DNA of 64,000 nucleotides from a virus, in IMG/VR virus record IMGVR_UViG_3300045988_074841. One strand, 5' to 3'. Positions 1 to 64,000 of the stretch are shown in pieces (position 1 is the stretch's first letter; every line of letters starts with the position of its first letter). The position numbers and the translations under genes are program-made. A model generated the notes under the pieces. It saw only the letters and a program-made list of their open reading frames with translations, was not told the DNA's origin and searched no databases.

Positions 1-84
1 GTAGAATCTCAAGCAGCAACTGAACCTATTCCTGAAGTAGAAGAGACTACTCCTGAAGTTGAAGAACCTAAAGTTCCTGATTTT

Positions 85-3000
85 ATGGGTAATGCTTCTG
101 ACACTAAAGTCATTAGAGATGTTATTACTGAATTAAAAACTACTCCTGATTTAGATTTAGATGCTAAAGCCAAGAGTATTCTTGATGATTATGTAGCTAA
201 AGGATATAGTGAAACTGAAACTAAAAAACAAATAGATAGTGCTTTTAGACGTATTCGTAAGAGACAAGAAAAACTTATGAATAAAGAAAGTACTGTTGCT
301 TCTGTTTATTTTAGTAGTTTTGACCAAGAAGAACGTAATGCCAAATCTAAAAATGGTAAAGCTGTAGTATTTGATGATTCTTATAAAAAAGCTGTTAGTG
401 ACCTTCTTGATGTATACGCTAAAGATGCTGAACTTCCACAAATTAATGGTAAGTATTATGGTAATCTTATGAACCTTATGGATTATATTAAGTCTGCTTA
501 TGATGATTATTCTATGGCTGACTTTATGTTTAATAGTTTGTCTGCTTATCTTAATACTCCTGAAGGTCAAGCTAAATTTAATATTACTGATGCCAATGAT
601 GTTAGTAATCCTGTTGCTTTCTTAAATAACTTCCATAAATCTCAAGCTGAAAGAGATGCTGCTCTTTCTAATGGAACTGTTCATCAAGTTAATATGAATC
701 TTTCAGATTTTGGAACTGATGAATATATGAAAGAAAGTTATGCTGAACAAGTTAAACTTAAAAATGGCGATAAACTTACTATAGAAAGAGTTACTACAAG
801 TAAAGGTACTAGTCGTTTAGGTATCAAATCTAACGGTAAACTTGTTGGTAGTATATCAATTCCTTCTACAGGAGAAAGAGGAGAATATGTTCAAAAGAAT
901 GATGGACTTATTTATCATATAGATAAAGCTGATGGTTCTAAAGATGGAGCACTTAAACAAGTTCTTAAAGATATAGCTAGAAGTAAAACTCCTGAGCATG
1001 AAAAACTTAATGAAATTATTCATAAAGCTGCTTTTGATAAGTTTAACGCTGAACAGCTAGTTAATGAATTTAAGAGTAATCCTATTGTTCAAGATATGGT
1101 TAAGAATCATATGATTAATTTTGATGGAACTGGTCCTGAATATGAAGTTGCTCTTAATGGTCTTGCTAAACTTTGGAGATATAACTATAAAGTTCTTACC
1201 GAAGGAAGGGTTAATAAGTTTACTGGTGCAGTAGTTGCTAATTCTATTGATAAATGGTTTGATACTCTCCGTGAAAGTTATAATGAAACTAGTAAATTAG
1301 ATAACAATCCAAACATTGATATTGTAGCTAGTGATGTATTTGAAGGTGAGCTTATTCGTAGTAATGATGGTACTTTTAAAAGTGATGCTGAAACTTCTCT
1401 ACCTATTCAATTAGCTATCGCTAAAGATACTAAGTTTGAAATTGCTGCCAAATCTACTACTGGTGAATTTATTAATGGTATTGGAAGTAATAAGTTTCTT
1501 GTTAGTGTTGGTCGAACTTATGTTACTGTTCCTCGTAGTAACGGTACTGTAGATATTGTAAATGCTTATCCAGTGAGTTGGACAGGTGCTACATATTATA
1601 CAAAAGATGACAAACAACAACAAGTTGAGACAGGTAAAGACTTTAAGCAGCTTCAAAATGCTATAATTACTCAAATTAAAGATAGACTTGCTTCTATTAA
1701 TGATGGTGATTTTGCTGAAAATAGAAATAACTTTATTGATTTTATTGATAATCTTCTTAATATCAATAAAAATCCTATTTTCCTTAGTAAAGAACTATCT
1801 GTATTTAGAACTGCAAATATTCTTGGAATTAACTTTGGTAATAAGAATAATCAACTTCTTTTCTATAGAGATAAGAATGGTGATGGTGTAGGTCAAATAA
1901 TTAATAAAGTTGATGGTAAACCTAATTATATTTCTTACAATAGTGATTTATCTGCTGTAAGCGATAGACTTATTGAAGGAATAAAAAGTCTCAATTTCAA
2001 TATTAACTTTGCTGTTTTAAAGTCTGATAATAATCATAATATTCCTCTTCAAGGTATTACTAGTAGAACTACTGACGGTAAGTTTAAAATTACTATTCCT
2101 GAATATAAAGGGAAAAATGGTGTAAATCTTACTTATGATAGTTTTAAAGATTTTATTCAACAAAACAATCTTCTTAGAGTTAATATGGCTCAAGAAAACG
2201 GTAGTAATATTAGAAGAACTGCTATTAATAAACAAGGAGCTAATGCTAGATTTAGTTTTCAAGTAACAAATAAACAAGAAAGCCGCCCCGTAGAAGATGT
2301 TAGTGATAGTTATATTTCTAAAGCTGATGAAATTAAATCCATTGTAACATCTGATTCTACAGATAAAGGTTTTGAAGTTGCTAGTGCTCTTTTATTAGAT
2401 GATACATCTAAAGAGAAACTAAATAGTATTAAAAGTGATAGTTCTTTACGTAAACTTTTAGCTAAAGATATTATCTTTGACGAAGAATTTATGAGTAAAG
2501 AACATGCACAAGCTAATGCTGTTTGGAGCAAAACTAAAGGTGGTAAAGTTGTTATTGGTCAGAAATTCTTAGATATGATTAATAGTAAGAAACCTGGTGA
2601 AAAAGGTAGAGCTATTAGAACTTTGATGCACGAAAATCTTCATGGTTATATTGAAGATATGGCTAATAATAAACGTCATCCTAATGCGGTTGCTAATCTT
2701 AGAAATAGAATGCAAGATATTTATGATGATTTTGCTACTGCTATTAATCAAGATATTAATGATTTAAAAGCAGGAAATATTGATGAGATTAAACAACGTA
2801 GACATATTCAAGATAAAGCTACTCTTGAAAAGATTAGTGAGTGGCTTAATAATGTTAATACTTTTACTGCTGAAAGTTATGCTACTCGTGAGAATCCTCA
2901 AGATGCTCTAGAAGAATTTATTGTTGAATCTCTTACCAATGTTGATTTAATGAATTATCTTAATCAAGTTGACGCTGATGGTGGAGTAGTTAAAGGCAAT

Positions 3001-3447
3001 ACTATTTGGCAGAAAATACTCAAGTTTATTGGTGACTTGTTTGGTATTAATATTCGTCCTAATAGTCTTCGTGCTAAACAAATGGAAGCTCTTGGTGAAA
3101 TATTTAAGAATAATCAAGAAGCTGAAGTTAAAGCTGAAGAAAAAGAAGAAGAAGTTACTCAACCAACAACATCTTCTACGGGGCGTATAGAAGAAGTTGA
3201 AACAGAAACAGTTGCTGATAATACTAATAGTGTTATAGATAATGATGATGTTGGAAATGCTAATGAGGTGTTTGATATTAAGGATGAAGATGTTGATGCT
3301 GATGATGAATATGATGCTGATGAAAGTACTAGTGAAGAAGTAGCTTTCAATTCATTCAACTCAGCAATCGAATCTCTTCCGATGTCGGAACGTGCCAAAT
3401 TTGCCTCTCTCGTTAGCTCTGCTGCGATTTCGATGTCTTGCAAATAG
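85..3447 (+). CDS. Large virion/tail-associated protein with zincin-like HExxH motif (MHENLHG at about nt 2628-2642). The frame is open back to window position 1, so the gene may start upstream.
   Basis: 1120-aa ORF. HExxH read directly from the translation. Acidic D/E-rich C-terminus. It sits immediately upstream of the giant RNAP-like gene, as structural genes do in crAss-like phages. Contains two copies of the dispersed GC-rich motif, read in frame as SRPVEDV and SSTGRIEE. Confidence 0.6.
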   Translation: MGNASDTKVIRDVITELKTTPDLDLDAKAKSILDDYVAKGYSETETKKQIDSAFRRIRKRQEKLMNKESTVASVYFSSFDQEERNAKSKNGKAVVFDDSYKKAVSDLLDVYAKDAELPQINGKYYGNLMNLMDYIKSAYDDYSMADFMFNSLSAYLNTPEGQAKFNITDANDVSNPVAFLNNFHKSQAERDAALSNGTVHQVNMNLSDFGTDEYMKESYAEQVKLKNGDKLTIERVTTSKGTSRLGIKSNGKLVGSISIPSTGERGEYVQKNDGLIYHIDKADGSKDGALKQVLKDIARSKTPEHEKLNEIIHKAAFDKFNAEQLVNEFKSNPIVQDMVKNHMINFDGTGPEYEVALNGLAKLWRYNYKVLTEGRVNKFTGAVVANSIDKWFDTLRESYNETSKLDNNPNIDIVASDVFEGELIRSNDGTFKSDAETSLPIQLAIAKDTKFEIAAKSTTGEFINGIGSNKFLVSVGRTYVTVPRSNGTVDIVNAYPVSWTGATYYTKDDKQQQVETGKDFKQLQNAIITQIKDRLASINDGDFAENRNNFIDFIDNLLNINKNPIFLSKELSVFRTANILGINFGNKNNQLLFYRDKNGDGVGQIINKVDGKPNYISYNSDLSAVSDRLIEGIKSLNFNINFAVLKSDNNHNIPLQGITSRTTDGKFKITIPEYKGKNGVNLTYDSFKDFIQQNNLLRVNMAQENGSNIRRTAINKQGANARFSFQVTNKQESRPVEDVSDSYISKADEIKSIVTSDSTDKGFEVASALLLDDTSKEKLNSIKSDSSLRKLLAKDIIFDEEFMSKEHAQANAVWSKTKGGKVVIGQKFLDMINSKKPGEKGRAIRTLMHENLHGYIEDMANNKRHPNAVANLRNRMQDIYDDFATAINQDINDLKAGNIDEIKQRRHIQDKATLEKISEWLNNVNTFTAESYATRENPQDALEEFIVESLTNVDLMNYLNQVDADGGVVKGNTIWQKILKFIGDLFGINIRPNSLRAKQMEALGEIFKNNQEAEVKAEEKEEEVTQPTTSSTGRIEEVETETVADNTNSVIDNDDVGNANEVFDIKDEDVDADDEYDADESTSEEVAFNSFNSAIESLPMSERAKFASLVSSAAISMSCK
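2283..2297 (-). repeat. Dispersed GC-rich motif copy (ccgccccgtagaaga) inside the 1120-aa gene
   Basis: Read in frame as SRPVEDV. Confidence 0.8.
3172..3185 (+). repeat. Motif copy inside the 1120-aa gene. Flanking 7-nt inverted repeat tcttcta/tagaaga.
   Basis: Read in frame as SSTGRIEE. Confidence 0.8.
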
Positions 3448-3471
3448 ATTATTCATAGAATATATTTCAGG

Positions 3472-3512
3472 GTTCTAGAGGAGAATTTAAAATCCTCTAG
3501 AACTTTAATTTT
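3472..3512 (+). terminator. Rho-independent terminator: 11-bp stem gttctagagga/tcctctagaac, loop gaatttaaaa, then a T-rich run
   Basis: Perfect inverted repeat 3472-3482 / 3493-3503 followed by tttaattttt, 25 nt after the 1120-aa ORF stop. Confidence 0.6.
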
Positions 3513-3539
3513 TAAATAACTAATTTAATTAATAAAGTT

Positions 3540-6500
3540 ATGGCTTGTAATTTTAAAACAACAAGTGCTGGCACAAGCATTAAACGTAAGGTTGGAGCAA
3601 ATAATGCTCGTTTTGTAGCGTTAATTAGTCTTATTAGTAATCCTGAAACTGGAGGTTTTACTGATGAGTTTGTTAAGTATTATCAGAAAGTAAATCATAC
3701 TGATAATATTCCTAGTGTTGATAATTCCGAAAGAGGAGTTATCGCTAAAACTGCTATCCGTTATTATAATAGTATTCACTTTGATGTTAATGCTCAAAGT
3801 ACAGGTACTTATTATGATAAGGATGTAGATGCTTTCGGTTATAGTGATAGTCATGCAAAGGTATATGCTATTACTAGAGCAATTCCTAATATTATGCGTA
3901 GTATGTATGTTAGTGATATTAGAAGTGGAGAAATTGTTGACAAGGATTCAATTCTTGGCGATTTAATTAAACGTACAAAAGTTAGGATAACTAAGGATGT
4001 TGCTGCTAATTATCTTAAAGCTATTGGTAAACCTGCAACTAATGTTGAAGTTAATAAGATAGCTGATGCTCTTCTTAATAATAATGAAACTTATTATAAG
4101 AAAGATGAACTTATACTTGCTATAACTAAAGCTTTTGACAAGAATGGTGATGTTCAAGTTCAAAATACTTTTGCTATTTATAAAGATATATTTAAAGATA
4201 CTACTGGTAAAGATTTCTTTAATAGAGTTATTATTGCTGACCCTATTATTGGTAATCTAAAATATAGCGATGAAACTGAATCTAGTCTTGCTGAAGCTTA
4301 TGCTGAAGATTTTGATTCAGTAGATGATTCTTCTTATAATAATAACGAAGATGAAGATGTACTTACTGTAGGTGATAGACAAGATAATACTTGGAATGAT
4401 CATAGTGGTCTTGGTTCTAGTTATATGAAAGGTTTTGACCTTGATATTCGTCTTAGTCTTTCTATGATACCTAAACTTACTAGTAATACTGTTGATACTA
4501 AGACTTTAAAGTCTGGTAAAGTAAAGGATGTTTACGATTATGATAAAAACAATCCTACTGGTAATGTAGATTATATTGACGTAAAAGATATTATTAGTAC
4601 TCTTAGTGCTAAGAAAGATGTTTCTAATCTTAATACTTTTATTGATAGTGTAAAAGAAGCTAGTAATATTCCTGGTATGGAAGGTCTTATTAAACTTTAT
4701 AAAGACCTTACTTCTGATTTAGATTATGCTGCTCGTCTTTATACTCAATTCAAAACTGTAATTAACAAATATGAAACTCGTATTGCTGATGAGAATACAG
4801 CTATGAATAAGAGTAATAAGAATAGTAATGCTCAGCAAGTTCATGCTCTTAGTTTCCTTAATGATGCTAAGTTTACTCATATAAATACTGATTCTGATAT
4901 TACCAATAAACTTGCTAATGAAGTAGATGAAACTATTGTAGAATATACTCAAGCTCTTGCTGCTGGCGATGAGTTTGCTTTAGACCAAGCTAAACTTTAT
5001 AATACTATTGTTGATAGAATTGCTTCTCGCATTAAAGATTATTATCCTAGTGCAGATAAAGCTTCTATTGATAATTATGTTCGTCTTGCTAATAATGGTG
5101 AAGTTGCTACCAATATGCGTTATCTTACTGATAGTCTCAGAAAGATAGCTAAAGCTTCTGATGCTACTACTTCTCAGTATACTGAAAATCGTGATGCTAT
5201 TAGCGGTATTAACAAAGAAATTAGGAAACTTCAAACTAAAATTGACGCTCTCAACGAAGCTGGGGAACATAAAGGTATAGATAAAATCAATGAAGAAATA
5301 GATAAACTTGTTAGTCAAAGAGATAATATTCGATTTAGTGATTATCGTTCTCAAGATAGTATTACTCAGAGTATTGCTTTATCTGATAAACTTTATCCTT
5401 ATTCTTCTGTTAAAGTTGAACTTAATTCTCGTAATGGTTTGGGTAATCTTCAATCTGATATTATCAATAGTTCCATGATTACTTATCTTCTTAAAGTACT
5501 CAATAGTCCTAAGACTACTACTGATGAATTAGGTAATACCGCTCCTGAGTCTCTTGTTAACTTTGCTAAGTTTAAGTTTAAGAACAATCAATATAATCTT
5601 AGTAATATTCTTATTGAGACTAGAGAAAATGGTAAGATTGTAAATTATGGTCTCTTTTATTATGATGCTGACAAACAGAAATATGGTGTTACTAATTATG
5701 CTTCTGGTTTACTTAACGTTGCATTATTTAATGGAGCTGTAAAAACTGATGAAGGTACAGGTATTACTTATGCTCAAATGAGTAAAGGCGATTATGTTTA
5801 TACTGCTTTTGCTAATTATTTTAATAGCGATAAAAATATTGATGCTGATAGAGTAACTAATAGCATTCCTCTTGCTAATTACTTTATGAGAACTCCTTCT
5901 GATGCTCCTAAAACATTTGTAGTTCGTGCTCCACGTTATCATATAACTAAGAGTAATCCAATTAGAACTGTAACAAATGCTGCTGATGTAGATAATTATA
6001 TTAAGAATTATGTTGCAGAGCATATTGCTAGTATGTCTGAAGCTGCATTTAATCAAGCTAATCCTAGAGCTAAATTTATTCAACTTGAAGATAATCGTAG
6101 TGATCGTGCTCAAATTACTAGAGATTTAACTGATAATAATATTACTCGTTCTGTATATGAGAATGAGATTATTCGTAATGATGGTAAAACTGCAACTATT
6201 GGTTATCAATTTACTGATGAAGAAGGTAATGTAAATAAATATATTATTACCGGTTCTATTCGCCACGTAAAAGGTATGAATAAATTTGTTATTGAGAATG
6301 GTAAAGCTACTATTCTTGATAATAATGAAATGAGAGATAATCTTCGTCCTATGATATATGATAAGTATCGTAAACAAGCTTATCGTAACGGTAGAATTGG
6401 TGATGTTCAAGTTGATTATAAAGTTAATAGAGAACATCCTATTTATAAACAATTTAGAAAGATATTTAATCAAGAGTTGACTAATATGGCTGAGGCTATT

Positions 6501-9500
6501 AATATGATATTCTTGACTGGCGATGATGGTGTTATTCAGCGTGAAGCTGATGGTAAACCTAAGTTTAATCCTAATAATGCTTTTGGATTAGATAAAGAAT
6601 CTGCTCGTAGACTTTATGCTAATTATCAAACTAAAAAAGATAAATATCTTGATTCTAATTATGGTTTAGTTGGAAATATGTTCCATAGTGATAAGTTCAC
6701 TATTACTGATTATAAGACTGGTAAAATTCGTAATTATGGTCAAGAACTTCTTGATGATTATTTTGATAGTCTGTATAATGGTAGTAAAGGTGGCTTTATT
6801 CATTTTGGTTATGAGAATGGTAAGATTAAACTTAATCATACTAAAGACCAAGCTAAAGCTATTGATAACAAAATAGCAGAATTTATTAGTGATTATATTT
6901 ATAGTTCTGCTATACGTATGGATGAATTTAAAAATCTTGATGTAGCTGGACTTATTAATGATGATAATGTTGCTGACTTTGCTCTTAATTATCGTCTTGC
7001 TTATAATTATTTTGATGATTTATTTGAAGGTGATGATAAGTTTTATAAGTCTTCTCAAGACTTCTTGAAACGTGCTAAGGAAGGTCAAGCTAGTGGTACT
7101 CCTTATAGTACTTTCAATATTTATCAAGATGAGAATATGATGTTGACAGACTTAAAGAAGATGAGTTATCTTAATAGTCAAGCTATTCAAGATAAACTTA
7201 ATAGTCTTGGTCTTCATGTTACTCAACGTCCTGGTTTTGTTGGTATTACTATTAAGAATACTGTAAGAACTTCTCATGAAGCTTCTCAAAATGGTCCTGT
7301 TGTTCATGAACTTGCTCGTGTTTATATGAAACATGACCCTGAACTTACAGAAGATGAAGCTATTGCTAAAGCAAATAAGCATATGGAAGGTTATCAAAAT
7401 ACTACTGTAAACGATGCTCAATCTTATATTACTTTTGAAGAATGGATTCGTCGTGTTGCAGGTAGAGGTCAACTTAATAAATATATGCCTCTTATTGAGC
7501 GTATTATGGATAGAAGTAAACCTCTTAGAGTAGATGATATTAAAACTTTTGTTCAAGTACAAAAGAACTTCTATTATGATATGACTTATAATGATAAGAT
7601 TAATACTTATGCTCCTCGTCAAATTAAAAATGCTGAACTTGTTCTTGTACCTAGATTTATTGAAGGTACTGACCTTGAGAAAGTATACAATCTTATGAAA
7701 GACCATGGTATTGACCAACTTAATACAGAAGAGACTTCTAAAGCTGGTAAAGCTGGAGTTCTTACTTTATTTGATGAAGAAACTGGTGAAGTTACTGATA
7801 CTCATATTCAAGATTTTAATAACCATGTAGAAGATTATAAAGAGACTTATTCTTATAATTTCCTTTATACTCAGCAAGAAACTCCTCAACACATGAATGC
7901 AGAAAATAAAGCTGCTATTCAAATTATGAAGAAGATTGTTGATAATATTCCTGATACTGGAACTATTGGAGAAGTTAAGAAAGAGTTTTTTAAACTTTAT
8001 GTTGCTAATATTAAAGATAGTTTCAATAGTCTTGTTAAGGAACTTAATATTCCTACAAATGAAGATGGTTCTATTAAACTCGATGCTAATGGAAATATTG
8101 AAGGACTTGATATGAAACTGTTCTTCAATAAGCTTCGTAAAGAATGTCTTCGTCAAGGTCTTGATAGTAATATTCTAGAGTTCTTTACTCTTAATGAAGA
8201 TAGTCCTTATACTGAACTTGGAAGAGCTAATACTGTTATGCCTACATATATGACTAATATGATGAGTAAAGCTCAGAATGTTTGTCAGTCTATGTTTAAT
8301 AATGCTATTACTCGTCAAAAGTTGCCTGGTTTTCATGCTGCTCAGGTAACTAATGTAGGTTATTCAAAGCATCTTCGTTATCATCCTGATGGTGGACGTT
8401 ACATTGAAGTTCTTCTTCCTAAGAGCAACTTTGGTTTTGCTAAAAATGAAGATGGTACTTATAAAGAACCTGATGAAATTAGAGACAAAGATGGAAATCT
8501 TGTAGGTGGACTTCTTTATCAACTTCAAAGAGCTAAACTTGATACAATTATTGGTTATCGTATTCCTACTGAAGGTAAGCAATCTATATGTGCTATGAAA
8601 GTAGTTGGATTTACAGATGATGCTCAAGGTTCAACTATAGTTGTTCCTGATGATTGGGTTGCTCAAACTGGTTCTGACTTTGATATTGATTCTGTATATG
8701 GTATTCAACATAATACATATATAGATAAAGATGGAGATATTCAAAAAGTTGCTTATAAAGAATCATTTGGTAAATTATATGACGATTATGTAAAAGAACA
8801 ACTTAATGATGAAGCTAAAGATAAACTAGAAGAAGCTGTTAAAAATGGAGTTAACGAATCTACTGCTTTAGCTAATGCTGCACAAGAGGGTGGACTTCTT
8901 AGTCGTGAAGAATTTAGTAAAGCTAATAGTATTGAAGAAAAGAATAGTCGTCAAGCTCGTAACAATCGTATACTTGATGATATGCTTCGTATTCTTCAAT
9001 CTGATGAAGCTTTTGAAGAGAATACTGGTCAATCTCAATTTGAAGATATTATCAATGCACGTGATAATATTATGAATGATGTAGTTAAGAGTGTTCGTAA
9101 TGGTCGTAGTTGTTATGATTTTATTGACCAAGCTGAATATCAAGAAGATGTTATGAGTGGTGCTAAACTTAAAGCATTTAGTGTTACTCGTGATACCTTT
9201 GTTTCTATTTGCAACAAAGTTCAACCAACTATTGATAAAAATTATGCTATTAGTGCTAGATATAAAGCTACTCCAAAACAAGCTGAGGTTTTAGCTAAAC
9301 GTTTTGGAGAAGATAATGTTATTTACAAAGATGGTTATGTTACAATTAGTCATACTATGATTGGTTGGTCACACGATAATCATAATGTAGATGATGCTAT
9401 TCTTACTGCTTATAGTTCTGAGACTACAGCTCATATTCTTGATGCTGTAAAAAAAGGTGCTGTACCTAATGTAAATGAGTTTACTTTTGCAGTATATAAA

Positions 9501-12500
9501 ACTTTCCCTGATGTAGGTAGTAATTATAAGACTGGTGTTGCATTTATGATGCACCCTGCTGTAACTCGTATAGTTAATGCTTATAATAAAGGTAAATCTG
9601 TTTATAGTGAAGATTCTGCTCAACCTATAGTTGATGCTCTTAAAGAAGTAGCTGAAGAACTCGATGTTGATAGTAGTTCTTTATATTCAGGTAAAATGGT
9701 AGTTGAAGCTATTAATGATAAACTTGGTACAAATTATAGTTTTATTAAAAACAACAATATTGTTCTTGATGAAGAGCAATTAGCTAGTGATGTAAAGAAT
9801 GCAAACAATGTTTCTCTTGCTCGTGAAGTAGAGATTCTTATGGCTTACAATGATATTAATCGTTTAGCTGATGTAATTCAGAAAACTGTAAGAGTTTGTA
9901 ATCCTGATAAGTTTGGAGCTAAACAAACTATATTTGCTACTAATGAAGTATTTGAAACTATTAAAGATATAATTAATAGTAAACAAGCTAAAGTACTTAG
10001 TAAGAATGATATTCCTTTCCTTGAAAGTATTTATCCTGGACTTATTAAAGATGGTGTTGTAGATAAAGATAATTATGTAAAAGATACTCATGAATCTGCT
10101 TATCCTTCTCTTAATGCTTTCTTAAAGTATGCTTCAGTTACTAGTACTGTAGTTAATAGCATGCTTTTTGAAACTCAAAATTCTGCTTTTGTAACTACTA
10201 TTAAAGCTCTTAGTAAAATGCTTCCTACTCCTCGTAAACTTACTGAGAAAGAATATAATGATTATGAGAAGTATGTTATTGGTGCTGCTTATAATAATGC
10301 TGACGGAATTAGATTAGGTTATACTATCAACTCTTCTACGGGGCGTCTTGAATCAACTAAAACAAGTGATTTACAAGAGCGTCTTCGTATTTATGGATTT
10401 AGTGGTAGTCCAGTATTTCATTTTGATGTTGAAGATATTACTGAACCAACTCAAGATGAAATTGATGCTTGGTCTAAACTTACTCCTGCTCAAAAAGTTG
10501 CTTGGTTACAAAGTAAAGCAGAAGATGGTGGTATATTTAGTAAACTTAAAGTTGACCTTCAAGATAATTATCGTGTTGGTAATAAAGAATGTGCTGCTCA
10601 ATCTATTCGTTTTAATGATGATAATGTAGATACTGAAACTGCTTACAATCTTTTTGAAACTGCTACTAAGAGTCAGAATCCTCTTGTTAAACTTGCAGCT
10701 ATAGACCTTATTAAATATGCGTTTGTAGTTGAAGGTTTCAAGATGCGTCGTAATGGTATTAATAAGATTATTAAGAATAGTACTCTTCGTGATGATACTT
10801 TGTTTGCTAATCAAGATGGAGAACCTACTAGTCTTCTTAGTCAAATTGATGCTAATTTTAAGCATATTACTTATGATGATTATCGTGATGATTATTTAAG
10901 AAGTCATTCTGATAATGGTATGGTTCCAAAAAGAACTGTAAAGAAGAAAAGAGTAGGTAAAATTTGGGTTAATGAACTTAGTGCTCCTGATGGAGTTATA
11001 ACTCTTAATGTTCCTTCTCGTAGAAATGATATTACAGAAGCAGATATTAATGATGAATTTGCTGCTACTAAAACTATTGCAGAAGAGACGGAAATCCGCC
11101 CCGTAGAAGATGTAGTAGATAATAAACTTCAAGTTGTTCAAGATAATACTACTGCTCCAGATGATACTAAACTTGCTGTTAAGTATGGTATTTATAATGC
11201 TTGGACTGATAGAGTTAATCCTTATGTAAAACTTACTTTTAAGAATCGTGGTGTTAATACTACGAATCTTTATAAGACTGTTCGTCATGGTGATATAATA
11301 TTTGCTTATCCTGTTAGTATGCTTGAGGAAAACGAACATGGTATTGTTTCTGTTAATCAAGCTAATAATACTCTTTATAGTGAGATGTATTATAGAACTA
11401 TTATTGATAATAAACTTCAAGGTAATCAACTTACTAAAGAAGAAGCAGATAAACTTCGTAAAGAATACGCCAATGAACGAGCTATTTCTTCTAAAAGTAG
11501 AGTTAATACTGGTTTTGATATTAATAAAGATAGAACTACTGGCGATATAGGTGGTGCTCGTGATGCTTATAGTAAAATTATTAATCTTATTAAGAATGAT
11601 GCTAAAGGTATTCAAATTATAAACAATAGGTATCTTTATAATCGTGTTAGTGAAGGATTTGGTAATTTCCAAATTATTCATGATGTAATTGATGGTAATG
11701 AAGTTACTAAGAAAATTGCTTTTGCTAAAGAAACAAAAGTAATATTTGATTCTGAAGGTAAAGTAATTCCTTATCCTGTTAAAGTTATTCAGATTATTCC
11801 TTCTACTAATGATAAAGAAAGTACATCTGTTGAATATAATTTTGACATGTTTACTGATATTAATCGTAGAGCACATGAAGGTGATGTCAATGCTTATCGT
11901 GAAGTTCAGTTTATGAATAATAATGGTTTTGAGAATGTTAGTACTGATTATACAAATATGTCTCCTAAACTTTATGAAGCTATTGATAGATTCACTAGTG
12001 CTACAGCTAAGAAACTTATCAGTGATGCTGACCAATTCTATAAAAAAGAAGATGGAACTTATGCTTCTATATTTGCTCCTGAAACTATAGAAATGATTCG
12101 TAATAATCCTAGTGAGCAAAGACGTTTTCAAAAGTTACTTCTTGATACAGATAGTATTATTAATAAATATGGTACTATATTTGATGTTGTAGTTGACGAA
12201 AATGAGAATCCTGAAGTAATTGATTTTATTAATCATATTAAGAAAACTATTGGAGATTTACGTAACAAACTTAATCTTAGTACTCTTAATGAAAGATTTG
12301 CTAGAGAAGTTGTTGCTAAATGGTCTAATGACCCTAATATTCAAAATGGTTTAGTTGATATTTGTAATGGTTATCATGCTGTTACTTGGTGTGATGCTTG
12401 GATTGGAGATTTACAAGATACTGGTAATAGTCTTATTCAAAATATTAGCAAACATATAGTTGATGATATTAGTGCTAAAGATATGCAAGCTGCTAAAGAT

Positions 12501-15500
12501 GCTCGTGAATTTGAAAAAGCTATTAAAGCTCTAGGTCACATAGATTGGGATAAACTTGTTGATAAGAACGGTAAACTTATTAGAGATTATACTGACAAAT
12601 TTGTTGAAGATTTAGATACTCTTAGAAATAAAGTAGATGAAGCTCGTAAAGATGTCATTAATAATCCTATGGCTTATCTTAAAGCTAAGCATGAATATGA
12701 TGCTTTCAAGCTTGCTCATCTTAATCAACAATTTAAGGATGAGTATTATAAAGCTATGTATGATAATGATGATTACATGCTTAATACTGCTCCTACTATT
12801 TTTGCTGAATATACAAAACTTAGAGAGCAAATTAGAAATATTAATCGTCTTCGTATTAGTGGTGTTCTTAGTCCTGAAAATGAAGAAGAATATCGTAAAC
12901 TTAGAAGAAGTATTAATCAACTTGAGTCTACAATAAATTTTGATGATGGTACTGAGAAACCTATTTATGATGAAACTAATCCTATTCCAGGTACTAAAGG
13001 TTTCGATGAAGAAGGTAAACCTATAATTGTAGATAAGGCTAAATATGATGAAGCTGTATTAAACTCTCAAGGAGCTGCTATGAAACTTAATCAATATCTC
13101 AAACGCAAACGTGATATTAATGAAGAATATAATGATACTCAAGTTAAGGATAGTTTTGAAGAAGAACTTGATAAGAGACTTGATATTATTAAGCGAGCTG
13201 AGAAACGTGATGCTTTTGGTAATAAACAAGTTTCTGATGAAGTTCTTGCTAATGACGAAAAGTATCAAAGAGCTAAAGAATGGCTTGAGCAAAATGCTAC
13301 TTGGCATGTAGACCCTAAAGTTAGTGATGAAATTGCTGTAGCTTATGGTGTTCTTTCTAAAGGTAGAGTACAAAAGAATAATCAAATAACTTATAAGGCT
13401 AAACTTATCAAAATTAAACTTGCTAATGGTGAGAAAGTTTATGATAGTAAAGGTCGTATTCGTGGCGATATATTTACTGAAGAAGAACAAGAAGCTATAA
13501 GAAAAGATGAAGCTGGTCGTTATAATAATACTATTTATTCTGCTGGTAATGAACAAATATTAATTAATAATGCTCCTGAACAAAAGCAAGCTCTTCCTGC
13601 TGTAGTACAAAGAATGCTCACTTCTAATAGCAAAGAAGGTAAAGCTAACGTTGAATATCTTAAATTAGTTAATGAAATTAATGAAATTCTTCGTCCTTAT
13701 TATGATACTACTAAGAAAGAAGTTAATACTATAACTGATAGACATCAAATTAGTATTGAAGAACTTCATAAACTTGCTGATTTGTATGAGAAACTTCGTA
13801 ATACAAAAAAGACTATAGTTAATGAAGATATACCTGGTAATGGTTCTGCTGTTGGTAGTTTTATTCGTAAGTTTATGCATACTGAATATAGTTCTAAGTT
13901 TGATATTGAATACAGTAAAGCTAAAACTATTGGTGGTGAATATCTTAAAGCTTGGGAAGATGCTAATATGGAATATGATTTTGAATATGATGAAAAAGGT
14001 CATATTGTTAAAGACTCAGATGGTAATTATGTATATGATAAATCAGTTCGTCTTCCTAATCGTTTTCTTTATGGTACTCTTACTCTTAAAGATGAGTTCT
14101 ATACTGGTATGAAGAATCAGAAAGTAGCTAAAGACTTGCGTAAAGAAGCAGAGATTAAAACTAAAGCTCTTGCTACTATTAACGAATATCTTGAAACTAC
14201 TACAACTCCTTATTATAGTGATGCTATGGCTGAGGCTAGAGCTAAAGGTAAAGAAGAGTTTGATAAGTGGTTTACTCGTAATCATGTATGGAATGTTTAT
14301 ACTCATAAGTTTGACCCAATAGGTATTTGGCAAAAGACTAGTATTAAACCTAATTACGCTAATGGTACTTGGGCTGCTAATTATAATCAGTTAGATATTG
14401 TTCCTAAAGAAGAATATCGTAATCCTGATTATAAAGAGAATACTACTCAAGCTGAGAATTTTAAACGTGGTATAAACGATGAAAAATATGTTAACAATGT
14501 AACTCTTAGTGACAATGAAAAACAAGCTAAGAAACTTATTGAAACAACATTAGATAAGATTGTTAGAGATAAAACTAGTCGTCGTATTATTAGTCAAGGT
14601 TTTATTCCTATTACTGCAAAAGAAGCTGACCATGACTTTAAATGGTTTGGTAAACAAATAGCTGAATTTGCTGGTTGGAATGCTAATATTAGCTCTGTTG
14701 GTAAGAATAGTCTTCATGCTAATATGAATTATTCTACTGATAAAACTCCAGTGCTTCCTATGATTGGTAGAGAATTTACTAATAAAAATAGTGAAGACAT
14801 TAATAAAATTAAAGCTGCTGAGCCAAAGAGAGATCAATATACTACTGATGAAGAGTATAATAAAGCTATGACTGAACATAAAGCTAGACTTGATGCTGCT
14901 GAAAAGAATAATAAAGCAATACATCAATCTCTTGTTAATAGAGATTTTGTTTCTAGTATTAGTCAGTTTATTAGACTTGCTGGTCATCAAAATGCTGTTC
15001 AAGATAATAAGTATCTCTTCTATTATGGTCAAAATATGATTAAAGCTACTCCTGTACTTGATGATAATATAGGTTTTAGTAATCTCAGAAAAGATATTAA
15101 TAGAAGTACTACTGATGTTACTCGTTATGCTGAAAAGACTTATGATGAAAGACTTTATGGTCAGTTTACTAATTGGGGTAATAGACTTATCTACGATAGA
15201 TATAAACTTCCTAATAATAAACTTACCAAAGCTGCTAATATTGCACAAAGTCTTACTAGTGCTAAATTTATGATGTTAAATATTACTGGTGCTATTGGTA
15301 ACGTTACTGTTGGTCGTAGTGGTATTTTTGCTGAACATATAGCTAAAGCTTATTTTAGTACTTCTGCTTGGAATAAAGCTAAAACTATGTGGTATGGTGC
15401 TTCTTTATCTTTCCTAAGAGGAATGACTAGAGAAGATAGTACTAGTCTTGCTGATGCTATTGTTAAATTTATGAATGTTGTAGATTTCGATGAAGTACTT

Positions 15501-16913
15501 GGTAGACCTAGTGGTAGTTTTAAAGCTAGTGATGCCATTAATCGTCTTAGAAACCTTATGTATTCTCCTAATGCTATGGGTGAACATCACATGCAGAATA
15601 GTGCTATGTTTGCTATGATGTTTGAGAATAGAATTGTTCCTGTAGATGATTATCGAAATAAAGGTAGACTTCCTTATCAAGCTATGACTTGGTCTCAATA
15701 TAAAGTTGCTTCTCACGAAGAAGCTATGAGACAACTTATTGCTGGTACTCCTCTTGCTGCTCAATTTGAGAAATTTGTAAATGATATAAAGTCTGACCCA
15801 AATCAACTTAAAGAATATGCTAGAGGAAGAAGAGATTTAGCTAATGAATTTAAGAACATTTTCCTTAACAATAAACAAAGTAAAGATTTTGTTGCTAAAC
15901 GTAAGGAACTTGAAGCTAAAGCTAAGAAACAATTTGAAGCTAATCCTACTCTTATGGAACAGCTTGATTTGGTTGATGGTAGACTAGGTTTTAAAGATGG
16001 TTCTCTTATGGAACAACTTTCTAAACAAAGTACTAATGGAGAAATAAATGATGCTTATGCTCTTCTTGGAGAGTTCAAAGGTAAAGTTATTGCTGTTAAT
16101 AAAGAAATACATGGTGTATATGATAGACTTGGTGCTGCTCAACTTGAAAAATATTGGTGGGGTAGTCTTGTTATGCAATATCATAAACATATATATCCAG
16201 GTATTCTTAAACATTGGAGAAGAAAAGGTTATTTTAATGAACAAACAGGCGATAGTCGTGTAGGTTGTGGTCCTGCTCTTATGGATTTCCTTACAATGCC
16301 TATTCGTCAATATAATGAAAGACATAAACTTTTAGATAATAAACAGCTTGAAGCACTTGAAGGTACTCAAAATCTTTTTGCTGCTTATGTAAACTTTGCT
16401 GAGAATATTCGAGTTAATTGGGAAGCATTACCTGAATATCAGAAAGCTGCTATTCGTAGAACAGCTGGTGATGTATTTGGTGCTTTATCTTCTATTATGG
16501 TTGCTATCGGTACTAATATAGCTTGGGATGATAAGGATAAAGATAAAATGCTTCTTCCTAATCTTATGCTTTATAGTGCAGACAAACTTGCAACTGAAAG
16601 TATGATGTATAATCCAATATTCCTTCCAAACAATGCTAAAGATCTTTGGAGTTCTCCTATTGCAATGATGAATATGCCTAATGATATTATCAATAGTCTT
16701 AATCTTGTAGCAAATGCTATGTTTGATGATGAATTTGATTATAATTATACTACTGGTCGTTACAAAGGTGAGAATAAATTTAAAGTTAAACTTATGAGAC
16801 AAGTTCCTATTTATAGAGCTTATAATAATCTTGCTACTATTGATAAGAGTAATAGTTATTATCATTATGGTAAAAATATACTTGGATTTGTTCCTACATC
16901 ATTTGATAAATAA
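3540..16913 (+). CDS. Giant (4457 aa) virion-packaged RNA polymerase-like protein with a DxDxD (DFDID) motif
   Basis: One uninterrupted 13.4-kb ORF. The GSDFDIDSVYG motif at nt 8676-8690 matches the DxDxD catalytic signature described for crAss-like giant RNAP proteins (DPBB fold, distantly QDE-1-like). Contains two copies of the dispersed motif (SSTGRLES, IRPVEDVV). A motif copy directly follows the stop. Confidence 0.7.
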   Translation: MACNFKTTSAGTSIKRKVGANNARFVALISLISNPETGGFTDEFVKYYQKVNHTDNIPSVDNSERGVIAKTAIRYYNSIHFDVNAQSTGTYYDKDVDAFGYSDSHAKVYAITRAIPNIMRSMYVSDIRSGEIVDKDSILGDLIKRTKVRITKDVAANYLKAIGKPATNVEVNKIADALLNNNETYYKKDELILAITKAFDKNGDVQVQNTFAIYKDIFKDTTGKDFFNRVIIADPIIGNLKYSDETESSLAEAYAEDFDSVDDSSYNNNEDEDVLTVGDRQDNTWNDHSGLGSSYMKGFDLDIRLSLSMIPKLTSNTVDTKTLKSGKVKDVYDYDKNNPTGNVDYIDVKDIISTLSAKKDVSNLNTFIDSVKEASNIPGMEGLIKLYKDLTSDLDYAARLYTQFKTVINKYETRIADENTAMNKSNKNSNAQQVHALSFLNDAKFTHINTDSDITNKLANEVDETIVEYTQALAAGDEFALDQAKLYNTIVDRIASRIKDYYPSADKASIDNYVRLANNGEVATNMRYLTDSLRKIAKASDATTSQYTENRDAISGINKEIRKLQTKIDALNEAGEHKGIDKINEEIDKLVSQRDNIRFSDYRSQDSITQSIALSDKLYPYSSVKVELNSRNGLGNLQSDIINSSMITYLLKVLNSPKTTTDELGNTAPESLVNFAKFKFKNNQYNLSNILIETRENGKIVNYGLFYYDADKQKYGVTNYASGLLNVALFNGAVKTDEGTGITYAQMSKGDYVYTAFANYFNSDKNIDADRVTNSIPLANYFMRTPSDAPKTFVVRAPRYHITKSNPIRTVTNAADVDNYIKNYVAEHIASMSEAAFNQANPRAKFIQLEDNRSDRAQITRDLTDNNITRSVYENEIIRNDGKTATIGYQFTDEEGNVNKYIITGSIRHVKGMNKFVIENGKATILDNNEMRDNLRPMIYDKYRKQAYRNGRIGDVQVDYKVNREHPIYKQFRKIFNQELTNMAEAINMIFLTGDDGVIQREADGKPKFNPNNAFGLDKESARRLYANYQTKKDKYLDSNYGLVGNMFHSDKFTITDYKTGKIRNYGQELLDDYFDSLYNGSKGGFIHFGYENGKIKLNHTKDQAKAIDNKIAEFISDYIYSSAIRMDEFKNLDVAGLINDDNVADFALNYRLAYNYFDDLFEGDDKFYKSSQDFLKRAKEGQASGTPYSTFNIYQDENMMLTDLKKMSYLNSQAIQDKLNSLGLHVTQRPGFVGITIKNTVRTSHEASQNGPVVHELARVYMKHDPELTEDEAIAKANKHMEGYQNTTVNDAQSYITFEEWIRRVAGRGQLNKYMPLIERIMDRSKPLRVDDIKTFVQVQKNFYYDMTYNDKINTYAPRQIKNAELVLVPRFIEGTDLEKVYNLMKDHGIDQLNTEETSKAGKAGVLTLFDEETGEVTDTHIQDFNNHVEDYKETYSYNFLYTQQETPQHMNAENKAAIQIMKKIVDNIPDTGTIGEVKKEFFKLYVANIKDSFNSLVKELNIPTNEDGSIKLDANGNIEGLDMKLFFNKLRKECLRQGLDSNILEFFTLNEDSPYTELGRANTVMPTYMTNMMSKAQNVCQSMFNNAITRQKLPGFHAAQVTNVGYSKHLRYHPDGGRYIEVLLPKSNFGFAKNEDGTYKEPDEIRDKDGNLVGGLLYQLQRAKLDTIIGYRIPTEGKQSICAMKVVGFTDDAQGSTIVVPDDWVAQTGSDFDIDSVYGIQHNTYIDKDGDIQKVAYKESFGKLYDDYVKEQLNDEAKDKLEEAVKNGVNESTALANAAQEGGLLSREEFSKANSIEEKNSRQARNNRILDDMLRILQSDEAFEENTGQSQFEDIINARDNIMNDVVKSVRNGRSCYDFIDQAEYQEDVMSGAKLKAFSVTRDTFVSICNKVQPTIDKNYAISARYKATPKQAEVLAKRFGEDNVIYKDGYVTISHTMIGWSHDNHNVDDAILTAYSSETTAHILDAVKKGAVPNVNEFTFAVYKTFPDVGSNYKTGVAFMMHPAVTRIVNAYNKGKSVYSEDSAQPIVDALKEVAEELDVDSSSLYSGKMVVEAINDKLGTNYSFIKNNNIVLDEEQLASDVKNANNVSLAREVEILMAYNDINRLADVIQKTVRVCNPDKFGAKQTIFATNEVFETIKDIINSKQAKVLSKNDIPFLESIYPGLIKDGVVDKDNYVKDTHESAYPSLNAFLKYASVTSTVVNSMLFETQNSAFVTTIKALSKMLPTPRKLTEKEYNDYEKYVIGAAYNNADGIRLGYTINSSTGRLESTKTSDLQERLRIYGFSGSPVFHFDVEDITEPTQDEIDAWSKLTPAQKVAWLQSKAEDGGIFSKLKVDLQDNYRVGNKECAAQSIRFNDDNVDTETAYNLFETATKSQNPLVKLAAIDLIKYAFVVEGFKMRRNGINKIIKNSTLRDDTLFANQDGEPTSLLSQIDANFKHITYDDYRDDYLRSHSDNGMVPKRTVKKKRVGKIWVNELSAPDGVITLNVPSRRNDITEADINDEFAATKTIAEETEIRPVEDVVDNKLQVVQDNTTAPDDTKLAVKYGIYNAWTDRVNPYVKLTFKNRGVNTTNLYKTVRHGDIIFAYPVSMLEENEHGIVSVNQANNTLYSEMYYRTIIDNKLQGNQLTKEEADKLRKEYANERAISSKSRVNTGFDINKDRTTGDIGGARDAYSKIINLIKNDAKGIQIINNRYLYNRVSEGFGNFQIIHDVIDGNEVTKKIAFAKETKVIFDSEGKVIPYPVKVIQIIPSTNDKESTSVEYNFDMFTDINRRAHEGDVNAYREVQFMNNNGFENVSTDYTNMSPKLYEAIDRFTSATAKKLISDADQFYKKEDGTYASIFAPETIEMIRNNPSEQRRFQKLLLDTDSIINKYGTIFDVVVDENENPEVIDFINHIKKTIGDLRNKLNLSTLNERFAREVVAKWSNDPNIQNGLVDICNGYHAVTWCDAWIGDLQDTGNSLIQNISKHIVDDISAKDMQAAKDAREFEKAIKALGHIDWDKLVDKNGKLIRDYTDKFVEDLDTLRNKVDEARKDVINNPMAYLKAKHEYDAFKLAHLNQQFKDEYYKAMYDNDDYMLNTAPTIFAEYTKLREQIRNINRLRISGVLSPENEEEYRKLRRSINQLESTINFDDGTEKPIYDETNPIPGTKGFDEEGKPIIVDKAKYDEAVLNSQGAAMKLNQYLKRKRDINEEYNDTQVKDSFEEELDKRLDIIKRAEKRDAFGNKQVSDEVLANDEKYQRAKEWLEQNATWHVDPKVSDEIAVAYGVLSKGRVQKNNQITYKAKLIKIKLANGEKVYDSKGRIRGDIFTEEEQEAIRKDEAGRYNNTIYSAGNEQILINNAPEQKQALPAVVQRMLTSNSKEGKANVEYLKLVNEINEILRPYYDTTKKEVNTITDRHQISIEELHKLADLYEKLRNTKKTIVNEDIPGNGSAVGSFIRKFMHTEYSSKFDIEYSKAKTIGGEYLKAWEDANMEYDFEYDEKGHIVKDSDGNYVYDKSVRLPNRFLYGTLTLKDEFYTGMKNQKVAKDLRKEAEIKTKALATINEYLETTTTPYYSDAMAEARAKGKEEFDKWFTRNHVWNVYTHKFDPIGIWQKTSIKPNYANGTWAANYNQLDIVPKEEYRNPDYKENTTQAENFKRGINDEKYVNNVTLSDNEKQAKKLIETTLDKIVRDKTSRRIISQGFIPITAKEADHDFKWFGKQIAEFAGWNANISSVGKNSLHANMNYSTDKTPVLPMIGREFTNKNSEDINKIKAAEPKRDQYTTDEEYNKAMTEHKARLDAAEKNNKAIHQSLVNRDFVSSISQFIRLAGHQNAVQDNKYLFYYGQNMIKATPVLDDNIGFSNLRKDINRSTTDVTRYAEKTYDERLYGQFTNWGNRLIYDRYKLPNNKLTKAANIAQSLTSAKFMMLNITGAIGNVTVGRSGIFAEHIAKAYFSTSAWNKAKTMWYGASLSFLRGMTREDSTSLADAIVKFMNVVDFDEVLGRPSGSFKASDAINRLRNLMYSPNAMGEHHMQNSAMFAMMFENRIVPVDDYRNKGRLPYQAMTWSQYKVASHEEAMRQLIAGTPLAAQFEKFVNDIKSDPNQLKEYARGRRDLANEFKNIFLNNKQSKDFVAKRKELEAKAKKQFEANPTLMEQLDLVDGRLGFKDGSLMEQLSKQSTNGEINDAYALLGEFKGKVIAVNKEIHGVYDRLGAAQLEKYWWGSLVMQYHKHIYPGILKHWRRKGYFNEQTGDSRVGCGPALMDFLTMPIRQYNERHKLLDNKQLEALEGTQNLFAAYVNFAENIRVNWEALPEYQKAAIRRTAGDVFGALSSIMVAIGTNIAWDDKDKDKMLLPNLMLYSADKLATESMMYNPIFLPNNAKDLWSSPIAMMNMPNDIINSLNLVANAMFDDEFDYNYTTGRYKGENKFKVKLMRQVPIYRAYNNLATIDKSNSYYHYGKNILGFVPTSFDK
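10332..10345 (+). repeat. Motif copy inside the giant ORF
   Basis: SSTGRLES. Confidence 0.8.
11095..11110 (-). repeat. Motif copy inside the giant ORF
   Basis: IRPVEDVV. Confidence 0.8.
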
Positions 16914-16914
16914 A

Positions 16915-16929
16915 CCGCCCCGTAAAAGA
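16915..16929 (-). repeat. Motif variant (ccgccccgtaaaaga) immediately after the giant ORF stop
   Basis: One mismatch. Confidence 0.7.
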
Positions 16930-16967
16930 GTTGATAATGTGAATTCTACTAATAAGAATTAAATAAG

Positions 16968-17035
16968 ACCTTTATCTGTTGGAGATATTAATATTAATAG
17001 TATCTTTGCAACAGATAAAGGTTTTCCTGTTTTTG
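16968..17035 (+). terminator. Putative terminator: 13-bp stem acctttatctgtt/aacagataaaggt with a 29-nt loop, followed by ttttcctgtttttg
   Basis: Perfect inverted repeat 16968-16980 / 17010-17022 and a T-tract, 55 nt after the giant ORF. Confidence 0.4.
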
Positions 17036-17070
17036 CCATGAAATTACTACAGATATATGCGAAACTTTAT

Positions 17071-17141
17071 TGCTCTATGGTGTAATGGTAGCACTACAGA
17101 TTTTGGTTCTGTCAGAGCAGGTTCGAATCCTGCTAGAGTAA
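17071..17141 (+). tRNA. tRNA-Gln (anticodon UUG). No encoded CCA.
   Basis: Manual cloverleaf: acceptor TGCTCTA/TAGAGTA (1 G-U), D-arm GTGT/GCAC, anticodon stem ACAGA/TCTGT with loop TTTTGGT (34-36 = TTG), T-arm GCAGG-TTCGAAT-CCTGC, discriminator A. Confidence 0.75.
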
Positions 17142-17226
17142 CAAATGCTATAAGTTCTAAACTACTTGCTAAATTAATTGTTTATAGGGTTTAAATGTGG
17201 TTTAAGGTGATATTTATAAAGTTCTT

Positions 17227-17265
17227 GAGCTAGATAGTCGTGATGACTGTCTAGCTCTTTTTCGT
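17227..17265 (+). terminator. Strong rho-independent terminator: 13-bp stem gagctagatagtc/gactgtctagctc (1 mismatch), loop gtgat, then ttttt
   Basis: Inverted repeat read directly, followed by a T-run, about 85 nt downstream of the tRNA. Confidence 0.65.
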
Positions 17266-17697
17266 TTAATGTGTTATAATGTGTCGCTACTAATAAATAA
17301 AAAAAAGAGTAACTCATCCTCACGGACAAGCTACTCATAATATAAAACAATGATTAAAATGATGCAGCCGCTGCTGCTAATGTTGAATTATGAATTCTTA
17401 TAACATGGAATGCAAATATCAAAAACATAAGTAATATTTCAATTTCTTTCGTAAGCGGTCAAATAATTAAAGTAGTATGATTAATCGGCATTAATATATA
17501 AGTTGCTTAGAAATCATTTATTATGTAATTGTGGGAGTTTCCCACTAAGGTTGGCACAGATTAAACTCGTATGCCTGGAGCTGAAATAAGACTTACAAGT
17601 AAGAATGGTTATTAAATAAATTACACTTTAAATGACTTCTAAGCTACTTTAAGATTGCGACTGAATAACTATTCAGAAGAAGAGAATTAATGCGACA

Positions 17698-17717
17698 GAG
17701 GAGAATTTAAATTCCTC
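17698..17717. promoter_or_regulatory. Conserved hairpin gagga-gaatttaaat-tcctc (second copy of the motif at 3478-3497), between convergent blocks
   Basis: Near-identical 20-nt element at 3478-3497 and 17698-17717. Likely a bidirectional terminator or RNA-level signal. Confidence 0.4.
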
Positions 17718-17758
17718 AAGAACGCAGCATCATTTTGAAACAATCTACTGCCATATAA

Positions 17759-18016
17759 TTAATTAGCTTCTTGTTTAAAAGGAGCTTTAATTATATTACC
17801 ATTACCATCAAGATAAATAACACTATCTGTGTCATATCCATCATTTGTAGAATCAACATCATTTATTTCATAGAAATCATCATTAATTCCACAACTATCT
17901 ATACTTACAGGTTTGTTATTAGAAACTTTATTATAACTACAAGCACCAAGTCCGGCAGTTACAATAGCAAGTATAAATATGGCTATATTCTTATGTTTAT
18001 TATAATTTGGATTCAT
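17759..18016 (-). CDS. Small putative lipoprotein (signal peptide plus lipobox LGAC)
   Basis: N-terminal hydrophobic segment ILAIVTAGLGAC followed by Cys. Last gene of the minus block. Confidence 0.45.
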   Translation of the reverse strand: MNPNYNKHKNIAIFILAIVTAGLGACSYNKVSNNKPVSIDSCGINDDFYEINDVDSTNDGYDTDSVIYLDGNGNIIKAPFKQEAN

Positions 18017-18089
18017 AATAGTTTTAAATTAAAAACTGCTAGTACTTTCACAAGCACTAGCAGAAACATCAGAAGAAAAATTTCAGTAT

Positions 18090-18362
18090 TTATTTCAAAT
18101 ACAAATCTATATACCTCTGTATACAGTTCACATGAGTACTTCCAACAAATTTAAATGTTACTTCATCATCTTTAAGAAATATTGTAGTAGGATAATCATA
18201 AGCTTTATACTTATGAATAAGTCTTTTAGGAAGCTCTGTAAAATCTTTAATTTCAAGAGCTATTTCTTTAGATGATTTAGCAATAACTGTTTGAATGTTA
18301 TTTATCACTATAGAACAACCAAGACAATTCTTAGTCGTTATTATCAGGATTTTTCTTTTCAT
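18090..18362 (-). CDS. Thioredoxin/glutaredoxin-like protein (CxxC: CLGC)
   Basis: 90 aa, N-terminal beta-strand then a CLGC redox motif typical of the thioredoxin fold. Confidence 0.5.
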   Translation of the reverse strand: MKRKILIITTKNCLGCSIVINNIQTVIAKSSKEIALEIKDFTELPKRLIHKYKAYDYPTTIFLKDDEVTFKFVGSTHVNCIQRYIDLYLK

Positions 18363-18606
18363 TTATCTCAGCTACTTTTTCATAATAAGAACCATCAGGA
18401 GTGAAATGAACTCCTTCATTGTTAAGAATAGTCGCATAAGTCTTTGCAGTATTCTTCAAATCTCTAAGAAGCAAAGCAAGATTAGCAAAAGTTACTTTAT
18501 TAACTTTATCGCTATTCTTAGCATTTTCAATAAACTTAGATACATTGTTAACTTCAATAGCAGTATGTGCGTGCTGCTTAATCATTTCTGATACCCACTT
18601 TTTCAT
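18331..18606 (-). CDS. Hypothetical protein
   Basis: 91-aa ORF in the gene block. Overlaps the neighbouring ORF by 32 nt. Confidence 0.35.
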   Translation of the reverse strand: MKKWVSEMIKQHAHTAIEVNNVSKFIENAKNSDKVNKVTFANLALLLRDLKNTAKTYATILNNEGVHFTPDGSYYEKVAEINEKKNPDNND

Positions 18607-18630
18607 ATTGTTTACTATTTAAATTATTAA

Positions 18631-19239
18631 TTATTTCTTTGCTGTAGAACCAAATGCACCATCACCTCTATCAGTTATGCCAAGGTCTTCAAGATTCTCG
18701 ACTGGTTCAAAACAAATTTGTCTATGATGAGGAATTTCAAATTGCCCAATAACATCACCAACATTAATTGGTGTAGGATTATCTACAATAGCTCTAAAAA
18801 CAATGAAAAATTCACCTCTATAACTTTCATCCAGAGTCATTGGAGCATTAGCTACAACATAACCCATTTTAGTAATTCTACTATTAGGACGACAAGTCAG
18901 CGAATCTCTATATTCAAGAGCTACATGAATACCAGTTCCGCATTTAATGCGTCCATCATCTGTCTTTTCAATAGAAGTACAGACTACATCACAACAAGCA
19001 TCTGTAGCGTGTCCATAAGCGTGACCATCTTTATCACCTTCACTCATATAATGAGCATACTCTGGAATTTGTGCTTTAACTTTAGGGTCAAGCCAAATCT
19101 TAACTGGAACAAAATCAATAGCTGTACGAAGAGCTTCTTTAAGTTCTTTTTCAGCTAACACTCTGTTGTCAGGAGTGTCTTTAAAAGCATTTGCATAATT
19201 AATAAATGCATCTGCAATACGATTACTTAATTGACTCAT
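18631..19239 (-). CDS. dut: dUTP pyrophosphatase (dUTPase)
   Basis: dUTPase motif III lDesYRGEff, motif II RPNSRITKMG, motif V RGDGAFGSTAK. Confidence 0.75.
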   Translation of the reverse strand: MSQLSNRIADAFINYANAFKDTPDNRVLAEKELKEALRTAIDFVPVKIWLDPKVKAQIPEYAHYMSEGDKDGHAYGHATDACCDVVCTSIEKTDDGRIKCGTGIHVALEYRDSLTCRPNSRITKMGYVVANAPMTLDESYRGEFFIVFRAIVDNPTPINVGDVIGQFEIPHHRQICFEPVENLEDLGITDRGDGAFGSTAKK

Positions 19240-19242
19240 AAT

Positions 19243-19758
19243 TTATTTATTGAAATTATATACTATAGCAGAATATTCATTAATCTGATAATTCTTACTA
19301 TTTCTTATACACTTTAGAGTAGTATTAACTTGTTCTTTAAATCCTTCACAACCAATACATTTAATCATTTGAGGATTTAACAGATACCAATTATTACCAA
19401 CTTCTACATTACTAGGAAGACCTTCAATGTCTTTCCATTTAATAATAGCTCCTACATCAATAAGTTCTTTAATAGCTTTTCTTATTGTGTCAGGAGTTTT
19501 AGCATTACACTGAGAAGATTCAATTAAAGTTCGAGAATTAAATTCAATACTAGTTTGTGAAGGTTTCATTGTATCACTAATCCAACAAGCAATATCACAA
19601 GCAGTTTTACTACAAGTTTTATGTATCATAGTAGACACAAATTTACCAGTACCTTTAAACACTTCATAAACAGTAGTTACTTTAGCATCTTTACCTTTAA
19701 TTTTATTTCTAGCTTCATGTTCTTCCATAATAGTTGTAAAATTAAGTACTTCAATCAT
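19243..19758 (-). CDS. Hypothetical protein with Cys pairs (possible zinc ribbon or regulator)
   Basis: 171-aa ORF. CSKTACDIAC and CIGCEG pairs. Confidence 0.45.
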   Translation of the reverse strand: MIEVLNFTTIMEEHEARNKIKGKDAKVTTVYEVFKGTGKFVSTMIHKTCSKTACDIACWISDTMKPSQTSIEFNSRTLIESSQCNAKTPDTIRKAIKELIDVGAIIKWKDIEGLPSNVEVGNNWYLLNPQMIKCIGCEGFKEQVNTTLKCIRNSKNYQINEYSAIVYNFNK

Positions 19759-20048
19759 AACTTCACTACCTTAACTAATAACGACACTACAAAGATAGAA
19801 AAATTCCTCGTTTCTATCACAGAAACGAGGAAAAAATGTCGTTAATTTGTGTTAAGGCTAACTATAACTATCTGATAATCAATTAGTTACAGCGTCAAAA
19901 ATTGGCTCTATATATATAATATATTAGTCCTATGATATTTGACACGGCAAAGATAACTAAAAAGTAGTATACTGGTACAACTTTTAAGCTAAATGTTGTA
20001 TATATCTACAATATTTTCTATAGTAGCATTAACATCACCTACTTCACA

Positions 20049-20063
20049 TCTTCTACGGGGCGG
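20049..20063 (+). repeat. Dispersed GC-rich motif copy (tcttctacggggcgg), intergenic
   Basis: Exact 15-mer. Forms an inverted pair with the degenerate copy at 20106-20120. Confidence 0.8.
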
Positions 20064-20105
20064 CTTTAGCTGCTTCTAGTATTCTAGCACTAGTAGTTGC
20101 TCTAT

Positions 20106-20120
20106 CCTCCCCGTAAAGGA
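20106..20120 (-). repeat. Degenerate motif copy (cctccccgtaaagga), inverted partner of the copy at 20049-20063
   Basis: Reverse-complement variant tcctttacggggagg. Confidence 0.5.
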
Positions 20121-20125
20121 CATCC

Positions 20126-20410
20126 TTAGTAACAAGCATTTAATTCATTTTGTAATTTTATAGTCCATTCTCTAGCATCTTCTTTATTATCAAATACTAA
20201 AGCTTCTGGAACATTAGGAACACCTTTATTTTCATCAATCATAATAGTGTAATTTACAACACTTTGGTTAGTATCAGCATAACTATTTACAGCACTAACT
20301 GTACCAACAAAGAATTTACCACTAATATGACTAAAAGCTAGTACCTCATCACCAACTTTGTAATGAGGTACTTTAAATTGATTTTCTTTTCCATTAAAAT
20401 TAACTAGCAT
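20126..20410 (-). CDS. Hypothetical protein
   Basis: 94-aa ORF. Confidence 0.45.
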   Translation of the reverse strand: MLVNFNGKENQFKVPHYKVGDEVLAFSHISGKFFVGTVSAVNSYADTNQSVVNYTIMIDENKGVPNVPEALVFDNKEDAREWTIKLQNELNACY

Positions 20411-21452
20411 AAGCTACAACAGAATTAAGTGCTTTATTCATATTATTATTAGCACTACCCCAAACAAGACTATTCATACGTTTCTCACCTTCAAGATTAG
20501 CAACGTTACAATAGAAACCAGTTACAGCATTATATGCACCCCAAGCAGTACCACAAATATCTTTCTGACCAATACCATCATTATAGTAATCCATCATATT
20601 ATAAAGTTGATTAGCTTTACGAGAAGATATTTCAACTGCTTCAAGAAGTCTATAATCACGAGCAACAAGTCTAGCGTAACCTTTATTAGGGTCGTACTGA
20701 TTAATTCGTTCAATCTCAGCAGGAGTAAGTTGCAATTCACAAAGATACTTATAAACTTGTTCATCATTCATCTTAATAGTAGTAAGATGACGATAAAGTT
20801 CTTGAGCATCTAAAGCATGAGAACAAGCAACTTTAAGTACTTGAGCACCAAATTCAAGTTTCTCTTTTATAGACTTAGTATGTCTAAGTCTGATATGACA
20901 AGAAGCTTTATCTAATGCTCCATTAAGCATATTAGTACAAATAACACGAACAGGAGTAATCATAATATCTACAGATGAACCACCATCATGTCCATTACTA
21001 AACACAAGATAGTTATCTATAACATCGTCTTTACTTACAGAAGTTTGTATTGGAAGTTTAGCACTAACATATACTTTCTCTCCCATATTAAGACAAGCAG
21101 CTTTATCCCAAATTGCTTTACCTTCACCAATAGCGTTATTAAAGAAGTTGAAAGCATCCATATTTTGAACAACTTCATACTTATCTTTAACTATACCTAA
21201 AGGATAGTTACAATCTGTACGATAGGTAGCATAAGCGTTAGCACACTCACGATAAATATTACCATCATGTACAAAAGCATCTTCACCTAAATCGTTATTA
21301 CTACCTATTCTAAAAGGCATTTTACCTACAAGTTCACACTTTTGCACAGACCAATCAAGACCTGCTTCTTTCATTACTTCTTGTGCAGTTGCACAACCTG
21401 AAACGTCTTTACCCATAGCCCAAGGAAGACCACCACGATTAAATTTACTCAT
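20400..21452 (-). CDS. Phage/plasmid-related protein, DUF932-like
   Basis: 350 aa. Conserved-looking blocks FSNGHDGGSS, VRVICTNML, LVWGSANN recalled from the DUF932/TIGR03299 family. Memory-based, no search was run. Confidence 0.35.
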   Translation of the reverse strand: MSKFNRGGLPWAMGKDVSGCATAQEVMKEAGLDWSVQKCELVGKMPFRIGSNNDLGEDAFVHDGNIYRECANAYATYRTDCNYPLGIVKDKYEVVQNMDAFNFFNNAIGEGKAIWDKAACLNMGEKVYVSAKLPIQTSVSKDDVIDNYLVFSNGHDGGSSVDIMITPVRVICTNMLNGALDKASCHIRLRHTKSIKEKLEFGAQVLKVACSHALDAQELYRHLTTIKMNDEQVYKYLCELQLTPAEIERINQYDPNKGYARLVARDYRLLEAVEISSRKANQLYNMMDYYNDGIGQKDICGTAWGAYNAVTGFYCNVANLEGEKRMNSLVWGSANNNMNKALNSVVAYAS

Positions 21453-21484
21453 AACTCAGCGTTATTAAATTGTTAAACATTAAA

Positions 21485-21757
21485 TTAAATATTATCAGTA
21501 GGAGGAAGAGCTTCTTGATTATCTTTACTTTCTCCTGTATAGTCAGGATTTAAATCTTTAACGCTCCGTGAATCACGTATTACATTTGAAACAATAAGTT
21601 CTACACTAACTATATGTCTCTTTAGTTCTTCACCATTATATTTAAGATATGAAGCACTACTTGTAGCATCAGATAAATCTTCTGCTAGAATATTAACATT
21701 AAGAAAAGTATTAGCTTTTACTTTAATATTTGTTTTAACGAAATATACATTATACAT
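21485..21757 (-). CDS. Hypothetical protein
   Basis: 90-aa ORF. Confidence 0.4.
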   Translation of the reverse strand: MYNVYFVKTNIKVKANTFLNVNILAEDLSDATSSASYLKYNGEELKRHIVSVELIVSNVIRDSRSVKDLNPDYTGESKDNQEALPPTDNI

Positions 21758-21915
21758 AATATTATTATTTATATTAATAAGACTTTATATTTATACAACC
21801 TAAAGCAGAATCATAATTCACACTATTAGCATATAAATCATCAACCATAACTTGACAGTCTCCATTATTTTCTTGGAGACTGTTAAGTTTTTGTATTAAT
21901 TCTGAAACTCTCATA

Positions 21916-22680
21916 TTATTTGATAGTTAAATTATCATTTTCAACAAGTTTAGCAATATTGGAAACACAACCATCATCTTTGATTTTAACTTTCATAAGT
22001 TTCTTATCAATACTAGGTTTAAATTTCCAACCATAACGATTAACAGCTCCGATATTAGTCATAAGCTGATAACCATCACCCTTGAGAAGGTCTGTAAGTT
22101 TAACTGGAACAGTAACCTCAATATTAACATCATCAAGGTCTTCTATTTCAATTTCACTACATTCGTAATTACCAGAATCTTTAGCAGTATTAACAATAGC
22201 ATCAAGTAATGCTTGTTCGTCTACAGAAGAATTTTGATTAAGAGTACCGGTATATATACCATTAGCAAAAGTTACTTTAAGCATATCATTAATAGCTTCG
22301 AGTTTCTTACTATTAACTTCAATAGTTTCGCTTTTACGAATAGTTACTTTACCAGTACCCCAATCAATCCACTTCTTACCTCTCTTATCTTCTGTACCAT
22401 AATTTTTAATAGCAAAGAGAACAAGATTAGTAAGACCTTTAATTGTATTCTCTTTAGACTTCTTGAGTCTAGAAAGTCTATCAGTTTCAGACTTAATAGC
22501 AAGAATATCAGCATTCAAATTATTAATAAAGTTAGTTATATTCCTAACTTTATTAGTCATTTCTTGACCATTAATTTCAAGCTTTTCTTCTATTTCTGGA
22601 GTTATTTCTCCACCTGCTTCTTCAATCTCATCATAAAGAGAATATAATTCTCTATCAATATCAAAAATACTTTTTCCCAT
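21916..22680 (-). CDS. Hypothetical protein with an N-terminal coiled coil (possibly recombination-associated, Gp157-like)
   Basis: 254-aa ORF with heptad-rich N-terminus. The assignment is speculative. Confidence 0.4.
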   Translation of the reverse strand: MGKSIFDIDRELYSLYDEIEEAGGEITPEIEEKLEINGQEMTNKVRNITNFINNLNADILAIKSETDRLSRLKKSKENTIKGLTNLVLFAIKNYGTEDKRGKKWIDWGTGKVTIRKSETIEVNSKKLEAINDMLKVTFANGIYTGTLNQNSSVDEQALLDAIVNTAKDSGNYECSEIEIEDLDDVNIEVTVPVKLTDLLKGDGYQLMTNIGAVNRYGWKFKPSIDKKLMKVKIKDDGCVSNIAKLVENDNLTIK

Positions 22681-22689
22681 ATTACTTAA

Positions 22690-22878
22690 TTATTTAATAG
22701 TTAAAGCTATATCTGCTTTATGAGTAATTTTACAATCTTCAACAGCAGAATAATTACGACCTACAGTAACACGAATTTCAACTTCAGGATTAGCTATTTC
22801 AAAATCACTAATTAACTTGAGAATAGCATTCTCTAAAGTCTTTGCATTCTTCTTAACTTCATTAATTGTCTTTTCCAT
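22690..22878 (-). CDS. Hypothetical small protein
   Basis: 62-aa ORF packed tightly between genes. Confidence 0.35.
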   Translation of the reverse strand: MEKTINEVKKNAKTLENAILKLISDFEIANPEVEIRVTVGRNYSAVEDCKITHKADIALTIK

Positions 22879-22882
22879 AATT

Positions 22883-23098
22883 TTATAAGTTTAAATGAGT
22901 TTCTACATTATTTACTACACACAAAGGACATTCGTCAGTTAGCATGAATACAGTTTCAGCAGAACAATAACCGTTTGATTCAAGCCAATCTACAGCTCTT
23001 TCATTATCATCAGCAGCAGTTTTGTTTTCTGCGAAATCTTCAGTTACATCAACAACTTCAATTTGTCCAGCATTATAATTTAAAATACTTATCCACAT
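22883..23098 (-). CDS. Hypothetical small protein
   Basis: 71-aa ORF. Confidence 0.35.
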   Translation of the reverse strand: MWISILNYNAGQIEVVDVTEDFAENKTAADDNERAVDWLESNGYCSAETVFMLTDECPLCVVNNVETHLNL

Positions 23099-24117
23099 GT
23101 TGTATAATTAATTAAATTTTTAACTTTATCAGCAAGTTCTTTAGCCATAGGATGAGGAGCTCCACTAACACCATTAGAACGTAAATCAATATAATGCTCC
23201 CAATCATCAACAAAAGCAGTATGAACTACTTGAGTTTTAGTATTAAGAGGAAGAATTTCTCTAGCTTGTTGTGCAGTCCAACCAAGTTCACGAGTTTTAC
23301 GATAAACTAAATCACAAATTTGAAGACCATATAAAAACCAATCTACAGCAACCCAATTATAAGTATTCTTAGCTTCAATAAGATGAGTAGATTTATCATA
23401 AATTTCTTCATCACTATAAAAACCATTATTATACGTAGTTACATTAAATTCGTCATTAGTATCTATAGTTTTAATCCAAGGAAGTTTAGCAACAGTTATT
23501 CCATTACCAAATTTACCTTTATCATAAGCACAATATCTAGTACTTTCTTCACTAATACTATTAACTCTATGACGATTAAGTTCACGACTAGCACCAATAT
23601 CTGTTATAAAACAAACAGTAGGTCTTGGAATATAGTAAGGACAATTAGGAGTTTCATCTATGAAATCAAGAGTATCAACAGCATAATTTTCTATTATTAC
23701 TCTAAGATTTGTAGTAACATAATTATAACCATTATGATTATTAATTCTACTATATTTATTATGTGAATATGTATTTACACACATATCAACAGCACTAGGA
23801 ATAAAAGTAGGAAATTTAAGATGAACTGTTGCATGTTCACAACAACTTAAATGAAGACTTGTTAAATCTACATCACCATAAGAATTTTGAGCAAGTATTC
23901 GTTCAAATCTGTTATTAACATTTATCTTACTATAACCAAGGAAATCATGTCCTTTAAAAATAGTTCTAACAAGAAAATCATAGGCATTTTCATCTTTATT
24001 TTTAGGAGTACTTTGATAGCAAACACGAGCACATCTAGCTACATGTTTAAAAATACTCTCTAAATCATAACCATCTTGTTTCCAAAGTTCAACACTAGGA
24101 TTTACAACTTTAATCAT
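23089..24117 (-). CDS. thyX: Flavin-dependent thymidylate synthase ThyX
   Basis: ThyX signature RHRxxSxxxxSxRY present as NRHRVNSISEESTRYCAY. Confidence 0.8.
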   Translation of the reverse strand: MIKVVNPSVELWKQDGYDLESIFKHVARCARVCYQSTPKNKDENAYDFLVRTIFKGHDFLGYSKINVNNRFERILAQNSYGDVDLTSLHLSCCEHATVHLKFPTFIPSAVDMCVNTYSHNKYSRINNHNGYNYVTTNLRVIIENYAVDTLDFIDETPNCPYYIPRPTVCFITDIGASRELNRHRVNSISEESTRYCAYDKGKFGNGITVAKLPWIKTIDTNDEFNVTTYNNGFYSDEEIYDKSTHLIEAKNTYNWVAVDWFLYGLQICDLVYRKTRELGWTAQQAREILPLNTKTQVVHTAFVDDWEHYIDLRSNGVSGAPHPMAKELADKVKNLINYTTCG

Positions 24118-24122
24118 ATTAT

Positions 24123-24773
24123 TTACTTTTTATGTTTAACAAAATCTTTTCCAGCAGCATATTCTTCAGGAGAAATAGCTACTACATTTTCTTTATTTTC
24201 ACTAGTAACAGGAATTTCTTTATTGTCAGCAGATAAATTATACACATATCCATCTTCGTCTTTACAAAGATGGTCAAAACCATAGGTAGCTATAATTTCA
24301 TTAGTTACATCTTGTCTACTAGTTACTTCAATAAGAACAAGTTTATCTGTTTTAACAAGAGTAGAAATATCAATGAAAGTTGACTCTACCCGCCCCGTAG
24401 AAGGTATGGTAGGTTCATGCCCATCATTACTAGCTTGCCAAGCTAATAACATATTACAATAATTACCTAAATCTTGAATAGTATCAAACATACTTTCATC
24501 TTCAACATTAGGATTATTATAACCATTAAAATCATCTTCAATAAGATGAACTAAACGATTAGCTTTATCATACATTCTAGCTAGACCATATCTATAGCCT
24601 AGTTTATCACAACCTTTATTGAAAGCATTACCATAATCAGCATTTTTCTTAGCCATAAGATTAAGCATTTTATTTTGCTGGTCACGTAATGCAACAACTT
24701 CAGGAGTTACAAGATGTTTTGGAACTACTCCATTAAGAGCAGCTTTCCAATAATTTAAATCACTTTCTGTCAT
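24123..24773 (-). CDS. Hypothetical nucleotide-metabolism-associated protein
   Basis: 216 aa next to thyX. Carries a motif copy in frame as PSTGRVEST. Confidence 0.4.
   Translation of the reverse strand: MTESDLNYWKAALNGVVPKHLVTPEVVALRDQQNKMLNLMAKKNADYGNAFNKGCDKLGYRYGLARMYDKANRLVHLIEDDFNGYNNPNVEDESMFDTIQDLGNYCNMLLAWQASNDGHEPTIPSTGRVESTFIDISTLVKTDKLVLIEVTSRQDVTNEIIATYGFDHLCKDEDGYVYNLSADNKEIPVTSENKENVVAISPEEYAAGKDFVKHKK
24390..24403 (-). repeat. Motif copy inside gene 24123-24773
   Basis: STGRVEST. Confidence 0.8.
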
Positions 24774-24779
24774 AACTAA

Positions 24780-25046
24780 TTAATTAATACTTATAAGTTT
24801 ATTTTCTACACACCAATTAAAAGCTAATGAAATAACTCTTTCAGGAGTATTAGCTTCAAAATCTTTAATAGTACAAAAATCTTCATCAACCCACATGATA
24901 ATATAGTCATCATTTTCATGAATTAATGCAGGTTTTGCACCATCTTTATTAACAACATAAATGTCTGTATCATCCGTTTTACTAATAGAAGGAAGAGAAG
25001 TAAACATTTTCATTGCTAATGCTAATAAACTATCATTAGTTAACAT
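24780..25046 (-). CDS. Hypothetical protein (paralog of the disrupted gene upstream)
   Basis: 88 aa. AFNWCVENKL / YIIMWVDED align with the AFKWCLDKGL / YAIDWIGDEGD frame at 25056-25365. Confidence 0.45.
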   Translation of the reverse strand: MLTNDSLLALAMKMFTSLPSISKTDDTDIYVVNKDGAKPALIHENDDYIIMWVDEDFCTIKDFEANTPERVISLAFNWCVENKLISIN

Positions 25047-25055
25047 AATTCTTAT

Positions 25056-25530
25056 TTTATATAAGTAGGATTTATTATAAGACCTTTATCTAAACACCAT
25101 TTAAAAGCATTTCTAATAGCTTGTTCTGGAGTAATACCACTAATATAATGAAGTGAATCTCCTTCATCACCTATCCAATCAATAGCATATTTATCTTCAA
25201 AACAATAAAGCTGAGGAATGTAACCACGGTCTTTTTCACATGTTACAAAATTATCAGCTTTTTCTTCTATTGTAATACATGGAAGTTGAATAAATAATAG
25301 AAATTCATCAGCAGCTTCAAAATCAGTTTTTAACTGTATATGAAGTCTTCCTGTAGTATCTAAACATCTGTTATTGGAAACATTTCTCTTTCTAGTAATT
25401 CGTTAGGAATTTCATGAGCCATTCCTTCATAAATACTAACTGAATAATGAGAATCTTTTGGGTCTGTTTCTTCAAATACAACTAGAGCATTATGAGAAAC
25501 AGTTACATCAATAGCATTTTTTAATTTCAT
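25056..25530 (-). pseudogene. Frameshifted paralog. A 56-codon ATG-started frame (25360-25530) is followed by about 100 codons open in the -1 frame with no start codon.
   Basis: Manual translation. Frame A is MKLKNAIDV...FPITDV*. Frame B is RITRKRNVSNNRCLDTTGRLHIQL...AFKWCLDKGLII*. No ATG, GTG or TTG in frame B. It is homologous to the 24780-25046 product. Confidence 0.45.
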
Positions 25531-25541
25531 AATTTTACTTT

Positions 25542-25799
25542 TTAAATTTCACTAATTTGTTTCTTAATATTCTCTATTTCTCCTTTAACTTCAATACGTA
25601 TGATATTTTCATACTTTGCCAAGATGTCTTTTATAGGAGACAAATCTTCAAGGTTACAAAGACTATCTCTATTACCTAAGTAACCTTTCTTATAATAAGA
25701 AAGATGAGTGTCATTGTTATCTAACATATGATACACTCCTTTCAACTCATTTAATCTCTTATCAAGAGAAATAACTTCATTGTACTGTTCTTCTGTCAT
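25542..25799 (-). CDS. Hypothetical coiled-coil protein
   Basis: 85-aa ORF. Confidence 0.4.
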   Translation of the reverse strand: MTEEQYNEVISLDKRLNELKGVYHMLDNNDTHLSYYKKGYLGNRDSLCNLEDLSPIKDILAKYENIIRIEVKGEIENIKKQISEI

Positions 25800-25817
25800 A
25801 ATTGTTATTTTATTAAG

Positions 25818-27290
25818 TTAAATATCCATTGTTCCTACAGCTTCAATAGTTCTTCCACTAGGTAAATGAATCAAATGATTCTCCATACATTCAGCAGTAG
25901 TTTTATCTAGAGGAAAACTAAGTCTATCTTGCAGATTATAATATCTAGCAAAATCTTTAATATCATCAAACCAAAGAGTATGACAACCTATTCTAAATCT
26001 CCATTCTTTATATCCTAGAAAATCAGATTTATCTTTATAATGAGTAATATCGACATATTTATCTGAATAGTCAATTCTTGAAACACAGAAAGAACCAATT
26101 CTAAACTTATCATATTTAAAGACAAATTCAGTTTTACCGCTAAGAATATAATTAGTATAAAGCTGATTAAATATATTAATAGCAGTTTCTAAAGGAACTA
26201 AAGCACCTCTACTAGTTTCAACCCAATTAGGTTTATTAGGTTTAAGTCTAAGTTGAGTATTAGGAAACATAGTATGATACAATACACTATCCATAGCTTT
26301 AATTTCTCTAGTATCAGGATTTGAATAATACATAGTATAATGGATTTCTTGTTTTGTACCTCCTTTTCTCCATTCATCAATAGTTTGATTAGCTTTAGCT
26401 AAAGCTGCTTTATAATTATTTTCAGTTTTAATATTATATTCAGCTTCTCTTTTACGAAAAGCTTCTTCTTCAGCTTTATCTTTAGCTTCTACTTCTGCAA
26501 CATATTCATTAGACCATTTCTTGTTAAGCTCTGCCCAACTAATTCCTTTATGAAGACAAAACTTAGTATAGAACTTACATTTCTTAATATACTCTTTTTG
26601 CTCATCAGTAAATAGAGCATCATTAAGAATAGCATTAATTGAAGGAAAATCAACTTTATAGCTATTAATCCAAAATCCTTTATCAGATAAAGGCTTACAT
26701 TTAGGAATAAACTTATATTTATCTACAAGAGTTTTAATAGCTATAAAATATTCATTTCTTTTATTTGCTATAAAACTATGGTCAGGAATTTGTTTACTTA
26801 TAGAACTAAGTACTTTATATTCATGTCCAAAAGTCTCAAGATACTTCTTAATAAGATACTTTGCATACATTTTAATAAGTATCTTTTTGTTCTTTGGTTC
26901 AGTTATATCATAAATAGGAATATCTTCTTCTGTTTTATAAATAGCATAACCTGCTGGAAGACCACGTTCAATATCCCAATCATATTCAGTTCCTTCTTTA
27001 ATTACAGCTATTTTACGTTTACGGTCAATACGAGCCATACAAGAACCTTTAAGACCTCCACACCAGCCTTCTTTATCCCAATTATTTTTAATATAATCAG
27101 GAGTAAGTTTTTCAGCTAGACCTTTTCCTCTATGAAAGAAATAACCATAAGCAAAACAATAGCAGTGATAACTACTATCATAATATCCATACTCATCACG
27201 ATGAATACCTTCATGGATACCTTCACTTTTAGTAATAGCATGTCTAACTCTTTGTTTCTTAGGTTCAGCACCTACTTTACTTTTAGTCAT
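25818..27290 (-). CDS. Hypothetical replication-module protein (possible initiator or primase-like)
   Basis: 490-aa ORF. His/Cys cluster HCYCFAYGYFFH. Function not recognisable by eye. Confidence 0.45.
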   Translation of the reverse strand: MTKSKVGAEPKKQRVRHAITKSEGIHEGIHRDEYGYYDSSYHCYCFAYGYFFHRGKGLAEKLTPDYIKNNWDKEGWCGGLKGSCMARIDRKRKIAVIKEGTEYDWDIERGLPAGYAIYKTEEDIPIYDITEPKNKKILIKMYAKYLIKKYLETFGHEYKVLSSISKQIPDHSFIANKRNEYFIAIKTLVDKYKFIPKCKPLSDKGFWINSYKVDFPSINAILNDALFTDEQKEYIKKCKFYTKFCLHKGISWAELNKKWSNEYVAEVEAKDKAEEEAFRKREAEYNIKTENNYKAALAKANQTIDEWRKGGTKQEIHYTMYYSNPDTREIKAMDSVLYHTMFPNTQLRLKPNKPNWVETSRGALVPLETAINIFNQLYTNYILSGKTEFVFKYDKFRIGSFCVSRIDYSDKYVDITHYKDKSDFLGYKEWRFRIGCHTLWFDDIKDFARYYNLQDRLSFPLDKTTAECMENHLIHLPSGRTIEAVGTMDI

Positions 27291-27569
27291 AATTTTATTT
27301 TTTTAAATGTTCTACAATAAGTACATTATTTTAAATTGCATGATTGCGAATAGCATAATAAATAAGCATTAAAATTCCTATTATTACATAAGGTATAATA
27401 ATAACGAAACAACCAAAGCAACCACTATTGTAATCTTCATTAGTCATATTATTAAGTTATTTAATATTTTAATTTTGTTTCTAACGAATTGAATTTAGTT
27501 ATATGAATAACTAATAAGCGAGCATAATAAAGCCGCTCACACATGAAGTAAAGTGGAAATCTGCCACAT

Positions 27570-27584
27570 TCTTCTACGGGGCGG
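27570..27584 (+). repeat. Dispersed GC-rich motif copy, intergenic
   Basis: Exact tcttctacggggcgg. Confidence 0.8.
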
Positions 27585-27600
27585 CTCTAGCAATTTGATG

Positions 27601-27957
27601 TTATATGTTCAACTGATACACTTCACCATCAGGTTGAGCATCAACAAGTTTAACTTCAACATTAGTATCTACAGTCATAGTATTAAGAATAGAATCTTCA
27701 ATAACTTCTTTAGGAATAGAAAACTTTAATCTACTATAATTATCTTTATTAGTTATACTAAATCTACCATCAACATTATTCATGCTAACAGCTAGAAAAT
27801 AATCATCTCGTTTAATAGTTTCATTCCATCGTTTCATAAACTTATAGAACATTCTAAACTTTATTTCTCGACTATATAATCTTTTAAACTTTGGAGAATA
27901 CCAAGTTTTATGTTTATCTAATTCTTCTTTTACATTATCATAAGCATTTAAATTCAT
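27601..27957 (-). CDS. Hypothetical protein
   Basis: 118-aa ORF. Confidence 0.45.
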   Translation of the reverse strand: MNLNAYDNVKEELDKHKTWYSPKFKRLYSREIKFRMFYKFMKRWNETIKRDDYFLAVSMNNVDGRFSITNKDNYSRLKFSIPKEVIEDSILNTMTVDTNVEVKLVDAQPDGEVYQLNI

Positions 27958-27965
27958 TGTTATAT

Positions 27966-29165
27966 TTACTTTTGAATGTCCACTAATTTACAATGAAAAG
28001 GCACGTTCTTTACACCCGACCTTTCACGAAACTCACAAGTTGCAAGTTTACCAATAAAATCTTCTTTATGTTTAAGAATATATTCTTGTCTTGAATGGTC
28101 AAAATTACCAGTAGCTTCAAATAGTTCATCATTGATGTCATTTTTAAGAACAAACTTACAAAGTGTAGTTCTAACTCCTTCAGGAACAACATCAATAATT
28201 TTAAACTTAGCATCATCAACTCGTTTATATTTAAGCATAGCTAAATTACGAGCACCAAATTGATAAGCAGAATCAACATCACGAATAATAAGACCTTCAA
28301 AACCAAGACTTATAAATTTATCTCTAAATCTTGTAGCATCATCAATATTACTAATAACTACATCTGGTAATAATACAAGTTTACTCTTGTTATTAAGATG
28401 CTGTTCATAAGTATCAAAAGTATAACATAGTCTACTTATGTTATCATTCTTAAACTTACGTCTAGCTTCATAACTCATATTATCAATAGCAATATCATAA
28501 CACCAATACTGAAGAAGTAGATGTTGAGGAAGTTTTTCATTCTTAACAAAACTATTAATATCATTTACTTTATAACCAGGAATATAAAGTTCACCATCAA
28601 GGCAAGCTCCTTCTTCAATCATAGCATCAAGTAAATCATCTTTAATAGCTGGAAGAATTACTTCATCCATCCAAGTAAGTTTAGGAGTCCAATCAGTACC
28701 TTCTCTAGAACGATAAGTAAGTCTAACAGGATTAAACATATCATTAGTTTGTTCAGCACCAACAATACATCTAACTCCATTAATTTTATATTGACCTAAG
28801 TAACTACGTTTATCAAAAGGTTTATTATCTTTAAGTACTTTTGCAAGCATTGGAAGAACAAAACCTTCATCAGTAGTATTATTCTTTGGAAGATAAGTAT
28901 TAAGATAATTAATTAAACTAACATAATCAGGAAAACTTTCAGGAGCATTATCTTTAAGCTCAGAAACTTCTTTATATCCTTCTTTACGTTTAGCTTTAAT
29001 ACGAGACTCAATCTCATTACCTTTAACTAACTTTCTAGCAACTTCTTCATCGTGAACAGTAGCTCCAGCTACTAAACCATATTTCAAAGATATGTTACCA
29101 TTAGGAAGTTCAGATATATCCCAAAATTGAGGTTCGCCTTTAGCGTTTCTTTTATATAGTCTCAT
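27966..29165 (-). CDS. ATP-dependent DNA ligase (motif I reads KINGVR, D to N variant)
   Basis: Nucleotidyltransferase motifs: motif I KxDGxR-like (KINGVRCIV), motif IV EGLIIRD, motif V LAMLKYK. About 400 aa, like T7-type ligases. Confidence 0.6.
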   Translation of the reverse strand: MRLYKRNAKGEPQFWDISELPNGNISLKYGLVAGATVHDEEVARKLVKGNEIESRIKAKRKEGYKEVSELKDNAPESFPDYVSLINYLNTYLPKNNTTDEGFVLPMLAKVLKDNKPFDKRSYLGQYKINGVRCIVGAEQTNDMFNPVRLTYRSREGTDWTPKLTWMDEVILPAIKDDLLDAMIEEGACLDGELYIPGYKVNDINSFVKNEKLPQHLLLQYWCYDIAIDNMSYEARRKFKNDNISRLCYTFDTYEQHLNNKSKLVLLPDVVISNIDDATRFRDKFISLGFEGLIIRDVDSAYQFGARNLAMLKYKRVDDAKFKIIDVVPEGVRTTLCKFVLKNDINDELFEATGNFDHSRQEYILKHKEDFIGKLATCEFRERSGVKNVPFHCKLVDIQK

Positions 29166-29659
29166 ATATTAATTTTAAGTTTACTAATAAGTTTAGCTCT
29201 AGCTTGAGCATTTAACTGAGCAGCACTTTGAGTTTTCTCTTTCTTAGGTTTTTCAAAACCATCAAGAGTTCCTTCTTTAGCTTTCTTTTTAGTAGTACGA
29301 GTAGTCTTCTTTAAACCTTTCTTCTTGTCATATATGATAGGAGGATTATCTTCTTCATATTTAAGATTACGTTTATGTAAAGCTACAAGTTTAGAAACAT
29401 ATTCGTCTCTTTTATTTTCATCAATCCACCCTTGTTCAAGAGCATAATTAATTCCATACAGAGTACGACTAACTTCATATTGATAAGGAGTACCAATAGT
29501 TTGCATCATTCTCATATCATCTTTAATACGAGAACAATCAAGACGAACACAAGCTTTAGCAACAAATTCATCAGCACCACAAGTACTAATATCTTTGATA
29601 GCCATAACTTTAACTTGTTCATCTATTACCATAGTATAAGCTTTTGGAAATCTTACCAT
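29162..29659 (-). CDS. Hypothetical protein with a lysine-rich C-terminus (possibly DNA-binding)
   Basis: 165-aa ORF with a K-rich tail. Confidence 0.4.
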   Translation of the reverse strand: MVRFPKAYTMVIDEQVKVMAIKDISTCGADEFVAKACVRLDCSRIKDDMRMMQTIGTPYQYEVSRTLYGINYALEQGWIDENKRDEYVSKLVALHKRNLKYEEDNPPIIYDKKKGLKKTTRTTKKKAKEGTLDGFEKPKKEKTQSAAQLNAQARAKLISKLKINI

Positions 29660-30129
29660 TGTTTAGCTATTAATCTGAATATTACAACTTTATCTGGTTT
29701 ACCTAGACGACCATGAGCATATTGAGCCATAGCACCAATATCATCAGTTTCTCTAGTTTGATACATTTTTGTAGGAGTTTTACAAGTATGAGTATCATAA
29801 TCGTAATTAAGAGGAATATGAACAACATCTTTAAAAGGAATTAATTCGTTTAAAGCATCATAATCTTCAGTACCATCATGAAAATCTACTTCTCCATACG
29901 AAAATATATTGTCTTTATCAAGATCAAAAGTAATACCACCTCTAGTTATAGAAATAGCTCTACCTTTATCAAGTAGAGCTTCTTCTTTGTCACTTATCCA
30001 AGTCATAAGAATACGAGTTTGTGATTTTATTTTATTACCAGCTTTCTCAGTATGGCAAATCACAGTCTGATAATCTTTTGAAATAGGCATCGGTATTACT
30101 CTTATCTTTTCTGTATCGGATTTCGACAT
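29653..30129 (-). CDS. Hypothetical protein. Overlaps the upstream gene by 83 nt. The real start may be an internal Met, for example at 30006.
   Basis: 158-aa ORF. The overlap is unusual. Confidence 0.4.
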   Translation of the reverse strand: MSKSDTEKIRVIPMPISKDYQTVICHTEKAGNKIKSQTRILMTWISDKEEALLDKGRAISITRGGITFDLDKDNIFSYGEVDFHDGTEDYDALNELIPFKDVVHIPLNYDYDTHTCKTPTKMYQTRETDDIGAMAQYAHGRLGKPDKVVIFRLIAKQW

Positions 30130-31273
30130 ATCTAATAGTTTCTTTAATAAAAGTATCTATTTCATCATTATTGAATTTATCATGTAAATCAGCAAAATCT
30201 TTACACTCATAATTCTCAAGTCCAAATTCTCCACGAGTAATAAAAAGATAAGGAATGCCATAAGTTTCCAAAAGATAATCAGCACCATCACGTCCAGTCC
30301 TATCAAAATCTAGAAGACTAACAATCATACCTTCATTATTAAGTCTTTTTCTAAGCCAAGTATATTCATTAGCTTTAAGTCTATAATTTTCACTAGGAAG
30401 ATTAACAACTCCAATATTAAGAGTTTTTCCATCCGCCCCGTAGAAGATATGTTTGCTTAGATGACTACCTAAACTTAATCTATCTTTACTAGACTTAGTT
30501 ATAATAATATAATCATAATCTTCTCTTTCTAGATTAGGAAGACCTTCAAGTACATTACAATTAGTTACAAACTTTAATTCCTTAGTTCTATCACGTAATG
30601 GAAAATATAGTTTAATAAGATATACTCCAGATTTATTACGACCAAGCATATAAGCATAACAAGGGTCATTTTTAGCATCTTTATATTTAGGAGTAGGATT
30701 AGTTACTCTATCAATATAATATTGTTCAACTGGAATAACAAAATGAGTATTAAGATAATTCAAATCTACATTTAATTTAGCCCATATAGCTTTATCTTGA
30801 CGATTCCAACTACGAGGAACAATTTCAATAATAGCTTTTTTCTTACGAGCTTTAACGAGAGCATTCTTTATAGATTCGTCTACATCATAATCATTAATAC
30901 GATTATCTATTTGATATGAAAACGTTCTATAAATATGACTTAGTACAAAATAAAAATCTTGTTTATTATTTGTACTAATCGGTCTTTCATATACAATACT
31001 TAGTACGTAAGCTACTACACCATACACATCATTAAAAAAACCAGCACCGCCAAAATCACGAACTTTAAGTCTACCCTTGGCATTGTATGCAATACCCATA
31101 CTACCATCAGTATCATCATCACGAAATACAGAAGTAATAAGATGATTATGTTCAACACAATCTCTAACTACTTCTAATGGTATATCTAAGTATTTACTTA
31201 CAATTTCTTCTTGACTTACTCTAGATTCTATAAAAGCTTTTGTAAGTTTACTTGTGTTAGCATTACGTTTCAT
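30047..31273 (-). CDS. Putative DNA primase (TOPRIM-like DxDxxG motif LLDFDRTGRDGA)
   Basis: 408-aa ORF. C-terminal DxD motif reminiscent of DnaG TOPRIM. Weak. Carries a motif copy in a non-canonical frame (IFYGADG). Confidence 0.35.
   Translation of the reverse strand: MKRNANTSKLTKAFIESRVSQEEIVSKYLDIPLEVVRDCVEHNHLITSVFRDDDTDGSMGIAYNAKGRLKVRDFGGAGFFNDVYGVVAYVLSIVYERPISTNNKQDFYFVLSHIYRTFSYQIDNRINDYDVDESIKNALVKARKKKAIIEIVPRSWNRQDKAIWAKLNVDLNYLNTHFVIPVEQYYIDRVTNPTPKYKDAKNDPCYAYMLGRNKSGVYLIKLYFPLRDRTKELKFVTNCNVLEGLPNLEREDYDYIIITKSSKDRLSLGSHLSKHIFYGADGKTLNIGVVNLPSENYRLKANEYTWLRKRLNNEGMIVSLLDFDRTGRDGADYLLETYGIPYLFITRGEFGLENYECKDFADLHDKFNNDEIDTFIKETIRYVEIRYRKDKSNTDAYFKRLSDCDLPY
30433..30448 (-). 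repeat. Motif copy inside the primase-like gene
   Basis: Exact. Read in the alternative frame IFYGADG. Confidence 0.8.
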
Positions 31274-31383
31274 ATTGATAAAAAATTAGGGGCAACAACA
31301 GTATTACTACCATCGTTACCCCTTAGAACATTAAACTTTAGTTGAGAATAAGTAGGCAAAGAGATAACTCTTCACTTGTCTAC

Positions 31384-32361
31384 TTAGAATGGAAGGTCAT
31401 CTGTAGCAGTTGGATCAAATCCGGCACCAGTAGGAGCACCACCAGCAAACTCACCACCAACAGGAGGAACTACAGCACCACTAGTCATACCAGGCATACC
31501 AGGAATACCAGGAACACCAACAGTAGGAGTCTTATTAGTCTGCTTAGGAGTAATACTTTCCTTAACCTTATCGATAGCAAGAATAACAGGAGGAAGAATC
31601 TTTCCTTCCTTCATCTTAACTAGCTCAATAGCACCAGAACCAACAAATGAAGTAAACTGCAAATCTTTGCTCTTATCAACATCTACCCAATCACCTTTAC
31701 GATTACGAGTAGCACGAAGCAACTTAATCCAACAAGAAATAGGTTTACCATTGCCATCCTTAAAGCAAGGCTTAGGAGTAGCACCATCAGCAAGATTAAA
31801 TTGTCCATTAAGCATAGCAGCAACATTCTCAAAGATATGACGATAACCATTAAGAACATCCTGTGCATCTACTGCATTGTACTCCAAATTACCATTCTCA
31901 TCTTCAGTGTAATCTTCAAATGTAAGAGTAAGAGCATCTTCCTCTTCAACAGTAAGTTCACGACCTTTAAGATAGAATACATCAAGAAGATGCTTTGTCC
32001 AATTAAGAAGAGCATCTACTTGCCAAGCATTCTTACCACCAGGAATAGTATCAACATTACTCTCAACTGGGAAGAAAGTCTTAGTAACATAACGACGTTC
32101 CTTAATATTCTCATGGTTACTAGCAAAAGTAACCACAAGACGAGGCATTTTAAGACCAGCAAAAGAATTACCTTCTCCACTTTGAGACCACTCTACACTT
32201 ACAGAATCAAGATGAGCCATAAATAAACCATTAGCTGGACTAGCATCTTTCTCGTGAAATTTAAGACGAGCAGCAGCTACTGTGTTATTACTAATACCTC
32301 TACGATTCTTCTTTGCAGCACCATTTGCAACTGCTGCTGCTTCTTTTGTTACATCTGTCAT
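31384..32361 (-). CDS. ssb: Single-stranded DNA-binding protein (acidic C-terminal tail ...DDLPF, Gly/Pro-rich linker)
   Basis: C-terminal DDLPF resembles the SSB DDDIPF tail. GPGMP-rich linker. GC-richer codon usage, consistent with high expression. Confidence 0.55.
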   Translation of the reverse strand: MTDVTKEAAAVANGAAKKNRRGISNNTVAAARLKFHEKDASPANGLFMAHLDSVSVEWSQSGEGNSFAGLKMPRLVVTFASNHENIKERRYVTKTFFPVESNVDTIPGGKNAWQVDALLNWTKHLLDVFYLKGRELTVEEEDALTLTFEDYTEDENGNLEYNAVDAQDVLNGYRHIFENVAAMLNGQFNLADGATPKPCFKDGNGKPISCWIKLLRATRNRKGDWVDVDKSKDLQFTSFVGSGAIELVKMKEGKILPPVILAIDKVKESITPKQTNKTPTVGVPGIPGMPGMTSGAVVPPVGGEFAGGAPTGAGFDPTATDDLPF

Positions 32362-32465
32362 AACTTAATTAAGTTTTAAACGTTTATATTAATTGATTAA
32401 AAAAGGGAACTGATTTGCTCAGTCCCCTATAATAAAAGCGAATGAATATCTAATGAATGAACTAA

Positions 32466-33281
32466 TTACTCAGCAGATTCAGCAGCCTTATTAGCAGCTA
32501 CACGAGCAGGCTTCTCATCAGTATACTCACCGAGTGGATAATAGATAACATCAACAATCTTATGACCATCGTTGAACTTACCTGTCTCACCATTCTTAAT
32601 ATCAACAGAGAATACACGCTTCAAAGCAGTCTTATCTTCCATATCAGCTTTAAGCTGCTCCCAGTTGTTTGTATCAGAGAAGTTAAGCTTCAGACCAGTA
32701 CCAACTGCATTACCACTAGCAGCAAGCTTACAACCACTGAATGCCTGAGTCTGTGGACTCTGCATTTCATCAACTGTATAATGCTCCTTAATCTCATCAG
32801 CTGTAGCATTCTCATTAAGGTTGTAAGCAGCAATGAGCTGAGCACGATTAGCAGCAATGATAGCATCAACATTCTCATCATAGAGCTTCTTCTTCTCTTC
32901 CTTAGTAAGACGAACAGCTACAGTAGCTTCTGAACCATCCTTCTTAAACATAGGAACACCCTTAGCAATATACCAAACAGTAAGAGACTTAATACAAGCT
33001 TCTACACCCTCAGAAGTCTCAAGGTCGAAACCATTGTTCTTAGCATACTCCAACAAATCAGCATTTTCCTTAGCCATTACAAGTGCTTCAACATCAGCGA
33101 TGTTATTAGCAAACATAATGTTATCACCAGCCTGCAAACCAAGAGCCTTAGATACAGAACCTGTGATAGCAAAACCACCCTTAGTAGTAGCAACAATAAG
33201 CTGAGGTTCAGCATTAACTACACTACTCTTAACACCACTTGCAACTGCTGAAATACCGAATGATAAACCGTTAATCTTCAT
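32466..33281 (-). CDS. Hypothetical, probably abundant protein (GC-richer codon usage, Ala/Gly-rich)
   Basis: 271-aa ORF adjacent to SSB with similarly skewed codon usage. Confidence 0.45.
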   Translation of the reverse strand: MKINGLSFGISAVASGVKSSVVNAEPQLIVATTKGGFAITGSVSKALGLQAGDNIMFANNIADVEALVMAKENADLLEYAKNNGFDLETSEGVEACIKSLTVWYIAKGVPMFKKDGSEATVAVRLTKEEKKKLYDENVDAIIAANRAQLIAAYNLNENATADEIKEHYTVDEMQSPQTQAFSGCKLAASGNAVGTGLKLNFSDTNNWEQLKADMEDKTALKRVFSVDIKNGETGKFNDGHKIVDVIYYPLGEYTDEKPARVAANKAAESAE

Positions 33282-33351
33282 AATTTTAAATATTTAAATT
33301 GTTAATAAAATAATTATATAGTATAATACTATTTACACACTAAATTGTTCC

Positions 33352-34284
33352 TTACTCTGGAGAAACTTTACCATTAGAAATTTCTTCAATATTTACAAAG
33401 TCTTCATCATTAGGAACTGAATTGGCAAAGACTTCGGATAATTCATCGTCTGACATAACACCCATAAGAATATCACTAGCTATATCACGAGCACCATACA
33501 TAAAGGCACGATGACCAATCATAATACGAGTATATTTCTTAAAAGTATCTTTAGTAAATAAGTCAGCCGTATTAGCTTCTGTATAAGAGAAATGACCTAC
33601 AGCATGAGTTTCAACTACTTTACCATATATTCTCTTAAACCTAGTAAACTTATATTCAGTAACATAATCTGTAGGAGTAGCCTGAGTTCTAATAACAGGA
33701 AACTTACCTTCTTGAGCTACTTTCATAGCTTGGGGTAGATTAATGCACTTAATACATTGTTCGTTAATTTGAAATTCGTTGTATACTCTACCTTTTAAAT
33801 CTTTATAATATTTAAGAGGATAAACACCAACTATTTCATCGTCTGTTTTACTTTCAGCTTCTGCTTTGGTACGACATTTAACACAATACTGTGGAAGTAG
33901 TGTCTCATCATAAACATTATTGCCATCAGTATACTTATACTGAGGTACATAATCTTTAGTAGTTTCCCAGACTATACCTGCCCTTGACAACAACGCTTTG
34001 ACGATATGAACATCAACACCGGTTTTACCATTAATTACATGGATATGTTCTATACAAGTACTAAAAGGTAATCTTAAATCTTGTGCTCTCATAAGAATAG
34101 CAAGACCTTCATTTACACTCTTAACACCGCCTTTTTCTGTAGCAATAATCTTCTTTAGAAATACTTCTGCATTAGCAAGTTGTTTCTCATCAAGAAGATT
34201 TAGAACATGAATACCAGTATTAACATCATCTTGTCTAATAATCAAACTACGATTGCTACCATTTTCATCTTTAGTATCATTCAT
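33352..34284 (-). CDS. Hypothetical protein, possibly single-strand annealing/recombination protein
   Basis: 310-aa ORF in the replication/recombination neighbourhood. No clear motif. Confidence 0.4.
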   Translation of the reverse strand: MNDTKDENGSNRSLIIRQDDVNTGIHVLNLLDEKQLANAEVFLKKIIATEKGGVKSVNEGLAILMRAQDLRLPFSTCIEHIHVINGKTGVDVHIVKALLSRAGIVWETTKDYVPQYKYTDGNNVYDETLLPQYCVKCRTKAEAESKTDDEIVGVYPLKYYKDLKGRVYNEFQINEQCIKCINLPQAMKVAQEGKFPVIRTQATPTDYVTEYKFTRFKRIYGKVVETHAVGHFSYTEANTADLFTKDTFKKYTRIMIGHRAFMYGARDIASDILMGVMSDDELSEVFANSVPNDEDFVNIEEISNGKVSPE

Positions 34285-34344
34285 TATTTCAAAGAGCTTA
34301 TTAGTTCGTTTTCTAATTTCTGCTGCAAAGATAAGAACTTTTTC

Positions 34345-35760
34345 TTAATCAACAATACAATAATCATTATTATTATCAACTTTAACATTTCTATCAAAAT
34401 CGTTAATTATTGTATGATTAGCTGGAACAGTCCTATCTTCTAGTTTTTTCTCCTCTAACGTGCTTTTATAGAATAAGGTATATAATAGTACCTCATTACT
34501 GAAATGAACCTTAGAAAGCCTATAGAAATAGCTCTCAATAGTATCACATAGCGGAGAAGTGATTATAACCAAATCAATATCAACATCTAAAGACTTATCA
34601 GGCGACGCACCACAAGAAATTACATTTATCTTATGACTATTCATAAGTTTCTGTGCAAGTTTCTTTTGAGCAATAACACCTAGAAGTTTAGGTTGACCTT
34701 TCTTTGGACCACTCTTTATAAGAATAGGATTTCCATAATCATCTACAGCAGGAACATTATCTACTTTATCATGGCAATTAGCACAAATTCTTTTACCAAA
34801 TTTATCATTAAGATAATCAGTAACAAGATTAGCAAATTCACCATACTTGTTTATAATGAGTATATTCTTGTCTAAATTATCATTGACTATATCTAAGATA
34901 TTACTAAGTTTATCTTTAGAACTAGCAAGTTTAGTACTACGTTCTCTAATAATATTATAAATACTATCAGCACGTTCTTTAATAGCAGAAGGACTATACA
35001 GTTTATCTATGTCTCTATTAAATTCTGAAGACATATCTAAATGATTATCCCAACCATTAGTACGAGCAATAGCATCACATATCATCATACTAGAACAATT
35101 AGTAGCACTATTTCCCAATCTAGCATACTTGATATTATCAAAGTTACCAAATATAGCTAGAGCAGTAGAAATTTCCCTATTATAATAAGTCATTTCTTTA
35201 TCTAATTCAGTATCAGGTGTTATAGTTAATCCTACCAAACACTCTTTTACGGGGCGGTTAGTTCTAACTTCATCAATAACATTTTGACTAAAATTACCAA
35301 TACTAGGAGCAACAGTATAGAAATCATCCATAGTTTTATTATCTAGTAGTTTACTAAGAATTACTAGATTAAACTTAGACTTTTCTATCATAGCTATATG
35401 TACAAAATGAAATATACTAGGATTATAAATTATAGTCAGTAAAGGACTATAATCATTAATATGTTCAGCAGCATATTCAGTAGTTAAAATCCTAAGACTT
35501 CCATTATGCATTACAGTACGAAAAGAATTATTCCATACTTCATTATTCAAAGTAGTTAGATAACTTTCAATACTACTTCTATCTGCAAAATCTTTCACAA
35601 TAATAACAACACTAGTCGTAGGAGACTTATTGTAAAGTTGTGGAAGAATATAAAGCAGAGGTCTTAGAGCATCAAAAGGAGCAGGTATTACAAAAGTACC
35701 TATTCCTTTATTTAATCTCCAAGCATCAACAGCATTTAAATAAACTTGTTCTTCTGTCAT
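34345..35760 (-). CDS. Hypothetical helicase-like protein (degenerate; no intact Walker A seen)
   Basis: 471-aa ORF. The C-terminal half resembles an SF2 helicase C-domain. Carries a motif variant in frame (NRPVKE). Confidence 0.4.
   Translation of the reverse strand: MTEEQVYLNAVDAWRLNKGIGTFVIPAPFDALRPLLYILPQLYNKSPTTSVVIIVKDFADRSSIESYLTTLNNEVWNNSFRTVMHNGSLRILTTEYAAEHINDYSPLLTIIYNPSIFHFVHIAMIEKSKFNLVILSKLLDNKTMDDFYTVAPSIGNFSQNVIDEVRTNRPVKECLVGLTITPDTELDKEMTYYNREISTALAIFGNFDNIKYARLGNSATNCSSMMICDAIARTNGWDNHLDMSSEFNRDIDKLYSPSAIKERADSIYNIIRERSTKLASSKDKLSNILDIVNDNLDKNILIINKYGEFANLVTDYLNDKFGKRICANCHDKVDNVPAVDDYGNPILIKSGPKKGQPKLLGVIAQKKLAQKLMNSHKINVISCGASPDKSLDVDIDLVIITSPLCDTIESYFYRLSKVHFSNEVLLYTLFYKSTLEEKKLEDRTVPANHTIINDFDRNVKVDNNNDYCIVD
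35243..35257 (+). repeat. Motif variant (ctcttttacggggcgg) inside gene 34345-35760
   Basis: NRPVKE. Confidence 0.7.
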
Positions 35761-38030
35761 TATTCTTCTTCATTATCAAATAAACTATTATACATACCAA
35801 AGTTCTTCTTTAATAGAGCTTTTCCAGTAAGAGTTTTATTCTTTACATTACCTTTCTGATTAGGACTTATTCCAAGCTTAATAGGATTAATAATCTTATA
35901 AGCTTCTTCATAATAATAAGCATAATCTATATTACGCTCACTAATATCTTTATCATCAAGTAAATTAAGAATTTGAACTGGCTTTCCACTAGCTAGTACA
36001 CTACGTTTACCAGTAAGTTTATGCTCTTTCATAATCACAACTCCTCTAGTAGATACATAGAAACGAACATGAGGTTGACTACGAACTTCAACACGTTTTC
36101 CATCTACTACTTTTTCATAAACAACTTCAAATTGTTTACCAACATTTTGAGTTTTACAAAAATCAAGAATATCTTTATGATTACGAAGAGTTTCCATTAC
36201 AGATATACCATGAGCAAAGTACTCAAATACAGCAGTAGCTACAATAGGCATATCATAACCTTTCTTTAAGTCTTTAATATACTGCTTTGGGTCAAGAGCA
36301 CCTTTATACTCAAGTTTATTGTTACTTTGAATATCAAAATAGTTATTCACATTAAGACTAACAAGCATCTTATAATGTTCATCATCAGCAGACATTTTAT
36401 TAGTCTCATTCCATTCCTTACAAATTTGATTATAAACATCAATTTTATCATAAGGAAGTTTTATAACGATACCATCTGTATTAGCACTAACAACATGTAT
36501 TCCAGCAAGTTCAAGAGATTCACAAAGAGTCATTGTCATTAACTGACCATTAATAGTAACTCTCATTTGTGCAAGTCTATCATAAAGCCAATAATTTTCA
36601 TAACCATATTTACCATAAATAGCATTGATTACAATCTTTAATGCTTCAGCTGCTAGACTATTATGTACACCAGGAACTACAAAACCATCTTCATCCTTAG
36701 TATGTTTACACTTAACACGCGTCTGTTTAAAGTAATCTACCATGTTTACAAACACCTTAGTATTAAGATGTTCAGGTACTACTTCATAGCTAATCATTAT
36801 ACTTGGATAGTAGGATGTATAATCATGATGAACATAAACATATTTATCAGTACTTTTAAACACTACAGGCTTATCTTGAGTATGAATACCTCCAGTAGCT
36901 AGAGTATATGTTGTACCATAAAAATCTATTTCACGTACAAAACTATCTTTATTAGTTCTATATATTACAACTTTCTTCATTTCTTCAAGTAAGTCTTGAA
37001 GTTGTTTAGTCTTAAATTTAATATGAGGAAATATAATACGTTTAAACGATAAAGCAGTTCTTTGAGTACGAAGATTTTTAAAAGCATCTTCTTTAAGTCC
37101 ACTACGTTCAGAATAAAACTTATTAAGAAGTTTATCAGCAATATTACTTCTAGCACTACATAGAAGATTAAGTTTAAAAGCATGACCTAGACTATATCTA
37201 AGTTTAATCTCATCAGGCTTTTGTCTAGCTATCTCACAAACAAGAAATACATCATTCTTATTATAATGAAGCATAGGCTTTATATATTTAGGCATAAGAT
37301 ACCTATCAAAGTCAGCAACAAACAAGTGATTTAATTGCTCATTAGTCATACCTTTATATTCATCTTTTTTTCTATATACATCACCTTCTTCATCATCTAT
37401 TGGAGGTAGCTTAAAATCAAGAAGATTATACCATTTAAGATTAATACTAACTTGCTTTAAACTTTTACCATACTTCTTACGTTCACCAGTATCTTTATCT
37501 ACATTTACTCCAGCAGAATTAAGAGCATAAACTTTAAACAAATCAACAGTTACATAAGGTAGTCTATACTTACGAATAACATTAAGTAGAGGGTCATTCC
37601 ATAAAGCATCTTTATCATCTTGTAGAGATATTAGTTTATCATTCACTTCTTTAAGAAATGAACAAAGTTGTTTACTAGTATCAAAACGATTCCAATACAT
37701 AAGGAAAGCTCTAGTCATCATATCATCATAAGCTTGATTGTTATAGCCAAATAAATCATATCTGTCTACAGTACCATCATCTTTAGTTATAGGACGCATC
37801 TTCTCAAAGAAGTCTATCAACTCTAACATCTGTGAATCATCTGTATCAGTAACATAAAATATCCAACTTTTTACACTATCAAGTCTAGATTTAATTTCTT
37901 CAACTGTTAAAGTATCAGTTAAAGCACCTTTACAATCTGCAAATTTATCAAGATAATCTCTAACATCTACAAAAGTAAATGAAATCATATTCTCAAATAC
38001 TTCTAAGTCTACAGCTAAACTATGAATCAT
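35760..38030 (-). CDS. Family B DNA polymerase with N-terminal 3'-5' exonuclease
   Basis: Exo I DxE (AVDLEVF). PolB motif A DYTSYYPS. Motif B KIVINAIYGKYG. Motif C-like SANTDGIVI. Confidence 0.8.
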   Translation of the reverse strand: MIHSLAVDLEVFENMISFTFVDVRDYLDKFADCKGALTDTLTVEEIKSRLDSVKSWIFYVTDTDDSQMLELIDFFEKMRPITKDDGTVDRYDLFGYNNQAYDDMMTRAFLMYWNRFDTSKQLCSFLKEVNDKLISLQDDKDALWNDPLLNVIRKYRLPYVTVDLFKVYALNSAGVNVDKDTGERKKYGKSLKQVSINLKWYNLLDFKLPPIDDEEGDVYRKKDEYKGMTNEQLNHLFVADFDRYLMPKYIKPMLHYNKNDVFLVCEIARQKPDEIKLRYSLGHAFKLNLLCSARSNIADKLLNKFYSERSGLKEDAFKNLRTQRTALSFKRIIFPHIKFKTKQLQDLLEEMKKVVIYRTNKDSFVREIDFYGTTYTLATGGIHTQDKPVVFKSTDKYVYVHHDYTSYYPSIMISYEVVPEHLNTKVFVNMVDYFKQTRVKCKHTKDEDGFVVPGVHNSLAAEALKIVINAIYGKYGYENYWLYDRLAQMRVTINGQLMTMTLCESLELAGIHVVSANTDGIVIKLPYDKIDVYNQICKEWNETNKMSADDEHYKMLVSLNVNNYFDIQSNNKLEYKGALDPKQYIKDLKKGYDMPIVATAVFEYFAHGISVMETLRNHKDILDFCKTQNVGKQFEVVYEKVVDGKRVEVRSQPHVRFYVSTRGVVIMKEHKLTGKRSVLASGKPVQILNLLDDKDISERNIDYAYYYEEAYKIINPIKLGISPNQKGNVKNKTLTGKALLKKNFGMYNSLFDNEEE

Positions 38031-38589
38031 TTATTAATTTAATTATTTCCATTCCATTATAATTATTATCTTTACTAGCAGTAAGCCATTTAACTAGACG
38101 ATTACGAAATTCATTATATTTATTATCATCTATAAACTTAATAAAAGGAGAGTAATTTGTACTGTAAACATAAGGGGCTATATAATATAGTTTATCTTTA
38201 CCTTTAGTAATATCAAAACCAAAATTAGTAGCAGCATTACCAAGAAGCATTATCTTCTTAATATTATTAATTCTAATATCAGCAAATGTATGAAGTATAC
38301 ATCTATTAGCTATATATTTATTTACAGGACAACGTTCATCAAGCTTACAACGAATAAGAGGAACAATATAAGGGTCTAGTTGTTCTAGACCCCCCGTAGA
38401 AGATGTGATAGTTTCCTTTACTATTTCCACATACTTACTAAATGTCATTCCTCTATTCTTATAAGCATTATAATCAACATTAGGTACAACAATAATCATA
38501 CCTGACATTGGATTACCAACACCATCAAGACATTTGCACTTAGTATTAAACATACCTAAAGCACAATCATCACACACTTTAGGAATCAT
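38020..38589 (-). CDS. Uracil-DNA glycosylase-like protein (family 4/5-like), tentative
   Basis: 189 aa. N-terminal Cys cluster CDDCALG...C.C and a GxxxxVVPN-like segment. Carries a motif copy in frame (SSTGGLEQ). Confidence 0.35.
   Translation of the reverse strand: MIPKVCDDCALGMFNTKCKCLDGVGNPMSGMIIVVPNVDYNAYKNRGMTFSKYVEIVKETITSSTGGLEQLDPYIVPLIRCKLDERCPVNKYIANRCILHTFADIRINNIKKIMLLGNAATNFGFDITKGKDKLYYIAPYVYSTNYSPFIKFIDDNKYNEFRNRLVKWLTASKDNNYNGMEIIKLINDS
38390..38403 (-). repeat. Motif variant (ccccccgtagaaga) inside the UDG-like gene
   Basis: SSTGGLEQ. Confidence 0.7.
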
Positions 38590-38720
38590 AATTACATATT
38601 ATCGACGATAATAACCAAGAGCGCTTCCAGGATATTTACTAATAGTCATAAGACTAGGAAAGTTACACCATTTTCAATACGCTTACGAGCTTTAATTTTA
38701 TCACTTCTTTTCATAATTAA

Positions 38721-39113
38721 TTAATCTTTACTAGGTTCAACATAATTTTCTACTTTCTCATAATGCTTAACGGCAAAATTATCATATACAGAAACAATAA
38801 ACATGAACATATTATCACGTTTACCCCAAGTTTTATCTAATTTACGTTTACGACCATAAACATCAACCGAACCATTAACATTGGCTTCAAGTTTAGCAAC
38901 TTTATAATAATTACGTTTAACACTCCAAGCATTATTACTTTCAATTACATAAACATCGCCAACTTTAATAGGACAATTAGCTATAATATCAGCAGAAGCT
39001 TCTTTGTTAAGAGCTTCCATTTTACTCTTATATTCAGCTTCTATTTCTTCTTTTTTATTAATGTAACATTGCACACGTTCTTTAAAAGAAGGACTATTAC
39101 TTGAACTACACAT
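38721..39113 (-). CDS. Hypothetical protein
   Basis: 130-aa ORF. Confidence 0.45.
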   Translation of the reverse strand: MCSSSNSPSFKERVQCYINKKEEIEAEYKSKMEALNKEASADIIANCPIKVGDVYVIESNNAWSVKRNYYKVAKLEANVNGSVDVYGRKRKLDKTWGKRDNMFMFIVSVYDNFAVKHYEKVENYVEPSKD

Positions 39114-39194
39114 TTTATTTAATATTTTAATTTTTAATTTGAGCGCATCAAATAATTTTCGTGATTAATTAATCGACTAAACTATTCAAATCGC

Positions 39195-39527
39195 TTAAAA
39201 CTCAACAAAATTGTCATCTGATGAATTTGGTATCACTTCAATGTTCCATTCTGCCAGCGAAAACTCGACACTTTCATAAACATAATCAGGACGAACAACA
39301 ACACCTTTATGATAATTATCATCAATAATAACAATAGTAGCATCTAAGAGAGTACCGATAACAGTACGACTATTATCTTTTTTGGTTAACTTTACAGTAT
39401 CACCAAGGTTCAAATCATTTTCATCAAGAATACCATTAGATATAGTATCTTTAATTCTAGCTACATCTTGTTCTTTTTGTTTAAGAACTCGAACTAGTCT
39501 AACAAAGCTATTATTATCAATATCCAT
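39195..39527 (-). CDS. Hypothetical protein
   Basis: 110-aa ORF. Confidence 0.45.
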   Translation of the reverse strand: MDIDNNSFVRLVRVLKQKEQDVARIKDTISNGILDENDLNLGDTVKLTKKDNSRTVIGTLLDATIVIIDDNYHKGVVVRPDYVYESVEFSLAEWNIEVIPNSSDDNFVEF

Positions 39528-40989
39528 ATCTCAAATACACTTTTTCTTTAGCTCTACTAACAGCAACATAAAGCCGCTTATTAATATCACTAGCATTAGT
39601 ATAAGGTCTACCATACTTATCATAAACAATATCCATAACATCTACCATGCTTACATTGTAAGTTGAGCCTTGAGACTTATGACTACTAATAGCAAAACCA
39701 TAATCTAAATCTCTATAATAAAGAATAGAACCATCAGGTCTACCAATATTAACAAGAAGAAGACAAGATTCTTTAAACTTATAATAAGCTTTCCACTTAG
39801 TAGCACGAATATCTCTACGAGCATTCTTAGCTTGTTGAATTAAATCATCAGCAATCTTACAATACATAGCCATAGTATACTTATCTCTATGGTCTATAAT
39901 AAATAATGGAGAAGTAACTTGACCACCAAATACAGCTTGAAATTTAACCATGAAACCTTTAAGTTCATATTGTGGATGAGTATAGTTAGCTATCTCTTTT
40001 ACAATATAATCTTCACTATTCTGAATAATCGCATCATTAAATTGGTCTACAATAGTGACATAAGAAGTAATCAAATCATTCTTAGTAATAACAGATTTTT
40101 CACTGTCTTTAATTATAGTTTCTCTAATAAATTTATTCCAATTAGAAACAGCTTTATTAGTATAAGATATAACTTTGACATAATCAGTATTATGAGTAAT
40201 TGATTCGTCACTAAATTGTTTCATAACTTCTTGCTGAAATTGAGCAGAATTACAAACTACAAATCCTTTAGTCATAGTATTATCAAATTTACTACGATTA
40301 CGAGATATGTAATTTAGGAAGTTAAAAGTTCCATTATAAACATCACCACGAAGAAGTTCAGTAAGAGTTCTTATAGGATTATCTTCATCTTGTCGTACAA
40401 CTTGAGTTAGCTTAAAAGATTGAACACCTTTAAAAGCATAACTATCTCTCTCATTTACAGGGGGGATTTGACAATCGTCCCCACATAGAATAAGTTTAAT
40501 ACTATACCTTTTCATCATCTTATCAATATAACCAACAAGACTACGATTAAGCATAGAACTTTCATCTACTATATATAGACGATAATCTTCAATCTTTATA
40601 CGACCATAAGAAGCAAAAGTAACATTGTTAATATCAAACTTTTCAATATCATAATTAGGTTTAAAACCAAAATCAGATTGAATGGTATTAACATTACAAT
40701 TAGTACCTCTAATACTATTTTTAAGAACCCTACAAGCTTTATGGCTTGGAGCACTTAATCCTATTTCAGAAAATGGTATGTTACAATCTTGAAGTAAAGC
40801 TTTAAGAAGGAAAGTTTTACCAGTTCCACCACGACCAATTAAAGCACGCTTAAAATCTTTAGGATTATAAGGTTCATTAATAAACTTAATAAGTCCATTA
40901 TAAGCTTTTGTTTGGTCATCAGTAAAAGTAAACTTTTTAGCTCTATTTTTATTAGGAGTATTTATAGTAAATTCATCAGTATTACTCAT
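39517..40989 (-). CDS. SF1B DNA helicase (Pif1/RecD/Dda-like)
   Basis: Walker A GRGGTGKT. Walker B LYIVDESSM. Motif V/VI ISSHKSQGSTY, typical of Dda/RecD/Pif1. Confidence 0.75.
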   Translation of the reverse strand: MSNTDEFTINTPNKNRAKKFTFTDDQTKAYNGLIKFINEPYNPKDFKRALIGRGGTGKTFLLKALLQDCNIPFSEIGLSAPSHKACRVLKNSIRGTNCNVNTIQSDFGFKPNYDIEKFDINNVTFASYGRIKIEDYRLYIVDESSMLNRSLVGYIDKMMKRYSIKLILCGDDCQIPPVNERDSYAFKGVQSFKLTQVVRQDEDNPIRTLTELLRGDVYNGTFNFLNYISRNRSKFDNTMTKGFVVCNSAQFQQEVMKQFSDESITHNTDYVKVISYTNKAVSNWNKFIRETIIKDSEKSVITKNDLITSYVTIVDQFNDAIIQNSEDYIVKEIANYTHPQYELKGFMVKFQAVFGGQVTSPLFIIDHRDKYTMAMYCKIADDLIQQAKNARRDIRATKWKAYYKFKESCLLLVNIGRPDGSILYYRDLDYGFAISSHKSQGSTYNVSMVDVMDIVYDKYGRPYTNASDINKRLYVAVSRAKEKVYLRYGY

Positions 40990-41498
40990 TATATATCCTC
41001 CTCATCATCTATTAAATGTTTAACATTATAATCATGACCAACTAGAGTTAAAATTCTATTGAATTTAGCATAAAGTTTACCATCAATTCTAACAATCCAA
41101 CAAGAACAAATCCAGTTATGACAAAAAGGTACATAACGATTAGGGTCTGCTTTCTTGAATATTCTATCACTTTCACTAAGAAGTAAACTAATATATTGTC
41201 TATTCCTTTGACCAACTCTAGTGAATATACGTTCACATTTAGTTAAATCATAAGAATCTTCAGTAAAAGGAAGAGTTACTCCATCTTTACCTATATCACT
41301 TATATTAGTATCTTTGGTAAGTCTATTAATATAATCAAAGTATTTAATACGAACAGTAAAATTACCTTGTTCATCTTGAATAACTTGACCAGGAACTAAT
41401 TTAGTTAACTTCTTATTAGGAAGTATAGTTGGTGCTCTACGTTTAGTAGAAGCTTTAGGCTTAAATACAAATTTAAGCTTAGAATAATCTACATTCAT
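40989..41498 (-). CDS. Hypothetical protein
   Basis: 169-aa ORF, start/stop-coupled to neighbours. Confidence 0.45.
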   Translation of the reverse strand: MNVDYSKLKFVFKPKASTKRRAPTILPNKKLTKLVPGQVIQDEQGNFTVRIKYFDYINRLTKDTNISDIGKDGVTLPFTEDSYDLTKCERIFTRVGQRNRQYISLLLSESDRIFKKADPNRYVPFCHNWICSCWIVRIDGKLYAKFNRILTLVGHDYNVKHLIDDEEDI

Positions 41499-41764
41499 TT
41501 CTTTTTGTTTGTTAGTTTATGTTCTTTCTTAATCTTCTTAGCTTCTCTAGCACTTACAGTAGCATCTTCAAAATTAAGATTACTAGCTTTAACGTTTTTA
41601 GCACGATAAAGAATGTAACCACAATAATGAATTAAGAAGTCAATTCTACCCCAAGTGTGGATACCAATTACAGCATCTGTTGGAATAATGATACGATTAC
41701 CATTAATCTCAGCTACTTTTGATACACACTTTAAATCCTTTCTTTCATCATGTTTCTTTGCCAT
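41495..41764 (-). CDS. Hypothetical basic protein
   Basis: 89-aa ORF. Confidence 0.4.
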   Translation of the reverse strand: MAKKHDERKDLKCVSKVAEINGNRIIIPTDAVIGIHTWGRIDFLIHYCGYILYRAKNVKASNLNFEDATVSAREAKKIKKEHKLTNKKK

Positions 41765-41776
41765 TTTACAAAAAGT

Positions 41777-42019
41777 TTAATTAATACTATTATTATTTAA
41801 TACAGCATGAATGTAATCACGCTTTTCTTTATCATATTTAGCTCCAAGTATTCTAATCATATCTTGAGCACACATAAGATTATGTTTTCTAACTCCAAAT
41901 ATAACATTAAGAGCTTTATGAAAATCTTTAGTAGCAAGCATAGTATTATATATTAATTTAAAACCAGCTTTACTATTAAGAGTTTCACTATTATGAAAAG
42001 GAATAAATGGTGTTCTCAT
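41777..42019 (-). CDS. Hypothetical protein
   Basis: 80-aa ORF. Confidence 0.4.
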   Translation of the reverse strand: MRTPFIPFHNSETLNSKAGFKLIYNTMLATKDFHKALNVIFGVRKHNLMCAQDMIRILGAKYDKEKRDYIHAVLNNNSIN

Positions 42020-42071
42020 AACCTTATTATATTAATAAATTAATACTATTATTACCTCATCAATAATATAA

Positions 42072-42341
42072 TTATACTAAACGTTCTATTGGTATTTTTT
42101 CATTAAAATATTTAAATCCTATAGGAGCAAGAATAACATATATAACGTTCTTACTATTTATGATAGCACTATGAACTTTATATTTTCTGTTATTATAAAT
42201 AATTTCATCGCCAACATGAATATTATAAGATTCTAATACTTTATTACTTAAAGCAGTACGTTCTTTTTTATATTCAACTTTAGCTTTTTCAAGAATACCT
42301 TTAGTTTCTTTAAGTTTAGCTTTAAATTCTTTTGCTTCCAT
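42072..42341 (-). CDS. Hypothetical protein
   Basis: 89-aa ORF. Confidence 0.4.
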   Translation of the reverse strand: MEAKEFKAKLKETKGILEKAKVEYKKERTALSNKVLESYNIHVGDEIIYNNRKYKVHSAIINSKNVIYVILAPIGFKYFNEKIPIERLV

Positions 42342-42436
42342 AACTCTATTATTTTAATTATTAATATTAGAAGTTCTGCTCGGTTTCGCACCATAAGCCG
42401 TATTACTACACTTAGCAGAACTTAAAGTATTACATT

Positions 42437-42781
42437 CTAGCCTCCCCGTAAAAGGAATGTTAGTATGTAATCATTTTCCTTTTCTAACTTATCCCATACA
42501 TTAAGTATGAAATCAATACCAGCATGTCTAACAGCAATTATATCTTTAATTACAGTAGTCATATCATGCTGACTTAATTTCATAAGAAAATATATAGTTC
42601 TAAAACCTCTACGAGTATTAAGAGGAAAGTTATAAGGAATAATATAACCTTTACGTTTTGAAGAACATTTATAAAAGTCTTTCTTATAAACATAACCATT
42701 ACATTGTACAACTTCTCCAAAATCAGGCGCACAACAATGTCTTATATCAAATTGATAAAGACAACTATTACATAGTATCAT
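42437..42781 (-). CDS. Hypothetical Cys-rich (zinc-finger-like) protein. The last codons are supplied by a motif copy (..LLRGG*).
   Basis: 114-aa ORF. N-terminal CNSC...CC...C cluster. Confidence 0.4.
   Translation of the reverse strand: MILCNSCLYQFDIRHCCAPDFGEVVQCNGYVYKKDFYKCSSKRKGYIIPYNFPLNTRRGFRTIYFLMKLSQHDMTTVIKDIIAVRHAGIDFILNVWDKLEKENDYILTFLLRGG
42441..42455 (-). repeat. Motif variant (cctccccgtaaaagg) at the 3' end of gene 42437-42781
   Basis: Encodes the C-terminal LLRGG-stop. Confidence 0.6.
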
Positions 42782-42949
42782 AGTCTACCCTTTCTTCTTC
42801 TAATAGCTCTACGTCTACTTTCTCTACGTTGAGCCTTACCATCAGGAAAACTACTACTACAAGCTTTTAAACCAGGTCGTTCATTATCACTAAGTATAAT
42901 ACTTTGAGTATTATAATAGTTTCTAGCATTACCTATATAAATATCTTCG

Positions 42950-43186
42950 TCACCCATAATTAATTCTTATTTTAAATGGTTTATTAATACCTTCATAAGA
43001 AACAAAAGTATGATATATTATATCATGTTTCTTATGCTTAAACTTATTATATAAAATTTCAGCTACAGCACTTATAGTAAAATAATCAATAGCATTAGTA
43101 TTAAAACTAGCTTTAATTTCATTACGTAAAAGTATTATAGCTTCAGTGTCTTTATTCCTAAGTTGAGCTTGAGTTACAATTATCAT
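42950..43186 (-). CDS. Hypothetical protein
   Basis: 78-aa ORF. Confidence 0.4.
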   Translation of the reverse strand: MIIVTQAQLRNKDTEAIILLRNEIKASFNTNAIDYFTISAVAEILYNKFKHKKHDIIYHTFVSYEGINKPFKIRINYG

Positions 43187-43605
43187 TATTTGCTATGTTC
43201 ATCTAAATATTTATATATACAATCAATAGCTTTATCAGGTAATTGTTTAGCTTTATCATTAGTACGAATATAATCTATAGTATTACCCATACCATATATT
43301 ACATACAATTTAGATTCACTAGGAACAAAAAATGATATAATAATCATAACAATACCAATAATAAGTTTTCTATTAGCACGTTTAATAGCATCTTTTGCTA
43401 TTAATCTATCTGCTCGTTTAGTATACTTATCTATATCAATAGCATCATAAAACCATTTATGATATGTATTACTATAATATCCACATCTATCATAATTATA
43501 AAATTGAATATAAATATAACAAGCGAATAGTACTAAAAGAGCACCAATACCAGCTATAATTCTAGCAAGTATAGGCACTAAATAAAACCAATATAATATA
43601 CTCAT
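43186..43605 (-). CDS. Hypothetical membrane protein (2-3 predicted TM helices)
   Basis: 139 aa with hydrophobic stretches ILYWFYLVPILARIIAGIGALLVLFACYIYI and IIGIVMIIISFFV. Confidence 0.45.
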   Translation of the reverse strand: MSILYWFYLVPILARIIAGIGALLVLFACYIYIQFYNYDRCGYYSNTYHKWFYDAIDIDKYTKRADRLIAKDAIKRANRKLIIGIVMIIISFFVPSESKLYVIYGMGNTIDYIRTNDKAKQLPDKAIDCIYKYLDEHSK

Positions 43606-43854
43606 TTTATTTAATATTTTAAATTCTTGTATAAAGCCCTCAATTAATTTGCCGATAAACTTATCAGCTAAACTAATTGAGAGCTATTAAACCTAGGAAA
43701 TTACGTAAGAATTGAATTTACTCATCGTAAAGACCGGACTGCTCAAGCATAATTGCTTGGTCAGCCTGCATATCAGAGTAAATATCATTAAGTACATCAT
43801 CACTAAGAATAATAGTACTTGGAATATCAGGAAGTTTATTATCTTTATTCATAA

Positions 43855-44118
43855 CTAACTTGCTTTTTCAAGATGAATACTAGCGCAGTCAAACTGCACT
43901 TTACTACCTAATTTACCTTTAAGACAAAGGTCTTTTACGGCACATTGAGGACACTTAACCCCATTAGCCATAACATTGTATATATTACCAGCAATTACAA
44001 TACCAGTTATAACATTTTCTTCCATAATTATATCTATTAAAATTAAAAAACCACTACTACTTTCACAAGCAATAGTGGTATATCCTTTGAATAAATTTAT
44101 GAATACGTTTTTACACAC
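43855..44118 (-). CDS. Hypothetical protein
   Basis: 87-aa ORF. Confidence 0.4.
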   Translation of the reverse strand: MCKNVFINLFKGYTTIACESSSGFLILIDIIMEENVITGIVIAGNIYNVMANGVKCPQCAVKDLCLKGKLGSKVQFDCASIHLEKAS

Positions 44119-44135
44119 TTGTAAAACACCAGTCT

Positions 44136-44558
44136 TTATATGAAAAATAGAATAATAACACTAATTACAAGAGCAACAATAGTAGCAAATAATATACGTG
44201 CTTCTTTATTACGTGTTCTAATAGTTTTCTCAAGAGAATCAATTCTACCATAAAGAGCTTTATTATGCTCTTCAAGAGAAGCAATACTCTTATTTTTATT
44301 ATCTATTGTTGCATTAAGAGCAGCAATAGTTTTTTCTTGATTACTTTGAATCTCTTCACTCATATCAAGAGAATCTTTAAGAGTTTCAACTCTCTTTTCA
44401 CTAGTAAGTTGAAGCTTTCTAAATGTATCAACAGTCTTACTAAGTTTACGTTCAACATCGTCTTTACGAAGAACGATATTAACTAATTCATCAACACTCT
44501 TTTTACGTAGTGTAGTTCTACGTCTTTTATCATTAGCTGATAATTCTTTTTCTTTCAT
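44136..44558 (-). CDS. Hypothetical coiled-coil protein with C-terminal TM anchor
   Basis: 140 aa. Heptad-rich. C-terminal ILFATIVALVISVIILFFI. Confidence 0.45.
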   Translation of the reverse strand: MKEKELSANDKRRRTTLRKKSVDELVNIVLRKDDVERKLSKTVDTFRKLQLTSEKRVETLKDSLDMSEEIQSNQEKTIAALNATIDNKNKSIASLEEHNKALYGRIDSLEKTIRTRNKEARILFATIVALVISVIILFFI

Positions 44559-44779
44559 AATACTCTTATGTTTTAATTATTCGTATAATATATTATTACT
44601 AAGTTCATCATAGCTAGCATCATCACCAACCATGATTTCACCAAATAAGTCATAGTCATCAATATCGTGACTAGTACAGAATGCGTCAATATCTTGAGCA
44701 TTATAATCAAATTCATTATCTTGTATCATAACTATTATTATTAATTATAATGCAAAGATAATGAATTTAATCTATCATA

Positions 44780-44794
44780 TCTTCTACGGGGCGG
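44780..44794 (+). repeat. Dispersed GC-rich motif copy, intergenic
   Basis: Exact tcttctacggggcgg. Confidence 0.8.
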
Positions 44795-44811
44795 CTAGAT
44801 TAACTTATATT

Positions 44812-45000
44812 TTAAGCAATACTAGCAGTCTTAACACTAAAAGGATGAATATTAACTATTCTACCTTTATAACCATAAGTCTTAAATCTAGACTTAGCAA
44901 TTTTCTTAGCATGAGTAAGACCTTTACTAGTAGAAATCATAAGACTACCATCAGCACGTTCTTTAAGTCTACTACTAACAAAATAATATCTTGTACACAT
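44812..45000 (-). CDS. Hypothetical small basic protein
   Basis: 62-aa K/R-rich ORF. It is the only ORF in a 500-nt gap. Confidence 0.3.
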   Translation of the reverse strand: MCTRYYFVSSRLKERADGSLMISTSKGLTHAKKIAKSRFKTYGYKGRIVNIHPFSVKTASIA

Positions 45001-45068
45001 AAGTTCTCCTTATTTAAATTAATAAATAGTAGTAGCACTATTTCTAGCACTACTACTTATAGTTATTA

Positions 45069-45566
45069 TTAAATGTCACCAAACATCATCTTCTCTGCTA
45101 ATTTGTCTAACATTTTAAGACCAAAAGCACTAAGACGAATATTAAACACATGATTATAGAAACTATTATGCTGAACTACTGTAGGAACAGCATTATTACT
45201 AAATGGATTAGTATACTCCTGACCCTCAGCTACAGCTTCTTGAATGATGTTAATTTTAGCACCACTAAGAACTACATTAAGAGCTTTAGGATGCTGAATC
45301 AAATGATTACCAGCAAATGCTACATCCTCATTCTCTCTAAGAGCACCAACAATAGAATAGTTACCAACGAAGATGATATTGCTTTCACCTTCAACATAAC
45401 TACCATCTTCTTGAGCAACCATAGCTTTTACTGGTTTATCAAGAGTAATAGCAACTCTATTATAAGTTTCACACTCAGTAACGTTAATGTTACGTACTAC
45501 TAAATCCTTGACTACATTGTTAGTCTCAACTGCCATCAGCTGGCTAATAACTTTCTTTGTGTCCAT
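45069..45566 (-). CDS. Hypothetical protein
   Basis: 165-aa ORF. Confidence 0.45.
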   Translation of the reverse strand: MDTKKVISQLMAVETNNVVKDLVVRNINVTECETYNRVAITLDKPVKAMVAQEDGSYVEGESNIIFVGNYSIVGALRENEDVAFAGNHLIQHPKALNVVLSGAKINIIQEAVAEGQEYTNPFSNNAVPTVVQHNSFYNHVFNIRLSAFGLKMLDKLAEKMMFGDI

Positions 45567-45684
45567 AATTTAAATAATTAAAATGTTTATAATATTGTTA
45601 ATTAACACGATTACTAATTAAACTAGTACTATCTTCACAGACCGTACTAGTAACAGAACTTTATTTATTGGAAATGGGAAGGCT

Positions 45685-45870
45685 TTATTCATCTTTATTA
45701 TTTTTAGCATTACCAATTATATAACTACCACTTATAATAAGCAGTATAAAACCAATGACATTAGTAATACTTATATGGTCATCAGTACCATGACTAATAA
45801 GTACTAAAGATAATAGCAGCATTGGTACTACTATTATCTTCATTATATATTTCATTAAATCTATGTTCAT
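45685..45870 (-). CDS. Hypothetical small membrane protein
   Basis: 61 aa with two hydrophobic segments. Confidence 0.35.
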   Translation of the reverse strand: MNIDLMKYIMKIIVVPMLLLSLVLISHGTDDHISITNVIGFILLIISGSYIIGNAKNNKDE

Positions 45871-46109
45871 AGTTCTTCTATAAGTTTAATATTTATATCA
45901 TCACTATCATCAATATCAATTAAATTATCATTGATAATATCACAATCATCAACAACAGGATAGTCTTCAAGAGTAGCAAATACTTCTCTAAATTTATCAG
46001 TATCATTAAGATTATTATCACTATTAATAGCATGAACACGCTTTACTATATTAATAAGTGAAATAATATCACTCTTAGTGATACCTATTGTATTTTGTTT
46101 CCAAAGCAT
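45867..46109 (-). CDS. Hypothetical acidic protein (first gene of the minus block)
   Basis: 80-aa D/E-rich ORF. Confidence 0.4.
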   Translation of the reverse strand: MLWKQNTIGITKSDIISLINIVKRVHAINSDNNLNDTDKFREVFATLEDYPVVDDCDIINDNLIDIDDSDDINIKLIEEL

Positions 46110-46752
46110 AACATTAATAAGTTTAAAAGTAAAACATTAGAATTATTATAAGTATCAGTTATAGTATCAATAGCAGTAGTAAGAATAGTAAAATAAATAC
46201 TATTATTTACGTAACTAACTGAAAGATAAGATAGTATAAGAGATACAGTATGAGTAGTATAAGTTATAGCAGTAACATTAATAGTGTTATTTATATTATT
46301 ACTATAAGGAATACGAGTAGGGTAAGAAAGAGTAATTGTAGTAGTAATTAGAAGATGAGAAAGTGAGGCTGTTTCAGCAACACTATCTTTAACTTTCTCA
46401 CCTTCAATTACACTTACTTCTACATTAGTACAATTATTGCCATCACAATCATACTTATTACTCCGAGAATAATCTCAAAATTAGCACACTTATTATATTC
46501 TTTTTGATTAAACATATCTTTATTTGTTTTATTATTATTATTATTAACTCTTATTAGTAGGTGTAGCATTATCTGTACTACTCATTTCATTCGCAGTACG
46601 AACTATTTGTGCTCCATTACTAACTATATTATATATGTATATCTATATAAGATATAGGAAATTTCATAAGTATTTGATAATTAATTAGTTAGCTAAATTA
46701 GCAATATTGGAATACGACATTTCGGTACTCTAAAATAGCCAAAAAATATTGG

Positions 46753-46820
46753 ATTCCGATATTTTAAAAGTTATTAATATCAGATTTCGATATTTTTTAT
46801 TATCTTTGTAATATCGAAAT
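46753..46820. promoter_or_regulatory. Iteron-like repeats (ttccgatatttt, tttcgatattttt, inverted atatcgaaata) in the divergent control region just upstream of 46841
   Basis: Three copies of a CGATAT-core element within 70 nt (46753-46764, 46784-46797, 46810-46820). Confidence 0.4.
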
Positions 46821-46840
46821 AAGACATAAAAATAGCAATT

Positions 46841-47440
46841 ATGAATCAAAAGTACTGTATGAAAGTAGGAGATAAGCTAATAGAAATAGCTAATCCTAAG
46901 ATGAACGCTAATAAGCGTAGGTATATTAACAAAGCTAGTGAGAATTATGATAAAGCCGCTAGCAAAGTTATTAAAACTGTTTTTACTCTTAATACTAATC
47001 GTAATAAAGATAGTGAAGAAATATATGAAGGTTTAAAAGGTCAAATACTTCTAAACAAACCAGGAAAGATTAAGAGAAAAAGTTATCACACAGTAAATAA
47101 TGATTTTTGGATTTATATAGAAGATTTAAATCCACAACAAGTAGTTCTACTTATTTATATATCTTGTCACTTAGATTATAATAGTAATGTATTTGTAGCT
47201 GATTATGAACAAATATCTAATGATTTACATCTTAGTTTGTCACGTACAAAGAACTTATTTACTGAACTACTTGCTATTCCTAATCAAATAATAGCTAAAA
47301 CCAATATAGCTAAAGTATATCTTATAAATCATAATGTACTATTTAGAGGTAGTTATGATGAATTTATAGAAATATACAATGAGTTATATGATGGTGAACA
47401 AGCTTGTTTTGATGATAAGAATAGAGTCATCATTGCTTAA
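46841..47440 (+). CDS. Hypothetical protein with a possible helix-turn-helix (ISNDLHLSLSRTKNLFTELLAI), candidate regulator
   Basis: 199-aa ORF. First gene after the divergent region. HTH-like segment read by eye. Confidence 0.4.
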   Translation: MNQKYCMKVGDKLIEIANPKMNANKRRYINKASENYDKAASKVIKTVFTLNTNRNKDSEEIYEGLKGQILLNKPGKIKRKSYHTVNNDFWIYIEDLNPQQVVLLIYISCHLDYNSNVFVADYEQISNDLHLSLSRTKNLFTELLAIPNQIIAKTNIAKVYLINHNVLFRGSYDEFIEIYNELYDGEQACFDDKNRVIIA

Positions 47441-47446
47441 ACTATT

Positions 47447-47474
47447 AAAGGTGAACTTATTAAAGTTCACCTTT
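47447..47474. terminator. Bidirectional terminator hairpin: perfect 12-bp stem aaaggtgaactt/aagttcaccttt with loop atta
   Basis: Perfect inverted repeat between convergent genes 46841-47440 (+) and 47460-47759 (-). Confidence 0.6.
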
Positions 47475-47759
47475 ATTTATATGATTATAAGGATATTCAT
47501 AATCATCAATATTATCATAAATATCCTCATAATCAATATCATTAATCAACTTTATTTCTAACATTGATTTCAACAATTTTATCGTAAGCAACATAAGGTG
47601 CATATTTATCATTACTAAAATATACACCTTTTGTATCAAATCATCTACTTCAACGTTATTATAAACATTACCATTACTTGTAACAATAGTAACATTAACA
47701 CTATCATCCTTTATAGGCATAATAGCTTCACAAATATTCATCGCTAAATAATTATTCAT
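47460..47759 (-). CDS. Hypothetical protein (minus-strand gene inside the plus-strand block)
   Basis: 99-aa ORF. Confidence 0.35.
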   Translation of the reverse strand: MNNYLAMNICEAIMPIKDDSVNVTIVTSNGNVYNNVEVDDLIQKVYILVMINMHLMLLTIKLLKSMLEIKLINDIDYEDIYDNIDDYEYPYNHINKGEL

Positions 47760-47842
47760 AATATAGTTCTCCTATTTTTAAATTAATACTTTTATTAGCA
47801 GTAGAACGCTTACTTTCACTATAAGTCATTTCCGCATCAAAA

Positions 47843-47910
47843 CCTTTTTTGTTCTTGTTGACAAGACCTTTTTAGTTCTTGTCGAGTACTTTTTATTTCT
47901 TGTTGACTAG
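47843..47910. repeat. Three tandem direct repeats, about 21-23 nt, consensus ccTTTTTagTTCTTGTyGAc
   Basis: Units at 47843-47865, 47866-47886 and 47887-47910. Related copies at 48524-48569. Confidence 0.6.
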
Positions 47911-47957
47911 TAGCAACATGAGAAGCCACTCTAGCATAAGCTAGAGCAGCAACCATA

Positions 47958-48452
47958 TTAACGTAAACTCTTGCGAGTAGCAGTCCAAGCAACTCTACGA
48001 GCTTTGCAAGTAGCATAAGTCGTAGTATCACCATCATAATCTAGAGCAAATCTACCAACAGCAGAAACACTGAGCAAATCAAACTTGCTAATATGAATAC
48101 TGTCATAGACAGCAATAACCTTCTGACCATCACCATCAGTATACTCTTCACCAGCACTACGCTCAGTCTGCTCAATATCAACTTTAGCACCCATAAGAAT
48201 ATCCTCAATCTGTGCATCAGTAGGGTCAGTAGCCATAAGAGTAAATGCAACATCATCAGCAATATCACTGTTTGCTTCATTGATGAAGTGCATAAACTGC
48301 TTCATACTAATGTTGAGCATCTTACGCTTTCCATGGGCAAAAGCATTTGCTCTATCTAAGAAGTCAAACTCCTCAGATGTAGCAAGGTTAATCACTCTAG
48401 TACCAGTCTCAGCATTGCGAATTACATTCGCTGTAATAATTGTTGTCTCCAT
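47958..48452 (-). CDS. Hypothetical protein (GC-richer minus-strand gene flanked by direct-repeat clusters)
   Basis: 164-aa ORF. Codon composition is more GC-rich than the neighbouring genes. Confidence 0.45.
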   Translation of the reverse strand: METTIITANVIRNAETGTRVINLATSEEFDFLDRANAFAHGKRKMLNISMKQFMHFINEANSDIADDVAFTLMATDPTDAQIEDILMGAKVDIEQTERSAGEEYTDGDGQKVIAVYDSIHISKFDLLSVSAVGRFALDYDGDTTTYATCKARRVAWTATRKSLR

Positions 48453-48523
48453 TTGTAATAAGTTTTGGAAATTAATAACAAACTAGTTCACGACTAGCTA
48501 GCAGAAGTCCTTCTCCTACCAAA

Positions 48524-48579
48524 ACTTTTTTAGTTGTTGCATGACTAAAATTTTTCAGTTGTTGATGAGTAGGGGGGGG
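48524..48579. repeat. Two further copies of the TTTTTAGTTGTTG-type repeat followed by a G8 tract
   Basis: acttttttagttgttgcatgac / taaaatttttcagttgttgatgag, then gggggggg at 48572-48579. Confidence 0.5.
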
Positions 48580-49130
48580 CATCCAATCTTTATCTTGATG
48601 ACCGGGGTGACTAAGTAATACCCTCTCCCTTACAATCATAAATATAATTTTCTATACTATTACCTTATTCTTTATCATTATCTCTAACATATTCTTTATC
48701 ATTATTTTCTTTATTATTATTATTATTATTAGTAATATTATTATCATTAATAATATAATCATTTATTTTACTTTAATTACTTTATACTTTTACTTTATCT
48801 TTACTACCCTTACTTGTTTCATAGTTTTCTTTATTACTACTACTTGTTTCACTTTTATCATTATCATCACCATTACTTTTAATTAATCATCACATTGATT
48901 TTACTATTACTTTACTTACTAATCGTGCTGATAATTATCAAATTTAGTTAATTCCGTTTAACTAATTATAATTTATTACTAATACTATTATTACTTTTAT
49001 TATTATTATCTATATTTGCAGCAGTATTTCTAGCACCTACAGTATTACTATTTACTAAGTTAAGTTCTGTAGGCTGAAATAACTTAATAGTACGGACACT
49101 ATTCAAAGTATTAATTTAAAATATAAAGTT

Positions 49131-49667
49131 ATGGTTGATTTAAAAGTTAATTATCTTGGTCTTAATCAGACCTTTCGTATGCCTACTAGTATGAGTGAAA
49201 TTAACATGAATGTAATTTCTGATTATGTTAAGCATGTTAATGTTAGTAAGGATTATGCTCTTATTGCAGTTGTATTTAAAGAGCGTCCTATTACTATTGT
49301 AAGTGTTAGTAAGCAGAATAAGAACGCAAGTGTAAGCGGTGTTGCTGTTATGATTAAGAGTAATACTGATGATGAGTTTATTAAAGACATTAAACTTGGT
49401 GAAACTATAGTTATTTCTCCTAGTGATATTGCTATGGGACATCATGTTAATTCTCCTGCTAATCCTCTTACTCCTGGTTTCTTACTTAATCTTCTTCAAA
49501 CTAATGCTGATTTAAATAAGAAACTTATGGGTATTGGAGTTCCTACTTATTTCGTAGATTTTAAGATTGTTCCAGTTTGTAATATTCATGGTTCTGTAGG
49601 AAAGTATATTCCTGTTAGTCAATATTATATTGCTCCTGATGCTGGAGAAACTGATATGGGTAAGTAA
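49131..49667 (+). CDS. Hypothetical protein
   Basis: 178-aa ORF. A motif copy lies 15 nt after the stop. Confidence 0.5.
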   Translation: MVDLKVNYLGLNQTFRMPTSMSEINMNVISDYVKHVNVSKDYALIAVVFKERPITIVSVSKQNKNASVSGVAVMIKSNTDDEFIKDIKLGETIVISPSDIAMGHHVNSPANPLTPGFLLNLLQTNADLNKKLMGIGVPTYFVDFKIVPVCNIHGSVGKYIPVSQYYIAPDAGETDMGK

Positions 49668-49681
49668 TTCTACATTGAACA

Positions 49682-49696
49682 TCTTCTACGGGGAGG
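49682..49696 (+). repeat. Dispersed motif copy (variant tcttctacggggagg), intergenic
   Basis: One mismatch from the consensus. Confidence 0.7.
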
Positions 49697-49761
49697 CTTA
49701 AAAAGCTAAGGGAGTTTATGCTCCCAAAGCTTCATATTATAGTGTTAATAATATTACTAAT

Positions 49762-50274
49762 ATGAAATATAAAATAAACGATGAAGGTTTAGAAGAAGGT
49801 AAATTTCCTAGTTCTACTGGTAAACAAGTTCTTATTGAAAATAAAGCATCTATACTTAAAACTATAGATGATAATATTATAGATAAGGATGTTGCCATGA
49901 TGATTCTAGTTCAACTTGAAAAAGATGCTCAACGTCATTTAGAAGCTGATGAAGTTACTGCTATTCCTTATCTTGGTAAGATTAAAAGAAAAGCTGGTTC
50001 AAAAGCTTATGCTGAAAACAAAGAAACTCTAGATGCAGCTAAAGAAGTTATGAGTCCTGAAAACTTTGAAAATTTTAAGGCTGCAATGATGAGAGAAGCT
50101 GTTATTAGAGACAATAAAGCAAAAGTATATAATTATCAAGTTGCACGTATGGCTAATAAGAATGGTAAAACTTATTGGAAATGTGTTGAACTTCGTGGCA
50201 AATATTATGCTAATATTAGGTTTTATTGTTTAGGTTGTTTAAATTATTCTGAACCATGCAACGAGATAGATTAA
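49762..50274 (+). CDS. Hypothetical protein
   Basis: 170-aa ORF. Confidence 0.5.
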   Translation: MKYKINDEGLEEGKFPSSTGKQVLIENKASILKTIDDNIIDKDVAMMILVQLEKDAQRHLEADEVTAIPYLGKIKRKAGSKAYAENKETLDAAKEVMSPENFENFKAAMMREAVIRDNKAKVYNYQVARMANKNGKTYWKCVELRGKYYANIRFYCLGCLNYSEPCNEID

Positions 50275-50876
50275 TAATAGATAATCTTTTACTTATTGAT
50301 GAAAATGGTATGCCTGAAGCTCCAACTATTCGTCAATTAATAGATAAAGACGTTAGAGAGCTTTATACTAGAGATAAGTCTAAAGATAAGTCTGGTTATG
50401 TAAAAGACTGTATAGTTATTTATTATCTTGGAGACCCTAAGTCTCCTGCAAAACAAAGTGGTTTAAGTGATGCTGAAGCTCTTAAAATGGCTATAGAACA
50501 AGCTGGTCTTCCAGCTAACTATATACCTAGTGCTCTTGTTTTGAAGATAATTAAAAGATATTATGCTCAAAATATAGGAGAAGCTGGTAGAGTTGTTGAG
50601 AATCTTCTTAAAACTCTACATAATGTAAATATTGCAGTTGATTCTATTAATGCTTTGCTTAATGAAAAGCTTAGAGATAGAGCTAATTTAACTATAGAGA
50701 ATGTAAGTACTCTTTTAGATTTAGTAGATAAAGTTACTGCTAAAGCATCTGAGATTCCTAAGACTTTAAAATCTTTGAATGAAGCTAAGGAAAATCTTAT
50801 GTATGAAAAAGAGTCTGAAAAAGCTAGAGGTGGTGGTGCTATTACTAGTAGTATGAATGCTGCTGATTATGTTTAA
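50256..50876 (+). CDS. Hypothetical protein
   Basis: 206-aa ORF. 19-nt overlap with the upstream gene. Confidence 0.5.
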   Translation: MQRDRLIIDNLLLIDENGMPEAPTIRQLIDKDVRELYTRDKSKDKSGYVKDCIVIYYLGDPKSPAKQSGLSDAEALKMAIEQAGLPANYIPSALVLKIIKRYYAQNIGEAGRVVENLLKTLHNVNIAVDSINALLNEKLRDRANLTIENVSTLLDLVDKVTAKASEIPKTLKSLNEAKENLMYEKESEKARGGGAITSSMNAADYV

Positions 50877-50894
50877 CATTATATTGTTTAAGTT

Positions 50895-51884
50895 ATGAAT
50901 AGTATTTATGAAAATAACTTTCTTTATTTTGATGAAGGTCCACATAAATATACCGATTCTTTAGGTAATGAATATCTTAGTGTAACTACTAATATAGAGA
51001 ATTACTGTCCTAAGTTTGATAAGAAGTATTGGCTTAGAAAGAAAGCTAAAGAACGTGGTATTAGTGAACGTAAACTTGAAGCTGAATGGGAAAGAATAAC
51101 TAAAGAAGCTTGTGAACGTGGTACAGCTACACATAATGGACTTGAAGATGGTATCAAAGGAAGTAGTATGTTTAAAGATGCTATTCAATATCTTAATCAA
51201 GTTAAAAGTGGTAGATGTATAACTGTAGCTGATATTCCTAATCTTACAGCTCATCCTCTAGATATAGAACAATTTAAAGAAGCTACTAATAATAAGTATC
51301 CTGAAATATATCAAGTATTTCAATATTATATAGATAAAGGATATACTATTTATTCTGAAATTGGAGTATTTGTTCCAGAGTTACTTCTTAGTGGTACTAT
51401 AGATGTTCTTTGTGTTAGACCTGATAGATTTGTTATTCTTGATTGGAAAACTAATAAAGATGGTCTTCATTTTACTAGTGGTTTTTATCGTAAAGATAAA
51501 ACTACTAAACCTGTTCAACTTACTAGTGAATGGTGTAATACTCACGAATTTATGTTACCTCCTTTTGCTCATCTAGAAAATTGTAATGGTAATCATTATA
51601 CTATGCAATTATCTACTTATGCTAGAATGACTGAAATGATATTAGGTATTCCTTGTGTTGGTCTAGGTCTTTGTCATATTCAAACTCCTTTTGAAAAGAA
51701 TAAATATGGTATGCCTTATCGTGATGTTCATGGTATGTATAAGATTGATAAAGAAGGTAAGGAAGTTGTTACTTGGTTTAAGATTAATTATATTCGTAAT
51801 GAAATAGATGCTATGTTTCAAGATAGAAGAATTAAACTTAATAAACAAGGTTTACTAACTCCACAAACTGAAATACAATGGTAA
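50895..51884 (+). CDS. PD-(D/E)xK family nuclease (YqaJ/lambda-Exo-like or Cas4-like)
   Basis: GTIDVLCVRPDRFVILDWKT gives D...D-x-K. Upstream GTATHNG could be motif I. Confidence 0.45.
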   Translation: MNSIYENNFLYFDEGPHKYTDSLGNEYLSVTTNIENYCPKFDKKYWLRKKAKERGISERKLEAEWERITKEACERGTATHNGLEDGIKGSSMFKDAIQYLNQVKSGRCITVADIPNLTAHPLDIEQFKEATNNKYPEIYQVFQYYIDKGYTIYSEIGVFVPELLLSGTIDVLCVRPDRFVILDWKTNKDGLHFTSGFYRKDKTTKPVQLTSEWCNTHEFMLPPFAHLENCNGNHYTMQLSTYARMTEMILGIPCVGLGLCHIQTPFEKNKYGMPYRDVHGMYKIDKEGKEVVTWFKINYIRNEIDAMFQDRRIKLNKQGLLTPQTEIQW

Positions 51885-52014
51885 TATGACAAGACGAAGA
51901 CGAATTAATACTAGAGTTCTTCATGTTGAAGAAGTTAGTAATATTAAGTATGTTTGTAAAGGTGTTCCAGAAGATGGAACATTTTATGTATTTGGTGTAT
52001 TAAAACAATAAGAT

Positions 52015-52623
52015 ATGAATGAAAAATTATTTAATAAAGCAAGTAAAGCTGATTTCAGCAAAATACTCATCAATAAAGGATATGCCTATTTTAATAAAGG
52101 TAAGTATAATCTTAACATTATTGGTATTAGAAATGCTGGCAATAATGTTACTAATAAATTTGATGATGTTATTGTAGTAGAATATATTGATATGTATGGT
52201 ATTAAATCTAGAAATATATTTGCTGCTACTACTGAGCCTGGTATTACTAGTATGACTAAACCTGTAAGTTATAAAGGTTGTGCTATACTTGTTCCTGGTC
52301 AATATCGTTCTGCTTTGAAACTTGGTTATCATAAAGGTAAGTATGAAGCTATTGTTCAATATAAACCTGTAAAAGTTTATAGAGATAATAATAAAGATGC
52401 TGTTTACGATTTTAATCCAAAGACTATAGAAGAAGGTACATTTGGTATCAATATTCATAAAGCTGGAACACATTCTACTCAAGTTGATAATTGGTCTGCT
52501 GGTTGTCAAGTTCTTGCTAATAAAGAAGATTTTGATACTCTTATGAAACTTGCTCATAGACAAATTAGTCAAGGATATGGTAAACTATTTACTTATACTT
52601 TACTTAATGAGGAGGATTTATAA
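52015..52623 (+). CDS. Putative endolysin with an L,D-transpeptidase (YkuD)-like catalytic motif
   Basis: IHKAGTHSTQVDNWSAGCQV matches the LDT catalytic His...Ser-x-Gly-Cys signature. Followed by small membrane proteins. Confidence 0.4.
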   Translation: MNEKLFNKASKADFSKILINKGYAYFNKGKYNLNIIGIRNAGNNVTNKFDDVIVVEYIDMYGIKSRNIFAATTEPGITSMTKPVSYKGCAILVPGQYRSALKLGYHKGKYEAIVQYKPVKVYRDNNKDAVYDFNPKTIEEGTFGINIHKAGTHSTQVDNWSAGCQVLANKEDFDTLMKLAHRQISQGYGKLFTYTLLNEEDL

Positions 52624-52883
52624 TGAGTAATTTAATTAAAGAAATTATTAAAGGTGCAGCAATGTTTTTTGTTTTTGGCATTAGTGCTATTGTAATTATT
52701 AGTCTTATAGATAATAAAAAGACTTATACTATTGTTGAACAAAATGTTGAAATACAGAAGCATAATGATAGTTTAAGAATTGAAGTTGATAATTTAGATA
52801 GTATTAAAAATGCAAAAGTTATTGAAGTTAAAACTCTTGATAATGATAGTACTATTAAGTTGTTCTATAAACTCATCAAGTAA
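52623..52883 (+). CDS. Small membrane protein (holin/spanin-like), N-terminal TM
   Basis: 86 aa. TM GAAMFFVFGISAIVIISLI. Start overlaps the stop of the putative lysin (ATGA). Confidence 0.45.
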   Translation: MSNLIKEIIKGAAMFFVFGISAIVIISLIDNKKTYTIVEQNVEIQKHNDSLRIEVDNLDSIKNAKVIEVKTLDNDSTIKLFYKLIK

Positions 52884-53166
52884 ATCATTAACATCTTCTA
52901 CGGGGAGGATAGAACAAGATAGTGTAACTATAGCGATTAGTGATATTCGTAAAGCTAATGCTAAACTAATAGAATTAAATTATGAAAAGGATATTAATAA
53001 GAATCTTCGACAAATTATTAGAAATGATAGTATTCTTGCAGAACAAGCTAGACAAAGATATATACTATTGGATAGGTCATGTAAGAAAGTAACAAAACAA
53101 CGTAATGTTGCTTGTTGTAGTGCTGCTGGTGCTATTATATTACTAATTTTAAGTTTAATAAAATGA
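52810..53166 (+). CDS. Small protein with C-terminal TM (possible spanin-like partner). The start is uncertain because it overlaps the previous ORF by 74 nt.
   Basis: 118-aa ORF with C-terminal AAGAIILLILSLI. No alternative in-frame start downstream of the overlap. Contains a motif copy (SSTGRIEQ). Confidence 0.3.
   Translation: MQKLLKLKLLIMIVLLSCSINSSSKSLTSSTGRIEQDSVTIAISDIRKANAKLIELNYEKDINKNLRQIIRNDSILAEQARQRYILLDRSCKKVTKQRNVACCSAAGAIILLILSLIK
52894..52908 (+). repeat. Motif variant (tcttctacggggagg) after or within the lysis-cassette ORFs
   Basis: SSTGRIEQ in ORF 52810-53166. Confidence 0.7.
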
Positions 53167-55469
53167 GTGATAATCATACTGTAGAAAAGTATATTGAAAG
53201 CTACCCTTTTCTTCAATATTTAAACGATAATCATGGACAATATAAACATGCTAGAGAAGCAGGTTATAAAGACCCTAATGATTTGTTTATGATTGGAGAA
53301 AGTGGTGGCTTTCTTCTTGATATACGTAAAGGAGATAAGTTTGTTAATACTAATCTTCTTACTGAAATGGCTTCTCTATATCATATAAATGGTGAGAAAT
53401 ATACTTTATATAAAGAAGATAGTATTCCTCATCGTCAATTACGTAAAAGAGAAGAGTATAGACGTAAACATGGATTTGATGCTCCATGTTTTATGCGTAA
53501 TGGTGAAGTTCATAATCTCCATATTAGTGGAGATATGTATAATTATTTGAATTATACTATTATTGAACAGCTTGATGAAAAGACTATTATTCATACTGAT
53601 AAAGGTTCTGTTGCTAAGAAGAAACAAGACTTTCCTAAGTTTATAGATGCTCAGTTTTGGACATTTGCTATTATAGAGTTTTGTGAACTTAATGGTTTTC
53701 ATCTTCTTATTGATAAAACTCGTCGTGGTGGTTTCTCTTATATTATGGCTAGTCATAGTGCTAATAAGATAAATCTTCAACCTAATAAAGTTTGTATTCA
53801 TGTTGCTGCTGATAGTAAGTATCTTACTAAGCGTGGTGGTCTTACTGATTTTACTATTCGTAATCTTTATTTTTATGAGAATAAGACTTTCTTTAAACGT
53901 GGTATTCTTTCTCGTGCTGCTGAAAACTTTACTCTAGGCTTTAAACTTCCTAATGGTGATATTAGTCCAAATAGTTGGAATAGTGCTCTGTTTAGTGCTT
54001 CTGCTAATAACAATCCTGATTGTGCTATTGGTAAGGATGCTGTTAGTGTTAAGACTGAGGAGGTTTCTACTATGGAAAACTTCGATGAGTACATGAATGT
54101 TACTGAACCTGCTATGCGTACTGGTAGTTATGTTACAGGTAACTTATTTGCTTGGGGTACTGCTACTAGTGGTAACATGCAAACATTTGAACGTAACTTC
54201 TATAATCCATCTGCTTTTCATTTTATAGCTTTTGAGAATGTTTGGGATAAAGATTCTCGTAATGAAGTTTGTGGTTATTTTAAACCTTATTGTTGGGGTC
54301 TTCAAGGTCAGATTGGTGATAGATATGCTATGGATGCTGATGGTAATTCTGACATTGAAATGGGTCTTAGAATTGCTTATAAAGAACGTACTGATAAGAA
54401 AGTTCATAGTAAGACTTTTAGTGACTATATTAATTATCTAGGTCAGTATGCTAATATGCCTAGTGAATCATTTAGTTCTACTAGTGAAAATTTATTTAGT
54501 TCTGAAGCTTTAATGAATTGGGAAGAAGTACTTAAAAATGACCCAGCTTATACTAATATATCTGATGATGGTATGTTCTTTGAAGATGCTGACGGTAAAG
54601 TAATATTTAAAACTAATGCTCGTATTAAAGCAGAAGGAGGTAAGTTTAATAAAGATTTCTTTGATTGGATTCAAGGTGTACCTCGTAAACAACATGAACA
54701 TCCACATGGTTGTGTTCGTAAATGGTTTGAACCTATTAGAGTTAACCATGTTAACGAAAATGGTAAATATGAAGTTGGTATTCCAAAAGGTCAATATTCT
54801 ATAAGTTATGACCCTGTAGGTGTGAATAAAGAAACTAGTGGTATCACTAATAAACATTCTCATAATAGTATTAAAGTTTGGGAGAACCCTACACAATATA
54901 ATGGCTTTAAAGGTAAAGTAGTATGTGCATATTATGGTCGTCCTGAGAAACTTGAAGAAGCTGATAGAATATGTTACTTTATGGCTGTTTATTATAATTG
55001 TATTGGTACTACTGGTGTTGAGGTTAACCGTGGTGAAACTGTTAGTAATTTCACTAAATGGAAAGCTTTAAAGTACTTAATGAAAGACCCAGTAGAACTT
55101 TGGGATAGTTCTATTAAAGCTAAAGTTACTGCATCTTATGGTGTAAATATGGGTGGTGGTAGTGGTCAAGGTACTACTAAAGTTCTTGAAGGACTTCGAT
55201 TACTTAAAGAAATGTTATATAGTGAAGTTGGTAAAAAACTTGATGGTACACCTCTTTATTTCTTTCAGACTATTTATGATTATCAAACTGTACTTGAACT
55301 TCTTAAATGGAATGATAAAGGTAACTTTGATAGAGTATCTGAAATGTTGATACATGCACTCCAATGGAAACTTGATGATGTAGAAGCTGCTAAAGAACTT
55401 GCTCATCGTAAGAAAGCTACTATTGAAAATTATAATGATAATATTTGGGAACGTCCATGGTTTACATAA
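53163..55469 (+). CDS. Putative terminase large subunit
   Basis: 768 aa, the first large gene of the structural block. C-terminal SISYDPVGV resembles the TerL RNaseH-like nuclease motif I. The ATPase motifs are not clear by eye. Confidence 0.45.
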   Translation: MSDNHTVEKYIESYPFLQYLNDNHGQYKHAREAGYKDPNDLFMIGESGGFLLDIRKGDKFVNTNLLTEMASLYHINGEKYTLYKEDSIPHRQLRKREEYRRKHGFDAPCFMRNGEVHNLHISGDMYNYLNYTIIEQLDEKTIIHTDKGSVAKKKQDFPKFIDAQFWTFAIIEFCELNGFHLLIDKTRRGGFSYIMASHSANKINLQPNKVCIHVAADSKYLTKRGGLTDFTIRNLYFYENKTFFKRGILSRAAENFTLGFKLPNGDISPNSWNSALFSASANNNPDCAIGKDAVSVKTEEVSTMENFDEYMNVTEPAMRTGSYVTGNLFAWGTATSGNMQTFERNFYNPSAFHFIAFENVWDKDSRNEVCGYFKPYCWGLQGQIGDRYAMDADGNSDIEMGLRIAYKERTDKKVHSKTFSDYINYLGQYANMPSESFSSTSENLFSSEALMNWEEVLKNDPAYTNISDDGMFFEDADGKVIFKTNARIKAEGGKFNKDFFDWIQGVPRKQHEHPHGCVRKWFEPIRVNHVNENGKYEVGIPKGQYSISYDPVGVNKETSGITNKHSHNSIKVWENPTQYNGFKGKVVCAYYGRPEKLEEADRICYFMAVYYNCIGTTGVEVNRGETVSNFTKWKALKYLMKDPVELWDSSIKAKVTASYGVNMGGGSGQGTTKVLEGLRLLKEMLYSEVGKKLDGTPLYFFQTIYDYQTVLELLKWNDKGNFDRVSEMLIHALQWKLDDVEAAKELAHRKKATIENYNDNIWERPWFT

Positions 55470-55496
55470 TAATTAGTTAACTAAATAAATATACGT

Positions 55497-57926
55497 ATGT
55501 TTAATAACAATTTAACTTATCAATTTCCTAAACAAAAGGTTAGTGCTGAAGAAAAAGCAAAGCCTTATTGGTATACTAATAGTATTGATTATATTATTGG
55601 TTTAGGAATTAGTATGAATGACCGTAGTGATACTGAAACTAAAATTCGTATTCTACATGGTGAATTACCTCAAGAGTTTTATAGAAAAACTCTTAATCCT
55701 TATAATGCTAGTAAGGAACGTTTTAAGAACTTTCCTGCTACTCTACGTAACTATGATATTATGTCTGATATTATACGTAGATATATAGGAGAATATTTTA
55801 AAAATCCTCATGATTTTGTTGTAGGAGCTAATAATCCTGATATAGTATTTAATAGAAATGCTGCTCTTAAACAAAAAGTTATGGAAGCTGCTCAACAAGC
55901 TTTTCAAAAAGAGTTTCAAAAACGTTATCAGGCTGCTGTTCAACAAGCTGAAGGTCAAGGTCAATCTGTAGAAGCTATAAATCCTCAAGATGTTATGCCT
56001 GACCCAGAGGAGTTTATGCACAACTTTAACCAGGAGTATATAGATAAAGAAAGTAAGCAAGGTCAAGATATTCTTAATTATATTAGAGATATTACTAATG
56101 ACCTTAATATTTATCTTACTGCATTCTTTAATTATTGTGCTTTTGGTGAATGTTATACATATACTGAACTTAGAGGAGATAAGATTATTAAAGAATGTGT
56201 TCCTTTGATGGAAGCTTATCCTATTCCTAATAGTGAATATATGATTGAAGACCATGATATGTTTGCTAGAAAGATGAAGATGAGTTATAATCAAATTCTT
56301 GATGCTTTTGATGATTATCTTGATGATAATGATAGAGCATTTCTTGATAAGTATTATAATGATGCAGCTTATGCTACAAAGACTGTTCCTTTGAGATATG
56401 ACCAATACTTTGAACATTATGCTAATGTTTGTGATAAGTTTACTGATGAAGAACGTAGACTGTTTAGAACTAAAGATGAACATCCTAGTGCTCGTAATGG
56501 TAATCTTTATGAAGTTTGGCATGTAGTTTGGAAAGGTTTTGCTCGTCAAGGTATTCTTACTTTTGTAAATCAACTTGGTTTTCAGGAGCAAAGAGTTGTA
56601 GAAGAAGATTATGAATTGAATAAAGAAGCTGGTGATATTAGTATTGAATGGGAATATAAACCTCAAGTTTATGAAGGTTATAGAATAGGAACTAGATTTA
56701 CTGGTATCTATCCTGTTAAAGCTAGACCTATACTTTATGAACGTAAAGGTAAACTTCCTTATAATGGTATTATGGAAGTACTTCCTTATTTTGGTAAGTT
56801 TAGTATTATTGAAACTATTACTCCTTTCCAAGTATTTCGTAATATAGTTTCTTATCATCAAGAAATGGTAATAGCAAAGAATAAAATGCTTATTATGCTT
56901 TTGCCTAAATCTCTTGTAGCTAATGACACAGAAGATGCTATATATAGAATGGCTGCCGATGGTGTACTTCCTATTGATGATGAAGAAGATGCAGCAGGAG
57001 TTAAGATGCAAAACATTAGATTACTTAATGTAAATATGGGACAATATATTACAGAACTTAGTAATCTAAAAGAAGCTATTAAACTTGAAGCTCGTGAACT
57101 TGTTGATATGAATGCTCAACGTTATGGACAAATTGCTCAATCTGCTGGAGCTTCTACTACTCAAACTGCTGTTGCACAATCAAGTACTGGTTCTGTTATA
57201 ATATTCCAAATGTTTGACCAAATGAGATGTGCTGATTATAATAGAGATTTAGACTTTGCTAAATGTGCTTATATTGAAGGTCTAGAAACATCTTATATTG
57301 ATAAGACAACAGGTAAGAAACATTATCTTAGTCTTGATATAAATTCATTTGTTGGTTCTGAACTTAGTACTACTGTTAGAAACAATGCTAAGGAAATGGA
57401 TAAGATTCAGCAATTAAAACAATGGGCATTTAGTGCTGCACAGAATGGAGATTTGGATTCTGCTCTTGCTGCTATTACTGGAGATAATGTTGCTGCTATC
57501 AGTGATGCTGTTAAAAAATTTAGTCAGATAAAGCAACAACATGAAGAACAAATGAAACAAATAGACCAAGCTATTCAAGAACAAGCTAATCAACTTGAGT
57601 TACAAAAGATTGCTGCTAAAGGTGAACAAGATAGAGAAACACTTGCTCTTAAAGCGCAATACGATTTACAGCTTGAATATGCTAAAGGTGATATAGCTTT
57701 ACTTGGTGATACAAATCCTCAAAATGATGAATATGCTAAGACTCAATTAGCTCGTATTCAAGAAGAAAGTAAGAGAGCTAGCGAAGCTGCTAAACTTCAA
57801 CTTGAAAGACAAAAGCTTGCTATGGATGCTTATAATAAAGCTGCTGACCGTCAAGTAAAGAGAGAAGAAATGGCTAACCAATTAAAGATAGCAAAGACAA
57901 ATAAGAATAAGTACGATAATAAATAA
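55497..57926 (+). CDS. Putative portal protein
   Basis: 809 aa immediately after the TerL candidate. Gln/Glu-rich coiled-coil C-terminus. Assigned by position and size. Confidence 0.45.
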   Translation: MFNNNLTYQFPKQKVSAEEKAKPYWYTNSIDYIIGLGISMNDRSDTETKIRILHGELPQEFYRKTLNPYNASKERFKNFPATLRNYDIMSDIIRRYIGEYFKNPHDFVVGANNPDIVFNRNAALKQKVMEAAQQAFQKEFQKRYQAAVQQAEGQGQSVEAINPQDVMPDPEEFMHNFNQEYIDKESKQGQDILNYIRDITNDLNIYLTAFFNYCAFGECYTYTELRGDKIIKECVPLMEAYPIPNSEYMIEDHDMFARKMKMSYNQILDAFDDYLDDNDRAFLDKYYNDAAYATKTVPLRYDQYFEHYANVCDKFTDEERRLFRTKDEHPSARNGNLYEVWHVVWKGFARQGILTFVNQLGFQEQRVVEEDYELNKEAGDISIEWEYKPQVYEGYRIGTRFTGIYPVKARPILYERKGKLPYNGIMEVLPYFGKFSIIETITPFQVFRNIVSYHQEMVIAKNKMLIMLLPKSLVANDTEDAIYRMAADGVLPIDDEEDAAGVKMQNIRLLNVNMGQYITELSNLKEAIKLEARELVDMNAQRYGQIAQSAGASTTQTAVAQSSTGSVIIFQMFDQMRCADYNRDLDFAKCAYIEGLETSYIDKTTGKKHYLSLDINSFVGSELSTTVRNNAKEMDKIQQLKQWAFSAAQNGDLDSALAAITGDNVAAISDAVKKFSQIKQQHEEQMKQIDQAIQEQANQLELQKIAAKGEQDRETLALKAQYDLQLEYAKGDIALLGDTNPQNDEYAKTQLARIQEESKRASEAAKLQLERQKLAMDAYNKAADRQVKREEMANQLKIAKTNKNKYDNK

Positions 57927-58367
57927 ATTGTTTTTGTTTGTTGGTTTTGTTATGTGTAGGAGTAGTGCTCGTGAGAGTATTGCTCCTTTTATTTTACGTG
58001 ATAAAATTTTATTTAATATTTTAAATTCAATTCTGAGACGTTATCTATAAATAGCTGATTAACTTATAAGCCACTTAGATTGGATTGATTGTACATTAAG
58101 GAAATTGCATGTACTTGAATGTTTGTAACAAACAAAGCCACTCGAAAACACACGCAAACAATAGTTTAGAGTGCTGGAGTTGCATAAGAAACTCATGCTC
58201 AAACTGATGACATTAATAACCTTTATTCTACTAATAATCAGTTTGCTGAAACTTCTAATAATGATAGTTAAATAACTTATGCTTTTCTTCATACTATAAA
58301 TAAAGGTATTACTTTTGCAGCAACTAACAAGTGTTAGTGTATTATTAATCATTTAAATTATAAAGCT

Positions 58368-59732
58368 ATGTTTGTATTTCGTAATAGTATTGGGTTCGGT
58401 CAGCATCATCGTTTGATGGTTGAACTTGATAATATTGATTTTGGAAATGGCGGTGGTAATGGTAGTGGTACTAACGCCAATAATAACCAAGGTAACGGAG
58501 GCGGCACTGATAATAATAACGGTGGTGGTAATGGCTCTGGTGATAATAAAGATGGTGACGGTAAAGAGGGTGATGGAAATGATAAAGATAATCCTGAGCC
58601 TGATAATGCCAATGATAATCCTGATAATAAGGATAATAACAAAGACAATCCATCCAACTCTTCTACGGGGGGTCTTGAGGTAGGTACAAATGTCGAGTTT
58701 GAAGGCAAAAAGTATACTGTTGCTGAAAATGGAGACCTTGTAGATGCAGATGGTAAAGTTTTTAAAGAAGCTAAAGATGTTGACGAGTGGATTAAATCAC
58801 TCGAAGTTGATGAACCTGGAGCTGAGGTAAATATTGAAAATATTCGTAAAGCTATGAATATTGATATTACTGATGAAAATGGTAATCCAGTTGAATTTAC
58901 TGATGACATTGAAGGTATTAAGAGTTACATTAATTCTGCTATTGAACTTAAATCAAATGAAGTAGCTGTTGCTGCTGTTAATAAAGTATTTGTTGACAAT
59001 CCTATTCTCAAGCAGTTTGTTGATTATCTTACTGTAAATGGTGGTGATTCTCGTGGTTTTGGTGAACGTCCTGACCGTTCAGGTATTACTGTTGATGAGA
59101 AGTCTGAAGAGCAACAGATTGCTATTATTAAAGCTGCTGCTAAAGAATTTGGTAATGCTTCTCTTAATGATAATTACATTAAGTATCTTAAAGATTCTGG
59201 TGGTCTTTATGATGAAGCTAAAGTTCAACTTGCTAACCTTCAAAATGCTGATAAACAACGTGATGAAGATGAAGCTAAACAAGCTGAAGCTTATCGTCAA
59301 AAACAAGAAGCTGAAACTATTGCTTATTGGAAAGGTATTAAAGATACTATTGATAAACGTGAAATTGGAGGATATAAACTTCCTGAATCTCTTGTTAAAG
59401 AAGTTAATGGACAGAAAGTTACTGTTACTCCAAACGATTTCTATGATTATCTTTCTTGTGGTATTAAAGATGAAAATGGTAATATTGCTACTGCTTATGA
59501 GCGTGCTCTTGCTAATCAATCTCCAGAGGAAGCTACTAATCAAGAATTACTTAGTGCTTGGTTAATGTTCACAGGTGGAACTTATAAAGACCTTGTTAAA
59601 ATGGCTATTAATAATGAGCAGGTTAAAACTTTAAAGCTTGTTGCCAAAGGAAATAAAGGTCATGGTGCTGTACGAATTACTAAGCCACAAACTAATAATA
59701 ATAAAGCTATTGATAATATTCAATTTAGCTAA
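58368..59732 (+). CDS. Structural/scaffold-like protein with an N-terminal G/N/D-rich low-complexity region
   Basis: 454 aa. Residues about 25-105 are GNGGGNGSG...DNKDN repeats. Contains a motif copy (SSTGGLEV). Confidence 0.5.
   Translation: MFVFRNSIGFGQHHRLMVELDNIDFGNGGGNGSGTNANNNQGNGGGTDNNNGGGNGSGDNKDGDGKEGDGNDKDNPEPDNANDNPDNKDNNKDNPSNSSTGGLEVGTNVEFEGKKYTVAENGDLVDADGKVFKEAKDVDEWIKSLEVDEPGAEVNIENIRKAMNIDITDENGNPVEFTDDIEGIKSYINSAIELKSNEVAVAAVNKVFVDNPILKQFVDYLTVNGGDSRGFGERPDRSGITVDEKSEEQQIAIIKAAAKEFGNASLNDNYIKYLKDSGGLYDEAKVQLANLQNADKQRDEDEAKQAEAYRQKQEAETIAYWKGIKDTIDKREIGGYKLPESLVKEVNGQKVTVTPNDFYDYLSCGIKDENGNIATAYERALANQSPEEATNQELLSAWLMFTGGTYKDLVKMAINNEQVKTLKLVAKGNKGHGAVRITKPQTNNNKAIDNIQFS
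58659..58672 (+). repeat. Motif variant (tcttctacgggggg) inside 58368-59732
   Basis: SSTGGLEV. Confidence 0.7.
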
Positions 59733-59757
59733 ATGTTTAATTAATTAATTAATAACT

Positions 59758-61236
59758 ATGTACGCAATTCGTGAAGTGCAACGTGGTAACTATGATGACC
59801 GTGGTTATTCTAATGAGGAAACTATTGCTCATCTTATGCTTACCAAACCTAGTGAGATTAATTCTATGCTCACCTATACTTTTGGTATGGATGATGATAG
59901 ATTCCCACTTAATTTCCTTACAGAAGGACAAGGTACTGCTGGTGTAGTAGATATTGCTACTACTGATTGGACTTGGAAGACTATGGGTCGTATGAAGTTC
60001 AATGATTCTGTACTTTGGTTTAACACTGCTAATACTACTCCTGGTAAAGGTGGTGCTACTTTTGAAGTTGAGTTTAAGACACACTGGTTCATTGAGCAGT
60101 ATGGTTTGATTGCTCCTGATGGTGTAACTCAAGTTCGTATTATGAAAGACCTTGGTCATGGTTCTCATGGTGGTTATTTGTATCGTCTTCGTATTACAAA
60201 TCCTAATCCAAATGCTTACGTTAATGTAACTCAGAATCTTGGTGTAGGTATGTTTTGGTCTTTGACTGCTCCTACTATTCCAGAGTCTTTCTCAAAGGGT
60301 AATCGTACTAATACTATGGGACCTGGTAAGATGACTTCTCAACTTGAGTTCCATCGTTATAGTAAAGAGATTGCTGGTAACATTAGTAATACTGTTGTTA
60401 CTTATGAGTTTAAGACTAGTGGTGGTGGTACTACTAATCTTTGGATGAATGAGGAGATGCGCCAGTTTGAGCTTCAGCAACGTGTTATGAATGAAGAGCG
60501 TCTTTGGTTTGCAGAATATAATAAGACTGTAAACGGTGAGATTACTCTTATTGATGAAGACAATGGTCAGCCTATTCCACATACTGCTGGTATGCAACAG
60601 ATTTGTCGTGAAAGTAACTATGATACTTATGGAGAGGAACTTACTCTTAATAAGTTGAATCGTACTATCGGTGATATTCTTGACCGCAATACTGATACCG
60701 GTAATATGGATGTAGTTCTTGCTTGTGGTAAAGGTTTCGTTGAGGACTTTGACCGTGCTATTAAGAATGATGCTCGTGATAATGGTTTTATTACTCCTCT
60801 TGGTGACAAGATGATTACTGAATCTAAGAGTGGTCTTTCTTATGGTAATTACTTCCGTCAGTATAAGACTGTTGATGGTCACATGATTACTCTCAAGCAT
60901 CTTGGTTTCCTTGACCGTGGTACTTTTGCAGACAATGCTCGTGACAATGGTTATATCCATCCTCGTACTGGTCTTCCAATGACTTCTCACCAAGCATTTA
61001 TGCTTGATACATCTTCTTATGATGGTCATAATAATATTCGTAAGGTACGTATGAAGGGTCAAGAGCATATTGCTGGAGTTGTTAAGGGTCTTACTCCAAT
61101 TCCTGCATCATGGGGTGGTTTCCCTGCTAATACTCTGTCTACAGACATTGACGTATCTCGTTATGAGGTTAAGGATTCTTATGGTCTTCAAGTTGACCGT
61201 AACACTAAGTTCTTCCAACTCAAGTGTGTACTCTAA
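59758..61236 (+). CDS. Putative major capsid protein
   Basis: 492 aa, the size and position expected of a crAss-like MCP. No search possible. Confidence 0.45.
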   Translation: MYAIREVQRGNYDDRGYSNEETIAHLMLTKPSEINSMLTYTFGMDDDRFPLNFLTEGQGTAGVVDIATTDWTWKTMGRMKFNDSVLWFNTANTTPGKGGATFEVEFKTHWFIEQYGLIAPDGVTQVRIMKDLGHGSHGGYLYRLRITNPNPNAYVNVTQNLGVGMFWSLTAPTIPESFSKGNRTNTMGPGKMTSQLEFHRYSKEIAGNISNTVVTYEFKTSGGGTTNLWMNEEMRQFELQQRVMNEERLWFAEYNKTVNGEITLIDEDNGQPIPHTAGMQQICRESNYDTYGEELTLNKLNRTIGDILDRNTDTGNMDVVLACGKGFVEDFDRAIKNDARDNGFITPLGDKMITESKSGLSYGNYFRQYKTVDGHMITLKHLGFLDRGTFADNARDNGYIHPRTGLPMTSHQAFMLDTSSYDGHNNIRKVRMKGQEHIAGVVKGLTPIPASWGGFPANTLSTDIDVSRYEVKDSYGLQVDRNTKFFQLKCVL

Positions 61237-61247
61237 TATTTTAAAAT

Positions 61248-62408
61248 TTGATTGCTATGACTGATATTAAAATTGAAATTCCAATGGGAAGTCCTGCAAA
61301 TAGTGGAAACGATAATACTCCTGCTGAAGGTTCAACTCCTTCAGCAGACCAGACACAAGCTGAATTAGAAGCTAAAGAAAAAGCTGCTCTTGAGGCAGAA
61401 CTTGAAGCTCCATATTTTGAAAAGAAGACTGTAGTTATTTCTTCTGTTCGTAATTATTCTGCTTATCGTAGAATTAATATGCAAGCTCTTGGTAAGCCTA
61501 AAGCTACTATAGGTTCTTCTGTTAAGTCTGTACGTATTCTTATGAGTGATAAAGGTGAGCTAGCTGCTTATTATCCAGAGATTATTGGTGTTGCTGCTAA
61601 TCATCCAGACTTCGTTACTAGAGTTAAAGGTTATCTTAATAACATTTTCTTTGATGTTAATGATGGAGATAAGGAACTTAATATTTCTTTCCATTATAAT
61701 CATAAAAGAGACTATCTCGCTGTTAAAGCTGAGGAAGATAAAATTCTTGCAGCTTATGAAAAGGTAGACCGCTCTAATGAAGCAGAGCTTTATAAAGCTG
61801 CTGTTAAACGTGATGAAGCTATTACTCGTCTTGAGCAAACTAAGTACCAGTATGGTATGCCTGATAACGTAGAGGAATATATTATTTGGCGTCATTGTCT
61901 TAACTATCCTGATGTAGCTAAAGATGAAGCGTTTATAAATAGTAATGCTACTCTTCGTTTCTTTATTAAAGATGTTGCTAAAGAAGAGAATCGTAAGGTT
62001 AAACTTATTGTTGAACGTAAGAAGGCTATTGAACGTCTTGTTGAACTTCAATCTTCACCTAGTAAAGTTAGTGCTACTTATATTCAGTATTGTAGAACTA
62101 ACGGTCTTAACATTTCTGATGGTCTTAATAAGACTGCTCTTGAACAAGTTGATGACCTTATGAAGTTCGCTACTGAAGACCCTAAGAAGTTTAATTCTAT
62201 AGTTACTGACAAGAATCTTCTCGATAAGGCATTTATCGAAATTCTTATTACTAGAGGTGAACTTGTTCGTTCAGAGTATAATCAACAAATAAATACTCCT
62301 GATGGTCTGTTTGTTGGTGCTAATATTAATGATGCTATTGCATTCTTTAAGAACCCTGACAATAACGGACTAAAGAATAAATTGGAAAACAAATTGAAAC
62401 TCTTTTAA
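61248..62408 (+). CDS. Hypothetical structural protein
   Basis: 386-aa ORF in the capsid gene cluster. Confidence 0.5.
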   Translation: MIAMTDIKIEIPMGSPANSGNDNTPAEGSTPSADQTQAELEAKEKAALEAELEAPYFEKKTVVISSVRNYSAYRRINMQALGKPKATIGSSVKSVRILMSDKGELAAYYPEIIGVAANHPDFVTRVKGYLNNIFFDVNDGDKELNISFHYNHKRDYLAVKAEEDKILAAYEKVDRSNEAELYKAAVKRDEAITRLEQTKYQYGMPDNVEEYIIWRHCLNYPDVAKDEAFINSNATLRFFIKDVAKEENRKVKLIVERKKAIERLVELQSSPSKVSATYIQYCRTNGLNISDGLNKTALEQVDDLMKFATEDPKKFNSIVTDKNLLDKAFIEILITRGELVRSEYNQQINTPDGLFVGANINDAIAFFKNPDNNGLKNKLENKLKLF

Positions 62409-62419
62409 TTGATAAAGAT

Positions 62420-63328
62420 ATGACTACTGCTGAAATGCACCAAATGTTCAGAAACTATGCCCAACAAATGGGTATGCAGAATGTGAGAGCAATACTGCCT
62501 TCACAGATAGATTTGTTGCTGAACAACTCTATTTCGGACACAGTAAATCAAGTGATTGCTCAAAACATTGGTTCTACCAGTGATAGAGTAATCACTGATA
62601 ACTCAAAGCTTAATCAAGTTAATGCTCTTAAAAGTCTTTATAAAGTATGGAAAGCTAAAGTTAAACTTCCTGCTGCAAAGACTAACTACATTGCAAGTTA
62701 TATTCTTCCTCTTGAAAATTTTGGTATAGCTAGCGAAGCTAAAGATAGCACAATTAAAATAGGTGATAACGTATATGCTACTCCTGGTAGTGCAGATAAC
62801 GGTAAACCTAATAAGATTGAATATTTCTTCCTTGTAGATTTGAGCATTGATTATGTTAAAGCTGATGGTGGTAGTTCATTTACTACTAATATATTCCCAA
62901 TTCGTCTTGTAGATGACCAATATCTTGCTGATGTTGTTAATGACTTTGTAATGGCTCCAAGTCTTCGAAGTCCTGTTGCTACTATTCACGATAACACTAT
63001 TGAACTTTACATTGATAAACCTGATGCCAATACTAAGAGTACACCAGCTGCTTATAAGTTTGAAGGTGGTCTTGAAGTAAACGAAATTCGTTTATCTTAT
63101 ATTGGTAAGCCTGGTATTGTTAAGTTTAATGAAGACATTGGTGGTACAGACGTAGATTGTGAACTTCCTGAGAGTATGCACGTTGATATTGTTAAACATG
63201 CTGTTGATTTGTATCGTATCGCTCTTAATGGTAGTATTGTAGGTGCTCAAGGTGCTCAACAGCAACAACAACGTGAAAATGTCCGTAATAATGCTAGAGA
63301 CGAAGGTTATGAACCTAATTCTCGTTAG
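62420..63328 (+). CDS. Hypothetical structural protein
   Basis: 302-aa ORF. Confidence 0.5.
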   Translation: MTTAEMHQMFRNYAQQMGMQNVRAILPSQIDLLLNNSISDTVNQVIAQNIGSTSDRVITDNSKLNQVNALKSLYKVWKAKVKLPAAKTNYIASYILPLENFGIASEAKDSTIKIGDNVYATPGSADNGKPNKIEYFFLVDLSIDYVKADGGSSFTTNIFPIRLVDDQYLADVVNDFVMAPSLRSPVATIHDNTIELYIDKPDANTKSTPAAYKFEGGLEVNEIRLSYIGKPGIVKFNEDIGGTDVDCELPESMHVDIVKHAVDLYRIALNGSIVGAQGAQQQQQRENVRNNARDEGYEPNSR

Positions 63329-63356
63329 TTAAACGTAATTTATAATTTAAGTAATA

Positions 63357-64000
63357 ATGAGACAATTATTTATTTGTACTAGTGATGCAGTTCTTGCTGC
63401 TGCTGGTAAACCACAAGACTTGACCAATGTAGCTGCTGGTACTATTGGTATGTGGCAGAATGATGATGATTCTAAGTGGCTTTCTGCTACTCCTGCTGCT
63501 GATTTTAGTATTGCTTATGGTCGTCCTAATAGTCAAGCAATCGTAATTCCTATTGATTTTGCTTCTGCACGTGTTACAGTTTCTACTCCTCAAGCAGGTA
63601 ACATGTTTGAGGCAAAGATTACTATTCCAGAACCTGTTGCAGGTAAAGATTATACACTTCAGCTTATTAAACTTGGTACTGAAAAGCATGAGCGTTATTC
63701 TTGGACTGTTACAGATAATGGTTCACATAAGACTACTGCTGCTGCTATGGCTAAGTCACTTGGTGATCAATTCACTAATATGATTGAAGCTGGTAATGAG
63801 CAACTTGATGGTCTTAAAGTAACTGTAGATTCAGCTAAGATTACTATTGAAGCTAAGAAGAATTATCAAGGTTGGAATCTTATTGCTGCTGACGATTTGG
63901 TTGGTACTAATGTTAATATTACTGCTGCTGTAGCTCCAACACTTGATGCAGCTTATGTAAAGAACCTTGCTTCTTTCTGTTCTCAGAACCGTGGCTTCTC
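63357..64000 (+). CDS. Hypothetical, probably abundant structural protein. 3'-partial: runs off the window.
   Basis: ATG at 63357. The frame stays open to the window end. GC-richer, Ala-rich codon usage like highly expressed virion proteins. Confidence 0.55.
   Translation, partial: MRQLFICTSDAVLAAAGKPQDLTNVAAGTIGMWQNDDDSKWLSATPAADFSIAYGRPNSQAIVIPIDFASARVTVSTPQAGNMFEAKITIPEPVAGKDYTLQLIKLGTEKHERYSWTVTDNGSHKTTAAAMAKSLGDQFTNMIEAGNEQLDGLKVTVDSAKITIEAKKNYQGWNLIAADDLVGTNVNITAAVAPTLDAAYVKNLASFCSQNRGF

Follow-up and report, generated by a model that had tools for sequence, protein, structure and literature searches.

The window analysed here, a 64-kb stretch of DNA from a crAss-like gut phage, contains 18 copies of a short motif that are spread over both strands. 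The same motif is present in eight Intestiviridae genomes from three subfamilies, including p-crAssphage and the cultured crAss002; the set comprises the window, cr8_1, cr271_1, ctcc615, p-crAssphage, cr3_1 and crAss002, plus IMG/VR relatives. The copies in the window are given below, with genic and intergenic positions assigned from a greedy ORF map.

2284..2297, minus strand: exact core in ORF 85-3447, antisense, R-P-V-E-D; orthologous copies in cr8_1 and ctcc615
3172..3185, plus strand: exact core in ORF 85-3447, sense, S-S-T-G-R; restricted to the window lineage when orthologous positions are compared
6261..6274, minus strand: degenerate copy CCTTTTACGTGGCG with three mismatches, in the giant RNAP gene, antisense
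10332..10345, plus strand: exact core in the giant RNAP gene at about aa 2265-2266, sense, S-S-T-G-R
11097..11110, minus strand: exact core in the giant RNAP gene at aa 2520, antisense, R-P-V-E-D; within a variable stretch specific to the window
16916..16929, minus strand: one mismatch, intergenic, antisense orientation, starting 3 nt past the giant RNAP gene stop codon (2 bases between); orthologous in cr8_1, cr271_1 and ctcc615
20049..20062, plus strand: exact core, intergenic; forms a convergent inverted pair with the next copy, as its left arm
20107..20120, minus strand: degenerate copy with three mismatches, intergenic, right arm of the 20049+/20107- pair, 6 nt past the stop of ORF 20126-20410
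24391..24404, minus strand: one mismatch, in ORF 24123-24773, sense, P-S-T-G-R; orthologous in cr8_1
27570..27583, plus strand: exact core, intergenic, antisense orientation, 17 nt past the stop of ORF 27601-27957; orthologous in cr8_1, cr271_1 and ctcc615
30434..30447, minus strand: exact core in ORF 30047-31273, sense, I-F-Y-G-A; orthologous in cr8_1, cr271_1 and p-crAssphage gp21, with its own variant in each
35243..35256, plus strand: one mismatch, in ORF 34345-35760, antisense, R-P-V-K-E; orthologous in cr8_1, cr271_1, ctcc615 and p-crAssphage gp17
38390..38403, minus strand: one mismatch, in ORF 38020-38589, sense, S-S-T-G-G; identical codon position in all four Obtuvirinae genomes, motif missing from the p-crAssphage UDG
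42442..42455, minus strand: degenerate copy with three mismatches at the 3' end of ORF 42437-42781, L-L-R-G-G-stop; orthologous in cr8_1 (71506+)
44780..44793, plus strand: exact core, intergenic, the copy nearest to the extended consensus; shared with close IMG/VR relatives, counterpart in none of the four other complete genomes
49682..49695, plus strand: one mismatch, intergenic, sense orientation, 15 nt past the stop of ORF 49131-49667; orthologous in cr8_1, cr271_1 and ctcc615
52894..52907, plus strand: one mismatch, in ORF 52810-53166, sense, S-S-T-G-R; orthologous in cr8_1, cr271_1, ctcc615 and p-crAssphage gp78
58659..58672, plus strand: one mismatch, in ORF 58368-59732, sense, S-S-T-G-G; orthologous in cr271_1, ctcc615 and p-crAssphage gp75, decayed in cr8_1

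ORFs 30047-31273, 34345-35760 and 38020-38589 are orthologues of the primase genes annotated in relatives and of their SNF2 ATPase and UDG genes, respectively; none of the three has a Pfam match here.

The core, TCTTCTACGGGGCG, occurs in eight exact copies, one fewer than had been counted in a preliminary description of this DNA, and is absent from 100 dinucleotide shuffles. When up to three mismatches are allowed, the 18 copies compare with a shuffle mean of 0.43 and a maximum of 2, which bears out the earlier statement that recurrence by chance is excluded. All 17 copies reported before were recovered, the addition being the degenerate one at 6261-6274. The plus-strand positions and that of 38390 had been given exactly, but most minus-strand starts were 1–2 nt off and are corrected to 2284 (from 2283), 11097 (from 11095), 16916, 20107, 24391, 30434 and 42442. 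The extended consensus for the window, a-C-A-TCTTCTACGGGGCG-G-c-T-a-g-a, agrees with the ~22-nt form proposed at the time; written with its flanks as aCA-TCTTCTACGGGGCGGCT-aga, it is a compact, asymmetric DNA word. The motif measures ~20–26 bp, its headline form having 22 letters, and an alignment of the flanks revealed no conservation beyond ~15 nt on either side. Family-wide, the core reduces to YACGGGG, with a pyrimidine tract before it and, after it, a G-rich tail that differs between lineages. The mean density on both strands combined is ~1 per 3.5 kb in this phage and its relatives.

The earlier division into 6 intergenic and 11 intragenic copies holds, with 12 intragenic once the eighteenth is included. 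As only 10.7% of the window is intergenic, six copies there represent an enrichment (P = 0.009), and they usually lie just past stop codons, away from downstream starts. Across genomes, about half to two-thirds of the copies are intragenic (p-crAssphage was counted by hand). Hand counts from site lists and from ORF and annotation maps gave 10 sense to 8 antisense copies in the window and 14 to 14 in cr8_1, and the orientation of the motif is thus unrelated to gene direction. This independence and the intragenic share argue against an ordinary promoter, one of the roles suggested initially. Six of the eight sense copies are read in a single frame, as had been noticed, giving [S/P]-S-T-G-[R/G]; the remaining two yield I-F-Y-G-A and L-L-R-G-G-stop. 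The latter is the 42442 copy, in line with the earlier remark that one copy supplies stop-proximal codons: the TAG of the motif (gcTAGa) is the stop codon of ORF 42437-42781, and the cr8_1 orthologue uses it likewise. A frame preference of the antisense copies also stands, although it comprises four of four copies, not three of three, and reads R-[P/H]-V-[E/K]. This preference needs no explanation beyond the antisense consensus itself, in which a single frame is free of stops.

Each complete genome carries 17–31 copies, and each has its own variant of the YACGGGG core, even at identical codon positions. Thirteen of the 18 window sites (12 loci) have a counterpart at the orthologous position and in the same orientation in other genera, and p-crAssphage holds four of these 13. 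The convergent pair 20049+/20107- is kept in cr8_1 as 41+/111-; it had been described as inverted, which is correct, but its second arm is degenerate. In the UDG, SNF2, primase, gp75-like and gp78-like genes, the codons carry the genome-specific variant, and the amino acids track the DNA. Sites substitute codons one for one. In the RNAP gene, the window has lost two ancestral sites and gained three others, while copy number is maintained through this turnover, and the 10332 copy is a same-length substitution with respect to its orthologues, contrary to the idea that the motif arises by in-frame mini-insertions. Genome-specific variants, even at shared codons, point to selection at the DNA level and to a trans-acting reader, and they support the earlier suggestion that the coding sequence merely tolerates such selection. 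As first proposed, a phage factor plausibly recognises the motif, and we consider it very probable that the motif is a cis-acting signal under DNA-level selection, whose phage-encoded, sequence-specific reader has changed its specificity in step with all the copies of a given lineage.

The arrangement on the two strands is regular. Among 127 same-strand gaps in the genomes analysed, the minimum is 1,517 nt and the median 6.5 kb, whereas copies on opposite strands approach each other to within 31 nt. All 23 neighbouring pairs closer than 1 kb are inverted; ~17 same-strand pairs would be expected, and none is seen. Per-strand spacing has a CV of 0.28–0.70, with values no higher than 0.46 in the four genomes richest in sites. 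It departs from random placement (P ≤ 0.0012) and from permuted strand labels (P between 0.002 and 0.046) in six of six genomes, statistics that are not fully independent of each other because some sites are orthologous. The spacing is also more regular than a model that imposes only a minimum gap for the window (P = 0.013), cr8_1 (P = 0.0008) and p-crAssphage (P = 0.001), but not for cr271_1. Circular shifts indicate that the two strand sets are roughly independent. Very tight inverted pairs (<300 nt) nevertheless number 13 against ~5 expected (P = 0.008 for p-crAssphage), an excess beyond simple independence that may reflect paired binding. The site layout of crAss002 is the same. We infer that the signal is rather more probably polar than not, acting only on something that travels along the DNA in one direction; polarity would explain why the phage keeps two independent, evenly spaced sets, one per strand, so that from any point a properly oriented copy would be met within a few kb in both directions. 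One-strand gaps of 38 kb in cr271_1 and 27 kb in ctcc615 show that this coverage is not strict. The family-wide spread, the variants that co-evolve within each genome and the two evenly spaced strand sets had all been overlooked in the preliminary description.

A scan of 185,579 bacterial species genomes (596 Gb) with a 17-mer returned 42 single matches, approximately the number expected by chance. The motif is private to the phage, which speaks against the uptake-signal-like or host sequence considered earlier. It also appears to be an undescribed genome-wide putative signal: we found it described nowhere in the literature that was searched, in keeping with the initial remark that no such crAss-like element had been described.

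Several other readings have to be weighed. One is that a phage polymerase starts at the motif on each strand. The motif would then be either a promoter of the giant virion RNAP (possibly on single-stranded DNA) or an initiation site for the phage primase and replisome, and both strands would be primed or transcribed at regular intervals regardless of genes. The design recalls promoters of the T7 group, with a contiguous, asymmetric word of ~20–23 bp (~20 bp here) in which a pyrimidine/AT-rich part precedes a terminal G run (GGGG), with ~15–30 copies per genome, similar to the present number, and with positions kept while the sequence co-evolves genome-wide with the reader of each lineage. A polar-looking signal that covers both strands evenly would suit this role, and single-stranded or denatured DNA serves the crAss-like virion RNAP as a template in vitro (10.1101/2020.03.07.982082). 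We nevertheless regard it as unlikely. T7-type promoters lie between genes and are co-oriented with them, whereas about half of our copies oppose the local genes and many are intragenic, even within the 13-kb RNAP gene; convergent pairs are only 58–210 nt apart, and the virion RNAP of these phages is a giant two-barrel polymerase rather than an enzyme of the T7 type. Early transcripts of the virion RNAP of the related phage phi14:2 have no detectable common upstream motif (10.1101/2020.03.07.982082), and the first halves of phi14:2 and of the Suoliviridae genome cr131_1 are without a comparably enriched word, although this polymerase is reported to be conserved across crAss-like phages. Conservation does not reach past ~15 nt on either side of the motif, and there is no AT-rich unwinding element. 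The closest documented class is that of site-specific single-strand nicks in virion DNA (T5, the Pseudomonas phage tf/Rembedalsseter family and phiKMV-like phages). The word associated with them is short and occurs ~13 times per 45 kb (~1 per 3.5 kb), both within coding sequence and outside it; 61 related phages share it, and its function is enigmatic (PMC11780129). Nicking is inherently strand-specific and would fit the per-strand layout. However, in the documented family the motif is confined to a single strand and clustered in one part of the genome (PMC11780129), while ours is strand-balanced and evenly spaced. Nicks at the frequent tight inverted pairs, 31–124 nt apart, would create fragile near-double-strand breaks. 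No nickase candidate is conserved; the window lacks the HNH gene that cr8_1 and cr271_1 have beside the ligase gene. Nicks on both strands seem improbable.

A non-polar site for an architectural or regulatory phage protein (IHF/HU-like or operator-type) would organise or condense the genome at ~3.5-kb intervals, and the strand pattern would arise only from selection against close direct repeats. Such selection could indeed produce the same-strand repulsion with no polar function involved, since direct repeats carry a deletion risk in a phage that encodes RecT. With pairs merged, all loci are evenly spaced (CV 0.28–0.43 in five of six genomes), the excess of tight inverted pairs is consistent with dimeric binding, intergenic copies mostly avoid downstream starts, and IHF-like genes are annotated in these phages. 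Dispersed asymmetric operators are moreover known as the stoperators of Cluster A mycobacteriophages and the C1 operators of phage P1, which likewise comprise many scattered copies, some of them intragenic, whose sequence co-evolves with a phage-encoded binding protein. Yet stoperators follow the direction of transcription and are found in temperate phages, which carry an immunity repressor, and neither system offers a counterpart to the strand-specific regular spacing. No lysogeny genes are reported for crAss001 and crAss002 (PMC8042965). In site-rich genomes, regularity within a strand (CV ~0.3–0.45) exceeds that of all sites together (0.48–0.71), and in three genomes it surpasses the pure minimum-gap model; copies 30–100 nt apart would be redundant for spacing, and for a simple architectural protein, 20 contiguous asymmetric bp would make a long site. 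We thus hold this explanation to be about as doubtful as polymerase start sites. A selfish or neutral repeat (mobile element, GC-cluster-like sequence, gene conversion) or a host-derived one (uptake signal, REP, host Chi) is very improbable. There is a resemblance to the GC clusters of yeast mitochondria and the palindromic elements of Rickettsia: the word is GC-rich whereas the genome is AT-rich, both orientations occur, and loops tolerate it. However, there is no insertion signature, and no terminal repeats, target duplications or structure were found at the copies; together with the same-length sites, the positions and orientations conserved across genera and subfamilies, the regular strand-specific spacing and the chance-level bacterial matches, this largely refutes such an origin, including the footprints of a tiny mobile element proposed earlier. 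Least probable of all is a signal in RNA or protein, either an RNA element that is structured or bound, or a pentapeptide under selection (SSTGR/RPVED). The frame preferences and the intergenic copies near the 3' ends of genes would favour it, but sense and antisense copies are equally frequent, stop codons dictate the antisense frame, and one third of the copies are non-coding. Codon alignments largely refute it: the peptide varies with the DNA variant of each genome, and the p-crAssphage gp78 copy appears to be read in a frame other than that of the window. RNA folding showed no recurrent hairpin or structure at the copies, for which reason a hairpin was rejected, and an Rfam search returned no match except tRNA.

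The best reading, which we put forward tentatively as a whole, is that of a polar, phage-private, Chi-like signal controlling a nuclease or helicase that tracks along the DNA, in a genome presumably packaged by the headful mechanism. Chi, recognised by RecBCD or AddAB, is a polar, G-rich word for an enzyme that travels along DNA; it is used in one orientation, tolerated in genes, selected at the DNA level genome-wide, and marks 'self'. With one copy per ~6.5 kb and orientation, the motif has a density of the same order as Chi in E. coli. Known Chi sequences, in contrast, are 5–8 nt long and abundant in the host genome, while the motif spans 20–26 nt and is missing from bacteria; we know of no Chi site near 20 nt. 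Chi is also skewed with replication, in contrast to the even, strand-balanced spacing seen here, and the motif, unlike Chi, differs in sequence between phage genera, which implies a phage-encoded reader. One-directional action at an asymmetric site of ~20–23 bp, in both orientations and including closely spaced inverted pairs, has a further parallel in Tus-Ter and the inverted Ter pair of plasmid R6K, if the motif is polar as we suppose. Ter sites, however, are few and form a trap around the terminus, whereas the 17–31 sites of these phages are distributed evenly over the genome.

Under the Chi-like reading, the moving reader would be a helicase-nuclease that resects from DNA ends or breaks. 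Candidates are the SF1 RecD/PIF1-like helicase encoded at 39517-40989 (Pfam AAA_30, E = 1e-17) and the PD-(D/E)XK exonuclease orthologue at 50895-51884, which would cooperate with RecT (33352-34284). The latter two are orthologues of the annotated p-crAssphage proteins (50–52% identity), and neither has a Pfam match; when 50 window ORFs were scanned against Pfam and PHROG, no DNA-binding candidate for the reader emerged. Alternatively, host AddAB or RecBCD might be redirected by a phage factor. Headful packaging has been reported for crAss002, a relative of the window phage (PMC8042965). Even two-way coverage is sensible for a headful-packaged, circularly permuted genome, because any sequence can become a free end. 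There, the word would function as a private Chi site that halts or switches the degradation of phage DNA, and the spared end would be passed on to annealing, circularisation and recombination-dependent replication, while host DNA, which is without the word, would not be spared.

The 14-nt core of the motif, TCTTCTACGGGGCG, occurs in 8 exact copies in the 64-kb window and in none of 100 dinucleotide-preserving shuffles. When up to three mismatches are allowed, the window contains 18 copies, whereas the shuffles average 0.43 and never exceed 2. All 17 copies listed in the preliminary description were recovered; the list lacked a degenerate eighteenth (6261-6274, minus strand), its nine exact cores become eight on recounting, and most of its minus-strand starts were displaced by 1-2 nt. 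The aligned copies define a word of about 22-26 nt, in which aCA-TCTTCTACGGGGCG-GcTaga comes after a G-poor tract of C, A and T. An analysis of flank composition and a search for a second motif at 130 sites, extending to 70 nt on each side, found nothing conserved beyond about 15 nt. The window has a G+C content of about 30% and derives from a crAss-like phage, with a giant RNAP ORF of 4,457 aa (3540-16913) and a Crassvirus major capsid protein (59758-61236; Pfam E=4e-46). Its closest reference genome is cr8_1 (Intestiviridae, Obtuvirinae), with 75% identity over only 16% of the first 20 kb.

On a greedy ORF map of the window, 12 copies are intragenic and 6 intergenic. Intergenic sequence makes up only 10.7% of the window, and intergenic copies are thus enriched (P=0.009). 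Most of these lie less than 20 nt past a stop codon, in either orientation, and at copy 42442 the stop codon is supplied by the motif's own TAG. The reading-frame preference noted earlier is confirmed, as six of the eight sense copies are read [S/P]-S-T-G-[R/G] (the remaining two being I-F-Y-G-A and L-L-R-G-G-stop) and all four antisense copies R-[P/H]-V-[E/K]. Much of this preference is forced, because the antisense consensus is free of stops in one frame only and TAG closes one of the sense frames.

Folding of the 18 sites as RNA and as DNA, on both strands, revealed no recurrent hairpin involving the motif and no common structure (mean z of -0.9 for the motif strand and -0.7 for its complement), and Rfam and tRNA scans of the window returned a tRNA-Gln(TTG) alone. 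With no shared fold across the 18 sites and no Rfam family except tRNA, the motif does not fit an intrinsic terminator or structured RNA element. The tRNA-Gln gene (17071-17142, plus strand, anticodon TTG) is located just downstream of the giant RNAP gene, a placement conserved in cr8_1 and cr271_1. It encodes an ordinary Gln tRNA and not a stop-codon suppressor; long ORFs are intact under the standard code window-wide, and the motif has no complementarity to it beyond 6 nt. A likeness of the motif to the 16S rRNA 341F region and to the IHF consensus was dismissed by eye as coincidence.

The 17-mer TCTTCTACGGGGCGGCT was scanned against 185,579 bacterial and archaeal species, with one genome each (596 Gb). 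The scan returned 42 stretches in unrelated taxa, with one match apiece, where about 70 would be expected by chance, and none of the species genomes had multiple matches. This speaks against a host uptake signal, REP or BIME, which would require hundreds of host copies, and leaves the earlier candidate of an uptake-signal-like or host sequence unsupported; the sole Segatella match is a CRISPR spacer. In the isolate genome of Segatella sinensis CLA-AA-H174, contig_59 carries a CRISPR array (7260-8000 of the stretch examined) with the 37-nt repeat GTACGAGACCATCGTCCACTACAATAAGGATTAAGAC. One of its spacers equals window 45442-45480 at 100%, and the last visible spacer starts with ACATCTTCTACGGGGCGGCT, a motif copy; these spacers point to Segatella/Prevotella as the likely host of the phage. 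Also among the 17-mer matches are two AT-rich contigs (26-27% G+C) binned in an 'uncultured Treponema sp.' MAG. The first, CAVGYR010000001.1 (52.9 kb), aligns with window 15.6-26.3 kb at about 65-79% identity; judging by this alignment it is a crAss-like phage, probably mis-binned as Treponema. The second, CAVGYR010000065.1, did not align with the window at E<1e-5; its low G+C and single core match are the only reasons for listing it.

Alignment of orthologous proteins indicates how sites arise and disappear. At residue 2266 of the giant RNAP, the window sequence NSSTGRLE is a same-length swap for VPGQGF and similar sequences in the orthologues, and two RNAP sites common to cr8_1, cr271_1 and ctcc615 (LYGGA sense; [RS]PV[EK] antisense) have decayed in the window. 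Sites in the RNAP thus come and go by substitution, with copy number maintained. Those in the UDG, SNF2 and primase genes occupy aligned codons in all genomes compared, and neither terminal repeats nor flanking conservation was found around the sites. Same-length substitutions, aligned codons and the lack of flanking repeats speak against a MITE, a GC-cluster or an in-frame mini-insertion. The mini-insertion or tiny mobile element suggested in the preliminary description is not supported, as the RNAP, UDG, SNF2 and primase sites are not extra sequence.

The word extends well beyond the window. In IMG/VR, many contigs about 90-97 kb long contain the exact core with matching flank contexts; single 14-mer matches in GC-rich contigs were discarded as chance. 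Reference genomes, scanned whole or by half (50 kb for cr3_1 and crAss002), each carry their own variant, and the 7-mer TACGGGG is nearly confined to the motif in each of them.

Table. Variants of the motif in reference genomes (genome; subfamily; variant; sites).
cr8_1; Obtuvirinae; caTA-CCTTTTACGGGG[C/G]GGCTAGA; 28-29 sites
cr271_1; Obtuvirinae; TCTTCTACGGGGGAGCT; 17 sites
ctcc615; Obtuvirinae; CCTTCTACGGGGGAGsT; 19 sites
p-crAssphage (Carjivirus communis); Crudevirinae; tCCATCCTC[T/C]ACGGGG[G/A]GT[C/A]TA; 31 sites
cr3_1; Crudevirinae; TTCCTCTACGGGGGArC; 17 sites in 50 kb
crAss002 (cultured); Churivirinae; CCTyTA[C/T]GGGGGAA; 14 sites in 50 kb

When the window sites were projected on the other genomes, 13 of 18 (12 loci) had an orthologous counterpart, oriented as expected, in one or more other genera. 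p-crAssphage has four of them too, within the genes for SNF2 and primase and the gp75-like and gp78-like genes; its copy in the last of these is apparently in another reading frame, in an uncertain alignment. Codon alignments place the motif at an identical codon position, with each genome showing its own variant. The SNF2 site, for example, reads AAC CGC CCC GTA AAA GAG in the window, AGC ACC CCC GTA GAA GAA in cr271_1 and TTA CTC CCC GTA GAG GAA in p-crAssphage. At the UDG site the peptide tracks the DNA variant (T-SS-TGG-LE, T-PF-TGG-LE, SS-TGE-L), and the p-crAssphage UDG has an unrelated loop at this position. Positions that are old, together with sequence that has changed in concert across each genome, argue for a cis signal that co-evolves with a trans-acting reader, and against both a recent mobile element and a selected peptide. 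We consider it very probable that the motif is such a signal with a co-evolving phage reader.

Two motif sub-variants coexist in p-crAssphage (BK010471), CTCTACGGGG in 16 copies and CTCCACGGGG in 15, with no obvious link to strand or position by inspection, and crAss002 also mixes two, TACGGGGG and TATGGGGG. Such mixtures could be served by one tolerant reader or by two. The ACGGGG-type motif is absent from the first 100 kb of crAss001 (Steigviridae, MH675552). Another word, aaTCyCTTCTGGAGta, is dispersed over this genome, and its 9-mer CTTCTGGAG occurs 27 times on both strands versus 0.36 expected; by inspection, same-strand copies lie at least 1.5 kb apart, and first-half neighbour pairs closer than 1 kb are all inverted. 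It may represent a shorter Steigviridae analogue of the motif system, and contains CTGGAG, the site of a type IIS/IIG restriction enzyme. No word of similar enrichment was found in phi14:2 or cr131_1 (Suoliviridae), each searched over its first half.

The orientation of the motif is unrelated to gene direction and is balanced inside each transcription block. Hand counts from site lists and ORF or annotation maps gave sense:antisense values of 10:8 in the window, 14:14 in cr8_1, 10:7 in cr271_1 and 10:9 in ctcc615, and the plus:minus strand counts are 9:9 in the window, 14:15 in cr8_1 and 13:18 in p-crAssphage. Spacing statistics were computed for six genomes (the window, cr8_1, cr271_1, ctcc615, p-crAssphage and half of cr3_1). 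No same-strand gap (n=127) is shorter than 1,517 nt and the median is 6.5 kb, with per-strand CV values ranging from 0.28 to 0.70, and not above 0.46 in the four site-rich genomes. In all six genomes the minimum same-strand gap exceeds that of random placement (P at most 0.0012) and that obtained by permuting strand labels over the observed positions (P 0.002-0.046). Copies on opposite strands, by contrast, approach to 31 nt. Each of the 23 neighbour pairs closer than 1 kb is inverted, with convergent and divergent arrangements both represented; among pairs at this distance, about 17 same-strand and about 18 opposite-strand cases were expected, and 0 and 23 were seen. The six tests are not fully independent, as some sites are orthologous, yet p-crAssphage, which has only a handful of sites in common with the Obtuvirinae, shows the pattern when taken by itself.

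Compared with a model that imposes a minimum gap and nothing else, per-strand spacing shows surplus regularity in three genomes, namely the window (P=0.013), cr8_1 (P=0.0008) and p-crAssphage (P=0.001); cr3_1 and ctcc615 trend the same way more weakly, and cr271_1 does not. Circular-shift tests indicate that the plus and minus sites are placed more or less independently. Pairs less than 300 nt apart outnumber expectation, with significance reached in p-crAssphage only (P=0.008). The layout of crAss002 agrees, with a same-strand minimum of 2,007 nt and opposite strands to 36 nt, and the tightest same-strand pair seen among IMG/VR relatives of the window is about 1.25 kb. Strict alternation of orientation was rejected: the switches at 22 of 28 neighbour steps in cr8_1 are striking, but pairs at least 1 kb apart switch in just 63 of 100 cases, and the pattern is better described as same-strand repulsion with independent strands. 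Iterons or RepL boxes do not fit either, given that the analysed genomes have no same-strand copies closer than 1.5 kb and that RepL is not detectable in every genome with the sites. The motif is a phage-private, co-evolving cis signal acting at the DNA level, and its placement is strand-specific, regular and independent of genes.

This layout suggests that, at any point of its genome, the phage requires a properly oriented copy no more than a few kb away in each direction, and the signal is somewhat more likely polar than not. Polarity in both directions, with indifference to genes, is the mark of enzymes that track along DNA from an end, a break or a fork, and we therefore propose a private punctuation resembling Chi. 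On phage DNA, a helicase-nuclease meeting the motif would be attenuated or switched, and the DNA end would then be passed to annealing, circularisation and recombination-dependent replication; host DNA lacks the word. Headful packaging is reported for crAss002 (PMC8042965), and such a mechanism implies circularly permuted genomes in which any sequence is a possible free end. The relevant gene set is encoded in all Intestiviridae examined, and in the window comprises the following candidates.

39517-40989, SF1 RecD/PIF1-like helicase (Pfam AAA_30, E=1e-17)
50895-51884, orthologue of the annotated PD-(D/E)XK exonuclease of p-crAssphage and crAss002, without a Pfam match of its own
33352-34284, orthologue of the annotated RecT, without a Pfam match of its own

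The full Chi-like mechanism nevertheless remains tentative. Against it stand the length of the word, far above that of known Chi sites, and the absence of a reader candidate from the ORF scans. In cr271_1 and in ctcc615 one strand is loosely covered, and avoidance of direct repeats in a RecT-encoding phage could mimic polarity. That Intestiviridae, among them the most abundant human gut phage, mark their own DNA with a private polar word of ~22 bp, arranged in two interleaved strand-specific lattices, by which a phage DNA-tracking enzyme tells phage from host DNA in a Chi-like self-recognition owned by the virus, is a rather speculative extension.

Pfam and PHROG scans of 50 window ORFs gave no DNA-binding candidate for the reader. 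RepL was rejected in this role, since no homologue is detectable in cr8_1, cr271_1 and ctcc615 despite their sites. The window does encode a distant RepL homologue of 199 aa (46841-47440, plus strand; p-crAssphage gp43 E=3e-11, gp88 E=9e-6), which sits in a gene-poor switch region separating two transcription blocks, and in p-crAssphage a divergent motif pair lies ahead of each of two RepL genes. An HNH endonuclease beside the ligase gene was rejected as a nickase because the window lacks that gene. It adjoins the DNA ligase gene in cr8_1 (85628-86299, plus a small ORF) and in cr271_1 (74894-75502); in the window (27957-27966) the ligase gene (27966-29165) directly abuts the next conserved ORF, with no HNH gene between. 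Such presence/absence polymorphism is typical of a homing endonuclease. Near the thioredoxin-like and dUTPase-region genes, an ORF of 91 aa (18331-18606, minus strand) has a sub-threshold Pfam match to STY4199-like HEPN (E=1e-4, 22 bits; cut-off 25).

Several other readings have to be weighed against a Chi-like signal. Start sites for the giant RNAP or primase, one set per strand, would account for the long asymmetric consensus and for genome-specific variants at orthologous sites, as in T7-type promoters and their co-evolution. However, the copies are neither upstream of genes nor co-oriented with them: about half are antisense (10:8 and 14:14 sense:antisense), 12 of the 18 window copies are intragenic, and convergent pairs occur. 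Moreover, phi14:2 and a Suoliviridae genome have no comparable word in their first halves, and the virion RNAP of phi14:2 showed no common promoter motif (10.1101/2020.03.07.982082), so that we consider start sites unlikely. Nick sites are the closest documented class, and the motifs associated with them in T5, tf/Rembedalsseter and phiKMV resemble ours in their equal density and indifference to coding sequence. Yet the WACTRTGAC motif of Pseudomonas phage Rembedalsseter has all 13 of its 13 copies on one strand (PMC11780129), whereas the present motif is balanced between strands and its tight inverted pairs would be fragile, which makes nicking improbable. A non-polar architectural or operator site combined with direct-repeat avoidance is plausible, although regularity per strand exceeds regularity overall and tight pairs would be redundant. 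A selfish, host-derived, RNA-level or peptide-level origin is largely refuted by the motif's anatomy and folding, the host-genome scan, the substitution pattern and the orthologous, co-evolving sites.

Chi sites, recognized by RecBCD or AddAB, comprise 5-8 nt and are strongly over-represented in the host chromosome, and we know of no Chi near the motif's length. In contrast, the motif spans about 20-26 nt, and its 17-mer is at chance level in bacterial genomes; by analogy it would nonetheless work most like Chi, as a polar, G-rich, self-marking signal. In its evolution, with fixed positions and co-evolving sequence, it is most similar to T7-group promoters or stoperators, but differs from stoperators and other dispersed repressor operators in that its orientation is not tied to the direction of transcription. 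The motif thus fails a defining feature of Chi, nick motifs, T7 promoters and stoperators each. Dispersed phage cis signals with a dedicated reader are a known class, and there is a realistic chance that this one is mechanistically new.

The preliminary description knew of no crAss-like element of this kind, and our string and keyword search of the literature, whose coverage is incomplete, likewise returned none; prior mention elsewhere is possible. Term look-ups in Dutilh 2014, Yutin 2021 and the papers on crAss001 and crAss002 turned up no such motif. The motif is a real, conserved and strand-organised signpost system across the Intestiviridae, p-crAssphage and a cultured member included, and far broader than could be seen from the window. 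Although it is conserved throughout the genomes of a whole family that counts among the most common viruses of the human gut, prototypical crAssphage included, the motif has apparently gone unreported. Its design, which joins two even strand-specific sets, co-evolution of sequence at fixed positions and selection overriding protein sequence, is without exact precedent among phage signals. The lineage-specific words offer a compact signature for classifying Intestiviridae contigs and call for caution in assembly and primer design. To our knowledge, almost nothing is known of the DNA metabolism of crAss-like phages, and the motif provides a concrete cis-acting handle on it, be it in replication, recombination, packaging or transcription. 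Its function is directly testable in cultured crAss002, which has the motif, and in crAss001 with its possible analogue. Should it prove Chi-like, no self-marking system of this type owned by a virus would have preceded it.
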